Position numbers and translations under genes: made by a program. The notes under the pieces were generated by a model that worked only from the letters and a program-made list of their open reading frames with translations, had not been told where the DNA came from and made no database searches. 64,000 bases of DNA from an uncultured Methanosarcinales archaeon (GTDB taxonomy: Archaea; Nanobdellota; Nanobdellia; Woesearchaeales; UBA583): contig CAYGPK010000003.1 in NCBI GenBank assembly GCA_964351975.1, positions 91,617 to 155,616 on the forward strand. The letters are read 5' to 3'. Every line of letters begins with the position of its first letter. Positions within the stretch are counted from its first letter, which is position 1. This document shows positions 1-64,000 of this stretch, one piece after another.

Positions 1-74
1 TCTTCAACATATGGTAACATTATTTTTTGTAATGGTACTAATTCAATATTAGGGTTATATTTATCTAAAGCCAT
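1..74 (-). CDS. partial CDS (first 24 codons; continues past window start)
   Basis: ATG at 74-72 on the minus strand is open to position 1 (MALDKYNPNIELVPLQKIMLPYVE...). It lies 2 nt downstream of the stop of 77..1366. No recognisable motif. Confidence 0.3.
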   Translation of the reverse strand, partial: MALDKYNPNIELVPLQKIMLPYVE

Positions 75-76
75 TT

Positions 77-1366
77 TTAAGTATAATAGTTTTTAACTGG
101 ATAACCTCCTTTAGTTGTAGTATTATCTGGACTAATTATCCATTTGTTTCTTGAAGCAAATTTGTATTCTAACTTACATAAATTATTTTCATTCACAATC
201 AAATAATAAGGACCACCATTAATAGAGTGATAAAATTTCAGACTTATAGATTTAATGTCTGCATCTTTTGAACATTGTTGATTAGCTTTAAACCAGAAAC
301 TATAAGGATCGCATCTAACTCTTGCATCATATGAAAAATCATAATTCTCTTCAATTTCATTTGTTGAATATCTCGTGGTATTTTGGTATGAATAACATTG
401 GTGATTTGCTTCAAACATGTATAGACCTATTTTATTACCTTCAAGAGTATACTTTTCATCTCCAGGTATAATAATAGAGACAAATTGTGTTAAAAATAGT
501 ATACAAACAAATGTCCACCCAAAAATCGATTTTTTATCTAATGGAACTTTAGATTGTTTATAAAATGGACCAAATAAAACCAAAAGAGATAAAAGAGCAG
601 TTGAAGGATACCTGTATTTAACTAATATCCCTGAATATAAGTGGAATAATACAAAAAATGCAAATGATGATTTTTGTAATAATTTTTTTGATGAAAGTAA
701 AAACCAAGACCCAATAACTTCCATAAATATTACAAAATTTGTAATTAATGGAATTAAATAGTTTGAAAATATAGGTAATCCATTTTGTAATGTGCTAAAA
801 TATGTACCTAGAACCCAAGTTTCATGGAATTTGACAGTAGTTGATAAGAAATACAATAATACAAATTGAACTTTTAGAAAAAATTCTTTATGTGGGAAAA
901 ATAAAAGAGTAGTTAATAAAACAATATGATAATAATCATAATTTCCAACATTACTATATGTTAAAAAAAACATAACAAAAACTTTCCATAAATAAAGAAT
1001 TAATATAATTAAATGTGCCGATATCCAATTTTTTTTATATATGGAGTAAACACATAGTAACATTAATGCAAATAAACCCATATAAAATGTAGTTTGGGAA
1101 TAATTGTTTGGTAGAGAATCAAAGAAATACAACTTCCCACAATCTAAAAAATATGGCCAACAAACATTAGAGTTAGATTCGTATGCTGTAACAGTTATAA
1201 AATCTCCAGCTGTCCAATAGGCAAAATTTAAGTAAAAAGCAAATAATAAGACACCTAACATCCACTTTAGGAGTAATGATGTCTCAATCTCTTTAATGCT
1301 AAAAGCATTTTCATATTTTAATTTAATTATTTTAAGATTTATTTTTCTAATTAAATTAAAGTTCAT
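77..1366 (-). CDS. polytopic membrane protein, HTTM (vitamin-K gamma-carboxylase-like) domain candidate plus C-terminal soluble Cys-containing domain
   Basis: 429 aa. The first ~290 aa form many TM helices in an HTTM-like layout. The C-terminal ~130 aa are hydrophilic with several Cys. Family call is from memory and not searched. Confidence 0.4.
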   Translation of the reverse strand: MNFNLIRKINLKIIKLKYENAFSIKEIETSLLLKWMLGVLLFAFYLNFAYWTAGDFITVTAYESNSNVCWPYFLDCGKLYFFDSLPNNYSQTTFYMGLFALMLLCVYSIYKKNWISAHLIILILYLWKVFVMFFLTYSNVGNYDYYHIVLLTTLLFFPHKEFFLKVQFVLLYFLSTTVKFHETWVLGTYFSTLQNGLPIFSNYLIPLITNFVIFMEVIGSWFLLSSKKLLQKSSFAFFVLFHLYSGILVKYRYPSTALLSLLVLFGPFYKQSKVPLDKKSIFGWTFVCILFLTQFVSIIIPGDEKYTLEGNKIGLYMFEANHQCYSYQNTTRYSTNEIEENYDFSYDARVRCDPYSFWFKANQQCSKDADIKSISLKFYHSINGGPYYLIVNENNLCKLEYKFASRNKWIISPDNTTTKGGYPVKNYYT

Positions 1367-1452
1367 ATTAATTTATTTCATTTTGATTTTTTAATAGTTT
1401 TATTTTACTAGAGAATAACAAAGTTTAAAAAATTAAAAAATAATTTATATAT

Positions 1453-2196
1453 ATGAATAAATTTAAATTAGTTTTATTTATTACTTTTTTACTAGTTTTA
1501 ATTTCAACTATCTCATTACTATATAATTTTTATTTCGTAGATGATTTTGAAGTTAATTTAGATTTAAATAAAGATTATGACAACCCTATGTTAATTGAAG
1601 AGAATTCTGATAATTTATATTCTTTACTTCTTTTTGCAAACAATATTGGATCGTTAAAAGTAGTTCAGGAAGAAAAAAAGTTAATTTTTCTTACAACTTC
1701 TAGAGAAGAAGTATATGATATAATCTCTAAAAGATATTCAGTATCTCCTAATAAAGTAAGATTATTTACTAGATATTCAGTATTTGTTGGAGAAAATGAA
1801 TTAAGAATAAATTTAAAGGTTAATGAAAATAATTTATCAATTAGTTATTTTAATTCAACTGTTAATGATTCATTTTACATTGAAGATAAAAGTTATAACA
1901 AATTAATTTTAGAATTAAAATCGAGGTTTAGTACTTTAAGTGAAGATAAGATTTTATCTATATTAAGAATAGAATATGATGATCCAACAATTGAACAATA
2001 TGAAATTAGTTTAATAGAAAATGAAATTAATACAACTGGAATTTTAAGAAAAGTAATCTATAGGGATTTGGATAATCAAGGAATATATGAGAATCAAAGT
2101 GAAGTAATAGATAGACTGTATGCTAGGGCTTCTAATAAAACTAATTTTACAATAGATGAATTAACTGAAAATGAAAGAATAACATATTTAGATTAA
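1453..2196 (+). CDS. hypothetical protein with N-terminal signal anchor
   Basis: 247-aa ORF with an N-terminal hydrophobic helix (LVLFITFLLVLISTISLL). No catalytic motif recognised. Confidence 0.5.
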   Translation: MNKFKLVLFITFLLVLISTISLLYNFYFVDDFEVNLDLNKDYDNPMLIEENSDNLYSLLLFANNIGSLKVVQEEKKLIFLTTSREEVYDIISKRYSVSPNKVRLFTRYSVFVGENELRINLKVNENNLSISYFNSTVNDSFYIEDKSYNKLILELKSRFSTLSEDKILSILRIEYDDPTIEQYEISLIENEINTTGILRKVIYRDLDNQGIYENQSEVIDRLYARASNKTNFTIDELTENERITYLD

Positions 2197-2247
2197 TTTT
2201 TTTATTACTAATGATTATTTAGTCACCCCTGTCAATAATTAACTAAA

Positions 2248-2255
2248 TTTATATA
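2248..2255 (+). promoter_or_regulatory. TATA box (TTTATATA) for corA
   Basis: Ends 22 nt before ATG 2277. Confidence 0.55.
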
Positions 2256-2276
2256 TTCAAAATTATCAATTAACCT

Positions 2277-3347
2277 ATGTTATTCAAAAAGGCGCCGCCT
2301 AAAACTCCGGGTTTATCACCTGGTTCATTAGTTTATACAGGTACAAACGATGCTAAAGCATCTTTATTTGAGTTAATAGAATACGATACAACTGGAAGTA
2401 ATCAAACTTCTAATTTAAATATTTCACAAGTAATTGAAAAAGCTAAACAATCAACTAAAGCTGTTAAGTGGATTAACCTAGTTGGATTAAACGATATAGA
2501 TTCTATTAAAATTTTAGGGGATTTTCTAGAACTTGATAGTTTAATATTAGAAGATATTTTAAATATTAATCAAAGACCAAAAATTGAGTTTTCAGAAAAA
2601 CATATTTATGCTGTTCTTAGAATGTATTTCTATAATAAAGAAAAAGATATTCATAGTGAACAAGTAAGTATTGTAATTAAAGATAATATATTAGTTACAT
2701 TTCAAGAAGATAGTGAAGATATATTTGACCCTATTAGAAATAGAATTAAAAATCCTGAAAATATCTTAATTAAACAAAGAGAAACAGACTATTTATTATA
2801 CGCTATTTTAGATGTTATTGTTGATCACTATCTTATTGTTTTAGATAGAGAAAGTGAAAATATAGATAGAATTGAGCAAGAATTAAATTCTCCTGAAGTT
2901 AACAAAAAAACTGCAATAGAAATTTACTCAATGAGACAAAAGACTTCTATTTTTAGAAAAAAAGTGATTCCTGTTCGTGAACTTGTTAATTCAATTCAGA
3001 AATCAGATTCTAAAAAAATTAAAAAAGAGACCCATAAGTTTTTCAATGATTTGTACGATCATGCAATTGTTGTTAATGAAACTTTAGAGTCTCAAAGAGA
3101 AGCACTCTCGGATCACCTTGCACTTTATCATACTCATATGAATAATAGAATGAATGAGACTATGAAAGTTTTAACAGTTATTGCAACTATTTTTATTCCG
3201 TTATCATTTCTAGTTGGACTTTATGGTATGAACTTTAATTATATGCCAGAGTTATCTTGGAGATACGGCTATCATATGGTTTGGGCAATTATTATTTTAG
3301 TATCAGGTTCAATGGTTGTTTATTTCAAAAGAAGAGGGTGGATTTAA
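2277..3347 (+). CDS. corA: CorA-family Mg2+/Co2+ transporter
   Basis: C-terminal two TM helices carry the signature YGMNFNYMPE (GMN motif). Length of 356 aa is typical. A TATA box lies 22 nt upstream. Confidence 0.9.
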   Translation: MLFKKAPPKTPGLSPGSLVYTGTNDAKASLFELIEYDTTGSNQTSNLNISQVIEKAKQSTKAVKWINLVGLNDIDSIKILGDFLELDSLILEDILNINQRPKIEFSEKHIYAVLRMYFYNKEKDIHSEQVSIVIKDNILVTFQEDSEDIFDPIRNRIKNPENILIKQRETDYLLYAILDVIVDHYLIVLDRESENIDRIEQELNSPEVNKKTAIEIYSMRQKTSIFRKKVIPVRELVNSIQKSDSKKIKKETHKFFNDLYDHAIVVNETLESQREALSDHLALYHTHMNNRMNETMKVLTVIATIFIPLSFLVGLYGMNFNYMPELSWRYGYHMVWAIIILVSGSMVVYFKRRGWI

Positions 3348-4367
3348 ATGTTAATTCAATTAATTATTCTACTTGTTTCATTTTTTGTTTTAGTTAAATG
3401 TGCGGATTATTTTGTTGAGGCATCATCATCAATTGCAAAAAGACTTGGTGTTTCAGATTTTATAATTGGACTTACGCTTGTTGCAATAGGAACTTCAATT
3501 CCAGAACTAGCATCATCAATTACCGCTGCTCTTTCTGGTTCAGGTTCACTTGTTATTGGAAACATTATAGGTTCAAACATTGCAAATATTGCTCTTGTTA
3601 TTGGAATTAGTGCATTTCTACTTCCTATAAAGAAAATGAAAATGGAGGCTGATTTAGATGGTATAATTCTACTTTTTATTACTGTACTATTTGTATTTGC
3701 TCTTAGTGATTTTGTTTTAGTATTTTATGAAGGAGTAATTTTAGTAGTTTTATATTTTATTTATTTATTGTTTTTATATGAGAGCAGTAAAGATAATTCT
3801 GAGACTAAAAAAACTGTTCGAGGTTTTGTAAATTTTGTTTTTCTTTTTGGATATTTAAATAGTTTCAAAAAACTTTTAGCAAATAAAAAAGATAAAATTA
3901 GTGATGAGACTGTTCTTACAAGGCAAACCATAAAAGATACTTTAATTGTAATAGCTTCACTTGTTGGAATTGTTATAGGAGCAAAGTATTTAATTGCAAA
4001 TGCACTTTTTTTTGGAAGACTTTTAAATATCTCTGAGGCATTTATTGGTTTATCTTTAATTGCACTTGGAACATCATTACCTGAGTTATCAGTTACAATA
4101 TCCGCTGTTAAAAAAGGCTATAGTGGAATTGCTGTAGGAAATATTATAGGTTCAAACATTGCAAATATACTATTAGTTGGTGGAGCATCAGCTCTTATTA
4201 CAAATATCTCATCTTTGAGAAATGAGTTATTTATTATGATTGGGTTTTTATTACTTACAACAATTTTATTTATTTCACTTTTAAGATTTAGAGGAATATC
4301 AAGATTAGGTGGTGCATTATTTATCTTACTTTATGTATTGTTTATAGCATTCTCATATTTTGCTTAA
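3348..4367 (+). CDS. Ca2+/cation antiporter (CaCA/YrbG family)
   Basis: Two alpha-repeats GNIIGSNIANI (N- and C-terminal halves), ~10 TM helices. The start abuts the corA stop. Confidence 0.85.
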   Translation: MLIQLIILLVSFFVLVKCADYFVEASSSIAKRLGVSDFIIGLTLVAIGTSIPELASSITAALSGSGSLVIGNIIGSNIANIALVIGISAFLLPIKKMKMEADLDGIILLFITVLFVFALSDFVLVFYEGVILVVLYFIYLLFLYESSKDNSETKKTVRGFVNFVFLFGYLNSFKKLLANKKDKISDETVLTRQTIKDTLIVIASLVGIVIGAKYLIANALFFGRLLNISEAFIGLSLIALGTSLPELSVTISAVKKGYSGIAVGNIIGSNIANILLVGGASALITNISSLRNELFIMIGFLLLTTILFISLLRFRGISRLGGALFILLYVLFIAFSYFA

Positions 4368-4417
4368 TACTGATAAAAAATAAATAAAGTTATAAATAAT
4401 AAAATTATTAATAAAAT

Positions 4418-4819
4418 ATGTTTAAGATAAAAAACAGTACAAAAATCACAAATAAGATTTTAAGAATTGGACTTGGAGCTACAGTTTTGTGGTTTGGAGT
4501 TGCTCAATTAATTGCCCCAAATGATTGGATTGGTTATTTACCTGTTTGGGCTTTTAATTTGAGTTTTATATCAACTACAACTTTAGTTTATATGAATGCT
4601 GTATTTGAGAGTTTAACTTCTTTATTTCTAATATTTAATCAGTATACAAAATTTTTTTCAATACTATTGTCATTACATATGTTATTTATCATATTTCATT
4701 TAGGATACAATGATATTGCAATTAGAGATTTTGGAATATTTGTAGGATTTTTTGCACTTGTGTTTGTTTCTGAGAATAAAGGTCTACTTGATAATTTAAT
4801 TAGAAAAATTAGAAATTAA
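4418..4819 (+). CDS. small 4-TM membrane protein (DoxX-like, tentative)
   Basis: 133 aa with four hydrophobic segments. Family assignment is weak. Confidence 0.4.
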   Translation: MFKIKNSTKITNKILRIGLGATVLWFGVAQLIAPNDWIGYLPVWAFNLSFISTTTLVYMNAVFESLTSLFLIFNQYTKFFSILLSLHMLFIIFHLGYNDIAIRDFGIFVGFFALVFVSENKGLLDNLIRKIRN

Positions 4820-4842
4820 TTATTTATATTTTTATTCATACT

Positions 4843-5322
4843 TTATTCTGATACAATTAATTTTCCAACCATTCCAGCAGCTCTATGACTACCAACACTA
4901 CAATAATATTCAAATTCTCCAGCTTCTGTTACTGTAAATTCTACTTCTGTAGTTTCACCAGTTTTAATAATTGGAGTTCTAGCATTTAATTCATCAATAA
5001 CAAAGTCGTGATTTCCACCAGTATTTGTCATAATTACTTTTACAGTTTGTCCAACTTTTGCTTTAATTTCAGTTTGTGAATATCCAAAACTAAATGCATC
5101 TAATTCAACTACTAAAACATCAGCATCACTAGAATCAGTTGGAGTAGTAGTTTCATCAACTGGTAAGCTTTCAGTTTCCTGAATTTCTACTTCTTGAACA
5201 TTTTCATTTCCTGGAACTGGAACTTCATTTGTCACAACTTTACTATCAGTTGTTTCAGGTGCACTGCAACCTGCCATTAATACTGTTATAATTAATAATA
5301 GAAAAATTAATATTTTTTTCAT
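4843..5322 (-). CDS. type-1 copper (cupredoxin/plastocyanin-like) lipoprotein
   Basis: Signal peptide with lipobox LMAGC. C-terminal Cu ligand pattern HDF ... YYCSVGSHRAAGM (His, Cys, His, Met). Confidence 0.8.
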   Translation of the reverse strand: MKKILIFLLLIITVLMAGCSAPETTDSKVVTNEVPVPGNENVQEVEIQETESLPVDETTTPTDSSDADVLVVELDAFSFGYSQTEIKAKVGQTVKVIMTNTGGNHDFVIDELNARTPIIKTGETTEVEFTVTEAGEFEYYCSVGSHRAAGMVGKLIVSE

Positions 5323-5459
5323 GTAATAGGATTTATTCTATTTGTTATATAAATTTTATTTTTAACTTTAAGTTAAACAGAGGTTTTATTTATTTGTTTC
5401 ATTCTTGTATCTTTTTTTTAAAACAAATGTTTAAATATAAAAAGTTCGTATAATACTTT

Positions 5460-6275
5460 ATGGATTTAATTATACCTCTTAAAAAAGTTGAAACAGAATT
5501 GAAATTAAGAGGATTTTCTAAACAAACTTTAAAGATGTATTTACTTTATAACAAACAATTTCTAGAATTTACAAAAAAGGATGCAAAAGAAATTGAAGAA
5601 GATGATGTTAAATTATTTATTGCTCAAAAAATGGAAGATGGTCTTAATGCAAAATCAATTGGTCTTATCAAAGCAGCATTGATTTTTCATTTTAATGAAA
5701 TATTAGGAAATAAATTTGAGATTAAAACACCAAAGATAAAAAAATCAACTCCAGTTGTTTTAACTAAGGATGAGATTAATAAATTGTTTAAGGCAATAAA
5801 GAATCCTAGATACGTTTTAATGATGAAGCTTTATTATGGTAGTGGTTTTCGTTTATCTGAGGCTATAAATTTAAAAGTTAAAAATATAGATTTTAATGAG
5901 AATGTTATTTGGGTTCGTGATGGTAAAGGTGGTAAAGATAGAATGAGTATACTCTCTGATGAGATGTCAAATAAATTAAGAGAATTTTGTCAGTACAAAA
6001 ATAAAGATGATTTTGTTTTTACAAATAAAAAAGGAGATCCTCTTTCACCAAGAACTGTTCAAAAGATAATTGAGAAAGCAAAAATTACTTGCAATTTAAA
6101 TAAAGATGTTCATATACACACATTAAGACATTCTTTTGCAACTCATCTTTTAGAGGCTGGAGTTGATATTAGAAAAATACAAGAACTGCTTGGGCATAGT
6201 GACCTTTCAACAACTCAAATTTATACTAAAGTTTCTAATGAAGAACTTAAGAAAGTTAAGAGTCCACTGGATTAA
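5460..6275 (+). CDS. xerA: tyrosine recombinase XerA/XerC-D type
   Basis: Motifs GFRLSEAINL (Arg I), HTLRHSFATHLLEAG (HxxR), LLGHSDLSTTQIYT (catalytic Tyr). Confidence 0.9.
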   Translation: MDLIIPLKKVETELKLRGFSKQTLKMYLLYNKQFLEFTKKDAKEIEEDDVKLFIAQKMEDGLNAKSIGLIKAALIFHFNEILGNKFEIKTPKIKKSTPVVLTKDEINKLFKAIKNPRYVLMMKLYYGSGFRLSEAINLKVKNIDFNENVIWVRDGKGGKDRMSILSDEMSNKLREFCQYKNKDDFVFTNKKGDPLSPRTVQKIIEKAKITCNLNKDVHIHTLRHSFATHLLEAGVDIRKIQELLGHSDLSTTQIYTKVSNEELKKVKSPLD

Positions 6276-6331
6276 TTTTTATTTATTGAAATAGCTTTAA
6301 AAAGAGAATTTGATTTTCTTAAATTAGAAAG

Positions 6332-6832
6332 ATGAATGAATTAGTTTTAAGACAATCAGATGGATTAATAAGAGGTTTATTTAGTAAATTATCTCAATAT
6401 ATTAATTCTTTTTCTGCAAATCATGGACAAGAAATTGATATGCTAAGATTTTCTGATTTTTTAAGAGTAAAAGGATATGAAGATCAATTTATGGCAACTG
6501 CTAATATCTTAGATTCTTATTGTGATTTTTTTGATTCTCAAAAGTTACCTGAGAATTATAGAGTATATTCTTATCAAAGAATTTTTTCAAGTTCAGGTAA
6601 AGAGAAAGAGGATTTTTTACTTTTGTCTTTTTTGTTAGATAATGAAGCTAAAAAAGCATTACTTAAAGTTTCAGAAACAGGTAGACTTCCAAGATGGTCT
6701 ACACAATATAATCCCAATACAAAAAAAGGAACTAGATTAGAGTTTAGATGTTTACCAGATGATGTTTCTTATGAAGATGAAATAAGAAGAATAGGGCATA
6801 CTTTAGAATCAGCTTATGTACAACTTAAATAA
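6332..6832 (+). CDS. hypothetical protein
   Basis: 166-aa ORF with coding-like composition and no recognised motif. Confidence 0.45.
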   Translation: MNELVLRQSDGLIRGLFSKLSQYINSFSANHGQEIDMLRFSDFLRVKGYEDQFMATANILDSYCDFFDSQKLPENYRVYSYQRIFSSSGKEKEDFLLLSFLLDNEAKKALLKVSETGRLPRWSTQYNPNTKKGTRLEFRCLPDDVSYEDEIRRIGHTLESAYVQLK

Positions 6833-6918
6833 CAAAACTATATGAGGCACTTCGTTTTACTTCGTTCTTTTATTTTTTGATAACAAAACTATATAAATAT
6901 TTAATTCTTTAATTTAAT

Positions 6919-8280
6919 ATGGATTTGTCAAGTTTTGGTGTAGAGGGGAAAAAAGGTCTTTCAGCTGTTGTTGATAAAAATTTAGATTTTAATACTGATA
7001 ACTTTGACGAACAATTTAAAACAGAAGATATAGAGAGATTTCTTCCTTGGTTTTTAAAGTATAAAGTTGAGAAATTTGATGATTTGATTGTAACTTCTGA
7101 GATAAAAAAATTAATAGATTTCATTGAGAATTTTAAACAGGGTAAGGGTTTACTTTTGGCAGGTGCACCAGGTTCAGGAAAGACTACAACACTAAATTTA
7201 ATTGGTGAGAAATATGAGTATGAGATTTTTGAGATGAACGCGTCTGATACTAGAAATAAGAAATCAATAATTCAAAGTGTTGGTGACTCTATTAAACAAA
7301 AGTCTCTTTTTGCAAAGAACAAGTTAATTTTAATTGATGAAGTTGATGGTGTATCTGGTCGTGACGATCGTGGTGGTGTTGCTGAACTTTCAAAGATTGT
7401 TAAAGAGAGTATTTACCCAGTTGTATTTACAGCAAATGATAAAGAATCTGATAAGATTAAAACTCTTAAGAAAGTTTGTACGTACATTGATTTTGAGAAT
7501 CATTCTAAAGAACTACTTTTGAATTTGGCAAAGAAAATTTTTACAAATGAAAAAATTAAATTTAATGAGAAAGATTTGAATGAATTTATTGAAATGAGAA
7601 ATTCAACTGATATTCGTGGATTTATCAACGATTTGCAGGCTTGTGTTTTTGAGAGTAATTTTTCAATTGATACAGAACTTGAGGTTCGTGATTATAAAAA
7701 AAAGATAGAAGGACTTATGGATAAAGTTTATTATTCTTATCCTGAGGATTCATATAAAGGTGGATTTAATACAGATATTAATTTAGATGATTTGTTTTTG
7801 TATTTAGAGGAAAATACTCCAAATATTTATTCTAAAGTTGCGCTTGTTAATGCTTTTAATGAGATTTCAAAAGCTGATGTTTACAGAGGAAAAATAATGA
7901 AATGGCAACACTGGAGATTTTTAGTTTACGTTAACTTTTATTTAACATTTGGAGTATCAAATGCGAAAGGGGAAAGTGAAGTTCGAAATGTGAAAGGAGA
8001 TAGTAAATACAAGAGAAATAATAGAATACTTATGAAATGGATTTATGGAAATAAAGTTAATGCAATTAATCCACGAACTAGAGTTCAAAAGAACAATGGA
8101 GAAGATCCTAAATTTATTGAAAAACTTGCAAAATTATATGGACGTAGTGCAAAGCGAACAAGGTCAGAAGATTTGAGATACTTTGCATTTATCTATAATA
8201 ATGATTCTGAGTTTAAGAAAGATTTAGATGAGAGATTAAATATTGATGATTCTGTTAAAAAAGCATTACTTGAGGTTTAG
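6919..8280 (+). CDS. rfcL: replication factor C large subunit
   Basis: AAA+ clamp-loader motifs LLLAGAPGSGKTTT (Walker A) and LILIDEVDG (Walker B), with an archaeal RFC-L length and C-terminal region. Confidence 0.85.
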   Translation: MDLSSFGVEGKKGLSAVVDKNLDFNTDNFDEQFKTEDIERFLPWFLKYKVEKFDDLIVTSEIKKLIDFIENFKQGKGLLLAGAPGSGKTTTLNLIGEKYEYEIFEMNASDTRNKKSIIQSVGDSIKQKSLFAKNKLILIDEVDGVSGRDDRGGVAELSKIVKESIYPVVFTANDKESDKIKTLKKVCTYIDFENHSKELLLNLAKKIFTNEKIKFNEKDLNEFIEMRNSTDIRGFINDLQACVFESNFSIDTELEVRDYKKKIEGLMDKVYYSYPEDSYKGGFNTDINLDDLFLYLEENTPNIYSKVALVNAFNEISKADVYRGKIMKWQHWRFLVYVNFYLTFGVSNAKGESEVRNVKGDSKYKRNNRILMKWIYGNKVNAINPRTRVQKNNGEDPKFIEKLAKLYGRSAKRTRSEDLRYFAFIYNNDSEFKKDLDERLNIDDSVKKALLEV

Positions 8281-8310
8281 GACTAAAGAGTAGTGAAGTC
8301 ATAAGATAAA

Positions 8311-8318
8311 TTTATAAA
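8311..8318 (+). promoter_or_regulatory. TATA box (TTTATAAA)
   Basis: Ends 22 nt before ATG 8340. Confidence 0.55.
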
Positions 8319-8339
8319 TGCTAACTTTTTTAAATATTA

Positions 8340-9110
8340 ATGGACGTTATAAATACTTACAAAGGTCTTCCTACACATGCTGTAGGGAATTTACAAACAA
8401 GAGTTAAGGCACTTGGACAAGATGTTTCAAAAGTAGCTTTTACAGATATTTTTGCTCAATTAAAATCTAGAGGAAACCTAGATTTAGTAATGAGATTACC
8501 TAATGCACCCGGACAAGTTTTGTCAGCACAAATTTATTCTCATATAACTGGTGAAGATGGAAAAATTTCTTTAGCTGGAATTGAAGAGGGTTTAAGAGTT
8601 TATGGAGATGATTTTAGAAGGGATGAGAGAATGACAAATTCACATCCAGCAATTGAACTTCTTGAAGCTGCATATTCACTGAATATTCCACTTTTAGCTA
8701 GAAGATATGAATCAACAACATCAGATTTATTACAAAAATTTGCAGATACTTCTGATGTTTTATTATACAAACAATTAAATGCTCTTTTAGATGAGTTACA
8801 CAATGGAGATTTTCCTAATGGTTCTTTAGATGCTTTATTAAGAAATGAGATTACACTTTTTGATTTAAGAACTGAAGAAAAAAAAGTATCACAGATATTT
8901 AAACCAGAATTTAGTGAGAGATTAACTAAAGCATATACTGAAGCTTCAACAGGATTAAGATTTCCAGTTTCAGCAAATCCTTCAGGCTTAGTATTAGATA
9001 CTAACACTCTTAAGGACCCATTAAAAGTATCATTAACTCTATCTGAATCTGTTTCAGGTGGATTTAATGGAGATTATCAACCTGAGATTCCAGTTTTACC
9101 AGATAGATAA
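8340..9110 (+). CDS. hypothetical protein
   Basis: 256-aa ORF with a TATA box 22 nt upstream. No motif recognised. Confidence 0.5.
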   Translation: MDVINTYKGLPTHAVGNLQTRVKALGQDVSKVAFTDIFAQLKSRGNLDLVMRLPNAPGQVLSAQIYSHITGEDGKISLAGIEEGLRVYGDDFRRDERMTNSHPAIELLEAAYSLNIPLLARRYESTTSDLLQKFADTSDVLLYKQLNALLDELHNGDFPNGSLDALLRNEITLFDLRTEEKKVSQIFKPEFSERLTKAYTEASTGLRFPVSANPSGLVLDTNTLKDPLKVSLTLSESVSGGFNGDYQPEIPVLPDR

Positions 9111-9111
9111 T

Positions 9112-9119
9112 TTTATATA
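9112..9119 (+). promoter_or_regulatory. TATA box (TTTATATA)
   Basis: Ends 22 nt before ATG 9141. Confidence 0.55.
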
Positions 9120-9140
9120 ATTAATTAATTTTTAATTCTT

Positions 9141-10265
9141 ATGGCTCAAAAGATTATTATTAAAGACCCACTCTATAAACAAATTCTAGTTGATCCAAAA
9201 CATAAAAAAATTATAGATTCACCTCAGTTTCAAAGGCTTAGATATATTAAACAAACTTCGTTTGTTGATTTAGTTTATCCTAATGCAAATCATACAAGAT
9301 TCTCTCATAGTTTGGGTGCTTATCATTTAATGGGTAAAGCACTTGATAATGGATTAAATGAAGTATCTAAATCTCAAAGAGAAAATTTACTTCTTGCAGC
9401 GCTTTTACACGATGTTGGTCATGCTCCATTTTCACACGCTTGGGAAAAATTATTTCCACATTTTGATCATGAAAAAATGACTGTTGAAATTTTGAATAAA
9501 ATGAAGCTAAATGACGTATCTAAAATCATTCAAAAAAAAAGCCCATTTTGGCAGTTAATTTCATCATCAATTGACATTGATAAATTAGATTACATGGCAA
9601 GAGATTCTTATTTTGCAGGAGTTTCTTATGGTGTTTCAGAAGTTGATTTTATAATTTTACACACTTATGTTAAGGATAATAAAATTGTAATTAAACCTAG
9701 CGCTTTATCATCTGTTGAAGATTTAATTACACAAAGAGTTAACTTGTTTAAGACGGTTTATTTTCATAAAATTGCTGTAGAGTACGATTTTATTTTAAAG
9801 AAAATTTTTCAAAGAGTGTCTGAACTTTTGAAAGAAAAGAAGTGTGATGTTTACATTAATAAGAATTTACTTGCTTTTTTTGAGAAGAGAAATACATTTG
9901 AAAATCATCAAGCATTAAATGATGCAATCATTATTTCTCACATTACAGAATGGGTTGATTCAAAAGATAAAATATTAAGTGATTTGTGTAGTAGATTTAT
10001 GTCAAGAAAAAAGTTTAAAACTGTTAATATCAATTTAAAGAAAGTTGATATTAAAAAGATAAAAAAAGAAGTTTCTAAAAAATATGATTTGAATTATTAT
10101 TTTGATGTTATTAAACTTCCAATTACAATTTTACAAACTCCAATATATGTTGAAATTGATGGTAAGCTTAGAAAACTTGAAGAAGTATCTGAGTTAATTA
10201 AATTCTACAACACTCAGAACTGGGATGTAGAATTTGTAATTTATCCTAGAGATGTTGAAGTTTAA
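9141..10265 (+). CDS. HD-domain phosphohydrolase (dNTP triphosphohydrolase/SAMHD1-like)
   Basis: HTRFSHSLG ... LLHDVGHAPFSH ... DKLDYMARDSYFAGV, the metal-binding HD signature of the dGTPase-like family. Confidence 0.8.
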   Translation: MAQKIIIKDPLYKQILVDPKHKKIIDSPQFQRLRYIKQTSFVDLVYPNANHTRFSHSLGAYHLMGKALDNGLNEVSKSQRENLLLAALLHDVGHAPFSHAWEKLFPHFDHEKMTVEILNKMKLNDVSKIIQKKSPFWQLISSSIDIDKLDYMARDSYFAGVSYGVSEVDFIILHTYVKDNKIVIKPSALSSVEDLITQRVNLFKTVYFHKIAVEYDFILKKIFQRVSELLKEKKCDVYINKNLLAFFEKRNTFENHQALNDAIIISHITEWVDSKDKILSDLCSRFMSRKKFKTVNINLKKVDIKKIKKEVSKKYDLNYYFDVIKLPITILQTPIYVEIDGKLRKLEEVSELIKFYNTQNWDVEFVIYPRDVEV

Positions 10266-11431
10266 TTTCTACTTCCTTTCCAGTTAATTATTGGTTTAAT
10301 ATGACTTATTATTTTAACTGAGTCTTTTTGTTTTTCCATAACATCATAGATGTTTTTATACGCCTTTGGCGCTTCGTCTAATGTTCCATTTTCAATTGTT
10401 CCTGTAATTCCTTTCATACTGTCTTTAAATTCTTTCATAGTAATTGTTTTCTTTGCCTCTGTTCTACTTAAAATCCTTCCTGCTCCGTGGGATGAACTTT
10501 CTAAAAATTCTTTATTTCCTAAACCCTCAACTAGAAAACAACCATCACGCATGTTAGCTGGAATTACTCCATGCTCTCCTTTTTTAGCAGGAGTTGCACC
10601 TTTACGATGTGTGAAATTTCCATTTTCAAAGATAGCGTGGTTATGGTTTTTGTTTGTCCATAGTTCAAAATTAATTGTTTCATTTTCAAAGATTTCTCTT
10701 AAAACTTTAATTACTTTATTTGCCATTTCAAGTCTGTTAAGTAGAGCAAATTCAAGTCCAAATTCTAAAATATTTAAATATTCTTTTCCTAATTGCGAAT
10801 CATATTTTATAGGGTATGTATCTTCGTAATCCTTATCTTTATTTGAAACTTGTTTCATATAATGAGTTGCAACAGTGTGACCAACTCCACGTGATCCACT
10901 ATGAATTACAAGCCATAATTCTTTATCTTTGCTTTCTCCTATTTCAATAAAGTGATTTCCATCACCTAAACTTCCTAAATGTGATAATGCTTTGTTTTTT
11001 AGAAATTTGTAAACTTGCGGATTATATTCTTTTTCTTTAAATTTATTTAAGAGTTCTTTAAATTTTTCTTTAGTCTCATTTGAGATATTTTGGGTATGAT
11101 TAACTTTACCCATTCCCATTGGAATTTCTTCTTTAACTTTATCAAATATTTTTTTAGAGTTTTTCTTTATTTTTTCTAATAATTTGTTATCTAATTTACA
11201 AGCAATCATCCCGCAACCTATATCATATCCAACCCATGCTGGAACTAAGAAATCTTTAGTTACAAGAACAGAACCAATTGGTGCAACATATCCACTATGA
11301 GCATCAGGCATAAGAGATGCTTTAATAACAAAATCCCACTTACAACAGTGTTCAAATTGAGAAATAGTATTTTCATCAGGGTCAATTGCAAAGTTTGTAA
11401 TTTGCTTATTCATAAAATTGTTAAGAAGCAT
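10262..11431 (-). CDS. rtcB: RNA 3'-phosphate ligase RtcB
   Basis: PDAHSGY, GYDIGCGM, GDGNHFIE, HSGSRGVGH and SSSHGAGR motifs. At 389 aa it is closer to the compact bacterial size than to typical archaeal RtcB. Confidence 0.9.
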   Translation of the reverse strand: MLLNNFMNKQITNFAIDPDENTISQFEHCCKWDFVIKASLMPDAHSGYVAPIGSVLVTKDFLVPAWVGYDIGCGMIACKLDNKLLEKIKKNSKKIFDKVKEEIPMGMGKVNHTQNISNETKEKFKELLNKFKEKEYNPQVYKFLKNKALSHLGSLGDGNHFIEIGESKDKELWLVIHSGSRGVGHTVATHYMKQVSNKDKDYEDTYPIKYDSQLGKEYLNILEFGLEFALLNRLEMANKVIKVLREIFENETINFELWTNKNHNHAIFENGNFTHRKGATPAKKGEHGVIPANMRDGCFLVEGLGNKEFLESSSHGAGRILSRTEAKKTITMKEFKDSMKGITGTIENGTLDEAPKAYKNIYDVMEKQKDSVKIISHIKPIINWKGSRN

Positions 11432-11453
11432 TAATTAATAAAGGTTAGGAAAT

Positions 11454-11999
11454 TTATTTTCCAAAAATAGGTCCAAATAAACTTCTCCAAAAACCTTTTC
11501 TTTCTACAAGTTTAGTTTCTTCGTCTTGAGTATTTTTTTCTTCAAATCTTTGAACAACTTTAATACTTTCAAAATTTCTTTCTTTACCAATTTTTTTTAA
11601 GTATTCAATTTGTTCGTCAGTTATAGCTGCTTCTTCTTTGTAACCAGTTTTCACAATATAAAATGTAACGGTATAAGTTTGGTTTACTGGATTCATTATG
11701 ACTAATCTTGCTTCATCAAGTGGAAATATTGGTTTACCCTCAAATTCATTCTTTCCTTCTCTAATATCATCTCTAAAGCTATAAGCAGCTTGTTCATATT
11801 CTAAGTATCTCTTAAACTTATTATCATCTTTAGCAAATTTTGGATCTCCTATCTCGTCTCTGCTATAGGTAATTTCGAATATTTTAAGAACCGTAGGGTT
11901 TTTATCTTTATAATGTTGTAAAATTTCAGGAAAACTAAAATATAAAAGATGTGTATTAAGTCCTGTATTTGTTTTCATTTCTTCTGCTGTATTTGTCAT
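11454..11999 (-). CDS. hypothetical protein (first gene of the rtcB transcription unit)
   Basis: 181-aa ORF with a TATA box exactly 22 nt upstream of its ATG. No motif recognised. Confidence 0.5.
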   Translation of the reverse strand: MTNTAEEMKTNTGLNTHLLYFSFPEILQHYKDKNPTVLKIFEITYSRDEIGDPKFAKDDNKFKRYLEYEQAAYSFRDDIREGKNEFEGKPIFPLDEARLVIMNPVNQTYTVTFYIVKTGYKEEAAITDEQIEYLKKIGKERNFESIKVVQRFEEKNTQDEETKLVERKGFWRSLFGPIFGK

Positions 12000-12020
12000 A
12001 TTATTCTTTAATTTTTATTA

Positions 12021-12028
12021 TTTATAAA
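12021..12028 (-). promoter_or_regulatory. TATA box (TTTATAAA) for the 181-aa gene / rtcB unit
   Basis: 22 nt from minus-strand ATG 11999. Confidence 0.55.
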
Positions 12029-12070
12029 CTTTATTAAGTAAGTAAAATTTTATTTTTAATATTAAAGCAA

Positions 12071-12078
12071 TTTATAAA
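12071..12078 (+). promoter_or_regulatory. TATA box (TTTATAAA) for recQ
   Basis: Ends 23 nt before ATG 12101. Confidence 0.55.
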
Positions 12079-12100
12079 GTCAAATGATTTATTAATTTTA

Positions 12101-13759
12101 ATGAAGGATTTGTTAAAGAAATATTTTGGTTATGATGAATTTAGAGAAGGTCAATTAGAAATTATTAATAATGTTTTAGATAAAAAAGATACTCTAGTTC
12201 TTATGCCAACTGGAGGTGGAAAATCTATTTGTTATCAAATTCCAGCACTTAAATTTAAAGGTTTAACAATAGTTATTTCGCCACTTATTTCTTTAATGAA
12301 AGATCAAGTTGATGCACTTCAGCTAAATGGAATTAAAGCTGAGTACATAAATTCTACATTATCACCAAATGAGATTAAAGATATAGAGAATAGAATTAGA
12401 AGTAAAAAAGTTAAACTTTTGTATGTTGCACCTGAGAGACTTGCATTAAAGGATTTTAAATTGTTTTTACAAGAAATTGATATAAGTTTAATTGCTGTTG
12501 ATGAGGCTCATTGTATTTCAGAGTGGGGTCACGATTTTAGGAAAGAGTATGCTAATTTAAAATATTTAAAAAAGACATTTGTAAGTGTTCCAATAATTGC
12601 GCTTACTGCAACAGCAACTTCTAAAGTTAAAGATGATATTTTAAAACAACTAAATTTGTTTGAACCTAAAGTTTTTGTTTCAAGTTTTGATAGGGAGAAT
12701 TTAAATTTAATAATTCGTGATAAGAAAAATTCTTTTGCACAAATTCTTGCACTTGTTGAGAAGAACAAAGATGAGCCAATTATTATTTATTGCCATTCTA
12801 GAAAAGATACTAAAACATTAGTTGATGGATTAAAAAAATATGGATTTAAGGCAGTTCAATATCACGCTGGTTTATCTGCTAAAGTTCGTGAGAACAATCA
12901 AGAGATGTTTATTAAAGATAGAGTTAATATTGTTGTTGCAACTATTGCATTTGGAATGGGAATTGATAAATCAAATGTTAGACTTGTTATTCATAACACT
13001 TTTTCAAAATCAGTTGAGAGTTATTATCAAGAAATAGGTAGAGCAGGACGTGATGGACTTTCAAGTGATTGTATTTTATTTTATTCACAAGGTGATAAGA
13101 GAAAGCACGATTTTTTTATTAATTTAATTTCAAATGCTTCAACACGAAAGAGTTCAAGTATTAAACTTAATGAGATGATTGATTATTGTGAAGGTTCAGT
13201 TTGTCGTAGAAAATATTTGCTTGAATACTTTGGACAAGAATACAATGAAATTAATTGTGGTAGTTGTGATGTTTGTTTGGGACTGCCTTCAGTAAGTAAA
13301 GATGTTGCTTCTGTTAAAGAATTTAAGAAAAGAGTATCTTATGATAAAGAGCTTTTTGATGAGTTAAAGGTTCTTAGAAAAAGTATAGGTTTTGAGAAAG
13401 ATATATCTTTATCAAATATATTCTCTGATGTGACTCTACGTGAAATTGCTAAAGTGTATCCAAGAACTGAATCTGAATTTGTTAAAGTTGCTGGTGTTAC
13501 AGAGCAGAAGTTGAAAGATTTTGGAGAAGATTTTTTAATTTTAATTAATGAATATGTAGAAATAAATGAAATTGCTATTCGTATGAGGGAGAGTGAAATT
13601 AAGGAAAAACCTGTAAAGAAGAAAGTTACTAAAAAGAAATACACTAAGAAGTATAGTAAGAAAACTACAAAGAAGTATAGTAAGACAAAGTATGCTAAAA
13701 AGAAAACTGTAAAGAAGGTAACTAAGAAGAAAGTTATAAAGAAAAAGATAGGGAAATAA
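12101..13759 (+). CDS. recQ: RecQ-family DNA helicase (Zn-binding + HRDC, no RQC winged helix, Lys-rich tail)
   Basis: YFGYDEFREGQ, MPTGGGKSICYQIPA, DEAHCISEWGHDFR, the Zn cluster C..CRRKYLL..CGSCDVC, an HRDC-like segment (FDELKVLRKSI...REIAKVYP) and a ~48-aa K-rich tail. Confidence 0.9.
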   Translation: MKDLLKKYFGYDEFREGQLEIINNVLDKKDTLVLMPTGGGKSICYQIPALKFKGLTIVISPLISLMKDQVDALQLNGIKAEYINSTLSPNEIKDIENRIRSKKVKLLYVAPERLALKDFKLFLQEIDISLIAVDEAHCISEWGHDFRKEYANLKYLKKTFVSVPIIALTATATSKVKDDILKQLNLFEPKVFVSSFDRENLNLIIRDKKNSFAQILALVEKNKDEPIIIYCHSRKDTKTLVDGLKKYGFKAVQYHAGLSAKVRENNQEMFIKDRVNIVVATIAFGMGIDKSNVRLVIHNTFSKSVESYYQEIGRAGRDGLSSDCILFYSQGDKRKHDFFINLISNASTRKSSSIKLNEMIDYCEGSVCRRKYLLEYFGQEYNEINCGSCDVCLGLPSVSKDVASVKEFKKRVSYDKELFDELKVLRKSIGFEKDISLSNIFSDVTLREIAKVYPRTESEFVKVAGVTEQKLKDFGEDFLILINEYVEINEIAIRMRESEIKEKPVKKKVTKKKYTKKYSKKTTKKYSKTKYAKKKTVKKVTKKKVIKKKIGK

Positions 13760-13841
13760 TAATCTATTTTTCAACAAATAACACTAAACTCTCAAAAAAT
13801 TTAAGAAATTTTTAGATCATTTACTTATTTATAACCAAATA

Positions 13842-13849
13842 TTTATATA
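13842..13849 (+). promoter_or_regulatory. TATA box (TTTATATA) for the UvrD-like helicase
   Basis: Ends 22 nt before ATG 13871. Confidence 0.55.
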
Positions 13850-13870
13850 AACTAATTTAGATATTTTAAT

Positions 13871-16030
13871 ATGAGTGGACAAGAACATATTGCAATTCTA
13901 AAATCTTTTGATGATTTGAAGTTTAACGTTGGTAGAAAGACTTTAATGGATTTTATTAAGGGCGATCCTAATTCAACAATTGAGAGAAATAGTATGGATG
14001 AACTTGACTCTTATGGATGTTTGTATATGCTCTCTAAAGGTGAAATTGCAAATTTAATTACGCAATTGATAAAGAACAACTATTTGCAAGAAAGTGTTGT
14101 TGGAAATGGTTTTAACGTAATTATTAGAACACCGCAAGGTACTAAAGAAATCTTTGAGAAAAAATTCAATTGTAAAATAGGTGATTCATCTGATTTTAAA
14201 TTTGAAGTAGATTTTAATATTTCAAAAGTAACTGATAAGGATAGAGAGATTTTCTCAACATTTGATTTTTTTTTAAGTAAATACAATGAAGAGCAAAAAA
14301 AAGCAATTATCTCAGCAGAGAATAATATCTTATGTATAGCGGGTGCTGGTTCAGGTAAGACAACAGTTTTAACGAAACGAATTCAGTTTTTAAAAAAGTT
14401 TAAATCAATTTCTGAGAGGAAAATTCTTGCAATAACTTTTACAAGAAAAGCTAAAGAGGAAATGGAGCATAGATTAAATGAACTTGAGATTAATGATGTT
14501 AAAGTTGAGACTTTTAATTCTTTTTGTGAAGGAATTTTACGAAAACATTCACATTTAGTCTATGATGATAAAGAAGTTAGAGTTGCAAAGTATAGAGACA
14601 AAATTGAAGTAGTTAACAATTCAATGAAGTCACTTGGAATTTCTTTTGAGAATTTTTATGATGATTATTTTAACAAGAGGCAGTTAAAGGAAAAATCAAG
14701 AGATGAGCTTTTTTTTATTTTTGTAAATGATGTATTTACCGTAATTGATTATTTTAAAAACTTAGAATTAGATATAAAACCTTTTTATGAAAAAGAAAGA
14801 AATTCTACAAAGAAGAGAATTGCAAAAATTGTTCATGATGTTGCGAAGAAAGCGTTTAGCAAATTAAAGGAAAAAAATCTAAGAGATTTCTCAGATCAAA
14901 TTATTGATACACTAGAACTTTTTAGAAAGAACAAAAATGTAATTCCAGAGTATGAACATATTTTAGTTGATGAGTATCAAGATGTTAATTTAGTTCAGTA
15001 TGAATTATTAAAGATTTTAAAATCAAAAAATATGTTTGTTGTTGGAGATCCAAGGCAAGCAATTTATGGATGGCGTGGTTCTGATGTTAACTTTATTTTG
15101 AATTTTCCAAAAGATTTTAAAGATACACTTGTTGTTTCATTAAAGAAAAATTACAGGTCATTAAAGCAAATTGTTGAGTTTGCAAATTTGAGTGTGAAGA
15201 GTGTTGGGCTTTCAGATTTAGAAAGCTTTGATGAGTCAAAAGAAAAAGTTAATAATATTTTTCTAGTTGAACAGGATAATGAATTACTAGAGAGAAGATT
15301 TGTTCTTGAGGCTATTAAAAATTCTTCAAATCCACGAAATGAGATTTTTGTTCTTGCAAGAACAAATAGAATACTTGAGAATTACGCTGACTTTTTTGGA
15401 CAAAACGGAGTTTCTTATACTATTAAATCAGAAGAGGAATATACACGAGGGAAAGTGAAAGGTGAAGTAGGAGAGGGAGAGGTGATTCTTGCAACTGTTC
15501 ATTCAATTAAAGGAATGGAAGCTAAAGAAGTTTATTTAGTTTCTTGTAATAGTTTATCTTTTCCAAATAAAGTTCAAGATAATTTTGTTCTCTCACTTAT
15601 GAAAGAAGGGGATGATTATGATAAAGAGGCTGAAGAGCTTAGACTTTTCTATGTTGCAATAACAAGAGCTAAAGAAAAATTAGTTATTACATATACTGGT
15701 AATTATTCTAAATTTGTAACAAGTGAAATGTTAAATTTTTTATCTTTTAAAGAGAAGAATAAAAAACTATTTGAATTTGGAGACAAACATAAAACAACTA
15801 ATTTGAGTAATTCAAATTCTACTGTTTTAAAGAATATGATTAAGAGTTGGAGAGCAGAGATTTCAGATAGTACTGGTCTTCCAAGTTATATGGTAATTTC
15901 AAATAAGGCAATTGAGGATTTGGTATCTCAGAGACCAAGTAATAAAGTAGAACTTTTAAATGTTAATGGATTAGGTGGTTCTAAAATTGCAAAGTATGGT
16001 GAAGAGATTTTACGAATTATTAATGGGTAA
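13871..16030 (+). CDS. UvrD/PcrA-type SF1 helicase with N-terminal RQC-like winged helix and C-terminal HRDC domain
   Basis: SF1 motifs AGAGSGKTT, ILVDEYQDVN, VGDPRQAIYGWRGS, NYRS, TVHSIKGMEA, FYVAITRAKEKL. The N-terminus GRKTLMDFIKGDPNSTI...YGCLYMLSKGEIANLITQLIKNNYL parallels the RecQ RQC-WH. The C-terminus LPSYMVISNKAIEDLVSQRP is HRDC-like. Confidence 0.85.
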   Translation: MSGQEHIAILKSFDDLKFNVGRKTLMDFIKGDPNSTIERNSMDELDSYGCLYMLSKGEIANLITQLIKNNYLQESVVGNGFNVIIRTPQGTKEIFEKKFNCKIGDSSDFKFEVDFNISKVTDKDREIFSTFDFFLSKYNEEQKKAIISAENNILCIAGAGSGKTTVLTKRIQFLKKFKSISERKILAITFTRKAKEEMEHRLNELEINDVKVETFNSFCEGILRKHSHLVYDDKEVRVAKYRDKIEVVNNSMKSLGISFENFYDDYFNKRQLKEKSRDELFFIFVNDVFTVIDYFKNLELDIKPFYEKERNSTKKRIAKIVHDVAKKAFSKLKEKNLRDFSDQIIDTLELFRKNKNVIPEYEHILVDEYQDVNLVQYELLKILKSKNMFVVGDPRQAIYGWRGSDVNFILNFPKDFKDTLVVSLKKNYRSLKQIVEFANLSVKSVGLSDLESFDESKEKVNNIFLVEQDNELLERRFVLEAIKNSSNPRNEIFVLARTNRILENYADFFGQNGVSYTIKSEEEYTRGKVKGEVGEGEVILATVHSIKGMEAKEVYLVSCNSLSFPNKVQDNFVLSLMKEGDDYDKEAEELRLFYVAITRAKEKLVITYTGNYSKFVTSEMLNFLSFKEKNKKLFEFGDKHKTTNLSNSNSTVLKNMIKSWRAEISDSTGLPSYMVISNKAIEDLVSQRPSNKVELLNVNGLGGSKIAKYGEEILRIING

Positions 16031-16084
16031 TATATTAGTTTATGTTTAATTAGAATTAATTAATTTAGAATTTAAAAAATAAGT

Positions 16085-16351
16085 TTATTTTTTAGAAGCT
16101 GTTTTAGCTTCTTTTACAACTTTAGTTGTTGTTGTTTTTTTTTTAGAAACTTTAACTTTCTTTTCAGTAGATGGAGCTTCTCCTTTTACAAAGGCTTTGG
16201 TCCATTTGAATTTTCTTGCATCTCTTTTTAGTTTAAGCATATTGTTTTCACATTTACTTGAACAAAAATTTAAGATGATTCCATTATCTTTAACAAAAAT
16301 TTTTCCAGAACCCTTTTTAATTTCAGATCCACAAAAACTACAAACAACCAT
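16085..16351 (-). CDS. rpl24e: ribosomal protein L24e
   Basis: CSFCGSEIKKGSG...FCSSKC zinc-ribbon N-terminus typical of eL24, with a Lys-rich tail. Confidence 0.9.
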   Translation of the reverse strand: MVVCSFCGSEIKKGSGKIFVKDNGIILNFCSSKCENNMLKLKRDARKFKWTKAFVKGEAPSTEKKVKVSKKKTTTTKVVKEAKTASKK

Positions 16352-16605
16352 TATTTAGAACCCCCAGTTGTAGCAGTTTTTTTGAAAATTTTTCTTGCTT
16401 CATACTCTGTCTCAGTCATCATTAGAACATCTCCTACTCTAATTGGACCACGAACATTTCTTGTAATTATTTTTCCTTCATCTCGTCCTGCAAGAACTTT
16501 TACTCTAACTTGTGTTACACCACCTTTAGCACTTGCATTTCCTACAATTGTCTCAACAATTCCAGGAAGACTATCTGAGGAAATAGTTTTTTTTTCTTTT
16601 GCCAT
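16351..16605 (-). CDS. rps28e: ribosomal protein S28e
   Basis: GVTQVRVKVL...GRDEGKIITRNVRGPIRVGDVLMMTETEYEARK is the eS28 signature. Confidence 0.9.
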   Translation of the reverse strand: MAKEKKTISSDSLPGIVETIVGNASAKGGVTQVRVKVLAGRDEGKIITRNVRGPIRVGDVLMMTETEYEARKIFKKTATTGGSK

Positions 16606-16628
16606 TTTTATTTATATGTAAAAGATAT

Positions 16629-17060
16629 TTATTCAGATTTCTCTTCTGTTTCAGCTTCTTCTTTAACTGGTTCTTCTTCTTTAGCTTCTTTTACAGGAGC
16701 TTCTTCTTTTTTAGCTGGCGCTTCTTTTTTCTCAGAAGTCATTGATTTCTCAAGTAATTCTAATTCTTTTTTAGCTGCTCCAGCATCAATTACTGCAATT
16801 GCTGTTGTTGTTTTAATTCCAACTGCTGCACCTAATTCGGATTTAGTTCCAATTGCTGCATATAAAGATTTCATTTCTTTACATAATCCACCTAAGTGAG
16901 CAACAATTTCAGCAGGACTAACATCAGTTGCGTTTACAACTAATTTTGCTTGTCCTCTTTCAATTGCTTTTGTTACTTCATTTACTCCAATTCTAATTGA
17001 ACCGGATTCTTTTGCTTTTTGAATAATTGAAAAAATTTGTTTTTCATCGATTTCTACCAT
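16629..17060 (-). CDS. rpl7ae: ribosomal protein L7Ae (K-turn binding) with acidic/Lys-rich C-terminal extension
   Basis: GVNEVTKAIERGQAKLVVNATDVSPAEIVAHL is the L7Ae/L30e core. It is the first gene of the conserved L7Ae-S28e-L24e operon. Confidence 0.9.
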   Translation of the reverse strand: MVEIDEKQIFSIIQKAKESGSIRIGVNEVTKAIERGQAKLVVNATDVSPAEIVAHLGGLCKEMKSLYAAIGTKSELGAAVGIKTTTAIAVIDAGAAKKELELLEKSMTSEKKEAPAKKEEAPVKEAKEEEPVKEEAETEEKSE

Positions 17061-17199
17061 TTTTCTTACTTTGTACGAAAAATTAAGAAATTCTTGCGAA
17101 TTTCTCGACTAACAAACACAATGTGTTTTATTAGTACCATTTTTAGTATCATTAATCTCAAGACTTTCGTATTGATTAATATGAATGAATGAATTTGTG

Positions 17200-17207
17200 T
17201 TTATAAA
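17200..17207 (-). promoter_or_regulatory. TATA box (TTTATAAA) for the L7Ae operon, implying a ~115-nt leader
   Basis: It is the only TATA-like box upstream of ATG 17060. There is no ATG 22 nt downstream of it. Confidence 0.4.
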
Positions 17208-17226
17208 TTAATTGTTTAGATTTGTT

Positions 17227-17670
17227 TTATTTTGTTACTTCATCTTTTAATATTTTATAAACTCTTTTTACAATATGTTCTTTGTAAGTTTTTCCAAAAG
17301 CATCAAGTGTTATTTGAATAGGTATTAAACTATAAGCAAAAGCAATTTGTAAATCTTCTTCAGTTAAATCCTCTTCTGAGGTTATAATTTCTTCTAATTT
17401 TTCACAAAACCTTCTTTTAACACCATTAAACAAACTAGTATCATTATGAAAAGTAGATTTATTTGTAGTACCTTCTCCATACCGCAATCGCAGTATAGGA
17501 ACTTCATTATAATCTTTATCACTAAGTCTATCGATATTACAAACATATGTATACATTAAACCATGAATTAACCGAATTTCACCTTTTTCATCCTCGGGCA
17601 AATTGTCTATATCTTCTTTAGAGAGAATTTGCGGAGTTTCTCTAATTAAACTCCCAAGATTAACTTTCAT
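17227..17670 (-). CDS. hypothetical protein
   Basis: 147-aa ORF with no motif recognised. Confidence 0.45.
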   Translation of the reverse strand: MKVNLGSLIRETPQILSKEDIDNLPEDEKGEIRLIHGLMYTYVCNIDRLSDKDYNEVPILRLRYGEGTTNKSTFHNDTSLFNGVKRRFCEKLEEIITSEEDLTEEDLQIAFAYSLIPIQITLDAFGKTYKEHIVKRVYKILKDEVTK

Positions 17671-17763
17671 TACTTATTAATAGATATTTTTTATTTTATA
17701 AAATTATCTTTTTCTTATAGATCTTTTTTTAACAATATGTGGAATGATTCTAAAAAATTCTAA

Positions 17764-18519
17764 TTATCTGAAAAAGAATTCAAAGATGATTTTAAGTGAA
17801 CTTATTGCAAGAACAAGTATTACAATTGATTTAAAGTATTTGGATGACACTTTTCTTCGAACTAGGGCTCCAAGTCCAAAACCTACTAAAACCATAGATA
17901 CTAATTGCAGTGAAACAATGAATCCTTCAAAGGTAAAAAGTTCTTTAAACAAATAAATTGCAACAAGTAAAATATCTGAGAATATTAAAAAAGTTACAAG
18001 ACTTCCCATATATTTTTCTTTTGGATATTGATGATATAGTAAATACAATGAAGTTGGAATTGCATTAATTGTGAAAAGTCCAGTTAAAATTCCTGTAAAA
18101 AATCCAAATATTCCATTTTTTCTCTCAGATGGTATTTTCATTGTGTGTATATCAACTTTTTCAATTAAAAAGAAAATACCTATTAGAACTAGAATTGCAA
18201 ATACTAGTTTTAGAACTTCAGCACCTGTTATAGTTAATAGATAAGTTCCGATTAGAATTCCAAGAAATAGAGTCATAAGTGTTGTTGGATGAATGGTAAA
18301 ATTTTCTTTGAAATCTAATTTTACAAATTTTCTATTTTCAAAGTATAGTAAAATATCTAATATCACAAATAAAGGAACAAGTATTGGTAATAATTCAGTT
18401 GGTTTAAATCCTGCTTGTAGTAGAACTGAAATTAAAACAAGACTCAATCCAAACCCTACAAATCCTTTGATGAAACCTGCAAGTATTATAAATAAAATTA
18501 GATATAATGTTAATTCCAT
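17764..18519 (-). CDS. TauE/SafE (TSUP, DUF81) family membrane transporter
   Basis: 251 aa, ~8 TM helices, N-terminal FIKGFVGFGLSLV motif typical of DUF81. Confidence 0.7.
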   Translation of the reverse strand: MELTLYLILFIILAGFIKGFVGFGLSLVLISVLLQAGFKPTELLPILVPLFVILDILLYFENRKFVKLDFKENFTIHPTTLMTLFLGILIGTYLLTITGAEVLKLVFAILVLIGIFFLIEKVDIHTMKIPSERKNGIFGFFTGILTGLFTINAIPTSLYLLYHQYPKEKYMGSLVTFLIFSDILLVAIYLFKELFTFEGFIVSLQLVSMVLVGFGLGALVRRKVSSKYFKSIVILVLAISSLKIIFEFFFR

Positions 18520-18590
18520 TACTATTTTTGAATATTTTTTGTTTAAAATATATTGTAGTTATTAAAAAGTGAGAGAAGAAAATATTCTTT

Positions 18591-19091
18591 TCACATTCGA
18601 ATCCAATTTTGTTCATAGTATGTAACATCATTATCCTTGTCGACAATTGCAATTAATACATTTTTTCTTGTTGAGTGTGCAATTCTTGATTTTGATGCAA
18701 TTTCAGTTAAATTAATTTTATCTGTATCTTGAAACACTTTTAAAAGCCAAAAAGCATGTTCATCTTTTTTATTTTTTTTATCATAAACTCTAAAATCAAA
18801 ACCATATCTTAATCCACTTTTTAGATTATATCCTCTATCTTTTAGATCTTTATATACAAGGTAAACATTCAAATTAACTTTCTCTTTTTTAACAATTTCA
18901 TTAAAATTTATTATTTGATTTTTAGAATCAACGATTTCAAATTTTTCTTTTTGTAATAAATATAATGCTTCAAACACGTTTAAAGTAAATTTATTTTTAT
19001 CTATTTTTTCAGCAAAATTTTTAGAGCTTAATTTTTGAAAGATATTTTCTTCTATTAAAAAGAGTTTACCTAAGTATTGAATCTTATTCAT
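18591..19091 (-). CDS. endA: tRNA-splicing endonuclease (homotetramer-size EndA)
   Basis: LVYKDLKDRGYNLKSGLRYGFDFRVY ... HAFWLLKV, the C-terminal catalytic-domain pattern. 166 aa. Confidence 0.8.
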   Translation of the reverse strand: MNKIQYLGKLFLIEENIFQKLSSKNFAEKIDKNKFTLNVFEALYLLQKEKFEIVDSKNQIINFNEIVKKEKVNLNVYLVYKDLKDRGYNLKSGLRYGFDFRVYDKKNKKDEHAFWLLKVFQDTDKINLTEIASKSRIAHSTRKNVLIAIVDKDNDVTYYEQNWIRM

Positions 19092-19689
19092 CTTGTGTAT
19101 AAAAAATATCTCCTCTCAGCTGAGTTTCTTCAATTCTTATTAATTTATCTTCAAAGTTAATTAAAAGTTCATCATTATCTTTCATTTCGGAATAATAAAT
19201 TCCTCTTTGTAACTCTGAACCATCATAGAATATAATTTCATCATATTTGTTTAATTTATCAGCACTTTCTATTTCAAAGTAATAAGAATTATCAAATACA
19301 AAGATTTGTTTATCAAAGAAAAAAGTTATAATACTTTTATTCTCATTTATGTTTCTATGATTTAAATCTGTAACCTTTGCTCCAATATTATTTAGATTTA
19401 ATACTGATATTTTATCTGAGCCAATTATTGTTTCATTTTGATTATCAATTATCTGTTTTTCAGCAACTTTTTGAACTTCATCAATATCTTTTAGTAAATC
19501 TTTAGTTTGTTTCACATGTTCACCAATAGGATTTATATCTGATAGAACAATTCGACTAATTAATGACATTAGAACTAGCACCATAACTAGAAATAATATA
19601 AATACAACTGATAAGAAATAGTTTAATGCTGGTGGATTTCCTTTATGTTTTTTTGCCATTTGTGTCTCTATAAATTTAAAAGAAAACAT
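19084..19689 (-). CDS. membrane-anchored hypothetical protein
   Basis: One TM helix (FLSVVFILFLVMVLVLMSLI) followed by a soluble domain. The true start may be the internal MAKKHKG. Confidence 0.45.
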   Translation of the reverse strand: MFSFKFIETQMAKKHKGNPPALNYFLSVVFILFLVMVLVLMSLISRIVLSDINPIGEHVKQTKDLLKDIDEVQKVAEKQIIDNQNETIIGSDKISVLNLNNIGAKVTDLNHRNINENKSIITFFFDKQIFVFDNSYYFEIESADKLNKYDEIIFYDGSELQRGIYYSEMKDNDELLINFEDKLIRIEETQLRGDIFYTQDE

Positions 19690-19792
19690 TTATATATAAT
19701 CTTTGCGGTTTTTACTAAATATAAGTCTCAATAAAAAGCTTTATAAATAAATAACTATTAAGTAGTAATAACAATTAAACAAAATAATACTA

Positions 19793-21766
19793 ATGTATAT
19801 TATAATAAAAATGAAAACAAAAAATATTTCAATTATACTTGGGGCGGTTTTAGCTCTTTTTTTATCATTGATGTTAGCAAATGCTGTACAAAGTTTTACT
19901 GTGAGCCCATCAACAGTTACTGATACAACAGCTTTGGGTGTTTCTGATTCAACAGACATCACAATTACAAATACTGGGAATGAAAGTATTGATATTGCAG
20001 TTACAAAGAGTAATTTGGCTTTAAATAGTAATTCTGTAACAATCACTCTAAATGATACTGCATTAACTCTTGCAAGTGGAGCTTCAGCAAAAGTTAAAGC
20101 ATCTTATACTCCTTCAGGTGTTCCTTCAGGATCATATGCTGGTAGCGTAACTGTTACAAATGATGACAATTCATCTCAAAGTTCAACTGTTACTTTTACA
20201 GTTACTGTTAATAGTGCTGGAGAGTCAGTTGAAGTAGTTGGTGTTGATGAGGGAGATTCACTTACTATGAGCGGGGACATTGATGATAAAGAAACTAAAA
20301 CTTTTAAGCTTAGAAATAATGGTAATGTTGATTTAACAAATGTTAGAATTTCAGTATCTGATTTAGATGGGCAAGACGGTTCAGATGAAATTGATTCTGG
20401 TGATGTTGATGTTAATGATGATAATTTTGATTTAGATATTGATGATAGTGAAAGATTTGAAATTGAAGTTGATATTCCTGATGATATTGAAGAAGATACA
20501 TATGTTGGTATTGTTACAATAACAACTGGTGAAGGTTATGAATTTGAATTTGAATTAGAAGTTGAAGTTACAGGTGGAAACGCAGATTTAGAAATTAGTT
20601 CTAGCGTTTTGAGTGTTTCAGGTGGTGTTATGAAAATCATTGGTGAGGCTGGAGATACTGAAGATAATTATGAATTTCAAATTAGAAATGTTGGAAATTT
20701 AAATGTTAATGATATTACATTTGAATTAGATGGAGATTTAGAAGAAGAATTTTCTTCAGCAACAATTGATGAGAGTTTTGTTACTTTTAGTCCTAGTTCA
20801 ATTGATTTAGAAGATGGTGATAGAGATGAGATTGAAGTTACTGTTGAAATTCCTAGTGACGCGCAAAGTGGAACTTATTTTGCTGAAATTAGAGCTGTAT
20901 CTTCAACTGGTAAAGTTTTTGATGATATAAGACTTGAAGTTAAAGTTGTGGGAGATGTTTATATTGATTCAATTACTTATGATAATGAAGTTACACCTGG
21001 TGATAATTTGGATGTTGAAGTAGTTGTTAAAAACCAAGGATCAAGTATTGTTAGAAGTTTAAAGATTACTGGAACTTTATTTGATATTGACATTGGAAAT
21101 TCTGATATTACAGAGAGTTCATCAACTTTTTTACTTGAATCTGGTTCTGAGAAAACAGAAATAATTAGATTTAAAATTCCTGCAGAAGCTAGTGATGGTA
21201 GTCATACTTTAGAGTTAAGACTTGATTTTGGTGATGATGAATTAGTTGAAGTGCAAGAAGTTATTGTTTCAAGACCTGTTCATAAAATTAATTTTGAAAG
21301 TTTTGGAGTAAATCCTGGTGTTATTAAATGTGAAGGTTCTTTATACACATTTGCAAAAGTTCAAAATTTAGGAAAATTTGATGAAGACGTTAAATTTACA
21401 ACAACAATTATTGGAACTGGAATTACAAAAACAAGTAGTACGTTTGAATTAGAGGTTGATGAGAACTATCAAAATAATCAAGTATTAGATGTTAGTGGAA
21501 TAGATGCTGGAACTTATAAAGTTGAACATAAGGTTTCTTATAATTCAAATTTATTTGTTAAACAAGAAAGTAGTTTAAGAGTGGATGAATGTCGTGATAC
21601 TAGTGTTGGAATTGATATTGATCCAATTCAACCAACTAATGAGACTAATTCAACTCCAAATACTTATAGTTTATTTGGAAGCGATATTCCTAAAACAACA
21701 GTTTATTTAGGTGGTGGAATCGGAGCTGTATTTGTTTTAATACTTGTAACATTATTTTTCCTATAA
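19793..21766 (+). CDS. cell-surface (S-layer-like) protein with repeated beta-sandwich (CARDB-like) modules, acidic linker and C-terminal TM anchor
   Basis: Signal peptide (likely start MKTKNISII at 19811), T/S/V-rich repeated modules, a D/E-rich stretch, C-terminal GGGIGAVFVLILVTLFFL. Confidence 0.65.
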   Translation: MYIIIKMKTKNISIILGAVLALFLSLMLANAVQSFTVSPSTVTDTTALGVSDSTDITITNTGNESIDIAVTKSNLALNSNSVTITLNDTALTLASGASAKVKASYTPSGVPSGSYAGSVTVTNDDNSSQSSTVTFTVTVNSAGESVEVVGVDEGDSLTMSGDIDDKETKTFKLRNNGNVDLTNVRISVSDLDGQDGSDEIDSGDVDVNDDNFDLDIDDSERFEIEVDIPDDIEEDTYVGIVTITTGEGYEFEFELEVEVTGGNADLEISSSVLSVSGGVMKIIGEAGDTEDNYEFQIRNVGNLNVNDITFELDGDLEEEFSSATIDESFVTFSPSSIDLEDGDRDEIEVTVEIPSDAQSGTYFAEIRAVSSTGKVFDDIRLEVKVVGDVYIDSITYDNEVTPGDNLDVEVVVKNQGSSIVRSLKITGTLFDIDIGNSDITESSSTFLLESGSEKTEIIRFKIPAEASDGSHTLELRLDFGDDELVEVQEVIVSRPVHKINFESFGVNPGVIKCEGSLYTFAKVQNLGKFDEDVKFTTTIIGTGITKTSSTFELEVDENYQNNQVLDVSGIDAGTYKVEHKVSYNSNLFVKQESSLRVDECRDTSVGIDIDPIQPTNETNSTPNTYSLFGSDIPKTTVYLGGGIGAVFVLILVTLFFL

Positions 21767-21801
21767 ATTTATAGGAATTTAATCTAATTTATTTTCTAAT
21801 T

Positions 21802-22713
21802 TTATTTTTCTTTTTTCTTTTCTTTTTTATTTGGAAAAGAAATTCCTATTTCTTTTAGTATAAATGATTTAACTGATTTTTCTGTGGTGTAATGATATTT
21901 TGTTAAACTAATTTCAAATGAGAGCGTTATGGTTTCTTTTTCAAGCTTTAAGATTTCAATGTGTATATCTTCTAATTTAGAAATATTGTCAGAGAATTCT
22001 TTGAATATTTTTTTTATTATTTTGGATTTTTCTTTTTCAAATTTATTTAAATCATTTCTTAAGATAAGTGCTTCAATTAAAATATTTTTTAAAGAACCCT
22101 TACTGTAGTTCGTAATTTCTTTAGATAGAAAATTAGAATTTGGAATGTAAACCATATCTCCACTATCATTTTTAATTTGAACATTTTGAAATGTTATATC
22201 AACAATTCTACCTTTGTTATCACCCATTTTTATAGTGTCTTTAATTCTAAAGTCATTTGAAAACATTAATATAATTCCATTAATAAAATTTGAAACATAA
22301 TCTTTAAATATTAGAACAAGTGCAACTGCAACAATACTAAGAGAAGTTAATAGTGTTGTTATTTTGATAACTAATACATTAATTAGTAAAAGAATGAATA
22401 GTAAATGATTCAAAAAGAACGAGATTCTATCTATTGCAATTGTTAAATTATCTTTGTGACCTATTTGTAAATTATTTTTTTTGAAATAAACATAGATAAA
22501 TGCTAACTTTCCATAATTAAATATTATATTTAATAAAAAATAATAAAAAGTTAAAAAAATTATTTTTCTAATTGTTTCAAATTTTGAGATAATATCTTTA
22601 TTAAGATACCATAATACTGTTATAACTATTAAAATTAGAAATTTATAGTATATAGAGGAGAAATGTTGTGGATTTTTTAAAAAAATTAATTTATCTTTTA
22701 TTGTTTCAGTCAT
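21802..22713 (-). CDS. small-conductance mechanosensitive channel (MscS family)
   Basis: TM helices followed by FRIKDTIKMGDNKGRIVDITFQNVQIKNDSGDMVYIPNSNF, the MscS beta-domain signature. Confidence 0.8.
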   Translation of the reverse strand: MTETIKDKLIFLKNPQHFSSIYYKFLILIVITVLWYLNKDIISKFETIRKIIFLTFYYFLLNIIFNYGKLAFIYVYFKKNNLQIGHKDNLTIAIDRISFFLNHLLFILLLINVLVIKITTLLTSLSIVAVALVLIFKDYVSNFINGIILMFSNDFRIKDTIKMGDNKGRIVDITFQNVQIKNDSGDMVYIPNSNFLSKEITNYSKGSLKNILIEALILRNDLNKFEKEKSKIIKKIFKEFSDNISKLEDIHIEILKLEKETITLSFEISLTKYHYTTEKSVKSFILKEIGISFPNKKEKKKEK

Positions 22714-22791
22714 ATTATTATAATGAGTTTGCCTTTAATTTATAAATTTGTTTAACTTAGAATTAGATTAGTTTTTTATTTAAATATATTT

Positions 22792-23175
22792 TTAGTGAAC
22801 AATAATTGTTCCAATCATTTCAGGATGAATCTTACAGTTATATTCAAATTCTCCAATTTCATTAAATACAAAAGAGAATGTTTCTCCTTTTTGAATTGTA
22901 TTAGAGTCAAAGTAATTTTCTGAAGTTATAGTATGTCCTTGTGAGTCATAGTTTGTCCAGATTACTTTTGTTCCTTTCCCAATTACTATATCATCAGGGT
23001 TAAATTGCGAATTTCTAATTGAGATATCAATAACATTTTCATCAGTAACTTCTAAACCTATATTGTTATTAATTGAACTACATCCTGTAAAAAATAATAT
23101 AAAAAAGAGAAAGATTATTTTTTTCATTTTTGATATATTGTATAATGATTTGCTTTTAAACATTTGTTTTTTCAT
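22792..23175 (-). CDS. type-1 copper (cupredoxin) lipoprotein
   Basis: Lipobox FFTGC. Cu ligands GHT ... YNCKIHPEMIG (His, Cys, His, Met). Confidence 0.75.
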   Translation of the reverse strand: MKKQMFKSKSLYNISKMKKIIFLFFILFFTGCSSINNNIGLEVTDENVIDISIRNSQFNPDDIVIGKGTKVIWTNYDSQGHTITSENYFDSNTIQKGETFSFVFNEIGEFEYNCKIHPEMIGTIIVH

Positions 23176-23623
23176 TTTTTGCTGTTTTAACTAGTTTTTT
23201 GATAACAAAATAAGTTATAGTTGAGATTATTGGTGCTGTTATTAGTGAACCTACTAGAAACCTTCTTGAAACATTAAATAAATTATCCCAAAAAGTAATA
23301 TTAAAATATACAGCACTTTGACCTTGAAAAATCAAATTTCCGATATAATAATTTAGAACGTGGATTGGGTATAAAATTATTGCATTAAGAATAATTATTG
23401 CACCAAATAATGAAATTTTACTTACTTTTGGATAAATTAGAATAACTAATAAGGCTAATAAATAGTCTATTCCAAAAAATGCAGGTAGTATTTCAATAAA
23501 TGTACCTATAGCAAAACCAAGTGCAATTTCATGTGGGGTTGTTTTTATTCTTAAAATTTCATAGAAATGGTGTTTAATTTTTTCACAGAATTTTTTAAAG
23601 AAGTTTTTTAGTATTGTGTACAT
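23156..23623 (-). CDS. DUF2062-like membrane protein
   Basis: TPHEIALGFAIGTFIEILP motif and 3-4 TM helices. Confidence 0.5.
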   Translation of the reverse strand: MYTILKNFFKKFCEKIKHHFYEILRIKTTPHEIALGFAIGTFIEILPAFFGIDYLLALLVILIYPKVSKISLFGAIIILNAIILYPIHVLNYYIGNLIFQGQSAVYFNITFWDNLFNVSRRFLVGSLITAPIISTITYFVIKKLVKTAKNEKTNV

Positions 23624-23718
23624 TAATTGTAAATTAATCTTATTATTTAAATAATATTGTATTGTTTCTGGAGAAATAAGAGAGTAAAGTTATGGATTTG
23701 AAATGTTACAAAAATCTT

Positions 23719-23879
23719 GATTTTTGAACGTCCAAGAATTTATGAAATAAATTGTTGAGAACCGCAATGTAATTGCGGGTGAAAAGAGAACCAAAGATAG
23801 GGGTTTGAGCTCAACAATTTTCAGAAGTTGTATAGAAAAATTCTTGGCTCCCAAAAGGAACCAAGGTTCAAATCTTAAG
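23719..23879. ncRNA. candidate structured RNA / tRNA-linked element of unknown class
   Basis: Nested perfect inverted repeats: 23732-23741/23838-23847 (10 bp), 23749-23759/23810-23820 (11 bp), 23762-23768/23772-23778 (7 bp), 23843-23847/23861-23865 (5 bp). GC content is higher than in neighbouring spacers and there is no credible ORF. Confidence 0.35.
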
Positions 23880-23961
23880 CGCCAAAGACGGGATTTGAAC
23901 CCGCAATTCCATAGGAACAGCATTAGCAGTGCTGCGCAATACCAGATTATGCGACCTTGGC
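23880..23961 (-). tRNA. tRNA-Ser (anticodon GCU)
   Basis: Hand-folded 82-nt cloverleaf: acceptor GCCAAGG/CTTTGGC, D-arm GCAT-AATCTGGTA-TTGC, anticodon stem CAGCA/TGCTG with loop CTGCTAA, long variable arm TTCC-TAT-GGAA, T-arm GCGGG-TTCAAAT-CCCGT, discriminator G. CCA is not encoded. Confidence 0.85.
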
Positions 23962-24055
23962 AATATAAATAGATATATGTAATAATATTATCTCTAGTCT
24001 CTTTTTAAAGTTTTTCTTTTGATTTTTACTTAGAAATAATATGCTTCTAGAAACT

Positions 24056-24063
24056 TTTATAAA
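24056..24063 (+). promoter_or_regulatory. TATA box (TTTATAAA) for the 55-aa Zn-ribbon ORF
   Basis: Ends 23 nt before ATG 24086. Confidence 0.5.
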
Positions 24064-24085
24064 CGAATTATCTTTTCTTTAAGTT

Positions 24086-24253
24086 ATGGTAGAAGCTAAA
24101 TTTGATGAATACGGTAATAAAATCGTAAATGAACCAGCTAGTATTACTTTTAAATGTCCAAAGTGTAATGGTAGTGAAATTTCAAGAAGTAAAAACGCAA
24201 GACAACTTTCTAAAGAGTATACTTGTTCTAAATGTGGATTTGTTGGTCCTTAA
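24086..24253 (+). CDS. small zinc-ribbon protein (55 aa, not in the ORF track)
   Basis: MVEAKFDEYGNKIVNEPASITFKCPKCNGSEISRSKNARQLSKEYTCSKCGFVGP, with CPKC...CSKC. A TATA box (24056-24063) lies 23 nt upstream of the ATG, matching the local leaderless rule. Confidence 0.55.
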   Translation: MVEAKFDEYGNKIVNEPASITFKCPKCNGSEISRSKNARQLSKEYTCSKCGFVGP

Positions 24254-24262
24254 ATTTTAGAA

Positions 24263-24865
24263 ATGAAAAAAATATTATTTTTATTTTTGGTTTTTTTAGT
24301 TCTATTTACTGGATGCTCTCAAAGTGATTCAGAAAAAGATTCAAATAGTAATAAAATGGGAAATATAGTTAATGTAGAGACAAATTACGGAAGTTTTAAG
24401 ATTGAGTTATTTTTAAATGAAAGTCCAATTACGGCTGGAAATTTTAAAAAGTTAGTAGAGTCAGGATATTATGATAATACTAAATTTCATAGAATTATTG
24501 ATGGGTTTATGATTCAAGGTGGAGATCCTCTTACTAAGAATGATAGTTTGGTTTCAAGATGGGGCACAGGTGGACCTGGATATGCAATTGAAGATGAATT
24601 TGTGAAAGGTTTATCTAATACTTATGGAACAATTTCAATGGCTAATTCAGGACCTAATTCAGGTGGTTCTCAATTTTTTATTAATGTTGCTGACAATAGT
24701 AATTTAGATTGGGATAAACAACCCTCAAGCAGTAAACATCCAGTTTTTGGAAAGGTTATAGAGGGTATTAATGTTGTTGAGAAAATTTCAAAAGTTCAAA
24801 CTAATGGAAGGCCATATGATAGACCTATTGAAGCTGTGATTATTGAATCTGCTACAATTGAGTAA
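24263..24865 (+). CDS. cyclophilin-type peptidyl-prolyl isomerase, lipoprotein
   Basis: Lipobox LFTGC, plus FHRIIDGFMIQGGDP and SMANSGPNSGGSQFFIN cyclophilin signatures. Confidence 0.9.
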   Translation: MKKILFLFLVFLVLFTGCSQSDSEKDSNSNKMGNIVNVETNYGSFKIELFLNESPITAGNFKKLVESGYYDNTKFHRIIDGFMIQGGDPLTKNDSLVSRWGTGGPGYAIEDEFVKGLSNTYGTISMANSGPNSGGSQFFINVADNSNLDWDKQPSSSKHPVFGKVIEGINVVEKISKVQTNGRPYDRPIEAVIIESATIE

Positions 24866-24881
24866 ATTTTTAATAGTTAAT

Positions 24882-24889
24882 TTTATATA
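24882..24889 (+). promoter_or_regulatory. TATA box (TTTATATA) for the NUDIX gene
   Basis: Ends 22 nt before ATG 24911. Confidence 0.55.
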
Positions 24890-24910
24890 TTTCTTTTTTT
24901 ATTAATTCTT

Positions 24911-25393
24911 ATGAGTTCTAAAAAACCACTTAGCGTTGTTATTTCTGCGGTAATTTTCAATAATAAAATAATGCTTATTAAAAGAGAAAGGGGAGATTAT
25001 ATAGGACTTCTTGCACTTCCAGGAGGAAAGCTTGATTTAACTGAAAATATTTCAGAAGGTTCTATTCGTGAAATTGAGGAAGAGACTGGAATTAAATGTG
25101 AGTTTGAAGAATATTTAGGAACTGTTTCTGAACTTTTATATGAAAGAGATGAGATTGTTGCTAATTTAGTTTTACACCTTTGCAAATTAAATTCTAATTC
25201 AATAGAGATTAAAAGTAGTTCTGCTGGGGTTGTAGATTGGTATGATTTAGATTCTATTGATGAAATACAAGATGAATTGATTCCTAGTGATTATTTGATG
25301 ATTAAAAGAATGATACTAAATAGAGAAAAGAATTATTTTGATTGCATTATTAAAAAATACGAAAATGAATATTTTTTAGAAAAGTTTGAGTAG
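24911..25393 (+). CDS. NUDIX hydrolase
   Basis: Nudix box LPGGKLDLTENISEGSIREIEEETGI. Confidence 0.85.
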   Translation: MSSKKPLSVVISAVIFNNKIMLIKRERGDYIGLLALPGGKLDLTENISEGSIREIEEETGIKCEFEEYLGTVSELLYERDEIVANLVLHLCKLNSNSIEIKSSSAGVVDWYDLDSIDEIQDELIPSDYLMIKRMILNREKNYFDCIIKKYENEYFLEKFE

Positions 25394-25499
25394 TTTTTAA
25401 GAGCGACCAAGAATTTAGAATAAATTGTTGAGTATGTTATTAGAAAGTATGATGAAGGATATTTATTGGTGAAGTTTGAGTGAATTTCAATCATAATCC

Positions 25500-25507
25500 T
25501 TATAAAA
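25500..25507 (+). promoter_or_regulatory. TATA box (TTATAAAA) for taw1
   Basis: Ends 21 nt before ATG 25528. Confidence 0.5.
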
Positions 25508-25527
25508 CTATATTTCTTTACATTATT

Positions 25528-26601
25528 ATGACAAATCAATTAGATGATGCTTCTAAACAAACTTTGATTGATCAAGGTTATTCTGTAGTTGGTAATCATA
25601 GTGTTGTTAAAGTGTGTGGTTGGACTAAGAATACTTTAAAAGGAAAAGGTGGTTGTTATAAATTAAAATTCTACGGTATTAAATCTCATCAGTGCATGCA
25701 GATGTCAACTTCTGTTTCTTGCGCTAATCGTTGTTCTTTTTGTTGGCGTGATTATAAATCTCCTGTTTCAAAAGAGTGGGATTGGGGGGTTGATGATCCT
25801 ACTTTTATTTTAGATGAATCTCTTAAAGCTCATAATAAACAGTTAAATGGTTTTGGAGGACGTGAGGGAACACCTAAAAGATTGTATGAACAATCAAAAG
25901 AAGTTGCGCACGTTGCGCTTTCTTTAACTGGTGAGCCTATTGCTTATCCACGAATGAACGAGATGGTTGAAGACTTTCATAGTAGAAAAATAAGTACTTT
26001 TATTGTAACAAATGCACAGTTTCCAGATTGTATAAGAACGCTTTATCCAATCACTCAATTGTATATAAGTATGGATGCACCTAATCCTAAAACTTTAAAG
26101 GAACTTGATGTTCCACTTTTTAAAAATTACTGGGAGAGATTCATTCAAAGTTTAGATTATATGGCTCTTCGTAATGATAGGTCAGCTATTAGAATTACTT
26201 GTGTTAAAGGAGTTAATATGATTGATCCGGAGGGCTATGCTAAACTTATTATGAGAGCAAATGCAGATTTAGTCGAAGTAAAGTCCTATATGCACGTAGG
26301 TGCTAGTCGAGATAGATTAGATTTTGAAAATATGCCTAAATGCGAAGAGATTATAGAGTTTACAAATAAGATACTTGAGTTCTTGCCTGATTTTGAATAC
26401 GTTGCGCATCACGCACCTAGTCGTGTTTCTTTAATTGCAAGAAAAAAGTACAATAAACAAACTTGGATTAACTATCCTAAATTTTTCGAAGATTATGAGA
26501 AGATGCTTGAAGAGTTTAAAAATACTGATTTTAAATCTGTAGAGTTTAAATACAGAGATGATCCTGTGGAAGATAGAAGTTACGTTGTTGATAACTCCTA
26601 A
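25528..26601 (+). CDS. taw1: tRNA 4-demethylwyosine synthase (radical SAM, Taw1/TYW1); start re-called
   Basis: CANRCSFCWRD radical-SAM cluster with TYW1-like flanks. The ORF track begins at a GTG (25480). ATG 25528 (MTNQLDD) is preferred because a TATA box at 25500-25507 lies 21 nt upstream. Confidence 0.85.
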   Translation: MTNQLDDASKQTLIDQGYSVVGNHSVVKVCGWTKNTLKGKGGCYKLKFYGIKSHQCMQMSTSVSCANRCSFCWRDYKSPVSKEWDWGVDDPTFILDESLKAHNKQLNGFGGREGTPKRLYEQSKEVAHVALSLTGEPIAYPRMNEMVEDFHSRKISTFIVTNAQFPDCIRTLYPITQLYISMDAPNPKTLKELDVPLFKNYWERFIQSLDYMALRNDRSAIRITCVKGVNMIDPEGYAKLIMRANADLVEVKSYMHVGASRDRLDFENMPKCEEIIEFTNKILEFLPDFEYVAHHAPSRVSLIARKKYNKQTWINYPKFFEDYEKMLEEFKNTDFKSVEFKYRDDPVEDRSYVVDNS

Positions 26602-26603
26602 CC

Positions 26604-26611
26604 TTTATAAA
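26604..26611 (+). promoter_or_regulatory. TATA box (TTTATAAA) upstream of the uORF/aRF1
   Basis: Ends 22 nt before ATG 26633 (the uORF) and 87 nt before aRF1 ATG 26698. Confidence 0.5.
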
Positions 26612-26632
26612 CATTTAATTATTAATTTTACT

Positions 26633-26701
26633 ATGATACAAAAAATTTTCAATAATTTTTTGAACAATTTGAAAATTTCACGAGGTTCAACTTTAAAATG
26701 A
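26633..26701 (+). CDS. candidate 22-codon leaderless upstream ORF overlapping the aRF1 start (ATGA)
   Basis: ATG 26633 lies exactly 22 nt after the TATA box at 26604-26611. It encodes MIQKIFNNFLNNLKISRGSTLK. Its TGA (26699-26701) overlaps the aRF1 ATG (26698-26700). Confidence 0.3.
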   Translation: MIQKIFNNFLNNLKISRGSTLK

Positions 26702-27798
26702 GTAATTTATCAGCAAAGTTAAAATTTAGAAAATTAATTAAGCAATTAAAACAGTACAGAGGCAGGCATACAGAACTTATTACTATGTATTTACCTTCTG
26801 GAACAGATTTAGCAAAAACTATTCAAACTTTATCTGATGAGCAAGGAACTGCAACTAATATTAAAGATAAGAATACAGGAAAATCAGTTCAAGCAGCGCT
26901 TGAGAGAATTATTCGTGCTCTTAAAACTATGGAAAGAGGTGTTCCAGGTAATGGTCTTGCAATTTTTTCAGGTAATATTTCTGATCGTGATAATGTTCAA
27001 GATTTTCAAGTTTTTACAGTTGAACCGCCTGAACCTGTCCCACTTAAACTTTATAGGTGTGAGCAGAAATTTATTACAGCTCCACTTGAAGAGATGGATG
27101 CTAATGAGGCAACTTATGGATTAATTGTTATTGATAAAGGAGAGGCTACAGTTGGAACACTTGTTGGTTCAAGCATTAAAGTTATTAGAAATTTAAATTC
27201 AACTGTTCCAGGAAAATTTAAAGCAGGAGGTCAAAGTGCACAAAGATTTGCTCGTATTCGTGAAGGTGCTGCAATTGAGTTTTATAAGAGAGTTGCTGAT
27301 ATCGCAATTCAAGAATTTACTTTTATGAAACAACTAAAAGGAATTATTGTTGGTGGACCTGGTACTACTAAGAATAATTTTGTTGATGGAAATTATATGA
27401 ATGAGCAGATTAAAGATAAGATTCTTGCAATAAAGGATATTACTTATACAAATGCTTTTGGACTAAAGGAATTATTTGATGTTTCTCAAGATGTTTTAAC
27501 TGATACTGAAGTTATGGAAGAGAGAAGAGTTTTACAAGAGTTTTTAGAGACTTTGGGTAAGAGCACTAATATGGTTGTTTATGGTATGAAAAATACTAAA
27601 CTTGCACTTGAGATGGGAGCTATTGAGAAATTAATTGTAATTGATGATGTTGTATCAGATGAAGATTTAGAAGAGTTATCTGGTCTTCAAGAAGCAAGTA
27701 AAGCTGTTATGCATTTAGTAACAGATAAGACGCCTGAGGGTGTTCAATTTAAAGGACTTACTGGAATTGGTGGAATACTTAGATATCCAATTACATAA
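26698..27798 (+). CDS. prf1: peptide chain release factor aRF1
   Basis: GGQSAQRFARIRE (GGQ motif), TNIKDK (NIKS-like decoding motif), eRF1 three-domain length. Confidence 0.9.
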   Translation: MSNLSAKLKFRKLIKQLKQYRGRHTELITMYLPSGTDLAKTIQTLSDEQGTATNIKDKNTGKSVQAALERIIRALKTMERGVPGNGLAIFSGNISDRDNVQDFQVFTVEPPEPVPLKLYRCEQKFITAPLEEMDANEATYGLIVIDKGEATVGTLVGSSIKVIRNLNSTVPGKFKAGGQSAQRFARIREGAAIEFYKRVADIAIQEFTFMKQLKGIIVGGPGTTKNNFVDGNYMNEQIKDKILAIKDITYTNAFGLKELFDVSQDVLTDTEVMEERRVLQEFLETLGKSTNMVVYGMKNTKLALEMGAIEKLIVIDDVVSDEDLEELSGLQEASKAVMHLVTDKTPEGVQFKGLTGIGGILRYPIT

Positions 27799-27818
27799 AA
27801 TATTATTTCATAATATTT
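27798..27818 (+). terminator. A/U hairpin plus T-run after aRF1
   Basis: AAATATTAT-TTC-ATAATATTT is a perfect 9-bp inverted repeat starting at the aRF1 stop codon, followed by T-rich sequence. Confidence 0.3.
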
Positions 27819-27894
27819 TATTGAAGGTGATTGGGAATTGCGATAAGGGGAAAGGCGATGATATTATTTGAGATGAAAAAAGGGTTCAATAAGT

Positions 27895-28299
27895 TTATTC
27901 TTTTAAAATGCTTAAACCTATTCCATTTTTTTTATCATCAAATCCAAAAGATTTGTAGAATTTAATTAGTTCAGGATTATCGTATGCAAAAAGACCTATA
28001 TGGGTGTAATCTTTTGTTTTTGCTTTTTCCATAAGTGCTTGCATAATTTTTTTACCATTTCCTTGTTTTTGATATTCCTTCCTAACCATTACATCATAAA
28101 TCATACACATACATCCATCTTCTACTATTCTTCCCATTCCAATTAATTTTTCCCCATCCTTTAGATAATATATCCATTTTGATTTTTTTATGATTTCTTT
28201 CCATTTAGATATAGTTCTTGGACCCCATTCAATAGATTTTCTTAATTCTAAAATCTCTGAGATATTTTTTGGGTGCTTAAAAGTTCCTTTTATTTCCAT
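27895..28299 (-). CDS. GNAT-family N-acetyltransferase
   Basis: VRKEYQKQGNGKKIM (Q/RxxGxG/A acetyl-CoA motif), 134 aa. Confidence 0.8.
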   Translation of the reverse strand: MEIKGTFKHPKNISEILELRKSIEWGPRTISKWKEIIKKSKWIYYLKDGEKLIGMGRIVEDGCMCMIYDVMVRKEYQKQGNGKKIMQALMEKAKTKDYTHIGLFAYDNPELIKFYKSFGFDDKKNGIGLSILKE

Positions 28300-28313
28300 T
28301 TTATTATTAATTT

Positions 28314-30239
28314 CTACCAGAATAACCCTCTGGAGATTTTAACGTTTTCAACAGCTTCAAGTTTTTTTAGTTTTGTTGCAAGTTCTTCAACATAAGGTCC
28401 ATCTAAAAGAGTTACAGTCATATTCACATCTCCATTTTTTAGAGATTTAGAGTTAACACTTAAGATATTAACATTTTGACTTGAGAAAGTATTTAGGATG
28501 TCCATTAATAATCCAATTTTATCTTTTAGAATCATAGTTATTGTAATTTCTTTTTCTTTTTCTTCTTTCCATCTTAGTTGAATTTTTTCACTAATTGTAT
28601 GTTTTGCATTATTACAACTCGCATTATGAATAACTAATTCTTTATTTTTACCTAAGACTCCAACTATTTGATCACCATAGTCTATTTTACAACAACCTGC
28701 TTTTCTAACTTTTTTAAATTCATCAATTCGTGTAATTTTTGATCTTAATTTACTAAATAAAACTTCATCAACTTCAATATTTTGTTTTCCACTATGCTTA
28801 AGTTGAATTGAATTTCTAATTTTTAATTTTGCTTTGTTTGTTTTAACAAATGTTAACCATTTTTCTGAGGGTTTAACAGATTTACTTGTTATGATTTCAA
28901 TTATGTCTCCACTTTTTAGAGTTTTATCAATTGTAGTCATAGATCCATTAATTTTTGCCTTATATGCTCTTTCTCCTATTTCAGTATGAACTGCGTATGC
29001 AAAATCTAAAACTGTTGCATTTTCAGGTAGAACTATTACATCATTTTTTGGTGTGAAAGTAAATATTTCATCTTCAAAGAAGTCAAATTTTAAAAGTTTT
29101 AGAAATTCAGCACTATCTTTATGTTCATTTTCCCATTGAAGAACTTCACGAAGCCAACCTATTTTTTTTTCAAATTTTTTATCTTCTTTTAGATTTTTAT
29201 ATCTCCAGTGAGCTGCAATTCCAAACTCTGCAAGTTTGTGCATATTCTCAGTTCTTATTTGTAATTCAACAGGACATTTAATTGCTCTTGAGAAAATTAC
29301 AGAATGAATAGATTGGTATCCATTAGCTTTAGGGTTTGTTATATAATCTTTCAATTTATCAGGAAATGCTTGAAAATTCTCATGTAAAACACCTAGTACT
29401 GTATAACAAGATGTTATGTCTTTTACAATTATTCTAATTGCATATAAATCAAATATGTCTTCAAAAGTTTTAGCCTTATCTTTGATTTTTTTGTATATGC
29501 TATAGAAGTTTTTTGGTCTTCCAAGAACTAATACATTTTTAACATTATTAGCATCTAATACATCTTTAATTTCTTTAACTGATTTTTCTACAATTATTTC
29601 TCTTTGAGTTCTTTTTAGATTGACTTTATCCTTAATTAAATTATACATCTCAGAGTCTGTGTATTTAAATGCTAAATCTTCCAATTCCCATTTTAGTGAA
29701 TAAAGTCCCACTTTTTGTGCTATTGGAACATAAATTAAAATTGTTTCTTTAGAGATTCTAGTCTTTTTTTCTTCAGACATATCTCTAATAGTTCTCATAT
29801 TGTGTAATCTATCACATAGTTTGATAATTAAAATTCTGATATCCTTTGCACTTGCTAAAAGAACTTTTCTAAGGGCTTCAATATTTACTTCTTCTTTTTT
29901 TCTTCCAAATCCGGTTATTTTTGTTAATCCATCTACTAATAACTCTATTTCTTCACCAAATTCTTTTCTTATTTGTTCTAAATTAACCTCTGTGTCTTCA
30001 ACAACATCGTGTAATAAAGCTGCAATTATTGATTGGTCATCCATACCTAAATCTGCGACAATTCTTGCAACATTTAATGGGTGTGAAATAAATGGTTCTC
30101 CTGATTTTCTTTTTTGATAAATATGAGCTTTTTTTGAAAATTCATAAGCTTCTTCAATTAACTTTTTATTATGTCCTGGTTTTAAGTTATCTAAAAAATC
30201 TTTAAAATCCTTATTTATCTCGCTTAAATCTTTTGCCAT
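28314..30239 (-). CDS. long RelA/SpoT homologue: (p)ppGpp hydrolase (HD) + synthetase + TGS + ACT
   Basis: HPLNVARIV...ALLHDVVEDT (HD), RIIV...GYQSIHSVI...ELQIRT (synthetase), FTPKNDVIVLPENATVLDFAYAVHTEIG (TGS), C-terminal ACT-like LKDKIGLLMDILNTFS. Confidence 0.9.
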   Translation of the reverse strand: MAKDLSEINKDFKDFLDNLKPGHNKKLIEEAYEFSKKAHIYQKRKSGEPFISHPLNVARIVADLGMDDQSIIAALLHDVVEDTEVNLEQIRKEFGEEIELLVDGLTKITGFGRKKEEVNIEALRKVLLASAKDIRILIIKLCDRLHNMRTIRDMSEEKKTRISKETILIYVPIAQKVGLYSLKWELEDLAFKYTDSEMYNLIKDKVNLKRTQREIIVEKSVKEIKDVLDANNVKNVLVLGRPKNFYSIYKKIKDKAKTFEDIFDLYAIRIIVKDITSCYTVLGVLHENFQAFPDKLKDYITNPKANGYQSIHSVIFSRAIKCPVELQIRTENMHKLAEFGIAAHWRYKNLKEDKKFEKKIGWLREVLQWENEHKDSAEFLKLLKFDFFEDEIFTFTPKNDVIVLPENATVLDFAYAVHTEIGERAYKAKINGSMTTIDKTLKSGDIIEIITSKSVKPSEKWLTFVKTNKAKLKIRNSIQLKHSGKQNIEVDEVLFSKLRSKITRIDEFKKVRKAGCCKIDYGDQIVGVLGKNKELVIHNASCNNAKHTISEKIQLRWKEEKEKEITITMILKDKIGLLMDILNTFSSQNVNILSVNSKSLKNGDVNMTVTLLDGPYVEELATKLKKLEAVENVKISRGLFW

Positions 30240-30260
30240 TTTTTTATATTATTGTGTTTC

Positions 30261-30268
30261 ATTTAAAT
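30261..30268 (-). promoter_or_regulatory. TATA-like box (ATTTAAAT) for the RelA/SpoT homologue
   Basis: 22 nt from minus-strand ATG 30239. A weaker box than the consensus. Confidence 0.35.
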
Positions 30269-30271
30269 TGA

Positions 30272-30342
30272 TACAAGAATGAAGCAAAGCGTAGTGTCTC
30301 GTACCCTTGGTACAAGAACGAAGCAAAGCGTAGTGTCTCGTA
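30272..30342. repeat. tandem direct repeat, 2 x 32 nt (31/32 identical) separated by CCCTTGG
   Basis: Units are 30272-30303 and 30311-30342 (TACAAGAAYGAAGCAAAGCGTAGTGTCTCGTA). Each unit has self-complementary ends. It is unusually GC-rich for a spacer. Confidence 0.85.
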
Positions 30343-30365
30343 TCTTTTGCCATCATTTATTTGTT

Positions 30366-31496
30366 TTAATACACATAAGCGCAACTAAAACTTTCTAATT
30401 GTTTTGTTTTAGAATCAATTTGTTTAATTAAATTATTTAAATTTTCAGGGTTATTAAATCTTTCGTTTTCAATTAAATCTTTTGTTTGTTCAAGTAGAAT
30501 TTTAAAAGATGTATATAGCGTAGTTTGTTGTGAGCCTTCAATGTCTGGGTCATTATCTCTAACTAAAGTTGAAGAACAAATTTTCTTAGTTTTACTCTCC
30601 TCAATTAAAACATCAGTTTTGGAGATATAAAAGTTATATGTTTCAATAGAGTTATCGATTACTGATTTGTAAGAACATTCAAATGTTTGCGGATTAGAGA
30701 AAGTTGCCATTGTTGCAAGAGATAAGGATTCATCAAAGTCTACATAATTAAAAGTTTTAATTAGTTCGTTATTTAAATAGTAGTTTATTGCTCCATAACC
30801 ATCTTTATCATCAATTTTAATATGGTATACAATTGAATTTAAATTATCTAAAAACTCAGAATTTAGATTAATACTTTCATCACTAACAAAGTTTATAGTT
30901 TGAATATTCATTTCTTTTATTTTTTCTTCTAATTCATTTGGGTCAAAAGTTTCAAAATTTACAAACATATAATTTAAATCTCTATATGATCCTTTTTCAA
31001 ATTTTAGAGCTAACTTTTGTGATATTTGAGAGTTTGAATCAAATACTATTAAATTTTTTTTTGAAACTATAGCAAGAAGATTTGTTGTTTTAAAAGGTAT
31101 TCTAAAGCTTTCAACAGCAAGATAAGAATTAGAGATAGTACCTTCAGAGATTTTAGTCATAAATGTTGGATAGTTTCTTAAAAATTCATTTTCTGAATCT
31201 AAATTAGAATTTATTGAAAGAATAGGTATATCATCATTACAAATAATTTCAACTTCTTTATTCTTGAAAATATTTCCTAGTGGTTTTAATGAATTCTCTT
31301 CTATTCCTTCTGTTCTACCCACATTATTTAATATTCCCCTAAATGATTGTCTTAATTCTATATCATATTTTGCTTCTTCGTTATCTTGGTATTTTCCTAT
31401 TATATTATAAGTTAGTATTAGAAAGAAACCTCCAATTATTATCATAAATACCCAAGAAAGAGAAATCATCGTATTTGCTTTTTTGCTAAGTTTCAT
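30366..31496 (-). CDS. hypothetical secreted or membrane-anchored protein
   Basis: 376 aa with an N-terminal hydrophobic segment (ISLSWVFMIIIGGFFLIL). No catalytic motif. Confidence 0.5.
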   Translation of the reverse strand: MKLSKKANTMISLSWVFMIIIGGFFLILTYNIIGKYQDNEEAKYDIELRQSFRGILNNVGRTEGIEENSLKPLGNIFKNKEVEIICNDDIPILSINSNLDSENEFLRNYPTFMTKISEGTISNSYLAVESFRIPFKTTNLLAIVSKKNLIVFDSNSQISQKLALKFEKGSYRDLNYMFVNFETFDPNELEEKIKEMNIQTINFVSDESINLNSEFLDNLNSIVYHIKIDDKDGYGAINYYLNNELIKTFNYVDFDESLSLATMATFSNPQTFECSYKSVIDNSIETYNFYISKTDVLIEESKTKKICSSTLVRDNDPDIEGSQQTTLYTSFKILLEQTKDLIENERFNNPENLNNLIKQIDSKTKQLESFSCAYVY

Positions 31497-31544
31497 TTGC
31501 CTTATTAGTTTAATTTATAAAGGAGTATATAAATATTTTCTATA

Positions 31545-32015
31545 ATGAAAATAAATAAATTAAATTTTAATTTAAAACAATTTGATTTCAAATTATATTT
31601 ACTTGTTGCATTTTTTGTTTTATTAGATCAGTTTACTAAATTTATTACTGAGAATATTAACTATAATATTTTTGATTTTTTTAAGATTCAATTTTCTTTA
31701 AATAGTGGTTCAGCCTTTGGAATTTTTTCAGGTTTTGAATTTTATAATTTATTTATTATACTATTATCTTTGGTAGTTCTAGTTTTAGTTCATAAGAATA
31801 AAAAATATTTTAATTCTTCAAATTTTCATAAATGGTTGTATATTTTCATTTTCTCAGGTGTTATTGGAAATCTACTAGATAGAATTTTATTGGGAAGTGT
31901 TCGTGATTTTATTTATTTAAAGTATTTTTCAATATTTAATTTTGCTGATATTTATTTGAGTGTTGCAGCAATTTTAATAATTTATATTGAGTTTATTAAA
32001 AATAAGAAAAATTAA
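31545..32015 (+). CDS. lspA: lipoprotein signal peptidase (signal peptidase II)
   Basis: LNSGSAFGIF, GVIGNLLDRILLGSVRDFI and FNFADIYLSVAA, the LspA conserved boxes including both catalytic Asp regions. Confidence 0.8.
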   Translation: MKINKLNFNLKQFDFKLYLLVAFFVLLDQFTKFITENINYNIFDFFKIQFSLNSGSAFGIFSGFEFYNLFIILLSLVVLVLVHKNKKYFNSSNFHKWLYIFIFSGVIGNLLDRILLGSVRDFIYLKYFSIFNFADIYLSVAAILIIYIEFIKNKKN

Positions 32016-32091
32016 GATTTCTAAAGTTTATTGTATCTCTTAATGCTAGATAACAAATCTTTAAAAAGGGAAAAATTTGTTTTAATTCATA

Positions 32092-34446
32092 ATGAGTGAA
32101 AATAGAGTAGTTTTAGGACCTGAATCTTCAGTTGTTTATTATAATTTGAATAAGCAATTTTCAACTGTAAGAAAAATTGTAATTACTCCTGAGATATTTT
32201 TAGGGTCTTTTGAAAATTCTGAGGTTAAATCTCATTTTGATACTTTATCAAAAGTTACTGATTATGCATCTGCCTCAAAAGAGCTTTTAGAAACTGACAT
32301 TTTAGATTCAAAATTAAATGATGGACTTCACAAACAAATCCAAGATAGTTTAGCAAAGATTTCTGATAATGTTATGGATATACAACTTGCGAATTATAAT
32401 TTTATGAATTCTATGTCAAATTCCAAGTTTAATGTAGTTTTAAGATGTGAGAGTTTCTCTATTTCTAAATTTTATGTTGAGAGGGGAGCAATTGTCTCTG
32501 CAATTAGGAATTTAGTTAAAAGCTATGTTAAATTTTCAGGAAATGCATATAGAATTTCAAGACTTCTAAATTTTCATATTGAGGTTTTTGAATCTTTTGA
32601 GATTTATAAAACTATTACTTTGAAAAAAGAAGGAAATTTATTATTGCTTGTATCAAATTTTGGTTTTGATTATGAAGAACCATTTAGCTATAATGATTGT
32701 GGAGAAATGTATTATTCTAAGGGAGAAAAATTTAATTTTTTTGAGAATAATCAAAATAGAGCGGTTCTTAAAGATCATGCAAATTTAAAAGAATCAGAAA
32801 TTCATAAACAGAAAAAGATTTTATCTGATGAGAATTTAGTTTTGATAAATAATAGTACTAAAAATATTAATGATGCGATTATTGAAATTTATCTAACTAG
32901 TAAAGGAAATTTAAAGATTTCTAATTTATCTCTTCTAGAAAATTCTTTAGGTAGTGCAAATGAAAAAGGTGTAATTCTAAATAAATCTTCTAAAAACTAT
33001 GATAAAATTTCACTTGTTGGTCTTCGTGATAATTTAGATGATGATTTATCTAATCCCAAATATTTACTTATTAGAAATGGAAATGAGATAAAGGAACTCT
33101 TAGAGAATTTATCTATTCTAAAAAAAATAGATGGAATTATTTTTAATGAAGTATTTTCTTCTTTATATTTTGATAAAGTATGCCATAGTTTAGATATTGA
33201 TGTTATTTATTATAAAGATTATTTAAGTAAGTCTCTTGAAGTTAAAGTTGACATTAATAATTTAGAATTTGAAGAGCAAAATGTAACTAAAAATGAGGGG
33301 AGTGGAAATAATCCTTTTTCCTCTATAATTCAAGATTCTAAAAAAGGTAAAGATGAATTTTTGGAAAGATTAAAAAATATTGATTTAAGCACCCCAAAAA
33401 GAGAAGGTGATGGTGAAAGGCGAGAGAATGGAAATGGTGATGTAGCTAATTTAGCAACTGGAATTATTTCAAGTGCTAATTCTAGTATGAGGGGAAGTTC
33501 TAGTGGTGCAGGGGCATCTTCTGGTTCAATGAGTAGTTCTTCTTTTGGAAATGTTTCAGGAGGAAAGAAAAGTGCCCTACAAATGCTTGCAGATTCAGCT
33601 TTAGGTGCTTTAAATAATCCAACTCCTAAACCACAAGAACAAATGCCTTTAACTGAGCAAGTTAGAGTAGAAGAACCTTTAGAATTTCAAGGTCAAGAAA
33701 GTAATTTTGATAGTTACAATAATAATAACAATAATAATTCTTTTAATCAATCTTCTAATAATGAGTCTAATGAATTTGGTTTTGGTGCTGATTTTTCTAA
33801 TAGTAATTTAATTGAAAAAGATGTTACCTCAAAAGATTTAAATCCAGTTCCTTCAAATGATTTTTCAGGATTTATGGATAACTCAGATAATACTAGTTCT
33901 AGTGTTGAGAGTCGAAGTTCTTCTTCAACTGATACTAAAAGGTATGAAAATGTTTTGGCAACAGAGATTATAACTATTCCTGGTGTTGAATCTGGACATT
34001 ATTTTGCTGACTCTAGTAATTTTATGAATGTGTCAGGAGGTGAAATATTTTTTATGACAAATTCAATTGATAATTTAAATAATCCTCATCTTAACTATGT
34101 TTTACCTATTTCATTTTATGATTCTTCAATTTCAAAACATTATTTTATGATTAATGGAGCTGAGGATTTTATGAGGTTAACTCAAGATTTTAAAGGTAAG
34201 TGTTTTGTTAATTTAACTAAGGTTGACTCTGATAGTGCAAAAAATTTACTTTCGAGGTGTTTGAGTACTTTAAATAAACCTGTTTATGTTGTTGTAAATA
34301 AATCTAGTTTGAATTTATTAACGGATTTAATTAATATGATTGAAGGAGTTTTTGTAAAAGATTTAATGTCTAATGATGAACTTGATGATGTTAAAGATAA
34401 ACTACTTGTATTAGAAAAGAAGTTTCTAATGAGAAACAACAACTGA
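32092..34446 (+). CDS. large hypothetical protein with central S/N/G-rich low-complexity linker
   Basis: 784-aa ORF. Roughly residues 430-620 are low complexity (SSSGAGASSGSMSSSS, NNNNNNN). No motif recognised. Confidence 0.5.
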   Translation: MSENRVVLGPESSVVYYNLNKQFSTVRKIVITPEIFLGSFENSEVKSHFDTLSKVTDYASASKELLETDILDSKLNDGLHKQIQDSLAKISDNVMDIQLANYNFMNSMSNSKFNVVLRCESFSISKFYVERGAIVSAIRNLVKSYVKFSGNAYRISRLLNFHIEVFESFEIYKTITLKKEGNLLLLVSNFGFDYEEPFSYNDCGEMYYSKGEKFNFFENNQNRAVLKDHANLKESEIHKQKKILSDENLVLINNSTKNINDAIIEIYLTSKGNLKISNLSLLENSLGSANEKGVILNKSSKNYDKISLVGLRDNLDDDLSNPKYLLIRNGNEIKELLENLSILKKIDGIIFNEVFSSLYFDKVCHSLDIDVIYYKDYLSKSLEVKVDINNLEFEEQNVTKNEGSGNNPFSSIIQDSKKGKDEFLERLKNIDLSTPKREGDGERRENGNGDVANLATGIISSANSSMRGSSSGAGASSGSMSSSSFGNVSGGKKSALQMLADSALGALNNPTPKPQEQMPLTEQVRVEEPLEFQGQESNFDSYNNNNNNNSFNQSSNNESNEFGFGADFSNSNLIEKDVTSKDLNPVPSNDFSGFMDNSDNTSSSVESRSSSSTDTKRYENVLATEIITIPGVESGHYFADSSNFMNVSGGEIFFMTNSIDNLNNPHLNYVLPISFYDSSISKHYFMINGAEDFMRLTQDFKGKCFVNLTKVDSDSAKNLLSRCLSTLNKPVYVVVNKSSLNLLTDLINMIEGVFVKDLMSNDELDDVKDKLLVLEKKFLMRNNN

Positions 34447-34540
34447 AACCGATCGGGAGTTGTGATAGGTGACTTTGCGATTAAGGGAGTTATATACTTA
34501 ATCTAATTTAAATTTAATTTGAAATTAGTTTTAATTTTAT

Positions 34541-36691
34541 CTAATCTAAATATGGTTTCTTACTTTCACTTAGTTGTTTTAAATCTCCCATTGTTTCACT
34601 GATTTGTTCTAATGAATCATATGACCCGGGAATTCCATATTCAATGAAGTTAATTGTAATTTCATTTCTATTTAGTAAGTCTTTTGTTGTAACTTCAAAA
34701 TTTTCGATTTCAATTCCGCCTTTAATCCAAGATTCCATTTTCATCTCAGGTAGTGTTGTACATCCACCCTCATAACAACTATTTTCTTCTCTAATTGTAA
34801 TTTCTCTGTTGTAATTTAGAAATCCTTTAATTGTATAGTTTCCAGGCATTAATTCAATTTCTAAATCCTGAGTATTATTTTCATTCACTTGAACAAGTCT
34901 TGTAAAATCTTTTTCTTCTTTATTTTCAAAAATTACAAATCCTTCTTCGTATCTGCTTATTGGAATTGGTTTTGCAAATTTACTATCTTTTACAGTTAGT
35001 TTTCCGATATTTACTTTAAGAGGTTTACTTGATGGCATTTCGTATTCACCTAAGTTAATTGGTTCATTTAAAGTTGGATTTAAATTATCAATTGTAATTT
35101 TCTTATGTCCATATTTGTAAATTTCAAGAGTTCCAGGGTCACAATTAACAGGTACTCTAAATTTAAGTTCTGTTATATTATTTGTTATACTCTTTGATGT
35201 TGTACTTGTTTGACCTATATAACATGTTGCAATGTTTTTACAAGTAAAAGTTACAATTGCATCTTCAACACCAGTTTTAGGTCCATCAGGTTTATTATTT
35301 CCATAGTTTATTGGGTCTGTTATGTTTATACTAATGTATTCTGAAATAAATTGTGGTGGATCACATACAAGAGATTTTGTATTTGATATGTCTAAGTCTT
35401 CAAGGTTAAAATCAAAAACGTAGTTTTCTTTAAGTGGTGTATTATGAGCAATATTTGTTTCAATTGGTAAATTAAACTGAAACTTATCATTTGGATCTGG
35501 TTTTTTAATTTGAACAACTATTGGTGCTGAAATTTCATATGTTGCTAAATATTCGGTAAAGAATATTGGAACAAGGCCAATTATGGCCTCAGGTCTTGGA
35601 AGTAAAATCACATCACCTAAACTTGGACTAATTGAGAAGAACATTGGAAAAAATGGCTCAAATGTAGGGTTAATTTCGTAGTTTTGATATTCTTTAAATA
35701 AATTTGGAGCATCTTTTTTAGTTAAACTATTTTCTGAAACATAGTCTCTAAGATAAGCATTGTAAACTCCATTTGCAAATTCATTATTTTTTAATTCTTC
35801 AGGTAATTGCTCTAATTCATATTCTGAATTCAGAAATTTGATTTGACCTATGTTTGAGTTGATTATCTGTTTTGCTAAAGTTTCAACTTTTGGTATTTCC
35901 CAAGGTCTAAAATCATATTGCATTTTAAAATCGTATTGGGGTGGAAGTAAATCTCTAGTTTCAGATGTTTGATAGGGTGTTAAAAACTGCATTATTCTTT
36001 TTTCAAAGAAAGAGGAATTTGCCTCAGACACAACAATATCTCTTGCGATTAAATATGGAATTAATATTTTATTTTCTATTTCAGATTTAAATGAATCAAT
36101 GTATTCTGTGTTGTTTTCATTTAATTCAGTTATTTCAATTGGTAAATCTAATTCAACAATAACTTCTTTTTCAGTTAGTGTTATTTGTGTATCTATGTCT
36201 TTTGGTTCATATTTTATTTTATATATACCTTCAAATGCTGAAAATCCTTGGATACAATTATTCTCTAAGTTATCATCTAGATATTTTTTAAATTGATTCT
36301 TTATTGAGTAAGTATTATCTGTATCATACTGAGGAATATTTAATTCAAATGTTTCTTTAGTGTCATCATAATAATACCAATAAGGCATTTCTACTTTTTC
36401 TAGAAAATTAAGTCCTTGGGCAATTTTATTTTCATATTTATTTTTTTCTCTTGATGCTAAAATCATTTGAGGATGATATAACCAACCAGAATGAATTCCT
36501 ATTTGTTCTTGTGCTTGTTTGGATTGTAGTTCTAAACAACTTTCGATATAGGTTTTTATTTTTACTGATGGCTTATCTTCTGTGAAAAAATTTAATTTAC
36601 TATTAGACGTTGAAATTATTATAATAAATGATAGAACGAGTATCACTGAGATTATAACAAAAATACTAATTTGACTTTTTGGATGTTTCAT
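34541..36691 (-). CDS. large secreted or anchored hypothetical protein
   Basis: 716 aa. N-terminal MKHPKSQISIFVIISVILVL is a possible class III/pilin-like signal or a signal anchor. A TATA box lies 23 nt upstream. Confidence 0.5.
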   Translation of the reverse strand: MKHPKSQISIFVIISVILVLSFIIIISTSNSKLNFFTEDKPSVKIKTYIESCLELQSKQAQEQIGIHSGWLYHPQMILASREKNKYENKIAQGLNFLEKVEMPYWYYYDDTKETFELNIPQYDTDNTYSIKNQFKKYLDDNLENNCIQGFSAFEGIYKIKYEPKDIDTQITLTEKEVIVELDLPIEITELNENNTEYIDSFKSEIENKILIPYLIARDIVVSEANSSFFEKRIMQFLTPYQTSETRDLLPPQYDFKMQYDFRPWEIPKVETLAKQIINSNIGQIKFLNSEYELEQLPEELKNNEFANGVYNAYLRDYVSENSLTKKDAPNLFKEYQNYEINPTFEPFFPMFFSISPSLGDVILLPRPEAIIGLVPIFFTEYLATYEISAPIVVQIKKPDPNDKFQFNLPIETNIAHNTPLKENYVFDFNLEDLDISNTKSLVCDPPQFISEYISINITDPINYGNNKPDGPKTGVEDAIVTFTCKNIATCYIGQTSTTSKSITNNITELKFRVPVNCDPGTLEIYKYGHKKITIDNLNPTLNEPINLGEYEMPSSKPLKVNIGKLTVKDSKFAKPIPISRYEEGFVIFENKEEKDFTRLVQVNENNTQDLEIELMPGNYTIKGFLNYNREITIREENSCYEGGCTTLPEMKMESWIKGGIEIENFEVTTKDLLNRNEITINFIEYGIPGSYDSLEQISETMGDLKQLSESKKPYLD

Positions 36692-36713
36692 TAATCTTTT
36701 TTCATAATTCTTT

Positions 36714-36721
36714 TTTATAAA
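36714..36721 (-). promoter_or_regulatory. TATA box (TTTATAAA) for the 716-aa gene
   Basis: 23 nt from minus-strand ATG 36691. Confidence 0.5.
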
Positions 36722-36846
36722 GATTTGTTGTCTTTAGAATAAGACTTTGGCTTTACAAGGAGATTTAGAATCTGAACTTTCGAATTAGTAGTGACAAAAA
36801 GATATAAATACTTTTGATGAAAGTATGTTAAACAATCTAGTAAAAG

Positions 36847-37437
36847 ATGGAAGAACAAGACGAGAAAAAAGCGGCTCAAGGTATTGGAACCTTAATTATT
36901 TTTATTGCATTAATTCTTGTAGCAGCAGTTGCAGCAGGTGTTTTAATTCAGACTGCAGCTTCATTACAATCTAAATCCTTAGATGTAGGAAGACAATCGC
37001 AGGAAAAAATTTCAACAGATTTAGAAGTGACACAAGTTTATGTGGTTGACACTAGTGATGGTCAAATTAACGGTGGTGTGGATAATTTGTCAATTACTTC
37101 AAGATTAGGTTCAGGAAGTATTGCTATTAAATTAACTGATTTATTAATTAAAGTTGATTCATCAGGTTCAGGTGCTACTATGAATTATGTTGTTGGAACT
37201 AATATTTCGGGGAATCAGTATTTAGCAAATTATTTAATTAATGGTTCACAGCATTTAGATGGTTATATTGCACCAGGAGATGTAATAGAGTTTACAATGC
37301 AATTAAGAGCTGGTGTTAATGTTTCTGAGGGTGATAGATTAATTATTAGAATGATTCCTAAAAATGGTCAAATTAAACCTGTAGATACAACAATTCCATC
37401 TGCAATTATTGATTCTGTTACCTATTTATATCCATAA
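36847..37437 (+). CDS. archaellin (FlaB/ArlB family)
   Basis: Class III signal and conserved hydrophobic N-terminus: KKAAQGIGTLIIFIALILVAAVAAGVLIQTAASLQSKS. Confidence 0.85.
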   Translation: MEEQDEKKAAQGIGTLIIFIALILVAAVAAGVLIQTAASLQSKSLDVGRQSQEKISTDLEVTQVYVVDTSDGQINGGVDNLSITSRLGSGSIAIKLTDLLIKVDSSGSGATMNYVVGTNISGNQYLANYLINGSQHLDGYIAPGDVIEFTMQLRAGVNVSEGDRLIIRMIPKNGQIKPVDTTIPSAIIDSVTYLYP

Positions 37438-37470
37438 ACTTTTATTTTTTATAAAATTAAAAACGGCTTT

Positions 37471-37550
37471 GCACGAAAAGTCTCAAAAATGAGTGACTTC
37501 TCGTACAGATGACTTACTTTTCGTACAAACCTCTTACTTTTCGTACAAGT
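37471..37550. repeat. iteron-like repeat cluster (3 direct + 1 inverted copy of CTTACTTTTCGTACAA-like motif)
   Basis: 37495-37510 GACTTCTCGTACAGAT, 37511-37530 GACTTACTTTTCGTACAAAC, 37531-37550 CTCTTACTTTTCGTACAAGT. An inverted copy GCACGAAAAGTC lies at 37471-37482. Confidence 0.8.
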
Positions 37551-37688
37551 CAAAATAAATAAAAAACTTTAAAGAAGTAATATCTGTACATAAATCATCC
37601 TTTTCAGATGGTATTGTGTTTAGAATAACAATAGAAAAAATAATGTGTAAGAATAAGTATAATTGAAAAATTAAGAATAATATAACAG

Positions 37689-38198
37689 TTAATCTTTACC
37701 TGAGATTAACTTTTTCAGAAAATTGCCACTCCACAAACTAACATTTGTCACTCTAGCAAGTTCTTCTGCACTTTTGGTAAATTTATTATTTGTAACAACT
37801 AAAGCTTTATCACAGCCATAATATTCTCTAGCAGAAATAACTTCTTGAACTGCTTTATTTCCAACTGGTTTAGAATACCTTTTTGCTTGAACTGCTGTTT
37901 TAACTCCTCCCATAGTTAAAATTAAATCTGCACCTTGATCGTTAACCTTTGGAGTTAGTTTTACATAATAACCAATATTTCTGAAAACCTTTTCTAAATA
38001 GTTTTCAAATTCTAATCCAGACATTGAATCAATATCAATAGTGCTATCTTTTTTGAATTTAAAATATCTAATGAAAAGTACTAAAAATATTATTGTAAAT
38101 ACCACAAATAATACTTTACTTAATTGATATATAATCCCTAAAAAAACAAGTAAAAAACTTATTATGTAATATATGACTAAAAACTTCCAAATTTTCAT
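37689..38198 (-). CDS. membrane-anchored Mrr-like restriction endonuclease domain protein
   Basis: Two N-terminal TM helices followed by the Mrr_cat pattern GLEFENYLEKVF...VNDQGADLIL...AVQAKRY...ALVVTNNKFTKSA. Confidence 0.7.
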   Translation of the reverse strand: MKIWKFLVIYYIISFLLVFLGIIYQLSKVLFVVFTIIFLVLFIRYFKFKKDSTIDIDSMSGLEFENYLEKVFRNIGYYVKLTPKVNDQGADLILTMGGVKTAVQAKRYSKPVGNKAVQEVISAREYYGCDKALVVTNNKFTKSAEELARVTNVSLWSGNFLKKLISGKD

Positions 38199-38201
38199 TG
38201 T

Positions 38202-39437
38202 CTATACCTCTTGAGGTATTGGTGCATTAAAGAAGTTTAAATCGAATGTTTCCATCTCTTGTATTAATACACAAATATTATGACAAATAACTTTACATAA
38301 TAATTCATTAATTTGAGCAGTCCAATTCTTTGATTTTAAAGTTTCTCCAAATTTCTTTTTAATCATACTAAAAGTAGTTTCTACATTAGATCTTTTATGA
38401 TAATGTTCCAAAAACTCTTCTTGATTATATATGAAATATCTTAAAGCTTTTTTCCAAAACATTCCATGCATATTAGTTTTCTTTAAAGTAACATTTTTCT
38501 TGAAAGGAATAAATGGTGTCGCTCCAACTTGATTGATTAATTTAAGGTTATCTCTACTTGAATATGCTTTATCTGCTGAAAATTCCCTTATATTAAATAT
38601 CTTATTTGTTTTCTCTAATAATTCTTTTAATTGAGGTGAATCATGCTCAAACTCAGATGTAATGTTAACTGCTGAAATAACATTCGTTTTAACTCCACAA
38701 ACTATATGACATTTTAACCATTTCCTATATCTCTCTTGCGTTGAGTGTTTATACTTACTCCAATTTTGAATACTTGATGTTCCAAATCCTGATGAATCTA
38801 TTGCAAAATCACATTCCACTTCATTTAATGGTTGAGCTGTTGCCATAACTAATTCTTGTAAAATTTCAGTAACATTATCTTTATTAAAATAATCTTTTAA
38901 GGTTGTAAAAGGGATATCCTTCTCAATATAACCAAAATCCTTACTAATTCTCATGTCAGATGTAAATCTCCTTCCTGAGAGTCCTGAATACACTTTAAAT
39001 ATCATTGAATACAAAACATCATTAAGAAAAGCTTTAGGTCTTCCCATAATTGCTTGGTCTGTTTCAAAATTTCTAACAGCATCTGAGAGAATTTTAAGAA
39101 ATTGTTCTTTTTCCTCCTTTTGAGCTTTGTTATAATTACTCCAATCTTGAGTATATGTTTTCTTTTTTACAACCTCTTCCTCTTTAGGTTCTATATTATT
39201 ATTTACTTTATATTCAACTGCATAGATATGTTTACAGTTACCATTATGTTTTTGATGGTCTTTGCATGAGCATGATGTATTGAATCCATTTGTTTTAACT
39301 GTGTAAAATAAAGTTTTATTAGTTTGTGAAGTAACTCTCCAAGTCCTATCATTTATCTTTATTATTTCTAATTCTTTTGCAAGAAGAAGCCCTCTCTCTT
39401 TTCTTTTGTTAGTTGTTTGTAGTTGTGTGGTTTCCAT
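38202..39437 (-). CDS. DDE transposase (IS4/IS5-like) with N-terminal SWIM zinc finger
   Basis: SWIM motif CSCKDHQKHNGNCKHIYAV. DDE candidates are AIDSSGFG, SADKAYSS and RSNVETTFSMIKKKFGETL. Confidence 0.75.
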   Translation of the reverse strand: METTQLQTTNKRKERGLLLAKELEIIKINDRTWRVTSQTNKTLFYTVKTNGFNTSCSCKDHQKHNGNCKHIYAVEYKVNNNIEPKEEEVVKKKTYTQDWSNYNKAQKEEKEQFLKILSDAVRNFETDQAIMGRPKAFLNDVLYSMIFKVYSGLSGRRFTSDMRISKDFGYIEKDIPFTTLKDYFNKDNVTEILQELVMATAQPLNEVECDFAIDSSGFGTSSIQNWSKYKHSTQERYRKWLKCHIVCGVKTNVISAVNITSEFEHDSPQLKELLEKTNKIFNIREFSADKAYSSRDNLKLINQVGATPFIPFKKNVTLKKTNMHGMFWKKALRYFIYNQEEFLEHYHKRSNVETTFSMIKKKFGETLKSKNWTAQINELLCKVICHNICVLIQEMETFDLNFFNAPIPQEV

Positions 39438-39535
39438 TTCTATATATTAGCATTGACCTGCTACTAATAGTAATAGGTTGATTATTTATAAACCTTTGTA
39501 ATCTATTACCATTAATCATAGTTTAAAAAGATAAC

Positions 39536-39543
39536 CTTATAAA
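39536..39543 (+). promoter_or_regulatory. TATA box (CTTATAAA) for the 67-aa Zn-ribbon gene
   Basis: Ends 22 nt before ATG 39565. Confidence 0.5.
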
Positions 39544-39564
39544 TAAAGACTTCTTAAGAATAAT

Positions 39565-39768
39565 ATGAGTGAGAGAAAGCAGGATTCAGGTGCATTTATT
39601 GAAATAATAGGTCACAAGTGTTATAGATGTGGGCATGAATGGAAGCCAACTTCAATGGATAAAGCACCTAAAGCTTGTCCTAAATGTAAAAGTCCCTATT
39701 GGGATGAACCTTTGAAGAGAAAAGAAGTTAGCGATAAAATAAAGAAAACTCTTAGTGAGAAAAATTAA
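39565..39768 (+). CDS. small zinc-ribbon protein
   Basis: CYRCGHEW...CPKCKSPYW. A TATA box at 39536-39543 lies 22 nt upstream. Confidence 0.6.
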   Translation: MSERKQDSGAFIEIIGHKCYRCGHEWKPTSMDKAPKACPKCKSPYWDEPLKRKEVSDKIKKTLSEKN

Positions 39769-39962
39769 TTTTTTTGAATAATTAAAATACCTGAATTAAC
39801 ATATTCTGTAATATCTATATCATCACCTTTCTTTAAGTTGTTAGTTAAGATATTGTTTTCAAGTTCTATTATTACTTCCATGATAGTTTATGGTTTTAGT
39901 TATTTATAGAATTTACTGTATGAAAGTTGAAAAAAATAATAAAAAATTGAAAATTATTTTAT

Positions 39963-40841
39963 TTATTCAAACATATTTAAAAAAACATTAGTTACTTTAT
40001 TATATTCTTGTAAAGAAATATGATTTTTATATAAATAATGATTAATTCCTACATTTCGTGAATTTCTTCCTTGCATAAAGTTAGCAATATCAAATGGAAT
40101 ATTATTCTCTATAAGCTTGGTGAAATTGTATTTTCTAATATACTTTAAAGGTATTAATTTATTTCTTTTAATGTATGTAACATAACCTGAAGAATCATAA
40201 TTTTTCATTAATTCTTTATTTTCTTTTAATAATAGATAAGTTTTCCTTGAGATATAAATATAATATGAATACTTATACCCTCTAAGATAAAAGTTAGGAT
40301 ATGAACAAACATCTTCTTTGATTTCAAAATCTTTAATATTGAAATTTGAAAAGAAATGTTCTAAATCTTTTATTCTCTGGCCTGATTCAAGTAATACTCT
40401 TAAAAAGATTATTTCTTTAAGATATCTTTTCTTAGTATGTTCAATTAATATACTAATATCTTCATCTTTTGCAAACCTTTTGTCTATATTACTAAGGAGT
40501 TTAATATAGAATCTTGCTTTATATTCTTCAAGTTGAGTATAACTAATAAATCCTTTTAAGAATAAGTAATTAAAAAATACTCTATATGAAACTGAAATTG
40601 CTTTAATGGTTCTTTCATTTGTTCCTATAACTTCATTGGCTGTTTTGAATTTCTTCTTTAAACAAAAGTCTAAAGTTGAAATAATGTTTTGCCTATAATC
40701 CTTTGAATACATTTCAAGCCATTTTAAAAAATCTTCTCTATTTTTAGAGTAAAGTCTCATGATGCGAGTAAAATTTTTATCTAGGTCTTTGTTTTTTTGA
40801 ATTAAGACTAATTTCTTAATTGATTTACTTTCTATTCTCAT
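39963..40841 (-). CDS. divergent tyrosine recombinase/integrase (tentative)
   Basis: SAM-like N-domain (YRVFFNYLFLKGFI), LLESGQRIKDL (Arg I), LKYIRKYNFTKL (K/HxxR-like), FMQGRNSRNVGINHYLY (candidate catalytic Tyr). Confidence 0.55.
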   Translation of the reverse strand: MRIESKSIKKLVLIQKNKDLDKNFTRIMRLYSKNREDFLKWLEMYSKDYRQNIISTLDFCLKKKFKTANEVIGTNERTIKAISVSYRVFFNYLFLKGFISYTQLEEYKARFYIKLLSNIDKRFAKDEDISILIEHTKKRYLKEIIFLRVLLESGQRIKDLEHFFSNFNIKDFEIKEDVCSYPNFYLRGYKYSYYIYISRKTYLLLKENKELMKNYDSSGYVTYIKRNKLIPLKYIRKYNFTKLIENNIPFDIANFMQGRNSRNVGINHYLYKNHISLQEYNKVTNVFLNMFE

Positions 40842-40877
40842 GGAAAATAAACTAACTTAATGAGTTATATAAATATT

Positions 40878-41195
40878 TTAAAATAAACTTCTATAGATTA
40901 ATTCTATAATAAAACCTAAAAATCCTAGAATTATTATTCCTAAGATTGCATATAAAATTACTTTGTCTATTGAGGTTACATTTTTTTCTTTCTTTTTTGT
41001 TTTACCTTTATTAATAAAGTAATCAATAATCCACAATATACAAGCAATAGTTAACCCATTACCAAAAATTCTCCCTTTAATTGAGGGTGTAGCTCCAAAA
41101 ATAAGGCCTGAAATACCATATGCTAACGCAATCCATGCTAAAAGATTAAAAAACCTCTTTGTGGAGTTATGGAATTTTTCTATTAATTTCTTCAT
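40878..41195 (-). CDS. small 3-TM membrane protein
   Basis: 105 aa with three hydrophobic helices. It is the last small gene after the helicase-nuclease. Confidence 0.5.
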   Translation of the reverse strand: MKKLIEKFHNSTKRFFNLLAWIALAYGISGLIFGATPSIKGRIFGNGLTIACILWIIDYFINKGKTKKKEKNVTSIDKVILYAILGIIILGFLGFIIELIYRSLF

Positions 41196-41226
41196 ATTTA
41201 ATTTATACTTTAGTTATTTATAATTT

Positions 41227-44200
41227 TTATTCTTCATTCCATTTAGGACAATAAAATTTCACTCCACAAAATCTACAAGGAGTATCATCTTTTGCTATAT
41301 TGAATTCACTTTCAAAATCACTTGCAATACTATTTGCAATATCTATAAACTCTTGTTTAATCTCTGAAATTTTGAAACCTTTAGTATTACCTGGTGCTTC
41401 AACTTCATCTCCATTAACTGTAAACTCAACAGGTTTCTCTAGTTTTAGCATTTCAAGAGTTAATTTTTTAGGTTCTTTCTTTAGTCCTTCCCTGCATGCT
41501 AAAGCATAATATCCTAACTGGTATGCTCTTTTTTTTGCATCAATTGCACTTTTATTTGTTTTATAATCTATGATTTCTAAAGTACCATCTTCAAATTCAT
41601 CTACTCTATCAGCAAGTCCAAAGAATTTAAACCCTTCAATCTCTAAAGGTAAAGCAATCTCAGTTACTGACTTATCATTAATCTTATCTTTATTTCTTTC
41701 CCAGAATATTGAAATTAAATTCACTGAGTCCTCTATTGGCATATTTTTCCATTCATCTTTTTTAACTAGTTCTTTAGCATAATCTTGAAATTCTTCTTCA
41801 GTTTTGAATTTTTTACATACTCCATCTTCAAGAACTTGATGAACAAATGAACCAAATGATGCTGCATCTGCTGTGTCATCTAAATCATTTTTAGATGGCA
41901 TTTGTAATATTCTCGTCAATTCATATTTTTTAGGACATTCCTTATAATCAATTAAAGCTGTAGGTGATAAAGTTACCATAGATTTATCAAATTTAAGGCC
42001 ACTGAATCCCTCTTTAGCTTTTAGTATTAGTTTTTCTAATTCTTCATTTGGTAAATTGTTTAAATTAATAACTTCTTCAGTTTTAACTGATTTATATTGT
42101 GAAATTAAATCTAAAATCATTTCATTATTATCAGAATCTAAAGCTTCTATAATTTGAATTTTAATTGAATCAAGTAATTTATCTTTTTGTCCAGTTGGAG
42201 CAATAGCTGTATTTAATTCTTGTTCATCTAAAATATATTCAATCATATCATGTTCAACTTTCACTTGTGTTCTCCAATCTTGATATCCAATCTCATTTAA
42301 GAAGATAGATTCTGAATTAGAATCAGTTGAACCTTTATAATCTCTTGCAAAAGTTAAAATTAATTCATTTTTTGCTCTAGTCATTGCAACATATGCAAGT
42401 CTTCTTTCTTCAATTAAAAGCATTTCTTTTTCATATTCCTTAATTGCTTTCTCTCTTTCTTTATCTGTCAATTCTCCTTTTTCTTCTAAGTAAATTTTTA
42501 AGTCTGGCAAAAGGGATTTAGGAATCAATGGTTCGTTTTGAGTTCTAGTAACAGGGAATCTAGATTCAGCCATATTTGATACAATTACAACTTCATATTC
42601 AAGTCCTTTAGATGCATGAACTGTCATGAACCTAATTGCATTATCATTTTGGATTTCTGATGCACTAATTGAGACTCCAAGTTCTCTTAATACTTCCATA
42701 TAATCTATTAAGTTGTTTAAATCATCTCCATGAAATTCTCTAAATGATTTAACAACATCATAAAACTTTTTCATGTTCATTAATGACTCAATGTTTTGTG
42801 GTGTTCTCTTATATGTGAATGCTCTGTTAAGTCCAGTTATTTCATATATTTCTAGAACTAATTCTTCTAGAGGGAGATTTGATTTTTCATGAAGTAACCT
42901 AACTTTATCAATAATTGACTTAATTATAATCTCTGAATTCTTATTTAAACTTAATTTATCTATTGCATGTAAAAGAGCTTCATCAATTGACATATCTTTA
43001 TTTGATTTAAGGTATCTTCCAATTTTTAGAGAATCTTCCATTGATAACAAATTCTTATAATGAAATAAATTCCACCAAGATTGATCTCCTGTTGAAGTTC
43101 TATTTGTTAAGTTATTTAACATTGAAAGGTATGATACTGTAGTTTTGATTTCTCTTTTATTTAGAAGGTTAGTTTTACCTGCTTGTGCTACAGGAATATT
43201 TCTTTGCTTAAGATACTCCTTTAGATAATCTCCTTGCCTATGAGTTCTAAATAATACACAAATTTCATTAGCAGGAATACCTTGCTTTAGTTTTTCTTCA
43301 ACTAAATCTGCAATTACTCTTGCTTCTTCATCTTTGTTTAATGTTTCAATTACTTTAACTTTATCTCCAGTTCGATTTTCAGCATTTTTAGTTTTAAAAC
43401 AATCTTCATGATTTTCATAATTATTTTTAATTAAATCATGAGACACATTTAAAATATTATCAGATGATCTCCATGATTCAACTAAATTAATTTCATCATC
43501 TTTAGTTGCATCATATACTTTTTTGAAATGATTAAAACTTTCTTTATATGAACCTCTAAATCCATAAATTGATTGGTTAGGATCTCCCACAACAGTAATA
43601 TTTTTATGTTCACTTGCAATGTATTCAATTAACTCAAATTGAATTTTGTTAGTGTCTTGAAATTCATCAATGATTACATACTTAAATTTGTCAGTATATT
43701 TCTCAGCACCAAACTTTCTAAATAATAATAAAACATAATGATTCAAATCGGAATAATCAATATATTTCTTTTCTAGTTTGATTTTATCATAATCCTTCCA
43801 TGCATTAACAAATTTATTGAATGAATTATATTCTTTGTATATTTCTAAGAATTGTTTGATTTCTTTTTTAGTTTGTCTATTCTCTTTAGTATTTTCATCT
43901 AAATGAATTGTGTTTAGAATAAATTCTTGTTCTTTAGCATAAGTTTCTAGGTTTTCTAAATCTGTATGTTCTTTTAGTTTATCTTTAATTGTATTTAAAA
44001 ATTCTTCAATTTGTGATATATCGATTCCAAAGTCTTTTGCTGTTGAAATTGTTGACACATATCTACTTGCCCAATATGGAGTAATTCCTAATTCTCTATG
44101 CATTAAAACTTTAGCATCATCAGGTAAAAGAATTTCAAACTCGTTATCTAAATTAATTAAATGAGCATCTTCTTTTAAAATATCTAAACAAAAACCATGA

Positions 44201-44445
44201 AATGTTCTAATAGTAGGAAGTCTTAGTGATTGTAATTTTGACATTACTTTATTTTTTAATGAGTTAGTTGCTTCATTTGAAAAAGTTAAAGCTAAGATTT
44301 CCTCAGGTTGAAATTCTTTAGATTTAACTAGATTGTCTATCTTTTCAATTATTGTGTGTGATTTTCCAGTTCCTGCTCCTGCAAGAACTACACATGCTCC
44401 TTTGATTTTCTCTACTACTTGTTTTTGTTCTTTGTTTAAAGTCAT
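41227..44445 (-). CDS. UvrD/Rep-type SF1 helicase fused to a C-terminal Cas4/AddB-like Fe-S PD-(D/E)XK nuclease
   Basis: Helicase motifs AGAGTGKSHT, IIDEFQDTN, VVGDPNQSIYGFRGS, SWRS, TVHASKGLEYEVV, EERRLAYVAMTRAK. Nuclease: CPKKYEL, GLADRVD, EIIDYKT, YQLGYYA, CRFCGVKFYCPKW (4 Cys). Confidence 0.85.
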   Translation of the reverse strand: MTLNKEQKQVVEKIKGACVVLAGAGTGKSHTIIEKIDNLVKSKEFQPEEILALTFSNEATNSLKNKVMSKLQSLRLPTIRTFHGFCLDILKEDAHLINLDNEFEILLPDDAKVLMHRELGITPYWASRYVSTISTAKDFGIDISQIEEFLNTIKDKLKEHTDLENLETYAKEQEFILNTIHLDENTKENRQTKKEIKQFLEIYKEYNSFNKFVNAWKDYDKIKLEKKYIDYSDLNHYVLLLFRKFGAEKYTDKFKYVIIDEFQDTNKIQFELIEYIASEHKNITVVGDPNQSIYGFRGSYKESFNHFKKVYDATKDDEINLVESWRSSDNILNVSHDLIKNNYENHEDCFKTKNAENRTGDKVKVIETLNKDEEARVIADLVEEKLKQGIPANEICVLFRTHRQGDYLKEYLKQRNIPVAQAGKTNLLNKREIKTTVSYLSMLNNLTNRTSTGDQSWWNLFHYKNLLSMEDSLKIGRYLKSNKDMSIDEALLHAIDKLSLNKNSEIIIKSIIDKVRLLHEKSNLPLEELVLEIYEITGLNRAFTYKRTPQNIESLMNMKKFYDVVKSFREFHGDDLNNLIDYMEVLRELGVSISASEIQNDNAIRFMTVHASKGLEYEVVIVSNMAESRFPVTRTQNEPLIPKSLLPDLKIYLEEKGELTDKEREKAIKEYEKEMLLIEERRLAYVAMTRAKNELILTFARDYKGSTDSNSESIFLNEIGYQDWRTQVKVEHDMIEYILDEQELNTAIAPTGQKDKLLDSIKIQIIEALDSDNNEMILDLISQYKSVKTEEVINLNNLPNEELEKLILKAKEGFSGLKFDKSMVTLSPTALIDYKECPKKYELTRILQMPSKNDLDDTADAASFGSFVHQVLEDGVCKKFKTEEEFQDYAKELVKKDEWKNMPIEDSVNLISIFWERNKDKINDKSVTEIALPLEIEGFKFFGLADRVDEFEDGTLEIIDYKTNKSAIDAKKRAYQLGYYALACREGLKKEPKKLTLEMLKLEKPVEFTVNGDEVEAPGNTKGFKISEIKQEFIDIANSIASDFESEFNIAKDDTPCRFCGVKFYCPKWNEE

Positions 44446-44446
44446 T

Positions 44447-45715
44447 TTATATTAATATTGAATGTAATTCCTCTTTCAATTTTTTTCTTTCTTCATATTT
44501 AAGTAAATTTCTATGAAGGTTTATAGTTTTAATTTTAATGTGAATATTTTCTTCATCATCTGATTTAAGATTTATGTTCTCAAAATTAACATTAAATTCA
44601 TATTCAGGATAAAGTAAGATTATATTTTTTATTTCTTGCTTATCAAAATATCGCATTCCATACATAAACATTTGATAAATATCTCCTTGTGAAACTCCGT
44701 AATTCAATTTATCTTTAATTAAACGTTTATATTTAGTATCAATAATCAAAATTTCATTAGAGTTATTCTCTAAATAAATGTCAGGTTTTAATTGAAATTT
44801 AGAAAAATTAGGACTTATTTTATTATTAAAAACATATTTGTCAGCTTTTTGGGTTTTAATTCTTGAAAACTCTATTTTAAATTCTTTTTTTATAAATTCA
44901 CCTATAAATTCTTCAAATAAATTATTCATATTAAACATTATAGAAAAACTATCAAAATTTTTAGAATTTAAAGAAACTGAGTTTCCAAATAATAATAGAA
45001 TTGCAAGATTAAAACTATTCATATAAATTTTATTTAATCTATTAAATGTAATTTTTAAAGTTTCATGTTTTGAAATGTTTCTTAGCTTAACATCTTGAAG
45101 TATAAAATCACATTCAGTTAATAATTTGAAATTTGAATTAGATTTTGTGATTTTAATTAATTTTTGAACAGTTGCTTTAAATACTTGATTTAATAAATTA
45201 TTTTCTGTAAATTCATCAAACTTAGAATAAAATTTTACTTTATTAAATAAATTAAATTTGAAATGCTTTGACATCAATAGCTTACCTTTAAGATAATTTG
45301 TATTTTCTTCTTTATCTTCATAGTTTCTTATTAAGTCCTTCTTTAACAATTCCAATAAATTTTTAGAGAATAAATAGATTATCGCTTCAAAAATATTTTC
45401 ACTTTTACTTAAAGATGAAATTTCAGTTTCATTAAGGTTCAATTTCTTTGTATAAGATAACATGAATAATAAATTATTTACAATAAATGAGTTATCTTCA
45501 ATATTATTTGAAAATATTTTAGGTAAGACTTGAATTGTTTTATTATTAATCTGAACAACTCCAACATATTTTCTTGCTTTTATACCTTTAGAAGTAAATT
45601 CAAATAAATTATCTTTATTTAATTTATTTAATTTTTCTATTAATACCTTTTCTTTTAAAGATAAATCATTATAAGATTCATATTCTAAAAGAGATATAAC
45701 CTTTTTATTCCTCAT
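44447..45715 (-). CDS. mcrC: McrC-like nuclease subunit
   Basis: GVVQINNKTIQVLPKI (McrC N-domain signature) and LKPDIYL...LIIDTKYKRL (PD-D/ExK core). It overlaps the McrB gene by 11 nt. Confidence 0.8.
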   Translation of the reverse strand: MRNKKVISLLEYESYNDLSLKEKVLIEKLNKLNKDNLFEFTSKGIKARKYVGVVQINNKTIQVLPKIFSNNIEDNSFIVNNLLFMLSYTKKLNLNETEISSLSKSENIFEAIIYLFSKNLLELLKKDLIRNYEDKEENTNYLKGKLLMSKHFKFNLFNKVKFYSKFDEFTENNLLNQVFKATVQKLIKITKSNSNFKLLTECDFILQDVKLRNISKHETLKITFNRLNKIYMNSFNLAILLLFGNSVSLNSKNFDSFSIMFNMNNLFEEFIGEFIKKEFKIEFSRIKTQKADKYVFNNKISPNFSKFQLKPDIYLENNSNEILIIDTKYKRLIKDKLNYGVSQGDIYQMFMYGMRYFDKQEIKNIILLYPEYEFNVNFENINLKSDDEENIHIKIKTINLHRNLLKYEERKKLKEELHSILI

Positions 45716-48137
45716 CTTTATTTTCTTGTTTTTCTAAATTAATAATCTTTTCAAGGTATGGCATAATATCTTCATTAGTTGTTTTAAAATCTTTTAATTT
45801 GAATAAATCTTCATCTATGTCTAAATTTGAATTATTTCCAAATATTTTTCTAATTTCTTCTGTTCTTTTCTTCTCAAAAAAATCATTTCCCAAAACTAAC
45901 TTTAATCTTTCTACATCTCCATAAAAGTATTCTTCCAATAATGGGATTATTTCTGTGATGAAAATTTCTTTTATATCCTCTTTATTTTTAACTAGCTCTT
46001 CATTACAAAAAAAAGAATGTCCTATTAAATGATCTTTATCTAATAAGAATTCTATTCTATTATTTAAATTCTCAAATAGGGATCTAAGATTAAAACCCTC
46101 TATATCATTACTAATCAATTCAGAATTTGGGAGCATTTCAATAAATCCAAATCTTCTCCTAAGTGCAATATCTAATGTTGCAATACTTTTATCACTTGTA
46201 TTCATAGTTCCAATTATATAAAGATTAGGAGGTATTGTAAATGGTTCATTTGAATAAGGAAGGTTTAATATTAATTCCTCTTTTTCACCTAATCTTTTAT
46301 TTGATTCTAATAATGTAATTAATTCCCCAAATATCTTTGAGATATTTCCTCTATTTATTTCATCTATAATTAAAAAGAAAGGTTTTTCTGTTTCTTTTTC
46401 AATCAAGAAACTTTCTTTTCTTATATTCTCTAAATTTTTATTAAGAAAATTCAAAACTGATTTATAATATGGTTCTAATCCACCTTTGATATATTTAGAG
46501 ACTTCTTGATTAGAATCAAAGAATATTTTTCTTAATGTTTTTATAGATAAACTATGACTTCTATCCTTATTTTTTTTCTCAAAAAAAATAGTTTTATCAT
46601 TGTATTCATAAATTGAAATTTGAGTTCTTTTAGTTGGAATCATAATTACTTCTTCATCTTCTAATTTTTCAAAACATTTTTCTATTAGTTTATTAAAATC
46701 AACTTCTTCTCCTGAAATTCTTGATCTCAAATAATTTTCCTCTGCTAATCTAGAAAATTGTTTAAATATCCCGTCTTCAATTTTATAAGAAATTTCTTTA
46801 TTTCCGTCAATATTGGGTTTAATACCTTCAATAAATTCTTCATACGAATATGATTGATGGAAAGTTATGAACTTAATTCTGTTTTCTTTCTGTAAAGTTT
46901 CAAATATTTCACTTGGAAAGTACTCAATAATTTTATTTTTTATAGAGTAAGTCTTTCCAGTACCAGGAGGACCATATAATATTATTTGTTTTTTGATTTT
47001 TAATAAATTTTTAGGTGAGACATTATTGTCTACAATAGGTAAATTTTCACCTTTATCTATCTCAGTTTTAAAATATGAATGTTTTAAAGTAAATTCATAA
47101 ATCAATCTATCAGCAATTAAATTCTCTTTCATATTATCTTCTTCAGTTGAATTTAATTTTAAATCTGATAAATCTAAATATTTTTTTAATTCATTTATTT
47201 CTTTATTAAAATAATTTTTGTAAGTTTTATAATCAGAAATATTTGCAAATTTTAAAAAATTGTCAACTCTACTATTTTGTATGTAATTTGTTTTTGAACT
47301 TAAATTATATAATCCAAAAATTTCATTTGCTTTACTTGCTAAACCTGGAACTTTTCCCCAGTTAGTTTTATTCTCATATACTGATTCAACAAAATTAAAA
47401 TATGTGGAAATTAGACTTGTACAAAACCCTTTTATAAAATTTCCAATTGATTGTTTATTTTGAGCATTTATATTCTCAGTTAATTCTACAAATAACTTTA
47501 TTATTTCTTCACCATCAAAAAGATTTTTAGTTAAATTATTTAATATGATAAAAAAATTATCTTTAGTTAATCTCTCATTGTTAGAGATTGAATCATTATA
47601 GGAATATCTATTTGAAATGTTATTATTATGAATTATTTCTTTATATTTTTTGTCTATCTCTTTTTTCTCAAGGTCTGATTTTGAATTCCAAAAATTATAT
47701 ATTTGTTCTATATTTCTTTTAATAATCTTAAAATAATTGATGTTGTGTTCATATTCTTTTTGATTTTTAAGGTTATCATTATTAATAAATTCATTCCTGA
47801 TAAGTTCAAGGTTTGAGTCTGTTTCTGATATTTGGTTATTATTTTTAGTTAAAAAATCAATATAAGCTTGAACTACCGCACTAGGCCCTCCATTATGATA
47901 TTTAAGATTAAAATCATTCAAGTCTCCATTAGATAATAATCTTTTTTTAAGTTTAACATAAAAATTTATATCTAATATATGGTAAAAAGATTGAGAAATT
48001 TCATTTTTTTCCATTAACTTATCATTCAATTTATTAAAGTCTTGTAAGTAATAACTAGGTGTTTTAGGTCTAGTTTTTAGAAAATTCTCAAATCTTTCTT
48101 TCAAATTTTCAGTTTTTATTTCATTATTTTTTACCAT
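45705..48137 (-). CDS. mcrB: McrB-like GTPase (AAA+) with ~380-aa uncharacterised N-terminal domain
   Basis: LYGPPGTGKTY, FITFHQSYSYEEFIEGIKP, FLIIDEINRGNISKIFGELITLLE and IIGTMNTSDKSIATLDIALRRRF (McrB signature). The N-terminal 380 aa are helical with no motif recognised. Confidence 0.85.
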   Translation of the reverse strand: MVKNNEIKTENLKERFENFLKTRPKTPSYYLQDFNKLNDKLMEKNEISQSFYHILDINFYVKLKKRLLSNGDLNDFNLKYHNGGPSAVVQAYIDFLTKNNNQISETDSNLELIRNEFINNDNLKNQKEYEHNINYFKIIKRNIEQIYNFWNSKSDLEKKEIDKKYKEIIHNNNISNRYSYNDSISNNERLTKDNFFIILNNLTKNLFDGEEIIKLFVELTENINAQNKQSIGNFIKGFCTSLISTYFNFVESVYENKTNWGKVPGLASKANEIFGLYNLSSKTNYIQNSRVDNFLKFANISDYKTYKNYFNKEINELKKYLDLSDLKLNSTEEDNMKENLIADRLIYEFTLKHSYFKTEIDKGENLPIVDNNVSPKNLLKIKKQIILYGPPGTGKTYSIKNKIIEYFPSEIFETLQKENRIKFITFHQSYSYEEFIEGIKPNIDGNKEISYKIEDGIFKQFSRLAEENYLRSRISGEEVDFNKLIEKCFEKLEDEEVIMIPTKRTQISIYEYNDKTIFFEKKNKDRSHSLSIKTLRKIFFDSNQEVSKYIKGGLEPYYKSVLNFLNKNLENIRKESFLIEKETEKPFFLIIDEINRGNISKIFGELITLLESNKRLGEKEELILNLPYSNEPFTIPPNLYIIGTMNTSDKSIATLDIALRRRFGFIEMLPNSELISNDIEGFNLRSLFENLNNRIEFLLDKDHLIGHSFFCNEELVKNKEDIKEIFITEIIPLLEEYFYGDVERLKLVLGNDFFEKKRTEEIRKIFGNNSNLDIDEDLFKLKDFKTTNEDIMPYLEKIINLEKQENKDEE

Positions 48138-48161
48138 CTTATTTAAATCTCTAATTACTAA

Positions 48162-48169
48162 TTTATATA
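48162..48169 (-). promoter_or_regulatory. possible internal TATA box (TATATAAA on the minus strand) for mcrB
   Basis: 25 nt from minus-strand ATG 48137, in the only 38-nt gap of the gene train. Confidence 0.35.
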
Positions 48170-48175
48170 AGTTTC

Positions 48176-49213
48176 TTATAGGAGAAACTTCAAAATACCT
48201 CTTCTTGGTTCAAATATAATTCCTTCGTGTTTTAATTTTTCAATAATTGAACTTACTAATTTAGGATTTAAACTAAAGTCTTCTGCTCTCAATAAAACAT
48301 CCTCAATTAATATCTCTGGTTGTGAATCTCTAAATTCTTCTATAATTTCAGTAACTTGCTTATATTCACTCCTATCTGAAGTCGTTATTCCTGAAGTTAT
48401 TCTATCTATATCTAATTCTCCTTTTTTTGGATCAATTCCTATCTTCTCAAGACAATAACTATAAAGATCAATTGCACTTTGAACTTCGTTGGCTTCTCCT
48501 AAGTCTTTATCTTGTAATTTAGTATAGTTCTCAGTAATTACCAATATTGAATTAAGTTGTCTAGCTGTTATTAATACTCCTTTAAACTCATCATCATAAG
48601 TTGCATTTCTTATATCCACATAGAATTTTTTTATTTTTTCTAAAACTTCATTGCTTAATTTAACATTTATATTTTTTAGATCATTAAGATTTTTTTTCAA
48701 CTCCTCATCAATACTAGGTAAATTATTATCATTAACATAGTTATTAAATGATTTTTCAGCAATTAATCCATCTCTTTTCTTATCAGGGATGTCTCTCATA
48801 ATAAATATTAAATCGAACCTTGAAAGAACACTAGGACTAAAACTTATTTGCTTTACTATATCTGCATAAGGGTCAAATCTACCTAACTTAGGATTAGCTG
48901 TGGCTAAAATACTTTTTTCTTCATTAAAATATTTCAAACATTCATTATCACTCATCTTATCAAATCCATCCAATAAAATATAATTCTGTGATTTGATTAT
49001 TTTAGTTATTTCTTTTTCTTTTGGAATTTCAATATTTTCAAAATTACTAATGGACTCAATAAATTGAGATTTTCCTGAACCAGGATCACCAATTAATAAT
49101 ATGTTAAATGGTTTTTTTGATAGGAATTGTATAATAAGTGATTCTTTGATTTTACTATATCCAAAAATATTTGGAAAAATTACTTGAGTTATTTTTTCTA
49201 TTTTATCTTTCAT
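48176..49213 (-). CDS. MCM-family AAA+ module lacking the N-terminal OB/Zn domain, with degenerate Walker B, plus C-terminal winged helix
   Basis: ILLIGDPGSGKSQ (Walker A), LLDGFDKM (canonical MCM is DEFDKM), ILATANPKLGRFDP (sensor 1), LSRFDLIFIM (Arg finger), ITARQLNSIL (sensor 2 region). Confidence 0.7.
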   Translation of the reverse strand: MKDKIEKITQVIFPNIFGYSKIKESLIIQFLSKKPFNILLIGDPGSGKSQFIESISNFENIEIPKEKEITKIIKSQNYILLDGFDKMSDNECLKYFNEEKSILATANPKLGRFDPYADIVKQISFSPSVLSRFDLIFIMRDIPDKKRDGLIAEKSFNNYVNDNNLPSIDEELKKNLNDLKNINVKLSNEVLEKIKKFYVDIRNATYDDEFKGVLITARQLNSILVITENYTKLQDKDLGEANEVQSAIDLYSYCLEKIGIDPKKGELDIDRITSGITTSDRSEYKQVTEIIEEFRDSQPEILIEDVLLRAEDFSLNPKLVSSIIEKLKHEGIIFEPRRGILKFLL

Positions 49214-49532
49214 TTTTTAGTAATTTGAACTTCATTTTTAAAATATTAATTAACTTGGGATCATCTTTTTTATAGATATCTTCAATTTCTAATATTTTAA
49301 TTTTTGACATAACTGAGACTTTGTTGTGGAGTTCTAATATCTTGTCATATTGTGCTTCTTCCATAACAAATATACTTTCAGACCAACTTAATTTAGTTTT
49401 TAAATCATCATTAGTATATATTCCAATAAAATCTGTTTTGTCTTGAGGAAACATTTCCTTCCAAAGTTTAGAAGCTGAAGGACTTCTATACTTACCTTGA
49501 TTACAAACAAATAAAATATTCATTCTAAGCAA
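49203..49532 (-). CDS. low-molecular-weight phosphatase-like protein (CX5R)
   Basis: NILFVCNQGKYRSPSA matches the LMW-PTP/ArsC P-loop V-C-X5-R-S. It is only 109 aa. Confidence 0.5.
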   Translation of the reverse strand: MLRMNILFVCNQGKYRSPSASKLWKEMFPQDKTDFIGIYTNDDLKTKLSWSESIFVMEEAQYDKILELHNKVSVMSKIKILEIEDIYKKDDPKLINILKMKFKLLKNER

Positions 49533-49887
49533 TTAATGGCAATCCCATAGGTGTTGTTGAATCTAATGCTAAATGAGATGCATAAGAACAAATCATTGAT
49601 TGAAAATATTTCTTTTGTTTAAAATTTAAATTAGTATTATTTTCTATAGCATTCCACAATTTTGGAAGAAGTAAAGTATTTATTGAAACACTATGTCCTA
49701 TACTTCTATGATTAGGATTTGTAGGTGGATCTATTCTATCTGCTAATAAACCAAAAAAAACAGAACCTAAAGAAACAGCTAATAGTTCACCCAAATCAAA
49801 CTGTTCATTTTGAATTCTATGTTGAATAATATAATTTGAAGTCCCAACTAAACCACCAACTAATGCATGTGTATTTGCATTGGGCAT
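49525..49887 (-). CDS. DUF457/YdjM-like membrane-bound metal-dependent hydrolase
   Basis: N-terminal THALVGG, central HRSIGHS, C-terminal HLALDSTTPMGLPL, which is the characteristic His-rich pattern. Confidence 0.6.
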   Translation of the reverse strand: MPNANTHALVGGLVGTSNYIIQHRIQNEQFDLGELLAVSLGSVFFGLLADRIDPPTNPNHRSIGHSVSINTLLLPKLWNAIENNTNLNFKQKKYFQSMICSYASHLALDSTTPMGLPLIA

Positions 49888-49888
49888 T

Positions 49889-50200
49889 TTACTTTTTACC
49901 TCCTTTTTTGAACTTAGACATAAGTTTGCTTATATTAGTTCTATTTTGAGTAACTTTAGCTATTGGCCTTCCAAAATGTCCTTTAGTTGAAGTTGTTATT
50001 GTAACTTTTTTCCCTTCAATTTTGTTTTTTAAAGTAGATTTTGATTGCTTATATCCACTTTGTCTTTTCTCAGGTGTATTTACCTTCTCCAATCTAATAA
50101 AATTAGAGCCATTTACTTTTCTCTTTACTCTGAAAGTATCTCCGTCAAGAACTTTATCAACAGTTCTTGTAACTTTTGTTGGTTTAGTTTTTCTTACCAT
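49889..50200 (-). CDS. mini thermonuclease (SNase-like) protein
   Basis: VLDGDTFRV...IRLEKVNTPE...FGRPIAKV aligns to the SNase core (DGDT, RLxxxDTPE, YGRxLA), with Asn in place of the Ca-binding Asp of DTPE. A TATA box lies 22 nt upstream. Confidence 0.6.
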   Translation of the reverse strand: MVRKTKPTKVTRTVDKVLDGDTFRVKRKVNGSNFIRLEKVNTPEKRQSGYKQSKSTLKNKIEGKKVTITTSTKGHFGRPIAKVTQNRTNISKLMSKFKKGGKK

Positions 50201-50221
50201 ATAGAAAAATCAATTTTAATA

Positions 50222-50229
50222 TTTATAAA
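50222..50229 (-). promoter_or_regulatory. TATA box (TTTATAAA) for the SNase-like operon
   Basis: 22 nt from minus-strand ATG 50200. Confidence 0.55.
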
Positions 50230-50287
50230 TATTTCTAAATATTGTTATTTTGTTAAATACTAACCTATTTATGTTAGTTACAAAAGA

Positions 50288-50295
50288 TTTATAAA
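50288..50295 (+). promoter_or_regulatory. TATA box (TTTATAAA) for the Csa3-like regulator
   Basis: Ends 22 nt before ATG 50317. Divergent from the box at 50222-50229. Confidence 0.55.
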
Positions 50296-50316
50296 TAATT
50301 AAGTTATTGTTAATTC

Positions 50317-50922
50317 ATGGAAAAAGTTTTATTTGCACCTATTTATGATGGAGATTCAGTATTAAAATTATTATTTGATTTAAATCCAGTAGACAGATTA
50401 GTATTGTTTGTCGATGAAAAGAAACCCACAAAACAATCTGAGTATTATAATTTAGTTTCGGGAGTTGCTAAAAAACAAGGAATTAAGTTTGAAGAAGTAA
50501 TTCTTCCATTATATGATATGGTTGAAATTGCGACAGAAATTAATAAATTAGTTGAAAAATATAAAAAATTTGAAATGTATTTTGATATTTCTAGATCTAA
50601 AAGAACGCAGGGGTTTGCAATATTAAATTATTTATCTGTTAAAAAGCCCGAGAATTTAAAGAATGTAATTTATTATTCTAGATCAGATTCTTTAAATGTT
50701 AATGTTCCAGTTCCTAGAGCAGAAGAATTATCTGAAACTGAAATTAAAGCTTTAAAGTATATTAATAAGAATTCAAAGTTTTTTCAAAAAGACTTAGCTG
50801 AATACCTAAACATGTCAGCAATGCACTCAGGCAGAATATTAGATGGATTAGAGCAAAAGAGACTAATTAATAGAGATTCAGGCTACGAATTAACTGATTT
50901 AGGAGAAATCTATTTATTATAA
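50317..50922 (+). CDS. Csa3-like regulator: N-terminal CARF-like Rossmann domain + C-terminal winged HTH
   Basis: 201 aa. The N-terminal half (VLFAPIYDGDSVLKLL...DRLVLFV...YFDISRSKRTQGFAILNYL) has a Csa3/CARF layout. The C-terminal half (FQKDLAEYLNMSAMHSGRILDGLEQKRLI) is a wHTH. Confidence 0.45.
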   Translation: MEKVLFAPIYDGDSVLKLLFDLNPVDRLVLFVDEKKPTKQSEYYNLVSGVAKKQGIKFEEVILPLYDMVEIATEINKLVEKYKKFEMYFDISRSKRTQGFAILNYLSVKKPENLKNVIYYSRSDSLNVNVPVPRAEELSETEIKALKYINKNSKFFQKDLAEYLNMSAMHSGRILDGLEQKRLINRDSGYELTDLGEIYLL

Positions 50923-50961
50923 TAGTAAGAGTTATAAAATACAAAAAAGAGATAATATAAA

Positions 50962-51216
50962 ATGATAGATGATAATAGTGTTAAAACTTTAGAACTTATA
51001 GAAGTAAAAGAGCTAGGTTATGCATATGGATGGGAAGAAAATCAGTTAATAGGAATTCCAATGAATAAAGATGGAACATTAAGTTATGAATCTTGGTGTA
51101 TTGTTGAATTAATTTCTGAGGAGAGCAAAGATAAAATTCTTGAATTACTTGAAAGCTTTGGATTAAATAAAGAAGAAGCTCAGGATTATCTTGAAGATAA
51201 TATTGAGATAGAGTAA
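50962..51216 (+). CDS. small acidic hypothetical protein
   Basis: 84-aa ORF, strongly acidic, no motif recognised. Confidence 0.4.
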   Translation: MIDDNSVKTLELIEVKELGYAYGWEENQLIGIPMNKDGTLSYESWCIVELISEESKDKILELLESFGLNKEEAQDYLEDNIEIE

Positions 51217-51352
51217 ATTTATATATTAATTAAAAAAAAAAATATCAAAACTGAGATCATCCAATTTATAAAAACTATGGGAAGATTTTAATATCTTTAT
51301 TAAATTTAGAAAAACATAATTTTATATGTTCTGTTAATTTAATATTTTGTAA

Positions 51353-51925
51353 ATGTTTTTGCCAACTAAAATTACAGAGGAGATGTGGAATTATGCAAAA
51401 AAGGAAGCATTGAAAAGAGACCCAGACATCAATCACCATTTTAATGTAGATCATTTTAGTCCTATAGAAAGAGATATGGTTGGATTTGTAGGTGAGTTTT
51501 GTTGTTCTAAACTATTAAATTTAGATTGGAAAAAAAATATTAGAGATAATTATAAAACTATTGATGACAATGATATTATTATTAATAATTATAAAATTGA
51601 TGTCAAAACTGAATCATTACCTTTTGAATATTTAAATAAATTAATTAATAGTTTAATAAATGATGATGAAAAATATGGTAGAAGGTTAATTAATGAAAAT
51701 CAAGTTAAGTTAATCCCTAAATATGATATCACCATTTTTGGTTGTATAGATAGAGACAAAAAAGATAAATGGTACTTTCTAGGTTGGATTGTTAACACAA
51801 AGTTATTAAAATATATTCCAACTAATCTCAGGCCTGATGGAAACTACTATCCTTTTAAAGCATTACCAATAAAAACTTCAGAGCTAAAGAAATTCTCAGA
51901 CTTGATTTCTTATTTAAATAATTAA
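51353..51925 (+). CDS. hypothetical protein, possible PD-(D/E)XK nuclease
   Basis: GFVGEF ... DDNDIIINNYKIDVKTE fits an E...D...(D/E)xK arrangement. Weak. Confidence 0.35.
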   Translation: MFLPTKITEEMWNYAKKEALKRDPDINHHFNVDHFSPIERDMVGFVGEFCCSKLLNLDWKKNIRDNYKTIDDNDIIINNYKIDVKTESLPFEYLNKLINSLINDDEKYGRRLINENQVKLIPKYDITIFGCIDRDKKDKWYFLGWIVNTKLLKYIPTNLRPDGNYYPFKALPIKTSELKKFSDLISYLNN

Positions 51926-53121
51926 TATAATTCTTCAATTTTATTTCTAATTTGGTCAAAATTCATTTCTTCTGTGAAAAAATTTGAATCAAATCCTGTA
52001 TTTAATACAAAGATATAATCTTTTAATGAATAAATAAACTCACTCTGATTCAGGCTAATTTCAATATTTTTTGATTTTGTTATTAAACACAAATACTGGT
52101 AATCTCTATCAACAAAACTAAAATTACTTCTGGGATGTGCTTTTGTTCTATGTTGGCTTGAGGTCAATAATATTAAATTTTCAGTATAAGATTTAATTAA
52201 TGGGAAATCAGAAGAAGGAAAAATATGATGAACTTCATTAGCTAAACCATTAGACAAATCATCAGTTATCTCACTAATAAAATTATAATGCTTTCTAATA
52301 ATATTTTTAGCTTTTTGCTCAGTATATTTAAAAGAATTTTCTTCTAATAATCTAATTTCATTCTTAGCCCTTATTTCATATTCTGCTCTAGTTTCACTAT
52401 TTAATTTTTGAATATCTCTCCAATTTTTTCTATTATACATTAGCTGATCATAAGTTATTATGTCTAACGATAAAGTTCCTCTTATAGTGCCTTTTTTATT
52501 AAATTTATATGCAATAGGATTTAAAATTTTAGTAAAAATTCTTCTTACCTCAGTTTTACCATTTATAGGAGTTGATTCAATTATAAAATTCTCATAGTTT
52601 GTCTTTAAGTTTATGAAACTCATTCTATCTTGTCTTTCTAAGAAATTTTTAAATTCATTGTATATTTCTGAGTCTTTTAGAACTTTAATTAAATATTCCT
52701 GAATAAATTTTAATGAATTTCTTTCTCTTATAGATATAAAATTTAAAATTTTTTCGTTTTCAAGTTTATAATAACATCTACTTCCTATTTTTGATTCAGT
52801 AAGGACACCTGAATATGCTAACATTTTTAATGGTTGTTGGAAAAATTTATCGTATTCATTTGAAGCATTTTGATTATTAATACCAGGTTTTGAAAATATC
52901 ATTTTAACATTACTAGAAGTATATTCTAAATTCCATATCTCTCTAGATGTAAATTTATTCTTTTTAATAGGAAATGCTTCTATTAAATTTAATATACAAT
53001 CTGCTATAATACATAAAACATCAGGAGTAACTTTTTGATCTGTAAATCTAGCATTATGTGATTCTCTAATATCATAATTTTTTGAATTAAGTAAATTATT
53101 TATTTCTTCCTCAATTTCCAT
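51922..53121 (-). CDS. HNH-motif restriction endonuclease candidate
   Basis: C-terminal NEVHHIFPSSDF...ENLILLTSSQHRTKAHP (H-N-H). It overlaps the methyltransferase gene by 11 nt. Confidence 0.65.
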   Translation of the reverse strand: MEIEEEINNLLNSKNYDIRESHNARFTDQKVTPDVLCIIADCILNLIEAFPIKKNKFTSREIWNLEYTSSNVKMIFSKPGINNQNASNEYDKFFQQPLKMLAYSGVLTESKIGSRCYYKLENEKILNFISIRERNSLKFIQEYLIKVLKDSEIYNEFKNFLERQDRMSFINLKTNYENFIIESTPINGKTEVRRIFTKILNPIAYKFNKKGTIRGTLSLDIITYDQLMYNRKNWRDIQKLNSETRAEYEIRAKNEIRLLEENSFKYTEQKAKNIIRKHYNFISEITDDLSNGLANEVHHIFPSSDFPLIKSYTENLILLTSSQHRTKAHPRSNFSFVDRDYQYLCLITKSKNIEISLNQSEFIYSLKDYIFVLNTGFDSNFFTEEMNFDQIRNKIEELY

Positions 53122-55588
53122 TTTTTATACCCCAAAAATATATTGAATTTTTATCAATATTTAGTGATCTTGTTCCAAAATTTCTAGCTATCCTATAATA
53201 ATCATAAAATTCTTCTGATTTAAAATAATTCAAATTACTAATTTTAATATCTTCTTCAGTATTAATTAATGCTAGTGAGCCATCACAAATACTATTTTTT
53301 GGAAGAAAACTAGCTCTAGGATAATAACTTAAGTTTGGAATGATTATAGAATTACTGTTTAAAAATTTTTTAACAACAAAAGAATCAATATTATCAACAA
53401 AAGTATCATAACCTTTAATATTAATAATTTCTCCGTCACGAGACAAATTTCTTGATTTTAAAACTCTAAACTTACCTGAACTTAATTTAGTATCTTTTTT
53501 TGTTATCTGTCTATCTCTAAACGAAGTAAAAACTCCAAGTCTTAATGTTAATGTTACCTCGTCAAAGAAAGAATTTCTGTATATTAACCAATAAGGAAAC
53601 CTTTTATCAATAATATAAGATTTATTTAAATAATTTATTTCTTTAGTTATTAAAGACTCTATTTTTATACTTGAGTCTGATACTTCTAAATTCTCAACCA
53701 ATATAGAAATCGTCTCAATTTTAACTCCCTCAAATCCTGTTTCTCCAAAATCAGAGATTTTATAAATATTTAACTTCTCTAGATCATCTCTTAAATTTTT
53801 ATACTCGGGACTACTTAAAACATTCTTAGGAATAATTAAACCTACATTTTTAGAAATTTCTAAAGATTTTTTAAAAAATAGTATAAATAAATTTTTAGAA
53901 TAACTAAAATCATAATTCAAACTTAATTGTTCTTTTGAACATTTTCCAAAAGGAGGATTGCCAACTACTAAATCAAATTTTTTTTTAATTTCTTTTAATA
54001 AAAAATCAGTATTTTCAAAATAAACATTAAAATTCTTTGGTATTTTCTTTAATAAAAATAATAATTTTAAAGTTTCAATAATTTTCAAATCTAAATCAAA
54101 TAAATATAAATTAACTTTTTTAATTTTAGAATATTTTTCAATAAGTAAAGTTATTATGTTACCACAACCAACTGATGGTTCAAGAATAGAAATTTCTTTT
54201 TTAGTTGAAAAATCAGGTAAATCTTTAACTAAATTATATCCTATCTCCATAGGTGTATAATATCCTTTAAATTGATCTCTCATCAAATTTGAGAATTCAC
54301 AAATTTTTAATAATTCAGAGAATGAATAATTATTAAAATTTTTTTTTAAAAAATTATTTAAGTTTTTAGTATTAGTTAATTTTTTTTCAGAAATAATTTT
54401 TAAAACCTCTTTCTTAGTTAAGGATTCTGTTAAATATTTAGAAATATTTTTTGAAATCTTATCAAAAACTAAAGTTGGGACTGCTTCACCTAAAACTTGT
54501 CTAATATTAATTTCATGCTTTTTTAAATATTTTTTTTTATCAGGGATGCTTAGTTCATTTAATTTATCTATATTATCATTACTCCATTTAAAATTATCTG
54601 GAACTGACATAATTCTCATTAATTCTCTAATACTAAAAACTCTATCATCCCTCGGATGTATTGTCGATTGACTAGATAAGATATCATTTCTAGTATGAAT
54701 ACAAGGAGAAACTTTATTCCAATAACATCTTGAATATTTATCTCCATTTTTATTTTTATTGAAAACTATTTCACCATTAATTATTTTATGTGGTCTTTTT
54801 AATTCATCTTTATTGTCAAATGCACTTTCACCCTCTTTAATATCTGAAATCCAACTTCTCATATGCTCTGAATACTCTTTAAAATTATGATATATATCTT
54901 TGGAGTCAATTTCTCCCATAACTTTTAAAGGCTTTAAATCTCCAATTGTTTCTTTTAAAGATTTAACTTTCTCCATACTAGGAAGTAACTGAAAAGGAGA
55001 AATATCTTTTAAATTTTTTCTAACTCCTATAACTAATGTTCTAGTCCTACTACTTGGAACTCCAAAATCTTTAAAGTTATATGTGTCATAAGAAATATTA
55101 TATAAACCCCCTAAATTTTTTTCAATTGCATCTTTAATAGGTTTATTTACACCATCTAAATCAGTACATTCAGTCTTCAAAAATGCTCTAACATTTTCAA
55201 AAATGAAAAATTTTGGAGAATACTTATTTATAATATTAATGGATTCAATAACTAAAGAGTTTCTTTTTAATTCATTGTTTTTTTTATGATTTGCAACCGA
55301 CATCCCTTGACAAGGTGGTGTTGCTATAATTACATCTAATTCTGAAAGTAAACCTTTAGACTTCCATAAATTAATTTCTTTATCTAATTCTCTTTTTGTT
55401 GAATCTAATCTTATGTCTTCAGAAATATATCCTGAATTAAATTTGCAAATATTATTTGCTTTTTGAATTTCAATTCTTTTTTTTAAAATTTCAATAGAAC
55501 TAATACAATTAAAATTATTTTTATGAAACCCATAACATCCTACACCTCCACTACTAAAAAGAGTAACATAATTTAATTTTTTAGACAT
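53111..55588 (-). CDS. bifunctional DNA methyltransferase: N-terminal C5-cytosine MTase fused to C-terminal N6-adenine (gamma-class) MTase
   Basis: m5C motifs LFSSGGVGCYGF (I), ATPPCQGMS (IV), FIFENVRAF (VI), LGEAVPTLV (X). m6A motifs ILEPSVGCGN (I), VVGNPPFGK (IV). Confidence 0.85.
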   Translation of the reverse strand: MSKKLNYVTLFSSGGVGCYGFHKNNFNCISSIEILKKRIEIQKANNICKFNSGYISEDIRLDSTKRELDKEINLWKSKGLLSELDVIIATPPCQGMSVANHKKNNELKRNSLVIESINIINKYSPKFFIFENVRAFLKTECTDLDGVNKPIKDAIEKNLGGLYNISYDTYNFKDFGVPSSRTRTLVIGVRKNLKDISPFQLLPSMEKVKSLKETIGDLKPLKVMGEIDSKDIYHNFKEYSEHMRSWISDIKEGESAFDNKDELKRPHKIINGEIVFNKNKNGDKYSRCYWNKVSPCIHTRNDILSSQSTIHPRDDRVFSIRELMRIMSVPDNFKWSNDNIDKLNELSIPDKKKYLKKHEINIRQVLGEAVPTLVFDKISKNISKYLTESLTKKEVLKIISEKKLTNTKNLNNFLKKNFNNYSFSELLKICEFSNLMRDQFKGYYTPMEIGYNLVKDLPDFSTKKEISILEPSVGCGNIITLLIEKYSKIKKVNLYLFDLDLKIIETLKLLFLLKKIPKNFNVYFENTDFLLKEIKKKFDLVVGNPPFGKCSKEQLSLNYDFSYSKNLFILFFKKSLEISKNVGLIIPKNVLSSPEYKNLRDDLEKLNIYKISDFGETGFEGVKIETISILVENLEVSDSSIKIESLITKEINYLNKSYIIDKRFPYWLIYRNSFFDEVTLTLRLGVFTSFRDRQITKKDTKLSSGKFRVLKSRNLSRDGEIINIKGYDTFVDNIDSFVVKKFLNSNSIIIPNLSYYPRASFLPKNSICDGSLALINTEEDIKISNLNYFKSEEFYDYYRIARNFGTRSLNIDKNSIYFWGIKNGN

Positions 55589-55609
55589 ATTAATTTATAA
55601 GTATAACAC

Positions 55610-55617
55610 TATATAAA
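55610..55617 (-). promoter_or_regulatory. TATA box (TATATAAA) for the MTase-HNH operon
   Basis: 22 nt from minus-strand ATG 55588. Confidence 0.5.
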
Positions 55618-55724
55618 GTTTTGTTATCAGAGGATGGGTATTAACAATTACTATTTATAATTTTTATTTTAAATCAATTATAAACATTATTATGTTTAAC
55701 CCACTCTCTAGTAATTTAAAAAAT

Positions 55725-55732
55725 CTTATAAA
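55725..55732 (+). promoter_or_regulatory. TATA box (CTTATAAA) for the Lrp-like regulator
   Basis: Ends 22 nt before ATG 55754. Confidence 0.5.
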
Positions 55733-55753
55733 CCTTAAAACTACAGACTAACT

Positions 55754-56713
55754 ATGTTAGTAGATAAATGGGATAAGAAGATTCTTTATGAATTAGATAA
55801 GAATGCTAGAGCTTCACTCTCAGAGATTGGAAATTCCATTAATAAATCTAAATCCTTTGTCAAATACAGACTTGACAATTTAACTAAAAATGGAGTTTTA
55901 AGAGGATTCTTCGTCATTTCTGATTATTCAAAAAGAGGAATCGAAGCTAGAAGTTTATATCTACAGATTTATGATAATGAAGCAAAACATAAAATCATCA
56001 AATATTTACAGAAAAAACCTATTATATCAGCTATTTTTGAAACTACAGGGATTTATAAACTTGTAATTAACCTTAAAACTACATCTAAGATTGAACTTAC
56101 TCAATTTATTGAAAAATTATTAGTTGATTTCAATGATGATATTGAAAGTTATAAAATTTTACTTTCATACAGATCTTTTTCACCTGCATACAACTTTTTC
56201 CATGATAAAGATATGAAAAGAATAGTTAAGGTAAAAGAATATAACAATTCAAAACAAATACCATTATCAAAGAAGGAATTAAATTTATTTGATATAATTG
56301 CTAAAAACCCTACTATTTCTAAGACTGAAATGGCAATTAAAATGAAATCAACTAGAGAAACAGTAACTAAATTGTTTAATGAACTCTTTGAAAAAGGAGT
56401 TTTAATAGATATAAAACCATTCTTAAATTCTGATTTATTAGGTGAAGGTTATGTTAGAAAAATTTTCATAATTGAACTGAAAATGAAGGGATTTTTACAA
56501 TTAGAAGAATTTAAAAAATATTTATTAGAAAAAAATGAAGTAATTCACTTATCATTTACTATGGGTTCAGGAGACTTATTCTTTACAGGTATTTTCAAAG
56601 ATAATGCCTGTTTTAAAGCATTTGAAGATGATTTTGTAAATAAATTTAGTTCAATAATTAAAGCTGAAACTTTACTTGATTACCATGACAATTATATTAA
56701 TCCGTCAAAATAA
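55754..56713 (+). CDS. tandem-duplicated Lrp/AsnC-type HTH regulator
   Basis: Two HTH units: DKKILYELDKNARASLSEIGNSINKSKSFVKYRLDNL and LNLFDIIAKNPTISKTEMAIKMKSTRETVTKLFNEL. Confidence 0.6.
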   Translation: MLVDKWDKKILYELDKNARASLSEIGNSINKSKSFVKYRLDNLTKNGVLRGFFVISDYSKRGIEARSLYLQIYDNEAKHKIIKYLQKKPIISAIFETTGIYKLVINLKTTSKIELTQFIEKLLVDFNDDIESYKILLSYRSFSPAYNFFHDKDMKRIVKVKEYNNSKQIPLSKKELNLFDIIAKNPTISKTEMAIKMKSTRETVTKLFNELFEKGVLIDIKPFLNSDLLGEGYVRKIFIIELKMKGFLQLEEFKKYLLEKNEVIHLSFTMGSGDLFFTGIFKDNACFKAFEDDFVNKFSSIIKAETLLDYHDNYINPSK

Positions 56714-56808
56714 TAGTTCAAATATTGAATAATTTGTCTTTTTTATATCTAATTTTCTTCTTATCGTTCAAGATTTAGAAAAATACCTTTATATAGTTTG
56801 AACACTTA

Positions 56809-57930
56809 TTGTTACTATATAAAGTGACAACACAAAGCATACCTAGAATTGAAGAGAATAGTTTTGCATTAAAAGAGAGAATACTATTTTTCATATCAGG
56901 TAACCCTTTGAGTACTTGTAGAGAAATTTCAAAGAATCTTAATTTATCTTATAATAATGTTAATAGGAAAATTTTAGAAATGAAAGAACAAGGTATTGTT
57001 GAAAGAAGAAGTTTAAAGTATAAGATTTCAGATTCGTATGTGAATTATTATCAGGATTTATACAAAAACCTTATTATCACAAATAATGAGAAGGTAATGC
57101 ATTATAGTGAAAAAGAGTCTCAATTTGGAGAGATATTTAATCATTTAGCTGATAAGACCATATTAGAAGAAATTAATACTAAGATTGATTTGTATGTTGC
57201 TGAGAAATTAGATATGTGGAATAAGAAAGTTAATCAAAATACTAAAAAAGAAATAAGTAAGATAGTTAGCACAATTCAAGAAACTTTTGGAAATAGAAAA
57301 AATCTAAGAGTTTTAGATATCGGATGTGGAACTGGAAGATTAACATTCTCATTATCTAAATTTTATGATGAAGTAGTTGGTATTGACCATAATAGAAAAT
57401 ACATTAAATATTGTAGAGTAAAAAGAGATCAATTAAAATTAAATAATTTGAAATTTAGACCTGCTAAAGTTACCTCATCAATTAATGAGTTTAAGTATGA
57501 TGTAATTATTATAGGTAAAATTAATTTACATAGTATGAAAAATAAATCTGAAATTATCTCTAACCTAAAGAAGAAATTAAATAATAATGGAATTATAATT
57601 TCAATTGAACTAATTGAAAAAGCTGAATTGTTTAAATTTTTAAATGAATTTAGAGATTTTAATTTGGAGAAATATAAATTAAATAGATTAAGTTTAATTG
57701 AAGATTTCACAAAAGGAGGATTTAAAGTTACATCAGAGATTGTTGAAGATGAGAACACTTTTGAGACAAAACAAGAGATTTTAGATATCTACAAAGTATC
57801 AGCTCTTTTCTTTCAACCTTATCTTCAATGGTCTCTAGAAGATATAGATAAATTAAAAGAACATTTGATTAAAATGGTTAAACCTTTAGTTCATAATAAT
57901 GATTATTGTTTTATAGTTTGTAAAAAATAA
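56809..57930 (+). CDS. winged-HTH domain fused to a class I SAM-dependent methyltransferase
   Basis: N-terminal ILFFISGNPLSTCREISKNLNLSYNNVNRKILEMKEQGIV (wHTH) and VLDIGCGTGRL (SAM motif I). The start is uncertain: TTG 56809 or in-frame GTG 56824. Confidence 0.65.
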   Translation: MLLYKVTTQSIPRIEENSFALKERILFFISGNPLSTCREISKNLNLSYNNVNRKILEMKEQGIVERRSLKYKISDSYVNYYQDLYKNLIITNNEKVMHYSEKESQFGEIFNHLADKTILEEINTKIDLYVAEKLDMWNKKVNQNTKKEISKIVSTIQETFGNRKNLRVLDIGCGTGRLTFSLSKFYDEVVGIDHNRKYIKYCRVKRDQLKLNNLKFRPAKVTSSINEFKYDVIIIGKINLHSMKNKSEIISNLKKKLNNNGIIISIELIEKAELFKFLNEFRDFNLEKYKLNRLSLIEDFTKGGFKVTSEIVEDENTFETKQEILDIYKVSALFFQPYLQWSLEDIDKLKEHLIKMVKPLVHNNDYCFIVCKK

Positions 57931-57931
57931 T

Positions 57932-58807
57932 TTATTCTTTAATATTTCTCTTCTTTTGCCAATCTTTTCTACATTCTAAAATATATTCCAATTGTTTTTC
58001 TTTACTATAAAAATGATTTATTAAATCTAGCATTATCTGATAAACTCTATAAGCAAATATTGGAACAGACATTTCAGAATCTAAATCGCCATTCTTCTCA
58101 ACTTCAATTTTTCCTTTATTTTTAACTTTTTTAAATTTCTGTGAATTAAAATGATATAAGGTGCTCCTAATACAATTAATATAATCAATTTTATCATAAA
58201 ACTTAGTTTTTATTTTTAATTTTTTAAGTGCATTATTGTCATTTCTTAAGAAATAACCTAAAGTATAATTTCTATCTAAATTTAATTTTTTTGCATCTTC
58301 TTTGTTCAATATTCTTAAATATTCATATTTCAAAATATATTCACAACAATTTACAGCACTTGAAATACTTGCTAACCACATTCCCACTTCATAGGTAAGA
58401 TATGATTGAATTGCAAATTCTTCAATAAAGTTTTTTATAGAATACCATTCTTGTGGTTCATCAAATAAATCAGTATAAAGAGTATGAGGTTCAGGAGATT
58501 GGATTCTATATATTTTAGGCATTCTAACTTCTTTAGGAAAAATTTCAGTTTCACTTAATTGAAATTTAAGAAATCGCATATTTTGGTATTGTTGAAATAA
58601 ATTTTTAGTCATATCAATTTCTTTCATTCGCTCTTTTTGATTATTTTTTTTCTTTTTAGATTTAAGTTCTTTTTTTAATTTTTCAATTAAAGGTAAAATT
58701 GCTTTTTCATCCTTCTTCTTTTCAATTTCTTCAGGAGGAAAAACATGCACATTAGGATCAAATTCAAAAGTTCCTTGATAAATAAAATTAGGGATTTCTT
58801 TTTTCAT
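57932..58807 (-). CDS. hypothetical protein with HEPN-like Rx4H motif (tentative)
   Basis: The helical C-terminal half contains NCIRSTLYHFN (R-x4-H). No other motif recognised. Confidence 0.3.
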   Translation of the reverse strand: MKKEIPNFIYQGTFEFDPNVHVFPPEEIEKKKDEKAILPLIEKLKKELKSKKKKNNQKERMKEIDMTKNLFQQYQNMRFLKFQLSETEIFPKEVRMPKIYRIQSPEPHTLYTDLFDEPQEWYSIKNFIEEFAIQSYLTYEVGMWLASISSAVNCCEYILKYEYLRILNKEDAKKLNLDRNYTLGYFLRNDNNALKKLKIKTKFYDKIDYINCIRSTLYHFNSQKFKKVKNKGKIEVEKNGDLDSEMSVPIFAYRVYQIMLDLINHFYSKEKQLEYILECRKDWQKKRNIKE

Positions 58808-58950
58808 ATTAAATTCAAATGTTTATTATTTATAATTATTTTTATTTTCACAATAAATTTAAATAGTGGTTTAACTTATAATTTGTAGATTATAAACTAT
58901 TTTCAAAAATTCTTAATTCGAAATTTCTTCGAAAATCCAACCATTAAGTA

Positions 58951-58968
58951 GGAGATATTAATATCTCC
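58951..58968. promoter_or_regulatory. perfect 18-bp palindrome upstream of the transfer-module promoter
   Basis: GGAGATATTAATATCTCC lies 12 nt upstream of a TATA-like box (58980-58987) that precedes ATG 59007 by 20 nt. Confidence 0.5.
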
Positions 58969-59006
58969 AACATCTAGATTTTATATTTTATACTACTACC
59001 AATTGT

Positions 59007-59330
59007 ATGGTAAAAATAATTTCAATATTAATAGCCATGTTGATTGTACTACCAATAGCTTTTAGTATCGGTCAGTATGAAATGACAGAAGAAGAAAAAG
59101 CAGATGCAGACTTATTATTAAGTCCAATTTGGAAGTTAGTAAGATTAGCACAATATGCAGCGACAGGAATTGCAGCTTTAGCATACACATTTGCAGGAAT
59201 AGTATTCTTGTTTGCAGGTCAAGACCCAAGTTTAAGGGACATGTCAAAAATGATTGCAACTTACACAACAGGAGGATTAATATTCGTTTGGGCTGTTCCA
59301 ACACTGATTAAAATATTTTCAAATTTCTGA
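59007..59330 (+). CDS. VirB2/TrbC-like (or CedA1-like) small membrane protein
   Basis: 107 aa with a signal-like N-terminus plus two hydrophobic helices, a pilin-subunit topology. First gene of the module. Confidence 0.45.
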   Translation: MVKIISILIAMLIVLPIAFSIGQYEMTEEEKADADLLLSPIWKLVRLAQYAATGIAALAYTFAGIVFLFAGQDPSLRDMSKMIATYTTGGLIFVWAVPTLIKIFSNF

Positions 59331-59332
59331 GA

Positions 59333-61459
59333 ATGAAAAAATTGTTAATAATTTTTCTATTCTTGTTTTCAATTAATTTAGTATATAGTTTTGATTGTAA
59401 TTATTTTGCAGATCAAAAACTAAAAGATAATTGTTTACAAAGTATAGAAATAGATAAGGACTTAGTAGCTAATTTGATATACAAAGATTCATTATATCCA
59501 AACCATGAATTTGTATCAAGTTATAATAATAATCTTACTAGAGAGAATTATATCTCAATTATTAACAAAACAGATTCAACACTTCTAAAAAATGTATTTA
59601 CAAAAATATTAGATGTTAGTCCATCTATTGAATATAAAGGAGAGTTATTAGTCCCTAACCAAACAAATCTAAGAATAGATAATTATTATGAATATTTAAT
59701 TCCTCAAAGTTATTTTTTAAGTTCTAATGATTTATCTGACAATGGGAAAGTTTGTGGAAATCAATATAGCTTAAATAATATTTATGATGAATCTAAACTT
59801 TTCAAGAATGGAATACAAATCCCAATCTCTGAGCAATTACCAATAAGTAAAGATACAGAATTAACTCTAAATTATAATGTTGAATTATCAATGAAAATTG
59901 ATGAGTATAGATTTGATAAGTTATGTAAACACTACAAAAATAATAAATGTCAAGAGTATAAATTAATTTGTGAATATTCTAAAACAACATATCAGGTAGA
60001 TAGTATAAATGTGAATGATAGCATTACTTTAAGTTTATACAATGAATCAAGTTTACCTAATTTCATTATTGAAGATCAGTATGAAAAAACATTAAATGGT
60101 AGAATATACAACTCATCATATTCAAATTTGTTGATATACAATAATGATTCATACTATAGAGAATATAACTATAAATTTAGTGCATACTTTACAGATTTAG
60201 AATTTTTAAAAATCAAAGCTGTAGATTCAACTCACTCTAGTTTTAGAAATTTAATCAAGACAGGAACTATAGTTTACTTATCAAATTTAAGTGATTGTAA
60301 TATATTTTCAACTAACTTTTTCAAAACTAAAGAGGGTGATTGTGAATACCAGTTAATCAATAAGACAATTTCTGATTTTAAAGAAGAACCATTTAAGAAG
60401 ATACTAAGAATTTTACTAAACTTATTATTATTTGGAACTGGATTATACTTGACATATATTATAGGTAAAAAAATCCTAAAGAAAATGTTTCCATTTTTGT
60501 TTCTAGTATTATTACTAGTTACACCAGGAGTATTTGCTCAAACTCCAAACGAAGATGTAAGGGAATGTGGAATATTTGATATTGAAGCATGTTTTGATTT
60601 ATTCTTTGATAAATTGTATGGATTAATTAATGCACCAATACAAGGATTACTTGATTATGTTAAAATCTTAATGATTGAATTTCCAGATTTAGAAATAGCT
60701 AAAGGTAAATGGATGATGATGTTATATTTAGTTAATTCATTAATTGCTATTCACATGACACTTTCAGGAATTATGATGATTGTTCATTCATATGACCCTG
60801 TTAAAAAAAGTATTGCAAAAGAGAACATTTTCAATTCATTAGTAATTTTAATTTTAGCTTCAGCATCATATTATTTATATGGACTTGCAATGGAAGTTTC
60901 AGGAGCATTAACTTCAACGATATTTAATTTTGTATCTGACGACTTTCTTTTGATTCAACATTCAAGTAGTGCCATTTTGAATATGGGTAGTATAGGTGTA
61001 GATTTCGCTTTAGCATTAATATTCTTTCTTGAACTAATAATACTTTTTTTATTATTTTCAATTAGATATCTTGTATTAGGTATTGGATTAATTCTAATTC
61101 CTATTGCTATTTTTTCATATTACATTCCTAAACTAAGAGGAATTGGAGCTATCATGTTTAAGATAATTAGTTTTTACATGTTCTTTCCAGTAATTGCATC
61201 AATAATCATTTTAGGGTGTGATACAATGTCATATGCAGATGATTTGTTAGCATTGAACACAATCATACTAATTATTTGTTTTTTCATTATAGGGTATGTG
61301 TTCTATAAATTCTCAGAAGGTATAATTAAAGGAACAATAAATTTCTCAGAAATAAATAATATTGTTAGCTCACAACATAATCATCAGCACTATTACCAAA
61401 CAAAAACTGAGAAAATTGAACAACCAAAAAATAACGAGGATTTAACTAAATATATTTAA
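59333..61459 (+). CDS. large membrane protein: secreted Cys-containing N-domain + VirB6/TrbL-like polytopic C-domain
   Basis: N-terminal signal peptide, ~340-aa soluble region, one TM helix, then a second signal-like segment (LFLVLLLVTPGVFAQT) followed by ~6 TM helices. Confidence 0.5.
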   Translation: MKKLLIIFLFLFSINLVYSFDCNYFADQKLKDNCLQSIEIDKDLVANLIYKDSLYPNHEFVSSYNNNLTRENYISIINKTDSTLLKNVFTKILDVSPSIEYKGELLVPNQTNLRIDNYYEYLIPQSYFLSSNDLSDNGKVCGNQYSLNNIYDESKLFKNGIQIPISEQLPISKDTELTLNYNVELSMKIDEYRFDKLCKHYKNNKCQEYKLICEYSKTTYQVDSINVNDSITLSLYNESSLPNFIIEDQYEKTLNGRIYNSSYSNLLIYNNDSYYREYNYKFSAYFTDLEFLKIKAVDSTHSSFRNLIKTGTIVYLSNLSDCNIFSTNFFKTKEGDCEYQLINKTISDFKEEPFKKILRILLNLLLFGTGLYLTYIIGKKILKKMFPFLFLVLLLVTPGVFAQTPNEDVRECGIFDIEACFDLFFDKLYGLINAPIQGLLDYVKILMIEFPDLEIAKGKWMMMLYLVNSLIAIHMTLSGIMMIVHSYDPVKKSIAKENIFNSLVILILASASYYLYGLAMEVSGALTSTIFNFVSDDFLLIQHSSSAILNMGSIGVDFALALIFFLELIILFLLFSIRYLVLGIGLILIPIAIFSYYIPKLRGIGAIMFKIISFYMFFPVIASIIILGCDTMSYADDLLALNTIILIICFFIIGYVFYKFSEGIIKGTINFSEINNIVSSQHNHQHYYQTKTEKIEQPKNNEDLTKYI

Positions 61460-61460
61460 A

Positions 61461-64000
61461 ATGGCATATGAAATTCCAAAACAATTAAAGTATAAAGAAA
61501 AATTTTTCCTAAACCTAACTTTTCATCAAGTAGGATGGTTAATGATATTTTCAACTATTGTTGTTTTTATTATGAGACTTGATTCAATTAATTTTTATTT
61601 AAGATTAATTATTTCAATTCCAATAACCTTACTAGGAATAGGATTTATCTACCTAAACTTTAAAGACTGGATTTATAGAATTATAATTTTCTTTAAATTC
61701 AAGTTAATTTCAATTAACTCATTATTAATGGGGAAGTATTTAGGAGTTCAAAAGATTGAAAATAATTCAGTTTATTTGAAATCAAAAAGACTTGCTATAA
61801 TTGAAACAACTCCAATTAACTTTAGTATAAAAAACGATGAAGATAAAGAAGCAATAGTATTTGGATTTAGAAAATTTCTAAACTCACTAGATTTTCCTAT
61901 CCAATTTGTAATCACAACTAATAACCTTTCAATTACTGAATATTTAGATGAGTTGAAATCAAGAAACTCTAACACTAGATTATTTAATGACTTTTTCAAG
62001 TTCATGCAGAGTCTAATCAAGAAAAATAAACTTAGAAATAGAAGATTCTTTTTAGTTATAACTGAGCAAACAAATTTAGATAATCAAACTCAAATCTGTA
62101 TAGATAAGCTAAGACAAATTGGAATTTTATCTAATAGGTTAAATGATAAAGCAATAATTAAAGATCTTCATTTATTTTTTAATGATATAACTGATAAGAA
62201 TGAATATAATAATAACTTTAAAAATAACTCAATTAATTATTTGATTGCTCCAAATAAAATTGAAAACTTCCCAGACTATTTCAAAATTAATGAAAAGTTT
62301 TGTAGAATTATTGCTGTTAAAGATTACCCTAATGTTGTTGAGTCAGGATTCTTAGATAAGATTATTTCTACAAATGAAGATTTTGATATTTCCATACACA
62401 TCATGCCTTACAATAATGAGTCTTCAACTTTAATGCTTAACAATCAATTAAATAAACAAAAAGCAGATTTGTTTGCATTAAATAAAAAACAATTACAAAA
62501 TAGATCACTTGATAATCAATATGGAGATACTCAAAAGATATTAGATAGGATTCAAAGAGGTCAGCAAAGATTATTTGAGGTTTCATTATATATTAATTGT
62601 AAGAGTGAATCAAAAAAAGAATTAGACCTTTTAACGGCTAAAGTTAAAGCTGAATTAAATTCAGTTATGATGGTTCCTCATATTCCTTACTTTAGACAAC
62701 TTCAAGGATATAAATCTATCATGCCAGTTGCAAACGATCAATTAAAGATTGAAAAGAATATTACAACAAAAGCACTTGGAACATTTATTCCATATACTAG
62801 TACATTCTTAGATGTTCAAAATAGTGGAGTTATGCTTGGCCTTAACAGGAATAAAGTTCCAGTAATCAAAGATATATTCAAACTATCAAATGCAAATGGT
62901 GTAGTTTTGGCAACTTCAGGAAGTGGAAAATCTTATTTTACTAAATTACTTATCTTAAGACAATTATTATCTGGAACTAAAGTTATGGTAATTGACCCTC
63001 AAAGTGAATACCATGAACTATGTAACCATGTAGATGGAACTTTAATTACAATCTCAAGATATTCTGAATCTATAATTAATCCTCTTGATTTAATGGGTCA
63101 AGATTTAATTAATAAAAGGTTAATGTTAATGGACTTGTTTAAAGTTATGTTTGGAGAATTATCTGAAGCCCAAAAAACAATCTTAGATAGAGCTATTGTA
63201 AAAACATACAAGAAATACAATATAACTGATACATCTTATAAAAATGTTGATAAGATGCCAATTCTAAAAGATTTGTATCAAATTTTAGAAAAGGATTCTA
63301 AAAAATCTAACTCTTTAGATAAAATTTCATATCAAGTATTACTAAATAGATTATACATGTATACTGATGGAGTTTTCAAATTTTTTAACAGACAAACTAA
63401 TTTAGATTTTGATAATGATTTTGTTTGTTTTGATATTGGTGATATGCCTGAACAAGTTGAACCTGTTGCAATGTTTCTTGTTTTAGATTATGTATACAAG
63501 AAAATGAAACAAACAAAAGAAAGAAAACTTCTTATTGTTGATGAAGCATGGAGTTTGTTAAGTAAAACTAAAGGTTCAAATTATATTTTTGTAATAGTTA
63601 AAACATGTAGGAAATCAAATTTAGGTCTTCTACTAATTACTCAAGATGTACTTGATTTACTATCCTCAAAAGCAGGTAAAGCTGTACTTAACAATTCATC
63701 ATATACATTTTTACTAAGACAAAAAACATCTGTAATTCCTGAGGTTATGAAAACTTTTCATTTATCTTCAATGGAAAAAGAATATCTTCTTACAGCAAAT
63801 AAAGGTAAAGGAATTTTAATCATGGATAATGATCATCAAGAATTAGAAGTTATAGCATCTCCAATTGAACATGACATTGTGACAACTAATGCTGATGAGA
63901 TTATCAGTAAAACAATCATTACAAAAACTATTGTTAATGAAAATGAATTTGATAAGCTTAATTTAGAGAAAGGTTTATTCAAAGATGAGAATTTAACTGG
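61461..64000 (+). CDS. VirB4/TrbE-family transfer ATPase with fused N-terminal 2-TM (VirB3/PrgI-like) segment; partial, runs off the window
   Basis: Hand-translated and open from ATG 61461 to the window end. MAYEIPKQLKYKEKFFLNLTFHQVGWLMIF (2 TM), VVLATSGSGKSYF (Walker A), RKLLIVDEAWSLL (Walker B), LGLLLITQDV. Absent from the ORF track because it has no stop in the window. Confidence 0.8.
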   Translation, partial: MAYEIPKQLKYKEKFFLNLTFHQVGWLMIFSTIVVFIMRLDSINFYLRLIISIPITLLGIGFIYLNFKDWIYRIIIFFKFKLISINSLLMGKYLGVQKIENNSVYLKSKRLAIIETTPINFSIKNDEDKEAIVFGFRKFLNSLDFPIQFVITTNNLSITEYLDELKSRNSNTRLFNDFFKFMQSLIKKNKLRNRRFFLVITEQTNLDNQTQICIDKLRQIGILSNRLNDKAIIKDLHLFFNDITDKNEYNNNFKNNSINYLIAPNKIENFPDYFKINEKFCRIIAVKDYPNVVESGFLDKIISTNEDFDISIHIMPYNNESSTLMLNNQLNKQKADLFALNKKQLQNRSLDNQYGDTQKILDRIQRGQQRLFEVSLYINCKSESKKELDLLTAKVKAELNSVMMVPHIPYFRQLQGYKSIMPVANDQLKIEKNITTKALGTFIPYTSTFLDVQNSGVMLGLNRNKVPVIKDIFKLSNANGVVLATSGSGKSYFTKLLILRQLLSGTKVMVIDPQSEYHELCNHVDGTLITISRYSESIINPLDLMGQDLINKRLMLMDLFKVMFGELSEAQKTILDRAIVKTYKKYNITDTSYKNVDKMPILKDLYQILEKDSKKSNSLDKISYQVLLNRLYMYTDGVFKFFNRQTNLDFDNDFVCFDIGDMPEQVEPVAMFLVLDYVYKKMKQTKERKLLIVDEAWSLLSKTKGSNYIFVIVKTCRKSNLGLLLITQDVLDLLSSKAGKAVLNNSSYTFLLRQKTSVIPEVMKTFHLSSMEKEYLLTANKGKGILIMDNDHQELEVIASPIEHDIVTTNADEIISKTIITKTIVNENEFDKLNLEKGLFKDENLT

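Follow-up and report, generated by a model that had tools for sequence, protein, structure and literature searches.

The window, meaning the whole 64,000-nt stretch of DNA that was analyzed, comes from a genome of about 1.14 Mb belonging to Candidatus Woesearchaeota (DPANN). Its genes were called from Pfam, PADLOC, and NCBIfam, and the features of its right part are collected in Table 1. All of the gene classes listed in the original prediction, an earlier reading of this DNA, are present where it placed them, although the Zn-ribbon matches are weak and below cutoff.

Table 1. Features of the left part of the element, in window coordinates.
Feature	Position	Strand	Basis or remark
Left target-site duplication (TSD) copy, 9 nt, ATTAAAAAC	37456..37464	.	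Right copy abuts right end, L002:6078-6086, minus strand
Left terminal inverted repeat (TIR), GGCTTTGCACGAAAAGTC	37465..37482	+	Perfect 18/18 partner at L002:6087-6104 (C2:155086-155103)
Three subterminal repeats, 20-nt spacing, ACTT(C/T)TCGTACA	37495..37554	+	Opposite orientation to terminal repeat
Mrr-type (type IV restriction-like) PD-(D/E)XK nuclease	37689-38198	-	Pfam Mrr_cat 1e-29; PADLOC
SWIM zinc-finger + DDE transposase, IS5 family, 411 aa, intact	38202-39437	-	Pfam PF01609 4e-25, PF04434; NCBIfam NF033579
17-nt exact direct repeat TGTAGTTGTGTGGTTTC, left copy	39418..39434	.	Right copy L002:6194-6210, 31 nt inside right subterminal repeats
Small possible Zn-ribbon protein, 67 aa	39565-39768	+	Weak Zn-ribbon matches, all under curated cutoffs
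SSV-type tyrosine recombinase, 292 aa, intact	39963-40841	-	Pfam PF16795 4e-24
105-aa protein, three predicted TM segments	40878..41195	-	Shares 1.3-kb indel with integrase
UvrD-family helicase fused to PD-(D/E)XK nuclease, 1072 aa	41227-44445	-	Pfam
McrC	44447-45715	-	Pfam McrBC 1e-72
McrB-like AAA+ GTPase	45705-48137	-	Pfam AAA_5
MCM-like AAA+ / lid / winged-helix protein, 345 aa, without MCM N-terminal domain	48176-49213	-	Pfam
109-aa ORF, YdjM-like membrane protein, SNase-like nuclease	49203..50200	-	
CARF (Csa3-like) + wHTH regulator	50317..50922	+	Pfam, PADLOC
Type II REase	51922-53121	-	PADLOC REase_II 4e-116; Pfam
Fused C5-cytosine / N6-adenine methyltransferase (type II R-M)	53111-55588	-	PADLOC MTase_II 3e-214; Pfam
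Two wHTH proteins: double-wHTH Lrp/AsnC-like regulator; wHTH-SAM methyltransferase	55754..57930	+	Starts 55754, 56809
VirB2-like T4SS pilin, 107 aa, two hydrophobic helices	59007-59330	+	Pfam PF18895 26.5 bits, just under cutoff 26.6
VirB6-like candidate, 708 aa, signal peptide, ~340-aa ectodomain, 7-8 TM	59333-61459	+	TM prediction
VirB3-VirB4 fused conjugation-type ATPase, 995 aa	61461-64448, past window end 64000	+	Pfam, NCBIfam

The window holds the left 26.5 kb of an insert of 43,884 bp (about 4% of the host genome) that has a pilin-like gene on one flank and a PRC-barrel gene on the other; some 17 kb of it lie beyond the window. The contig ends 769 nt past the window, and the insert runs from this contig (C3) through a 3-kb contig (C13) into a third (C2). 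Exact 55-mers are shared by the end of C3 and the start of C13, and by the end of C13 and the reverse complement of the end of C2. A 274-aa DsbA-like ORF is unbroken over the C13/C2 join, and an independent Logan contig (L201, 7083 nt) runs over both joins at 100% identity, while the left and right host junctions are covered at 100% by L159 and L161, respectively. The two ends match each other in 18 of 18 TIR positions and 9 of 9 TSD positions, and both have three subterminal repeats at 20-nt spacing. These 13-nt repeats are presumed transposase-binding sites; with at most one mismatch, the motif is confined in this genome to the two end clusters. Neither an inner IS end nor a second transposase gene was found in the element. 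A compound (composite) transposon was rejected, since a single transposase gene without inner ends was seen in place of two full IS copies. A simple IS (about 1 to 1.5 kb, transposase only) was rejected as well: the element, 43,884 bp long and carrying about 40 passenger genes, is IS derived but not an IS.

The original prediction of one inserted mobile element with a second boundary was borne out by the right end, found on another contig. Its start, 37471, was near the left end but 6 nt inside the true end at 37465, and in place of the matching att repeat that it anticipated there are the TIR and TSD of an IS5/IS903-type DDE transposon. Judged from its sequence, the region is thus a single mobile element bounded by IS903-like inverted repeats and a 9-base target duplication, not by integrase attachment sites. 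The proposed comparison of presence and absence also came out as foreseen, with relatives that lack the element at this locus. In a congener with a complete genome (G011), the genes for a 784-aa protein, a 716-aa protein, TIM, a rhomboid protein, and those that follow are collinear, with a gap between the first two and the rest of 7.6 kb versus 47 kb here, and in another relative (G013) the distance from the 716-aa gene to TIM is 240 nt. Among the assembled contigs of the two samples holding this population, no empty-site or circle contig was seen; the junctions were all occupied.

The transposase scored 144.3 bits against the NCBIfam IS5 model NF033579 (transpos_IS5_2; cutoff 140), and its PF01609 alignment spans positions 4 to 200 of the 200 in the profile. 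The first 8 nt of the TIR read GGCTTTG(C/T), as in both IRL and IRR of IS903B, for which the inverted repeat begins GGCTTTGT and the direct repeat is 9 bp (PMC10569121). An IS5-type DDE transposase, TIRs of about 18 bp beginning with GGC, and a 9-bp TSD, the marks of the IS903 group of the IS5 family, are all present. The G011 genome contains a 1.69-kb IS whose TIR and end architecture are the same and whose TSD is ATTTCAACA, as well as at least nine MITEs with the same ends, three of which have a matching 9-nt TSD read beside them. The same subterminal architecture, its sequence co-varying, recurs in this IS and in the related elements L202, L203, and L206. The Mrr gene starts 3 nt downstream of the transposase gene, and Mrr fills this slot also in L202 and L203, the two closest transposase relatives. 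A 65%-identical relative on the P0006 contig has a NERD nuclease there, and the transposases of the G011 IS, L165, L166, and L206 have no paired nuclease. By analogy with TnsA in Tn7, the small PD-(D/E)XK nuclease beside the transposase, whether Mrr or NERD, could possibly act as a second-strand nuclease. A Tn7-like heteromeric transposase itself (TnsA with an rve-type TnsB and a 5-bp TSD) was rejected, since the transposase is of the IS5 type, the TSD is 9 bp, and the nuclease is not obligatory.

The passenger DNA, approximately 41.8 kb from the transposase gene to the right end, begins with a defence block (SSV-type integrase, UvrD-nuclease with McrBC, MCM-like ATPase, CARF regulator, and type II R-M system), followed by the T4SS trio, a copper/metal-resistance operon, and then Fic, RadC, and small ORFs. 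The integrase near the left end scored 85.8 bits against PF16795 (cutoff 27) and aligns with the catalytic domain of the SSV1 integrase (PDB 3VCF, E value of 9e-12), with R, KYxRK, QGR, and HY identical. This catalytic-domain homology, with its R...KYxRK...R...Y series, marks it as an SSV-type (archaeal) tyrosine recombinase. Together with its neighbor gene, it forms a 1.3-kb indel relative to L203, which has no integrase. The UvrD-nuclease gene, present in 3 of 20 genomes of the genus, this one included, always adjoins a type IV restriction system, either McrBC or GmrSD (G000, which is this genome, G006, L203, and L207). YdjM and SNase genes also occur on a G021 contig that bears the T4SS trio. 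The original prediction described the cargo as almost entirely defence, which is wrong, as the 17 kb past the window encode a multicopper oxidase, DUF411, a P-type heavy-metal ATPase, ArsR, a DsbA-like protein, rhodanese, Fic, RadC, and small ORFs. Its observation that the promoters of the element follow the host rule holds, as 18% of the 981 host genes and likewise 18% of the 40 element genes have a TTATA[AT] that starts at -28 relative to the ATG, the frequency at adjacent positions being near zero. Long residence, which it drew from this, does not follow, because such promoter spacing is a general property of the leaderless archaeal genes of this lineage.

A VirB2/VirB6/VirB4 module accompanies the defence genes, as the original prediction stated, and is patchy among relatives. 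The VirB4 was found in 8 of 41 genomes searched (this one included) and in 3 of 19 congeners; it scored 348 bits against the CD1110-family model NF045971 (cutoff 325), and its second-best NCBIfam match was the Mycoplasma ICE ATPase family, below the cutoff of that model. The VirB2-like gene is syntenic in G013 and G021. The VirB6-like candidate had no family match in Pfam or NCBIfam and is kept beside VirB4 in G007, G021, and G025. Of the features that define an integrative and conjugative element, the recombinases (an intact DDE transposase and an intact SSV-type integrase) and a mating-pair-formation T4SS with VirB4 are present. A search of the whole completed element by Pfam, NCBIfam, and a Walker-A scan revealed no coupling ATPase (VirD4/TraG/FtsK-like), the Walker-A proteins being just four: the UvrD-like protein, McrB, the MCM-like protein, and VirB4. 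No relaxase or oriT was recognized in the element either, in which a 531-aa and a 291-aa protein have no family match; recognizable relaxases are absent from archaeal conjugative plasmids too (PMC9905601). Because neither a coupling ATPase nor a relaxase was found, self-transfer is not established, and the "conjugative" of the original prediction stays unproven. The trio may provide cell-to-cell transfer or DNA uptake.

The TIRs, the subterminal repeats, the 9-nt TSD, and the position of the transposase near the left end show that the element arrived between the pilin-like and PRC-barrel genes by DDE transposition. The IS-derived ends and the single transposase would then mobilize the whole 43.9 kb, as in a unit or "transporter" transposon. 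We give a probability of about 60% to the reading that the window contains the left part of a single 43,884-bp unit transposon with IS5/IS903-like ends. Movement as a unit is favored because related elements at other chromosomal sites keep the junction of transposase and cargo, there is no inner IS end, and the outer ends are intact. The closest transposase relatives, in L203 (79% amino acid identity) and L202 (84%), belong to elements that share this left-end architecture within other host flanks. L203 and the present element are 70 to 83% identical in nucleotide sequence over the junction upstream of the transposase gene, the UvrD-nuclease gene, and window positions 49532-49721, and in L206 (transposase, 52%; UvrD, 77%) a UvrD gene is again upstream of the transposase gene. 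No inner inverted repeat between cargo and transposase gene was seen in L203 or L206. Transposition of the full 43.9 kb in one piece is what we infer from these comparisons, which recovered no second complete two-ended copy. Counting against it, a load of 44 kb far exceeds, to our knowledge, the sizes documented for IS5-family elements. The cargo also has an integrase-based life, since a related defence block in G006 is integrated at tRNA-Ser with integrases and no transposase.

That block lends some weight to the strongest alternative, a nested origin. Here an IS of about 2.1 kb (left end, Mrr, transposase, right end) would have inserted first, making the 9-nt TSD, and a 41.8-kb integrase-bearing plasmid-like or conjugative element would then have entered the 5' end of the transposase gene at the 17-nt core TGTAGTTGTGTGGTTTC, moving by its own integrase and leaving the outer ends as a mere frame. 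The genome contains exactly two copies of the 17-mer, one at transposase codons 2 to 6 and one near the right end, with identity stopping sharply on both sides. A distance of 530 nt separates the integrase from the left copy, and five of the six genomic copies of an TTGGTCTGCA iteron lie near the right one. However, a direct repeat of at least 17 nt is shared by 1.6% of random same-size segment pairs in this genome. Nesting also predicts that the transposase ATG should lie on the IS-derived arm at the right end, but it is at the other copy, in the same position as in the cargo-free G011 IS, L202, and L203. L203 has the same transposase-cargo junction without an integrase, and no comparable short att accompanies integrase homologues in relatives, the one clear att, that of G006, being a tRNA fragment. 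We regard nesting as unlikely, though the most probable of the alternatives.

It is less probable still, and in our view improbable, that the element is an integrase-driven ICE, excised and integrated by the tyrosine recombinase and transferred by VirB2/B6/B4, with the transposase an incidental passenger. The intact integrase with its SSV1-like catalytic residues, the VirB4 score above the conjugative-ATPase cutoff, and the patchy VirB4 distribution speak for it. On the other side stand boundaries made of inverted repeats and a 9-nt duplication instead of direct att repeats, the lack of a tRNA fragment within the element, the searches that found no VirD4/FtsK-type ATPase or relaxase, and the integrase-free L203; moreover, the T4SS trio is the sole part shared with the T4SS loci of relatives. 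Finally, a static defence and resistance island assembled piecemeal at a hotspot, its terminal repeats and 9-mers being relics of unrelated IS or MITE insertions, would suit the variability of the 716-aa gene/TIM interval within the genus (in G011 it contains an rve transposase and a degenerate pair of MITE-like sequences) but is very unlikely, as both 18-nt repeats are identical down to the C at position 8 (T in the G011 copies), the ends are correctly inverted with matching subterminal sets and the same flanking 9-mer (chance of about 2e-5 at this base composition), and this genome has no further copy of the end.

Little is known about the ways in which DPANN archaea, with their tiny genomes and a life spent on other cells, acquire and trade genes. 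In the present case, restriction systems, metal resistance, and a conjugation-type apparatus come with a 44-kb element whose limits are exactly defined and which lies between IS ends, not att sites. With its relatives L203 and L206, it suggests that passenger-carrying archaeal transposons exist and can be very large. We consider it a speculative and rather doubtful proposition that this is the first counterpart in archaea of the DDE-driven ICEs of bacteria, a DPANN lineage of IS5/IS903-like SWIM-DDE elements moving tens of kilobases, VirB2/B6/B4 included, as a unit; if it were true, transposition and not site-specific recombination would seat a transmissible element in the chromosome. The exact ends, the presumed binding repeats, and the reconstructed empty site are now available for mobility tests in reads or in vitro.

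Among known systems, the tRNA-Ser island of G006 shares the gene order CARF-HTH, YdjM-like, McrB, McrC, and UvrD-nuclease (37 to 69% amino acid identity) beside an SSV-type integrase. It differs in its size of 22.6 kb, in its flanks, with tRNA-Ser(GCT) on one side and 26 nt repeating the 3' part of this tRNA on the other, and in having no transposase, TIR, T4SS, or metal operon. The archaeal ICEs and conjugative plasmids (Sulfolobales pNOB8/pING; Nitrososphaeria ICEs [Krupovic 2019, PMC6563490]) resemble the element in an SSV/pNOB8-type integrase, VirB4, VirB6-like and pilin-like proteins, the lack of a recognizable relaxase, and defence and metal-related cargo. They have a VirB4 and VirD4 pair, however, and att integration mostly into tRNA genes, whereas here there is no VirD4 and the bounds are TIR and TSD. 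According to the same 2019 survey of archaeal integrated elements, no DNA transposons with passengers had by then been detected in archaea (PMC6563490). The Ced/Ted DNA-import systems of Crenarchaeota (Beltran et al. 2023, PMC9905601) likewise combine a VirB2-like pilin, a VirB6-like polytopic protein, and a VirB4-like ATPase with no coupling protein or relaxase, a likeness of parts list and not of sequence-level membership; they are chromosomal host systems, whereas the trio here belongs to a mobile element and was found in no more than 3 of 19 congeners.

TnGBS of Streptococcus and the Mycoplasma ICEs, with sizes up to 52 kb, use a DDE transposase for movement (Guerillot et al. 2014, PMC3942029). 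Like the present element, they are large, bounded by inverted repeats, served by a DDE transposase in place of an integrase, and equipped with a VirB4-type conjugation module. They differ in their Mutator-like (p-MULT) transposases, relaxase or coupling functions, and demonstrated transfer; the element described here has an IS5-family transposase, an archaeal host, no coupling ATPase or relaxase that could be found, and a putative role in transfer. The ends themselves are most readily compared with those of IS903 and IS903B, with which the element shares a transposase of the DDE_Tnp_1 type that passes the NCBIfam IS5 model, an 18-nt TIR beginning GGCTTTG(T/C), and a 9-bp target duplication. 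IS903 is an element of about 1 kb with a transposase of about 300 aa and no passengers, whereas the woesearchaeal element has an N-terminal SWIM extension (411 aa in all), three extra subterminal repeats at each end, 41.8 kb of cargo, and a DPANN host.

The contig of the genome under study that carries the window (C3, positions 91617-155616) ends 769 nt past the window end. Its last 55 nt are exactly the first 55 nt of a 3085-nt contig, C13, whose own last 55 nt match the end of contig C2 in reverse complement. Along the joined path the VirB4 ORF ends at w64448 (w, window coordinates continued over the joined contigs), and the C13/C2 join is crossed by an unbroken 274-aa DsbA-like ORF. A contig from an independent assembly, Logan ERR3534981_26184 (L201), covers both joins in a 7083-nt match (w63336-70418) at 100% identity, and the host junctions were matched at 100% by contigs L161 on the right and L159 on the left. 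The second boundary sought by the original prediction was found on C2, which fixes the extent of the element at 43,884 bp, and all of the predicted gene classes lie within it. The genes beyond the window are listed with the other features in the table. Among them, the 531-aa protein downstream of VirB4 gave no lead in Pfam, NCBIfam, or the Atlas and is not kept beside VirB4 in relatives, and a 72-aa ORF at the right end had no record in a look-up. Of the six copies of TTGGTCTGCA in the genome, five fall in a 125-nt stretch on the inner side of the right end; they look like iterons, which would be origin or regulator sites.

The left intergenic region of the element lies between two convergent genes. 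At the right end, three subterminal repeats precede a terminus, GACTTTTCGTGCAAAGCC, whose reverse complement is identical to the left terminus, and the 9 nt outside each terminus read ATTAAAAAC on both sides, a 9/9 match with a chance of ~2e-5 at this base composition. With up to one mismatch, the 13-nt subterminal motif has no genomic copies besides the two end clusters. Removal of the element and one 9-mer reconstructs an empty site with a ~65-nt spacer running from a pilin-like gene to the promoter of a PRC-barrel gene. Empty-site and circular-junction contigs were sought by protein look-up (transposase, pilin, PRC-barrel, and Zn-ribbon), and only occupied junctions came back, from ERR3534981 and ERR3534985. 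The left-flank pilin/archaellin-like gene has several partial paralogues, 80 to 90% identical, elsewhere on its contig. A 13-nt direct repeat, TTAAGAATAATAT, with two genomic copies only, brackets the Mrr and transposase pair.

Coordinates and contents of features of the element, its host, and its relatives
Feature	Position	Strand	Content
Left terminus	w37465-37482		GGCTTTGCACGAAAAGTC
Left subterminal repeats	13 nt past left terminus, opposite orientation		three, 20-nt-spaced, ACTT(C/T)TCGTACA
Right end	L002:6087-6167	minus	three ACTT(C/T)TCGTACA-type repeats, then GACTTTTCGTGCAAAGCC
Transposase gene	38202-39437		PF01609 and N-terminal SWIM finger
Direct repeat TTAAGAATAATAT	37671-37683; 39554-39566		13 nt
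TGTAGTTGTGTGGTTTC, left copy	w39418-39434		transposase codons 2-6
TTGGTCTGCA cluster	L002:6280-6404; path w81031-81155	minus	five copies
Off-window genes, first			84-aa, 531-aa, 285-aa proteins, no family
Off-window genes, next, in order			DsbA-like thioredoxin, rhodanese, DUF302, multicopper oxidase, DUF411, MerT-like
Off-window genes, then, in order			ferric-reductase-like membrane protein, methyltransferase, ArsR, P-type heavy-metal ATPase, DedA/VTT protein
Off-window genes, last		opposite	Fic, RadC, five small ORFs
Stretches shared by L203 and the element	w39435-39493; w39765-39938; w49532-49721; UvrD-nuclease gene		UvrD-nuclease 88% identical (aa)
MITE examples, G011	L016-L024; C1:34049-34165, 160508-160624, 835431-835547, 837474-837590
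Defence island, G006	C1:~751,000-773,671 (L205, L198)		22.6 kb; tRNA-Ser(GCT) and 26-nt copy of its 3' part
RelA/SpoT gene, host part	28314-30239		HD, synthetase, TGS, ACT domains
Signal peptidase II (LspA) gene, host part	31545-32015
Left-flank pilin/archaellin-like gene	36847-37437
Its partial paralogues	C3:33960-34421, 63743-63828, 64506-64598

Comparison with relatives showed an insertion rather than conserved core synteny. The 716-aa gene to the left of the element is kept in 18 of 19 congeners. The complete congener G011 is collinear, with 784-aa and 716-aa genes on one side and TIM, a 165-aa gene, a rhomboid gene, and two further genes on the other, and the interval between these flanks is 7.6 kb there versus 47 kb in our genome; in another relative, G013, 240 nt separate the 716-aa gene from TIM. 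The interval is variable across the genus, that of G011 holding PGI, eIF-1A, an rve transposase, and a degenerate MITE-like pair. No exact empty site was present among the compared relatives, whose protein identity is only ~45 to 66%.

Against the NCBIfam IS5-family model the transposase scores 144.3 bits, above the cutoff of 140. IS903B, for its part, has inverted repeats starting GGCTTTGT and a direct repeat of 9 bp (PMC10569121). The counterpart of the terminus in G011, GGCTTTGTACGAAAAGT, bounds both MITEs and one IS. There are at least nine such MITEs of ~100 or 130 nt, and the three whose flanks were read have matching 9-nt target duplications, TAAGAAAGG, TCCACTTGG, and TTGAGACAG; the MITEs are the non-autonomous counterparts of the IS family to which the ends of the element belong. 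The G011 IS (1.69 kb, target duplication ATTTCAACA) carries the only transposase copy in that genome, 71% identical to that of the element and interrupted by stop codons. Its left end has the terminal repeat, 27 nt, and an inverted subterminal repeat, the same as the element, and its right end has repeat, repeat, and terminus. In a sample of 399 further genomes of the phylum, the terminal inverted repeat was absent except in G011, and a looser pattern within the genus likewise found G011 only. A scan of public genomes with a 17-nt form of the repeat gave mostly bacterial matches (Pseudomonas, Halomonas, and Pyrinomonadaceae; e.g., L093 and L100), and tblastn on these yielded one weak transposase relative. 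Many bacterial genomes contain the 17-nt word, and in Pseudomonas fulva it occurs in inverted pairs ~125 nt apart. These matches suggest that bacteria have MITEs or transposons ending in this same way, and spread of the transposon family across domains is possible.

The predicted element is real, but it was inserted by DDE transposition and not, as had been supposed, by an integrase at an att site: where a matching att repeat was expected, the boundaries carry inverted termini and the 9-nt duplication. A direct repeat of 34 nt that the two end clusters share was tried as an att core and rejected, since the subterminal arrangement is conserved and its sequence co-varies with the transposase (loci L202, L203, and L206, and the G011 IS), as for transposase-type sites. 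A tRNA-type att was likewise discarded; the element holds no tRNA fragment, and the sole tRNA of the window is 13.5 kb off.

The closest public transposases, P0002 (84% identical, locus L202, sample SRR19019142) and P0003 (79%, locus L203, sample ERZ21873832), are each followed directly by an Mrr gene, three subterminal repeats of the co-varied TTGGGCGAAAAGT type, and a terminus ending CAAAGCC. The host flanks of these loci match genes on contigs C1, C2, C6, C7, or C8 of our genome, which are other places than that of the element. Upstream of its transposase gene, L203 shares four stretches with the element at 70 to 83% nucleotide identity; the integrase and a 105-aa gene are missing from it as a 1.28-kb indel, and GmrSD stands in place of McrBC and the MCM-like gene. 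At L206 (sample ERR13847729; transposase 52%, UvrD 77% identical) the order is UvrD, a CoiA-like nuclease, the transposase, an end with three subterminal repeats, and host housekeeping genes, with no end motif between cargo and transposase. Such arrangements indicate that the transposase-cargo junction is old and found at different chromosomal places, as a unit transposon predicts.

The main rival, which we consider rather unlikely, is a nested origin, in which a small IS received an integrase-borne element of 41.8 kb by integration. It is suggested by a 17-nt pair, TGTAGTTGTGTGGTTTC, whose only two genomic copies lie at the start of the transposase gene and, at the other end, 31 nt inward of the right subterminal repeats; the 17-mer is absent from relatives. 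Yet 1.6% of random same-size segment pairs share such a repeat, and in its simple form this nesting places the transposase ATG on the arm beside the right end, whereas it is actually beside the left copy, a position common to L202, L203, and the cargo-free G011 IS. The transposase-cargo junction is also present in L203 without the integrase. A compound transposon is dismissed because the element has a single transposase gene and no inner end. From the junction kept in relatives we infer that the element moves as a unit transposon. A second complete copy was sought, but the L203, L206, and L207 contigs stop short of the far end, no relative's far end was recovered, and an inverted-repeat search in locus L165 gave no usable ends.

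The slot after the transposase holds a small restriction-fold nuclease in four elements, Mrr in three (including ours) and NERD in the P0006 contig (JGI 3300045300), with the stop and start codons overlapping or nearly touching. This nuclease may be a recurrent partner or a favored passenger. Mrr as an obligatory TnsA-like partner was unsupported, Mrr being absent from the G011 IS, L165, L166, and L206.

Part of the defence cargo recurs on integrase islands. In the complete congener G006, genes for CARF-HTH, YdjM-like, McrB, McrC, and UvrD-nuclease proteins, in the order of window 50922-41227, adjoin an SSV-type integrase, and the island has integrase genes at both ends. No att repeats were found at the assumed position beside two G006 integrase homologues; a further search of the opposite flank of one, which included a tRNA scan, did reveal a tRNA-Ser att. 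The UvrD-nuclease adjoins McrBC or GmrSD in all four contexts with a visible neighbor (our genome, G006, L203, and L207) and, within the genus, was present in just 3 of 20 genomes, ours included. Given these neighbors and this rarity, it looks like part of a defence module linked to type IV restriction, not a transposition factor.

The host genome (1.137 Mb, 13 contigs, ~27% G+C) has the archaeal markers eRF1, a wyosine-synthesis enzyme, RtcB, and an archaellin-type pilin, and the transposase and VirB4 relatives are labelled Woesearchaeota, Nanoarchaeota, or Aenigmarchaeota in the databases they come from. The RelA/SpoT and LspA genes in the host part of the window are bacterial-type. The sharp change reported at the element holds for gene content but not for composition, since G+C drops only slightly, from 27.0% outside to 25.4% within. 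The fixed TATA-to-ATG spacing proved genuine, and the element has it in common with its host: a TTTATA beginning at -29 relative to the ATG precedes 16% of the 981 genes of the host and 10% of those of the element, with nearly none at adjoining offsets genome-wide, and for TTATA[AT] beginning at -28 the share is 18% in both. So sharp a geometry implies that transcripts would be mostly leaderless.

The VirB4 protein has 995 aa, two N-terminal transmembrane helices, and a start like that of PrgI/VirB3; it passes the model for CD1110-family conjugative ATPases, and its best public relatives are only 58 to 60% identical. With it stand a 107-aa two-helix protein just under the T4SS_pilin cutoff (26.5 versus 26.6 bits) and a polytopic 708-aa protein with a large ectodomain and no family match. 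The VirB4 loci of G007, G013, G021, and G025 have only this trio in common with the element. VirB4 was present in 8 of the 41 genomes covered by the search, ours counted, and in 3 of 19 congeners. Neither a coupling ATPase nor a relaxase was found in the element, and the label "conjugative" is hypothetical.

According to Krupovic et al. (2019; PMC6563490), passenger-carrying DNA transposons had gone undetected in archaea. The trio matches the parts list of the Ced/Ted importers and that of archaeal conjugative plasmids at their core (PMC9905601, PMC6563490). The element resembles IS5/IS903 in its ends and enzyme, whereas its size and load are ICE-like. The closest concept is that of bacterial DDE-driven ICEs, TnGBS and the Mycoplasma ICEs, of up to 52 kb (PMC3942029); unlike these, the element has a transposase from a different superfamily branch, and its transfer is hypothetical.

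Follow-up and report, generated by a model that had tools for sequence, protein, structure and literature searches.

McrBC next to a UvrD-Cas4-type helicase-nuclease in a DPANN archaeon: a possible shared end processor in a defence island

In a 64,000-nucleotide stretch of DNA from a Woesearchaeota-like DPANN archaeon (the window, to which all positions refer), an mcrB-mcrC pair is followed almost directly by a gene for a helicase-nuclease. Does this enzyme belong to McrBC as a third component, as the earlier note had proposed, or does it only stand beside it? ORF calls placed the three genes on the minus strand (Table 1), with an 11-nt overlap of mcrB and mcrC (45705-45715) and a single base (44446) between the mcrC stop codon and the helicase ATG. 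These junctions and the three-TM protein next in line bore out the earlier description, as did the McrB signature motifs, the composition of the 1072-aa protein and the lack of a recognised family in the first ~380 residues of McrB, all detailed below. The domain matches are strong and not the product of chance.

Table 1. Features of the mcrBC-helicase locus and its surroundings (window coordinates).
Feature	Position	Strand	Description and basis
mcrB	45705..48137	-	810-aa McrB-type AAA+ GTPase
McrB N-terminal small all-helical domain, residues ~10-100	47838..48110	-	confident model
mcrC	44447..45715	-	422 aa; PF10117 match and PD-(D/E)XK motif alignment
UvrD-Cas4-type helicase-nuclease	41227..44445	-	1072 aa; Pfam domains and family alignment
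Truncated MCM gene (C-terminal part of P-loop, lid, winged helix)	48176..49213	-	profile matches
105-aa protein, three hydrophobic segments	40878..41195	-	Kyte-Doolittle
Archaeal-type integrase	39963..40841	-	PF16795 at 4e-24
Type II restriction-modification pair, same island as mcrBC	51922..55588	-	PADLOC and Pfam
399-aa REase of Type II pair	51922-53121	-	PADLOC REase_II at 4.4e-116
825-aa fused C5 + N6 methyltransferase of Type II pair	53111-55588	-	Pfam DNA_methylase and Eco57I/N6_Mtase

Judged by its motifs, the mcrB-mcrC pair makes up a complete Type IV restriction cassette of the canonical NxxD type. McrB matched Pfam AAA_5 at 1e-12 and the NCBIfam McrB model at 2.7e-43, the latter with 148 bits, which is below the curated equivalog cut-off of 637. 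Its translation contains GPPGTGKT, DEINRGN, FHQSYSYEEF and MNTSDKS; Walker A and B are present, and the GTPase signature is the canonical NxxD (MNTSDKS). The motor (residues ~376-810; 45705-47012) shares 45-50% identity with McrB from Caminibacter, Campylobacter, Vibrio and Thermococcus. McrC matched the whole PF10117 profile (positions 1-318) at 1.1e-72, and its PD-(D/E)XK catalytic motif is intact (KPD...IIDTKYK...YQ), the PD...D-x-K...Q pattern being kept in seven aligned McrC proteins. As these catalytic residues are kept, the suggestion that the helicase-nuclease might replace cleavage by McrC is unnecessary. With the canonical McrBC of E. coli K-12 and Thermococcus gammatolerans, the pair shares the overlapping two-gene arrangement, the AAA+ GTPase with Walker A/B and NxxD, the DUF2357/PF10117 body of McrC with its PD-(D/E)XK active site, and a variable McrB N-terminal domain. 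It differs in its DPANN host, in the UvrD-Cas4 gene 1 nt downstream, and in the N-terminal ~375 residues of McrB, which carry no recognised reader fold such as DUF3578, EVE or YTH.

No Pfam family matched this N-terminal part (residues 1-380), and only 11 proteins among 1.84 billion representatives matched it at E<=1e-3. The predicted structure includes a small, all-helical domain at residues ~10-100 (pLDDT >90), for which no match was found among PDB folds or Pfam families. Other McrB-like AAA_5 proteins carry homologues of this domain N-terminally, and in T5orf172/GIY-YIG proteins homologues form tandem repeats at the C-terminus. The domain is presumed to be the candidate target-recognition part of McrB.

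The third protein matched Pfam UvrD-helicase (1.3e-64), UvrD_C (4.6e-48) and PDDEXK_1 (3.6e-28). An SF1A UvrD/PcrA-like motor (residues 1-~720) precedes a PD-(D/E)XK nuclease with four Fe-S-type cysteines (residues ~825-1072; ~41230-41973). Among 12 aligned members of the family, C837, C1057 and C1060 and the nuclease residues D946, D960, K962, Q976 and Y980 were invariant, and C1066 was at least 90% conserved. This architecture, an SF1 UvrD-like helicase with a PF12705 Cas4-like nuclease and the four conserved cysteines, places the protein in the UvrD-Cas4 fusion family; fusions from Saccharibacteria and Patescibacteria matched it over the full length at 25-30% identity. Its closest solved relatives were PcrA/UvrD. 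AdnB, AddA and RecB matched too, and all NCBIfam scores, including those for AddA and RecB, were far under the equivalog cut-offs. As in AddAB, RecBCD and AdnAB, an SF1A motor is followed by a RecB-family nuclease, and the cysteines follow the Fe-S pattern of AddB/Cas4, C-Xn-C-X2-C-X5-C. Unlike those complexes, the helicase-nuclease is a single polypeptide, and no AddB-, RecC- or RecD-like partner gene was found beside it in the window or in the related loci annotated. By analogy, it is possibly a RecBCD-like end processor shared among defence genes.

The PADLOC profiles GajB and RTasHel also matched the helicase core. GajB has no C-terminal Cas4-like nuclease; only GajB-type profiles matched, no GajA (OLD nuclease) was present among 10 neighbouring proteins, and the locus does not qualify as Gabija. 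No reverse-transcriptase partner was found among the helicase neighbours in the window with Pfam and PADLOC profiles. CoCoNuT Types II and III likewise combine an McrB-like GTPase, an McrC homologue and an SF1 helicase in an operon. Their GTPases carry NxD, CnuH is UPF1-like, the CnuC nuclease of Types II and III is inactivated, and CoCoNuTs are nearly absent from archaea (Bell et al., 2024, PMC11090510). The window differs in all three features, having NxxD, a UvrD/PcrA-like helicase and an intact McrC site, and the comparison with CoCoNuT therefore ended in its exclusion. Among the neighbours of the three genes there was no SmpB-like domain and no HEPN match apart from a marginal CARF-HEPN match on the transposase (E 0.004).

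UvrD-Cas4 fusions are known from mesophilic archaea and bacteria, either stand-alone or in changing defence contexts (PMC5704561). Besides non-conserved contexts, they occur next to Schlafen-HTH genes, Dcm/Vsr and Type III RM, and it was proposed that they act as accessory partners of several defence systems (Hudaiberdiev et al., 2017, PMC5704561). The text of that paper contains no "McrB", and its one "Type IV" means CRISPR. We likewise observed variable defence-gene neighbourhoods; instead of the Type III RM and Dcm/Vsr contexts described in the paper, the immediate neighbours that recur here are Type IV enzymes (McrBC, GmrSD), together with pAgo and Cas12a.

Across ~50 lineages, the helicase gene stays and the upstream gene changes, being McrBC (3 lineages), a very divergent GmrSD-type enzyme (4 lineages), pAgo, AIPR or a housekeeping gene. 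In L001, the nearest helicase relative (88% amino acid identity), GmrSD lies in the slot between the MCM remnant and the helicase; its homology to the window covers ydjM, exactly the helicase gene, and then the transposase and mrr, with McrBC swapped for GmrSD. The upstream slot holds a GmrSD-like enzyme in L172 (helicase 70%), pAgo and a 400-aa protein without assigned family in L002 (helicase 77%), and GmrSD in L086, where Cas12a-Cas4-Cas1 come after the helicase. Identity between the GmrSD of L001 and that of L086 is only 33% over 93 aa, consistent with independent acquisitions. Homology between L003 and L086 is confined to the helicase gene (87.7% nt identity), and both flanks vary. A remnant of the MCM gene delimits the variable slot on its 5' side in four lineages; in L001, L003 and L086, matches to it precede the Type IV cassette. 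In the window, an IS element, the integrase and the MCM remnant are all near the mcrBC-helicase locus; the integrase, also present 3' of the helicase in L003, marks the region as mobile or island-like. Within the helicase clade of the window, a Type IV enzyme stands immediately upstream in five of seven informative lineages, several of which share one ancestral frame and are therefore not independent.

A neighbour census of 47 non-redundant lineages recorded GmrSD_N (5), McrC (2), Cas12a (2), Cas4 (3), N6/Eco57I methylases (4), C5 methylases (2), AIPR (2) and pAgo (2), together with BrxA/B, Tsp45I, ResIII and RhuM. Type IV genes filled 8 of 145 slots within two genes of the helicase and 0 of 155 slots at least six genes away (Fisher p=0.003); most of the ~50 helicase lineages have none nearby. 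Since the loci were collected through a helicase search, co-occurrence is biased when viewed from the McrBC side. Co-directionality with the helicase was seen for 7/8 adjacent Type IV systems, which is not significant against a base rate of 70% (p=0.27); the adjacent lineages number nine once the later-added L172 is included, and the orientation count used eight. Furthermore, of the gene pairs on one strand, 33% in the window and 47% in related loci are joined by a short gap or an overlap. In genomes as compact as these, neither close packing nor a common orientation is unusual.

With moderate confidence, we favour the explanation that McrBC occupies a variable defence-island slot, from the MCM remnant to the helicase, beside a promiscuous helicase-nuclease that is not an McrBC subunit and may assist several cutters. 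The parts are known, and the context is new. The intact motifs of McrB, McrC, helicase and nuclease, the Fe-S cysteines, the exchange of genes in the slot and the clustering of Type IV genes speak for this explanation; housekeeping neighbours, the commonness of short gaps, the non-significant orientation and McrBC cassettes without a helicase speak against it.

Pure adjacency is possible, though somewhat unlikely: the enzyme would be a vertically inherited DPANN housekeeping helicase-nuclease for double-strand break repair or recombination, its 5' flank an insertion or recombination hot spot for mobile defence cassettes, with no link to McrBC. The ~120 homologues among the matches listed are mostly full-length (37-88% identity), and the few source names among them are mostly Woesearchaeota, Nanoarchaeota/Nanobdellota and Pacearchaeota. 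That the family is widespread across many DPANN lineages at about 50% identity and essentially absent from the viral contigs searched is consistent with such inheritance. In many lineages the neighbours are housekeeping genes (thermopsin, FtsZ, HAD hydrolase, Asn synthase, APS kinase, acetate kinase), so the helicase gene may encode an enzyme of chromosomal repair that adjoins a hot spot of insertion. Variation of both flanks at 88% nt helicase identity, the nearby integrase, IS element and MCM remnant, and the non-significant orientation and spacing also fit. However, defence genes, Type IV especially, are concentrated directly beside the helicase across independent lineages, and the UvrD-Cas4 family is already tied to defence contexts in bacteria and archaea (PMC5704561). 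A separate RQC-UvrD-HRDC helicase is also encoded in the window and could cover housekeeping roles.

Far less probable is the earlier note's proposal of one dedicated three-component, modification-dependent system, with McrBC for target recognition and the helicase-nuclease as its obligatory processive effector. Beyond the overlapping and 1-nt junctions, the mcrB-mcrC-helicase order recurs in the Woesearchaeota lineage L003-5, where a single blastn HSP covers all three genes (identity to the window: McrB motor 59%, McrC 55%, helicase 69%). L097, an unrelated helicase lineage, has a divergent McrC that ends 11 nt before the helicase. In L131/132 McrBC is found on the other side, two genes 3' of the helicase, with a Schlafen-HTH gene in between in L132, and in L176 a different Cas4-like nuclease (DUF2779) follows McrBC in place of the helicase-nuclease. 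Recurrence and Type IV clustering uphold part of the proposal, but other observations argue against dedication and general co-conservation: the helicases most similar to that of the window have GmrSD or pAgo beside them, McrBC is absent at most helicase lineages, and outside the syntenic loci the McrBC cassettes most closely related to that of the window consist of two genes and lack the helicase (L166, L167, L169, L177). The retained McrC catalytic motif and the commonness of short gaps and overlaps also argue against dedication, as does the divergence of the McrB N-terminal domain between the window and L003, where only a 79-aa stretch of it aligns (37% identity) despite conserved downstream genes. 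Nor is the three-TM protein conserved: it has no counterpart in the L001, L002 and L003 loci and was found elsewhere only on same-strain contigs. The helicase-TM-integrase order is repeated on two more short assemblies, where a single nucleotide lies between a partial ORF and the helicase that follows it. The three-TM protein is a neighbour and probably belongs to no system.

It is also improbable that the helicase-nuclease serves self-protection, repairing or resecting chromosomal breaks occasionally made by resident cutters (Type IV, pAgo, Cas12a, RM) and kept adjacent as it lowers the autoimmune cost: the same defence cutters beside the helicase and its likeness to the recombinational repair enzymes AddA, RecB and AdnB would fit, but no recombinase or other repair gene was identified beside it in the annotated loci, where many neighbours are without a family match, and by sequence alone this idea is indistinguishable from degradation.

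If McrBC in its variable slot is indeed assisted by a promiscuous helicase-nuclease, the N-terminal region of McrB would bind a DNA mark. GTP-driven translocation and double-strand cutting by McrB/McrC are established for the family, and the intact motifs suggest that the McrB GTPase ring and McrC would here, too, translocate on DNA and make a double-strand cut. The helicase-nuclease, probably co-transcribed, would then load on the ends left by whichever cutter lies upstream. RecBCD and AddAB degrade DNA after restriction in bacteria; by analogy, the loaded ends would be unwound and degraded.

A more far-reaching idea, which we consider unlikely, is that of a modular DPANN immune locus with the UvrD-Cas4 enzyme as its fixed "shredder", on which interchangeable upstream cutters (McrBC, several GmrSD families, pAgo, Cas12a) depend. 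DPANN archaea appear to be without RecBCD/AddAB. If this idea is true, the shredder would turn a single break into the complete destruction of invading DNA, and in loci such as L086, where Cas12a-Cas4-Cas1 follow, the helicase-nuclease may also feed spacer acquisition. The mcrBC-helicase locus of the window would then be one case of an architecture that joins a sensor or cutter to a common processor.

The McrBC pair of the window, which had been described in an earlier note as one part of a candidate three-component modification-dependent system, lies within a run of co-directional genes on the minus strand extending from 50200 to 37689, in DNA of approximately 25% GC. The 11-nt overlap of mcrB with mcrC and the single base between the mcrC stop and the helicase start were confirmed, and every domain named from sequence in that note was borne out by Pfam, NCBIfam, and PADLOC. 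McrB carries the motifs GPPGTGKT, FHQSYSYEEF, DEINRGN, and MNTSDKS, and its GTPase motor is 45–50% identical to those of ordinary McrB proteins from Caminibacter, Campylobacter, Vibrio, and Thermococcus. McrC gave an end-to-end match to PF10117 and retains the PD...DxK...Q catalytic motif. In the 1072-aa helicase-nuclease, the UvrD motifs are all present and the nuclease is of family PF12705, with four cysteines and catalytic residues that vary little or not at all within the family. On sequence, the McrBC is complete and is encoded together with an apparently active fusion of an SF1A helicase with an Fe-S nuclease of the RecB/Cas4 type, in a layout that would permit co-transcription. A second UvrD-family helicase, of unusual RQC-UvrD-HRDC architecture, and a full-length RelA/SpoT-type protein, of a kind uncommon for archaea, are encoded elsewhere in the window of this apparent DPANN archaeon.

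Coordinates of features in the window and in related loci
Locus	Feature	Coordinates	Strand	Remarks
Window	Second UvrD-family helicase	13871-16030		719 aa
Window	RelA/SpoT-type protein	28314-30239		HD_4, RelA_SpoT, TGS, ACT
Window	Mrr-like nuclease	37689-38198	minus	
Window	DDE transposase	38202-39437	minus	SWIM finger
Window	Archaeal integrase	39963-40841	minus	
Window	Membrane protein (3-TM)	40878-41195	minus	105 aa
Window	Helicase-nuclease	41227-44445	minus	1072 aa
Window	McrC	44447-45715	minus	422 aa
Window	McrB	45705-48137	minus	810 aa
Window	McrB five-helix domain	47838-48110		residues ~10-100
Window	Truncated MCM	48176-49213	minus	345 aa; C-terminal P-loop part, lid, winged helix
Window	109-aa protein	49203-49532	minus	
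Window	YdjM	49525-49887	minus	
Window	SNase-like protein	49889-50200	minus	
Window	Type II RM pair	51922-55588		399-aa REase (PADLOC 4e-116) overlapping 825-aa methyltransferase
L001	Transposase-mrr pair	6602-8377		79% nt to window 37689-39437
L002	~385-400-aa protein	524-1726		
L124	~385-400-aa protein	4124-5278		
L135	~385-400-aa protein	3364-4572		
L132	~385-400-aa protein	15992-17152		
L086	Co-directional array (DPANN)	5465-16569		GmrSD, UvrD-Cas4, Cas12a, Cas4, Cas1, probably Cas2
L176	mcrBC with DUF2779 gene	3510-8568		
L177	McrB P0124	1474-3960		

In the surrounding island, the upstream side holds a regulator of the Csa3/MarR type, a Type II restriction enzyme, and a methyltransferase in which a C5-cytosine methylase is fused to an Eco57I/N6-type methylase; the downstream side holds the integrase, the IS element, and the Mrr nuclease. 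Because this C5 methylase shares the island with McrBC, the host's own C5 methylation must escape the window McrBC. The 3-TM protein was seen only in contigs of the same strain. Shorter MCM remnants occupy the same position in three related loci (L001, L003, and L086), which suggests that the remnant is the relic of an old integrated element; a search for att-type direct repeats around the integrase and the island returned AT-rich chance matches only. The DDE transposase and the adjacent small Mrr-like nuclease recur together in L001, and L002 has the transposase alone; the two genes may move as a unit.

Pfam has no family for McrB residues 1–380, and only 11 weak relatives were found among 1.84 billion representative proteins. 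The model of these residues is mostly of low confidence, and comparison of the N-terminal models with the PDB gave nothing with E<1. Near the N-terminus, a five-helix domain with the conserved motif GDL..FN...G.PSA...Y..FL was modelled confidently (pLDDT >90), with no Pfam family and no fold match in the PDB. Other McrB-like AAA_5 proteins carry relatives of this domain at their N-terminus, and T5orf172/MUG113 (GIY-YIG) proteins have them repeated in tandem at the C-terminal end. The domain may represent a module, so far undescribed, with which defence proteins read nucleic acids. Residues 106–352 resemble the N-terminal region, annotated DUF8426, of another McrB, P0124. In this protein, tryptophan replaces the expected glycine (WPPWTGKT, RWNISKIF) and a table 11 translation of the locus disagrees, which suggests that the source is a UGA-recoding organism of the Gracilibacteria type whose genes were predicted under the wrong genetic code. 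CPR bacteria would thus also possess relatives of the N-terminal module of the window McrB.

The helicase-nuclease belongs to a large family, with hundreds of full-length relatives at 37–88% identity; the named sources are Woesearchaeota, Nanoarchaeota/Nanobdellota, Pacearchaeota, and Micrarchaeia, with Methanoperedens more distant. Scanning metagenome contigs with an alignment of the nuclease domain yielded 80 loci, of which approximately 66 represent the DPANN family, in 47 non-redundant lineages. A scan of genome contigs with the full-length helicase alignment, which drew on generic UvrD motifs, brought up UvrD and UvrD-nuclease genes of bacteria only. Viral contigs contain practically no members of the family, and a viral or proviral origin was found to be unsupported. 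The UvrD-Cas4 fusion has been described as the largest branch of pfam12705, predicted to be ancillary to several defence systems, with Type III RM, Dcm/Vsr, Schlafen-HTH, or non-conserved contexts as its neighbours (Hudaiberdiev et al., 2017; PMC5704561). That study makes no mention of McrBC or Type IV restriction, and the McrBC census of Bell et al. (2024; PMC11090510) makes none of UvrD, Cas4, or RecB.

Conservation of mcrBC together with the helicase gene was upheld in part: the trio recurs in one related group of loci, but the closest relatives of the helicase lack McrBC. The recurrence was found in L003–5 (Woesearchaeota; GCA_020637525.1 and two read-set assemblies), where the order ydjM...MCM remnant-mcrB-mcrC-helicase...integrase is kept and a single blastn HSP of approximately 71% nucleotide identity to the window runs from the mcrB motor through mcrC to the helicase (protein identities: McrB motor, 59%; McrC, 55%; helicase, 69%). 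The McrB N-termini are mostly different, with one 79-aa stretch alone aligning at 37% identity. L097, whose helicase belongs to an unrelated lineage, encodes a divergent McrC 11 nt in front of the helicase gene, and L131/132 show the order helicase, Schlafen-HTH, mcrB, mcrC. Conversely, the nearest non-syntenic relatives of the window pair are plain mcrB-mcrC pairs followed by unrelated genes (L166, L167, L169, and L177). In L176, where McrC is 55% identical to that of the window, a DUF2779 protein begins 3 nt later in place of the helicase-nuclease; by eye, its N-terminus shows a Cas4-like cysteine and a D...EVK motif.

The slot between the MCM remnant and the helicase gene is filled differently among close relatives. 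L001, with a helicase 88% identical in amino acids to that of the window, carries GmrSD in the same slot, and its homology to the window takes in, successively, ydjM, the exact extent of the helicase gene, and the transposase-mrr pair. A GmrSD-like enzyme (DGQQR motif, GmrSD_N) lies 7 nt upstream of the helicase in L172 (70%), and a pAgo fragment and a 400-aa protein lie upstream in L002 (77%). The helicase gene of L086 is 87.7% identical in nucleotides to that of L003, and the two loci have nothing in common beyond it: L086 carries GmrSD upstream and a type V-A CRISPR-Cas module, with Cas12a-Cas4-Cas1, directly downstream. Between L001 and L086, the GmrSD proteins can scarcely be aligned (33% over 93 aa), a result consistent with independent acquisitions. 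In the helicase tree, the window, L003, and these close relatives form one clade, in which a Type IV enzyme stands immediately upstream in five of seven informative lineages, the enzymes being from very divergent families.

A Pfam census covering, in non-redundant lineages, the two nearest genes on either flank of the helicase (58 upstream and 83 downstream proteins) recovered GmrSD_N (5), GmrSD_C (4), McrC (2), Cas12a (2), AIPR (2), N6/Eco57I methylases (4), C5 methylases (2), Cas4 (3), and HsdS (2), together with BrxA, BrxB, Tsp45I, ResIII, RhuM, and DUF4268; housekeeping neighbours were FtsZ, APS kinase, acetate kinase, peptidase M16, and thermopsin. Type IV enzymes are the commonest immediate upstream neighbour of the helicase gene. 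Single scans added a pAgo (PAZ) immediately upstream (L107), a Type III-like helicase (L091), and, two genes upstream, a DUF262 protein (L087). With HMMs built from the loci, no McrB, McrC, or GmrSD match fell more than five genes from the helicase. Type IV systems occupied 8/145 near slots (at most two genes away) vs 0/155 far slots (at least six genes away; Fisher p=0.003), and genes in far positions had for the most part ordinary functions (tRNA synthetases, EF-Tu, and ABC transporters, plus a few methylases and integrases). This concentration indicates that the helicase gene is a focal resident of DPANN defence islands. A protein of ~385–400 aa adjoins the UvrD-Cas4 gene in four lineages. 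In one it separates the pAgo fragment from the helicase, in another it follows McrBC, and in a third it precedes an N4/N6 methylase accompanied by a Type III-like REase; Pfam returned nothing for the two members scanned (L002 and L132), and PADLOC nothing convincing for any.

Gene spacing was dropped as functional evidence. Among same-strand pairs, overlaps or gaps of at most 10 nt account for 13 of 39 in the window and 47% in related loci, and since 70% of adjacent genes are co-directional, the 7/8 co-directional Type IV neighbours are unremarkable (p=0.27). Comparison with known systems ruled out a CoCoNuT, from which the locus differs in its GTPase signature (NxxD), its UvrD-like helicase, and its McrC with intact active site motif. 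The Gabija and DRT labels suggested by PADLOC matches to the helicase core were likewise discarded, as the partner genes are absent.

Driven by GTP hydrolysis, McrB hexamers with McrC translocate and cleave DNA on which the N-terminal part of McrB recognises a mark. Motors of the UvrD type travel 3'-5' and require a nick or a DNA end, and Cas4/AddB-type nucleases degrade single strands. By analogy with RecBCD acting after restriction in bacteria, the helicase-nuclease would process the ends made by whichever cutter sits upstream. The main alternative supposes no cooperation, the slot being an insertion hot spot beside a repair gene; given the mixed defence and housekeeping neighbours on one side and the confinement of Type IV genes to near slots on the other, we regard it as possible but doubtful. 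A dedicated complex of McrBC and the helicase-nuclease, closest to the system first proposed, draws on the arrangement observed and its recurrent adjacency, but placement is not obligate and the content of the slot is exchanged, and we consider it improbable. A self-repair role of the helicase-nuclease seems similarly unlikely.

The reading proposed in the earlier note thus finds partial support. The parts are of known kinds; what is new is that, in DPANN archaea, Type IV cassettes recur immediately in front of a conserved UvrD-Cas4 gene, where they are exchangeable but not obligatory. Without cooperation, the locus would amount to a McrBC of canonical type at a hot spot of a defence island. 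If the helicase-nuclease does process the ends left by its upstream neighbours, the arrangement would be an archaeal counterpart of the 'restrict then degrade' step of RecBCD/AddAB and would give the uncharacterised UvrD-Cas4 fusion family its first concrete role. The helicase gene could also anchor a search for new defence genes in DPANN genomes, in which standard tools detect few systems and several unknown proteins already recur next to it.

Follow-up and report, generated by a model that had tools for sequence, protein, structure and literature searches.

A putative minimal type IV secretion operon with a nuclease-like VirB4 tail in an archaeal genome

Three consecutive genes on the plus strand lie at the right-hand end of the window (the whole stretch of 64,000 nucleotides analysed here), and they raise the question of whether they encode a machine that moves DNA between cells and, if so, whether it serves a mobile element or the cell itself. 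Among the window's genes, those for an eRF1-type release factor/Pelota, Taw1 (wyosine), RtcB and MCM domains support its archaeal origin, and a putative assignment to DPANN comes from how the closest relatives are labelled (Woesearchaeota, Nanoarchaeota and Nanoarchaeia MAGs) and from a GC content of ~25%. The genes are as follows.

59007-59330, plus strand: gene 1, pilin-like, 107 aa, ATG start (ORF listing)
59333-61459, plus strand: gene 2, polytopic, 708 aa, ATG start (ORF listing)
61461 to past the window end, plus strand: gene 3, ATPase, 846 open codons by translation

The re-derived coordinates agree with the original prediction of consecutive genes with spacers of 2 nt (gene 1/gene 2) and 1 nt (gene 2/gene 3), and the ATPase had been missing from the ORF list, as surmised, because its frame of 846 open codons runs off the window. 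All three products have conserved homologues, and because these occur in identical order in dozens of independent genomes, a chance ORF pattern is excluded. We hold with moderate confidence that the three genes form one operon coding for a minimal T4SS translocation module, of the MPF-FATA type known from monoderms.

The full-length ATPase (P0001) has 995 aa and is organised as follows.

61461-61790, plus strand: PrgI/VirB3-like N-terminal segment, two TM helices at residues ~19-66
61791-63971, plus strand: VirB4 body, with a CagE_TrbE_VirB N-domain (residues 223-403) and a P-loop ATPase (~451-804)
62910-62933, plus strand: Walker A motif ATSGSGKS, residues 484-491 (translation)
63528-63551, plus strand: Walker B motif LLIVDEAW, residues 690-697 (translation)
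63972-64000, plus strand: first 9 codons of a PD-(D/E)xK nuclease-like domain, the remainder lying beyond the window end

Both Walker motifs named earlier are thus present in gene 3. The VirB4 body matched Pfam P-loop_TraG (1.2e-30) and also AAA_10 and DUF87. The ATPase exceeded the cut-offs of Pfam CagE_TrbE_VirB (27 bits; cut-off 21) and NCBIfam conju_CD1110 (348 bits; cut-off 325) and reached 375 bits with VirB4_plasma. In the PDB it matched Thermoanaerobacter VirB4 best (4AG5, E = 1.9e-47). The nearest plasmid genes are the Firmicutes CD1110-family and Spiroplasma Mbov_0397 VirB4s, with 24-32% identity. The matches to conju_CD1110, VirB4_plasma, CagE_TrbE_VirB and 4AG5 rule out a housekeeping FtsK/HerA identity, and the placement of the ATPase with VirB4 is thereby borne out. 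The proposed fusion of VirB3/PrgI to VirB4 was likewise confirmed. Hydropathy analysis of the ATPase start revealed a hydrophobic stretch at residues ~19-61, interpreted as two helices; the isolated PrgI segment of the window scored 28.4 bits against Pfam PrgI (cut-off 27), which also matched 41/41 homologous N-terminal segments; and in 14 loci the segment is a separate gene of ~115 aa (cluster c7) that precedes a shorter VirB4.

The VirB4 tail (residues 838-995 of P0001), which lay beyond the reach of the window, is new relative to the original prediction. Its AF2 model is of high confidence (pLDDT 95.8, pTM 0.89), and the best Foldseek matches were NucS/EndoMS, PspGI, YaeQ, Mus81, Can2 and EcoRV (best E = 1.5e-3, probabilities reaching 0.99, TM ~0.4), together with nucleases of the restriction or Endo I type from viruses. 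Of 65 sequences, 64-65 keep the motif H49, (P/A)D77, E91-x-E93, K108, and none of the plasmid VirB4 matches carries the domain. The model and the motif together indicate a conserved PD-(D/E)xK nuclease-like fold, for which the fold matches are statistically weak, and the tail may act as a nuclease. The residue at the third catalytic position of the motif is Glu, not Lys.

Gene 1 encodes a member of the VirB2/TrbC-type pilin family. Its product starts with a signal peptide (~residues 1-21), after which comes a hydrophobic hairpin of two helices and the charged loop GQDPSLRDMSK. Hydropathy identified the signal-like helix and one strong hydrophobic segment; the second hairpin helix was taken from the family alignment. 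The window pilin scored 26.5 bits (E = 7e-6) against Pfam T4SS_pilin, whose cut-off is 26.6. In the family alignment (A2), T4SS_pilin was matched by 46/46 sequences (best 6.4e-17) and TrbC/VirB2 by 45/46 (best 7.3e-12), so the VirB2-like label holds at the family level.

Gene 2, in which hydropathy showed ~8 hydrophobic segments, falls into two parts.

59333-60484, plus strand: N-terminal part (hydropathy, composition)
60485-61459, plus strand: VirB6/CedA-like polytopic core, residues 385-708, ~6-7 TM helices (hydropathy)

The N-terminal part comprises a signal peptide, an extracellular domain of ~335-355 aa and a TM anchor (residues 360-378). The domain is rich in Asn, Ser, Tyr and Cys, with 9 N-x-S/T sequons and 8 Cys, and scans of Pfam, NCBIfam and PHROG gave no match to the N-terminal part. 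Many relatives encode this part separately or lack it: some loci have a ~460-aa gene and a ~300-aa gene, and others the core alone. It may act as a surface protein or adhesin. The first ~150 residues of the core are homologous to the whole pilin and include a second signal-like helix and the hairpin SGIMMIVHSYDPVKKSIAK (nt 60764 onward). In hhalign, the B6-core alignment (A3) matched the pilin alignment with 97.7% probability (E = 1.7e-12, 108 columns), and 17/37 B6 cores matched Pfam T4SS_pilin and 7/37 the NCBIfam "Mbov_0395 family pilin-like conjugal transfer protein". No VirB6/TrbL model matched gene 2 or the B6 cores in the Pfam and NCBIfam profile scans, and the AF2 model of the core was unusable (pLDDT 33). 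The description of gene 2 as VirB6-like is, therefore, sustained by position, topology and the pilin-like N-terminal module but not by any VirB6/TrbL match.

The idea that the membrane proteins are co-conserved with the ATPase was borne out in Woesearchaeota/Nanoarchaeota genomes, in which 58 loci had enough upstream sequence. The trio was kept in ~54-55 of them: 54/58 have a B6 core no more than 3.5 kb upstream of VirB4, and ~55/58 have a pilin ORF of its own upstream of B6-B4. VirB3 may be fused or free and B6 split or whole, a variation also seen in bona fide T4SS families. The family is widespread (433 confirmed stretches among GTDB species representatives; >500 protein clusters), and single MAGs hold 2-3 divergent copies of 52-90% identity, a count that MAG binning could inflate. 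A VirD4 coupling protein and a relaxase had been sought beside the trio; no VirD4/T4CP-like protein was found within ±10 kb in 82 loci, and no relaxase near the trio. Among the 42 loci of at least 15 kb, a tyrosine integrase was found in 20, R-M cluster genes within 10 kb in 22 and a TFB-like/c5 pair in 17, and about half of the long loci had no integrase within 10 kb. The order tRNA, integrase, PIL-B6-B4 on a single strand recurs in six loci (L017, L028, L029, L053, L056 and L069), and in L024 a tRNA and an integrase are followed by VirB4 only. In L053, 19 bp of the tRNA-Thr 3' end are found again, without mismatch, 16.7 kb downstream, and the repeats bracket the integrase, the trio and cargo as a 16.7-kb delimited element, in which neither a replication module nor a relaxase was recognised. 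This element also holds a housekeeping-like D-aminoacyl-tRNA deacylase. The family is frequently cargo of small tRNA-adjacent integrated elements carrying a tyrosine integrase, R-M genes and a TFIIB-like factor.

In the window, the trio follows a mobile/defence island, in which Pfam scans identified the following.

37689-58807, no strand assigned: island as a whole
37689-38198: Mrr
38202-39437: DDE transposase
39963-40841: archaeal phage-type integrase
41227-44445: AddA-like helicase-nuclease
44447-48137: McrBC
48176-49213: MCM fragment
50317-50922: Csa3-like regulator
51922-55588: fused C5+N6 DNA methylase with partner
55754-56713: AsnC regulator
56809-57930: HTH-methyltransferase
57932-58807: variable 291-aa ORF

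The GC content of the island is 0.22-0.26, versus 0.26-0.31 farther left in the window. Synteny with the relative L082 (86-88% nt) covers the AsnC-methyltransferase block and the trio, while the two sequences differ by replacement of the R-M cassette and of segment 57934-58908. The nearest integrase of the window lies 18 kb from the trio on the opposite strand, and no att-like repeats were found in the window; the window's own copy may nevertheless reside on a mobile element.

The MPF-FATA systems of monoderms include those of Firmicutes (CD1110/CD1112/PrgI), the Mycoplasma/Spiroplasma ICEs (Mbov_0397 VirB4 with Mbov_0395) and pCF10 (PrgH-PrgI-PrgJ). Like these, the trio has a PrgI-type VirB3 and a VirB4 that scores above the CD1110 cut-off, aligns end-to-end with the Mycoplasma ICE VirB4 model including the N-terminal segment, and shows the above identity to plasmid VirB4s. 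Its order is that of the Clostridium CD1110-type conjugative region (small TM protein, VirB6-like, PrgI, VirB4), and some B6 cores weakly match the Mycoplasma pilin-like family. Unlike these bacterial systems, the trio resides in an archaeon, has no VirD4, relaxase, cell-wall hydrolase or VirB8-like partner nearby, has a B6 without detectable similarity to CD1112 VirB6, and bears on its VirB4 the extra C-terminal domain, which no plasmid match covers. The T4SS of Patescibacteria (CPR) consists of a VirB4 of MPF-FATA ancestry, PrgI/VirB3, VirB6 and a PF18895/TrbC-type pilin, usually without relaxase; no VirB3-VirB4 fusions were reported for it, and it is described as chromosomal, often near dnaA (Quinonero-Coronel et al. 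2025, PMC12102498). The trio shares the component set, the absence of relaxase and an ultra-small, host-dependent lineage, but in its family the fusion is the rule, integrase/tRNA linkage is frequent, and VirB4 has a nuclease-like tail not described in PMC12102498.

The likeness to the Ced system drawn in the original prediction is a fair analogy of architecture but does not extend to membership. The components of the DNA import systems Ced (Sulfolobales) and Ted (Thermoproteales) reportedly have no recognisable sequence similarity, even when one system is compared with the other, and for CedA/CedA1 homology between the channel protein's N-terminal region and the pilin has been reported (PMC9905601). 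Like Ced/Ted (van Wolferen 2016; Beltran et al. 2023), the trio combines a VirB2-like pilin, a ~7-TM VirB6-like channel and a VirB4-like ATPase without coupling protein or relaxase; its B6 N-terminal region is homologous to the pilin, as in CedA/CedA1, and its pilin has a predicted cleavable signal peptide, as in TedC. Judged by the published descriptions, the trio is set apart by an ATPase that is a canonical VirB4, complete with VirB3 and its own N-domain, and it also differs in a pilin recognised by standard VirB2/TrbC models, in the nuclease-like domain, and in linkage to integrases rather than HerA/Rad50 repair genes. According to Krupovic et al. (2019, PMC6563490), archaeal ICEs encode VirB4, VirB6, VirB3 and TFIIB homologues and no relaxase, are large (median 64 kb), and possess type IV pilus parts as well as VirB4 paired with VirD4. 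The trio loci resemble them and Sulfolobus plasmids in the tyrosine integrase, the nearby TFIIB homologue, type I R-M cargo and the absence of relaxase; unlike the ICEs, the DPANN module lacks VirD4, its delimited element is only 16.7 kb, its pilin is VirB2-type and its VirB4 is nuclease-tailed.

The most likely interpretation of these results, to which we give about as much credence as doubt, is that the trio serves integrated elements as a minimal, conjugation-like module for DNA transfer. A VirB4 hexamer, with the VirB3 segment as anchor, would dock on the B6 channel, power pilin extraction and polymerisation into a conduit, and push DNA across it, either into or out of a partner cell. Nicking or cutting of the DNA would fall to the fused nuclease, replacing the bacterial relaxase step and possibly the missing VirD4 too, and the gene 2 extracellular domain could be glycosylated. 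Pilus formation, DNA as substrate and the direction of transfer are what we infer here. This interpretation is favoured by the identities, spacing and co-conservation of the parts, by the gene order shared with the Clostridium region, by the linkage to integrase, R-M and TFB-like/c5 genes in long loci, by the tRNA-integrase-trio order and the att-delimited L053 element, by the divergent copies within MAGs, and by the archaeal ICE precedent (PMC6563490) together with the nuclease domain. It is disfavoured by the lack of VirD4 near all 82 loci, given that the archaeal ICEs of the literature and Sulfolobus plasmids pair VirB4 with VirD4; by the lack of a recognised replication module or relaxase in the L053 element and by its deacylase; by the distant, opposite-strand integrase of the window without att-like repeats; by the long loci without integrase; by the weak nuclease fold matches (E ~1e-3, TM ~0.4) with Glu at the third position; by the silence of the VirB6 models; and by the possible inflation of copy numbers through binning. 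Synteny of the trio and its flanking regulator genes in a relative of ~87% nt identity would fit a stable chromosomal system too.

Alternatively, and this we regard as possible though less probable, the trio might be a domesticated chromosomal T4SS derivative serving an episymbiotic lifestyle. It could import DNA or other nucleic acids from the host or siblings in a Ced/Ted-like manner, with the nuclease processing them for recombination or nucleotide salvage, or it could be a contact and transfer organelle such as Patescibacteria need for epibiotic growth. The Ced/Ted component set of VirB2-, VirB6- and VirB4-like proteins without coupling protein or relaxase (PMC9905601) and the Patescibacteria set of VirB4, PrgI, VirB6 and T4SS_pilin, mostly without relaxase and reportedly essential for epibiosis (PMC12102498), are in keeping with this, as are the absence of VirD4 near every locus, the very wide spread and strong purifying conservation of the family, the synteny of the trio with L082 while adjacent cassettes vary, and a large B6 extracellular domain that could touch the host surface. 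However, the frequent tRNA-integrase-trio order, the att-delimited element, the multiple divergent copies per genome and the adjoining genes of R-M, TFIIB-like and RHH-like type are typical of mobile elements, and recombination/repair genes of the HerA/Rad50 type, as in Ted, were not found adjoining the trio. Integrase and tRNA linkage supports mobile-element transfer at least as strongly as host interaction.

Secretion of proteins or effectors into the host cell seems improbable, although the large surface domain of B6 would fit it. Nanohaloarchaeota have giant Ig-repeat SPEARE proteins that contain a VirB4/TraG-like ATPase domain, for which such secretion has been proposed; an earlier claim of an endonuclease domain in them is disputed (PMC10266531). 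The trio shares with SPEARE the DPANN setting, a VirB4/TraG-like ATPase tied to large adhesin-like surface regions (here that of B6) and a proposed action on the host, but its ATPase is separate from any giant protein, no pilin or VirB6-like trio has been described for SPEARE, and its nuclease-like fold comes from a high-confidence predicted model. No conserved effectors, chaperones or coupling protein lie beside the trio, and the conserved nuclease-like domain on a cytoplasmic ATPase suggests a nucleic-acid substrate. Least probable of all is a membrane-associated defence or exclusion system derived from T4SS parts that degrades incoming DNA: the window trio adjoins restriction-modification, McrBC, Mrr and AddA-like genes, the 22/42 long loci have R-M genes within 10 kb, a nuclease domain is fused to the ATPase and a weak PDB match links the latter to DptH, but a complete pilin, VirB3 segment, VirB4 N-domain and VirB6-like channel are hard to explain for a nuclease with a solely defensive role, and R-M genes are also usual cargo of integrated elements.

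Upstream of the pilin gene, two repeats define one further feature.

58917-58968, plus strand: predicted regulatory, upstream control region (sequence reading)

At 58917-58933 it has TTCGAA-N5-TTCGAA, an inverted repeat, and at 58951-58968 the perfect palindrome GGAGATATTAATATCTCC of 18 bp, which occurs once in the window (chance expectation 0.05); an AT-rich TATA-like stretch lies 3' of the palindrome, ~25 nt ahead of the pilin ATG. These repeats may have a regulatory role. Synteny between L082 and the window begins at 58909; L082 retains the 18-bp palindrome only partly, and its first repeat reads TTCGGAA...TTCCGAA, so that both arms are changed and the palindromic character of this repeat is preserved.

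Translation and the ORF listing place the three genes of the module on one strand, with the positions and the 2-nt and 1-nt spacers of the original prediction:

59007-59330, plus strand, gene for the 107-aa pilin-like protein (ORF listing)
59333-61459, plus strand, gene for the 708-aa membrane protein (ORF listing)
61461 to the window end, plus strand, ATPase gene, 846 open codons (translation)

The third gene is missing from the ORF list solely because it runs off the window; its 846 codons stay open, and the Walker A (ATSGSGKS) and Walker B (LLIVDEAW) motifs that had been noticed occupy residues 484-491 and 690-697. The full-length ATPase, P0001, for which we found no gene record, has 995 aa and reaches approximately 150 residues past the window end. 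Hydropathy analysis assigned to the 107-aa protein a signal-like helix and one strong hydrophobic segment (the second helix of its hairpin comes from the family alignment), to the 708-aa protein about eight hydrophobic segments, and to residues 1-66 of the ATPase a hydrophobic stretch that we read as two helices. Just 5' of the pilin gene (58917-58968) are two palindromic elements, the first of which is also symmetric in L082, a relative of approximately 87% nucleotide identity, with both arms changed (TTCGAA/TTCGAA in the window, TTCGGAA/TTCCGAA in L082). The first palindrome may be an operator for an adjacent HTH regulator. Downstream of the trio, L082 encodes proteins of 44, 84 and 527 aa with no Pfam match.

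Judged by its sequence, the window, with a GC content of approximately 25%, is archaeal; it encodes archaeal proteins that include an eRF1-domain protein, Taw1, RtcB and MCM. We infer the DPANN label from MAGs named Woesearchaeota, Nanoarchaeota or Nanoarchaeia, which make up the great majority of the closest relatives. Elsewhere, the 708-aa protein was encountered only on one 2.3-kb Logan contig. The DNA sequencing runs that contain the locus are biofilm, estuary and aquatic metagenomes, and no RNA sequencing run containing it was found.

The ATPase matched the Pfam P-loop_TraG family with an E-value of 1.2e-30, along with AAA_10 and DUF87, and its N-terminal part scored 27 bits against the VirB4-specific domain CagE_TrbE_VirB (Pfam cut-off 21). 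The truncated query reached 348 bits against NF045971 conju_CD1110, the Firmicutes VirB4-like conjugal transfer ATPase (cut-off 325). It aligned end to end with VirB4_plasma, the VirB4 of Mycoplasma ICEs, at 375 bits, which is below the cut-off of 590, and also remained below the cut-off of TIGR00929, the proteobacterial VirB4. A profile of 28 homologues, when searched against the PDB, found the Thermoanaerobacter VirB4 domain 4AG5 (E = 1.9e-47). In a tblastn search of 72,556 plasmids, the best matches were VirB4 genes of the CD1110 family and of the Spiroplasma Mbov_0397 type, with 24-32% identity, and no plasmid VirB4 match extended past query residue 813. Because of the Pfam and NCBIfam VirB4 models, the 4AG5 match and the plasmid VirB4 matches, we reject the reading of this protein as a housekeeping ATPase of the FtsK/HerA type; it is a VirB4, as had been proposed. 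The PHROGs label of "terminase large subunit" (phrog_2666, E = 2e-32, 61461-64000) was also discarded, since all curated VirB4 models score far better; it probably reflects common P-loop ancestry or VirB4-like genes annotated in prophage regions.

The fusion of a VirB3/PrgI segment to the N-terminus of VirB4 is likewise borne out. Residues 1-110 alone scored 28.4 bits against PrgI (PF12666; cut-off 27), and the same family was matched by all 41 of the homologous N-terminal segments that were searched. In 14 related loci the segment is a separate gene of approximately 115 aa that precedes a correspondingly shorter VirB4. VirB3 and VirB4 are known in fused and unfused forms, a pattern with which these 14 loci agree.

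A scan of the GTDB species representatives yielded 433 confirmed stretches, from which 80 loci were fetched; a protein search with the ATPase returned over 500 clusters that share 45-60% identity with it, nearly all of approximately 990 aa. ORFs were called in all of the loci, clustered, and searched with the family HMMs, and the counts refer to the 58 loci in which 3.5 kb or more of sequence precedes VirB4. The core of the 708-aa protein (the B6 core) is encoded on the same strand no more than 3.5 kb upstream of VirB4 in 54 of these, and about 55 of the 58 have a separate pilin ORF upstream, so the membrane proteins are conserved together with the ATPase. The order, i.e., small transmembrane protein, VirB6-like protein, PrgI and VirB4, is that of a Clostridium CD1110-type plasmid. 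The plasmid additionally carries VirD4 and a transglycosylase, whereas no counterparts were detected within 10 kb on either side of the archaeal modules: in 82 loci, phmmer and jackhmmer searches with Clostridium queries identified no VirD4-, SLT- or CD1112-like protein outside the VirB4 genes themselves, and VirD4 is not among the recurrent neighbour clusters. Many contigs of the GTDB collection with a DPANN-type module are titled "uncultured Methanosarcinales archaeon" (L003, L007, L009, L013 and others), and single ones Cloacimonadota bacterium (L012) or Bacteroidota bacterium (L018); such titles look like placeholders or mis-binned contigs that are unfit for taxonomy.

Word-index searches with the 107-aa and 708-aa proteins returned one close relative each, and both families were built from the ORFs of the fetched loci. 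The window pilin, the most divergent member of its family, scored 26.5 bits against the Pfam family T4SS_pilin (PF18895), for which the cut-off is 26.6. In the related loci, T4SS_pilin was matched by 46 of 46 orthologues (best E = 6.4e-17) and TrbC/VirB2 (PF04956) by 45 of 46 (best E = 7.3e-12), and the VirB2-like assignment thus holds at the level of the family. In the alignment, a signal peptide with an A-x-A-like site at its end precedes a two-helix hairpin, whose conserved charged loop reads SG.D..KRE.AK. A PDB search with the pilin profile produced nothing above chance level, the hits being to ribonuclease kappa, a small membrane protein, and hhalign found no similarity to the Clostridium small protein, a weak test in that the template is a single sequence.

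The 708-aa protein has no match among Pfam, NCBIfam or PHROG families. Set beside its relatives, it proves to be composite: other genomes either encode its two parts as separate genes (of about 460 aa and about 300 aa) or keep the core alone:

Residues 1 to approximately 384, N-terminal part: signal peptide, a domain of approximately 335 aa, and a transmembrane anchor
Residues 385-708, core: polytopic, beginning with a second signal-like helix, with approximately 6-7 hydrophobic segments

The 335-aa domain is rich in Asn, Ser, Tyr and Cys and contains nine N-x-S/T sequons; the conserved unit is the core. The first 150 or so residues of the core are homologous to the entire pilin: hhalign of the core alignment with the pilin alignment gave a probability of 97.7% (E = 1.7e-12, 108 columns), and the two have the same FAG...SG.D..KRE.AK hairpin. 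When searched alone, 17 of 37 cores matched T4SS_pilin, and 7 of 37 matched Mbov_0395, the pilin-like conjugal transfer protein of Mycoplasma ICEs. A pilin-channel homology of this kind has been reported for CedA and CedA1 and, more weakly, for VirB6 and VirB2 (PMC9905601). The VirB6, TrbL, PrgH and CD1112 models of Pfam and NCBIfam matched neither the window protein nor any of 37 family members. The core profile had no PDB match, hhalign against the Clostridium CD1112 VirB6 gave a probability of 0.2% (a weak test, with a single-sequence template), and the AlphaFold2 model of the 708-aa protein, built on a two-sequence alignment, had a pLDDT of 32.9. The proposal that this protein is VirB6-like consequently stands in part: it is polytopic, lies beside VirB3/VirB4, is conserved with them and begins its core with a pilin-homologous part, and no VirB6 or TrbL model recognizes it. 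Because of its architecture, position and internal pilin homology, we treat it as a channel protein of the VirB6/CedA type, with membership in either family not demonstrated.

The C-terminal tail of the ATPase (residues 838-995 of P0001) is kept in all of the full-length homologues. AlphaFold2, with a 25-sequence alignment, modeled it as a compact alpha/beta domain with a pLDDT of 95.8. The best Foldseek matches in the PDB were NucS/EndoMS, YaeQ, PspGI, Mus81, Can2 and EcoRV, and the best viral ones were restriction endonucleases, T7-type endonuclease I and VRR-NUC/HJR nucleases. Nearly all of these belong to the PD-(D/E)xK superfamily, with modest statistics (E of at least 1.5e-3, TM approximately 0.4), and the alpha-beta-beta-beta-alpha-beta core fold of that superfamily is present in the model, again with weak match statistics. 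A sequence profile of the tail matched the Cas4 nuclease weakly (E = 0.14). Conservation of the motif residues was counted over 65 sequences with a mean identity of 28%:

Conserved residues of the ATPase tail (tail numbering)
H49, 64 of 65
(P/A)-D77, 64 of 65
E91, 65 of 65
E93, 65 of 65
K108, in the next helix, 64 of 65

The motif is, then, PD...ExE, with Glu rather than Lys in the third position. BamHI is an active enzyme with the ExE variant. We read the tail as a PD-(D/E)xK nuclease-like domain whose nuclease activity is putative. When 1.84 billion representative proteins were searched exhaustively with a profile, the domain turned up in 671, many of which are C-termini of VirB4 or fragments. 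Others are standalone proteins of about 175-182 aa on contigs of up to 126 kb, and further ones carry N-terminal transmembrane helices as an anchor, with or without a coiled coil. We regard the tail as an unnamed domain family because the standalone and membrane-anchored proteins are all annotated as hypothetical; their sole organism label is Woesearchaeota. Four that caught our attention on long Woesearchaeota contigs, P0124, P0128, P0273 and P0129, are standalone proteins of approximately 180 aa or membrane-anchored ones.

The recurrent neighbours of the trio include two families of tyrosine integrases and restriction-modification (R-M) genes of types I, II and III, as well as Vsr-like endonucleases, small RHH-like proteins, and a TFIIB-like protein paired with a protein of approximately 89 aa (c5). 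They were counted in the 42 loci of at least 15 kb:

Neighbours of the trio in long loci
Tyrosine integrase, 20 of 42
R-M cluster gene, 22 of 42
TFIIB-like/c5 pair, 17 of 42

In L017, L028, L029, L053, L056 and L069, a tRNA gene, an integrase, zero to five genes and the pilin-B6-VirB4 trio follow each other on one strand, and L024 has the order tRNA, integrase, VirB4. In L053, a 19-bp repeat, AATCCTCTCCTGAGGCTTT, made up of the 3'-terminal 16 nt of tRNA-Thr and 3 further nt, recurs as an exact copy 16.7 kb downstream. Between the two copies lie the trio and an integrase, along with unknown genes and genes for a DUF559 endonuclease, a radical-SAM protein and a D-aminoacyl-tRNA deacylase. L053 therefore has an integrase and att repeats around the T4SS genes, and six further loci suggest such an arrangement. 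In L043, a 15-bp repeat was not accepted as an att candidate, its second copy lying inside a methylase gene. Several MAGs contain two or three copies of the module that are mutually just 52-90% identical.

The window itself yielded only AT-rich chance matches in the search for att repeats, and sequence to the right of 64000 lies outside it; its integrase (39963-40841) is 18 kb from the trio, which is preceded by a stretch of roughly 20 kb of mobile and defence genes. That island (37689-55588) holds genes for an Mrr endonuclease, for a DDE transposase that has a SWIM finger, and for the archaeal phage-type integrase (PF16795), a 1072-aa AddA-like UvrD-PD-(D/E)xK helicase-nuclease and McrB/McrC. 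It also includes an MCM fragment of 345 aa, limited to the P-loop and lid, together with a Csa3/HFX_2341-like regulator and an 825-aa protein in which a C5-cytosine methylase is fused to one of the Eco57I/N6 type; a 399-aa partner is encoded beside the fusion. L082 (approximately 87% nucleotide identity) retains the AsnC-methyltransferase block and the trio, and differs in the R-M system and the intervening insert. Between blocks that are 86-88% identical, the window (57934-58908) has one 291-aa ORF without a family match, and the matching gap of L082 (6343-9576) holds three unrelated ORFs in 3.2 kb; upstream of the gap, R-M is type II-like in the window and type III in L082. From this comparison, the region looks like a hot spot of cassette replacement.

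The evidence supports well, and we hold with high confidence, that the trio is a minimal T4SS with MPF-FATA ancestry. One possible hypothesis for its function, to which we give roughly even chances, is conjugation-like DNA transfer carried by small integrated elements; we favor it because of the linkage to integrases, tRNA genes and att repeats, the multiple divergent copies, and the company of TFIIB and R-M genes. The fused nuclease would, in this mechanism, take care of DNA processing, a step for which the module has no relaxase. Alternatively, the system might have been domesticated, either for DNA import of the Ced/Ted kind or as a contact apparatus such as Patescibacteria need for epibiosis (PMC12102498). 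The absence of VirD4 from all loci, a very wide distribution and synteny at the local level speak for domestication, and the mobile-element linkage favors DNA transfer; we judge domestication to be a serious alternative of clearly lower probability. Effector secretion, as proposed for the giant SPEARE proteins of Nanohaloarchaeota (PMC10266531), and a role in defence are both less likely.

One could envision, more tentatively, that the trio is self-sufficient without relaxase or coupling protein, the PD-(D/E)xK domain cutting or nicking DNA at the channel entrance and feeding it to the ATPase, or else digesting host DNA; we consider this rather doubtful. If it were true, three genes and an integrase would make a conjugative element of roughly 15 kb, the smallest known, or the same machine would allow DPANN cells to use host DNA, imported and digested, as a source of nucleotides. 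In both cases, the module would represent an archaeal counterpart to the T4SS required by Patescibacteria and a concrete answer to how DNA is processed in archaeal conjugation without a relaxase.

T4SS-like trios are already known from Ced and Ted, archaeal ICEs and Patescibacteria. Ced and Ted, which were compared with the trio by published description, have the three-part architecture in common with it, and the channel protein repeats their pilin-channel relationship. Archaeal ICEs encode VirB4, VirB6 and VirB3 homologues and TFIIB, without relaxases (PMC6563490); they differ in carrying VirD4, which was not detected in the DPANN loci, and in being much larger. For the Patescibacteria T4SS, no VirB3-VirB4 fusions are reported (PMC12102498), whereas in the DPANN family fusion is the rule. 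For the compared systems, we found no description of a PD-(D/E)xK-like domain fused to VirB4, of VirB3-VirB4 fusion as a rule, of a channel protein with a pilin-homologous start beside a pilin still recognizable as VirB2/TrbC, or of very small tRNA-integrated elements without VirD4. A full-text literature search retrieved no paper describing the trio family in Woesearchaeota or Nanoarchaeota. Publicly, its proteins are mostly named "ATP-binding protein", "DUF87 domain-containing protein" or "hypothetical", and some already carry the label VirB4 or TraC from the NCBI and JGI pipelines.

How DPANN archaea exchange material with their hosts or each other, and how archaeal conjugation proceeds without relaxases, are both largely unknown, and a large, well-conserved family of this kind is a defined, testable three-gene object for both questions. 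Its pilin and ATPase are clearly homologous to parts of bacterial conjugation systems, and the nuclease-like domain modeled at the end of the ATPase could provide the DNA-processing activity that is otherwise missing. The family also parallels the T4SS needed for growth by Patescibacteria, the bacterial ultra-small episymbionts, which suggests convergence of the two radiations on one kind of machinery. The small elements on which it is frequently found, integrated at tRNA genes and loaded with R-M genes, bear, in addition, on the spread of defence genes in reduced genomes.

Several further features of the window deserve mention. At 12101-16030 (plus strand), a RecQ helicase (DEAD, Helicase_C, RecQ_Zn_bind, HRDC) is directly followed by an unusual UvrD-family helicase with RQC at its N-terminus and HRDC at its C-terminus, so that it looks like a UvrD core fitted with the accessory domains of RecQ. 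A full-length bacterial-type RelA/SpoT homologue (28314-30239, minus strand), with HD, RelA_SpoT, TGS and ACT domains, stands in this archaeal DPANN-like genome and may have been acquired horizontally. Between it and the next ORF, at 30268-30345, lie two tandem intergenic copies, 90% identical, of a 39-nt unit, TTGATACAAGAATGAAGCAAAGCGTAGTGTCTCGTACCC, that is clearly GC-richer than its surroundings. Finally, a further surface structure may be encoded at 32092-37437, where ORFs of 784 and 716 aa, on opposite strands and without a Pfam match, adjoin the gene for an archaellin/type IV pilin-like protein (Arch_flagellin, 36847-37437).
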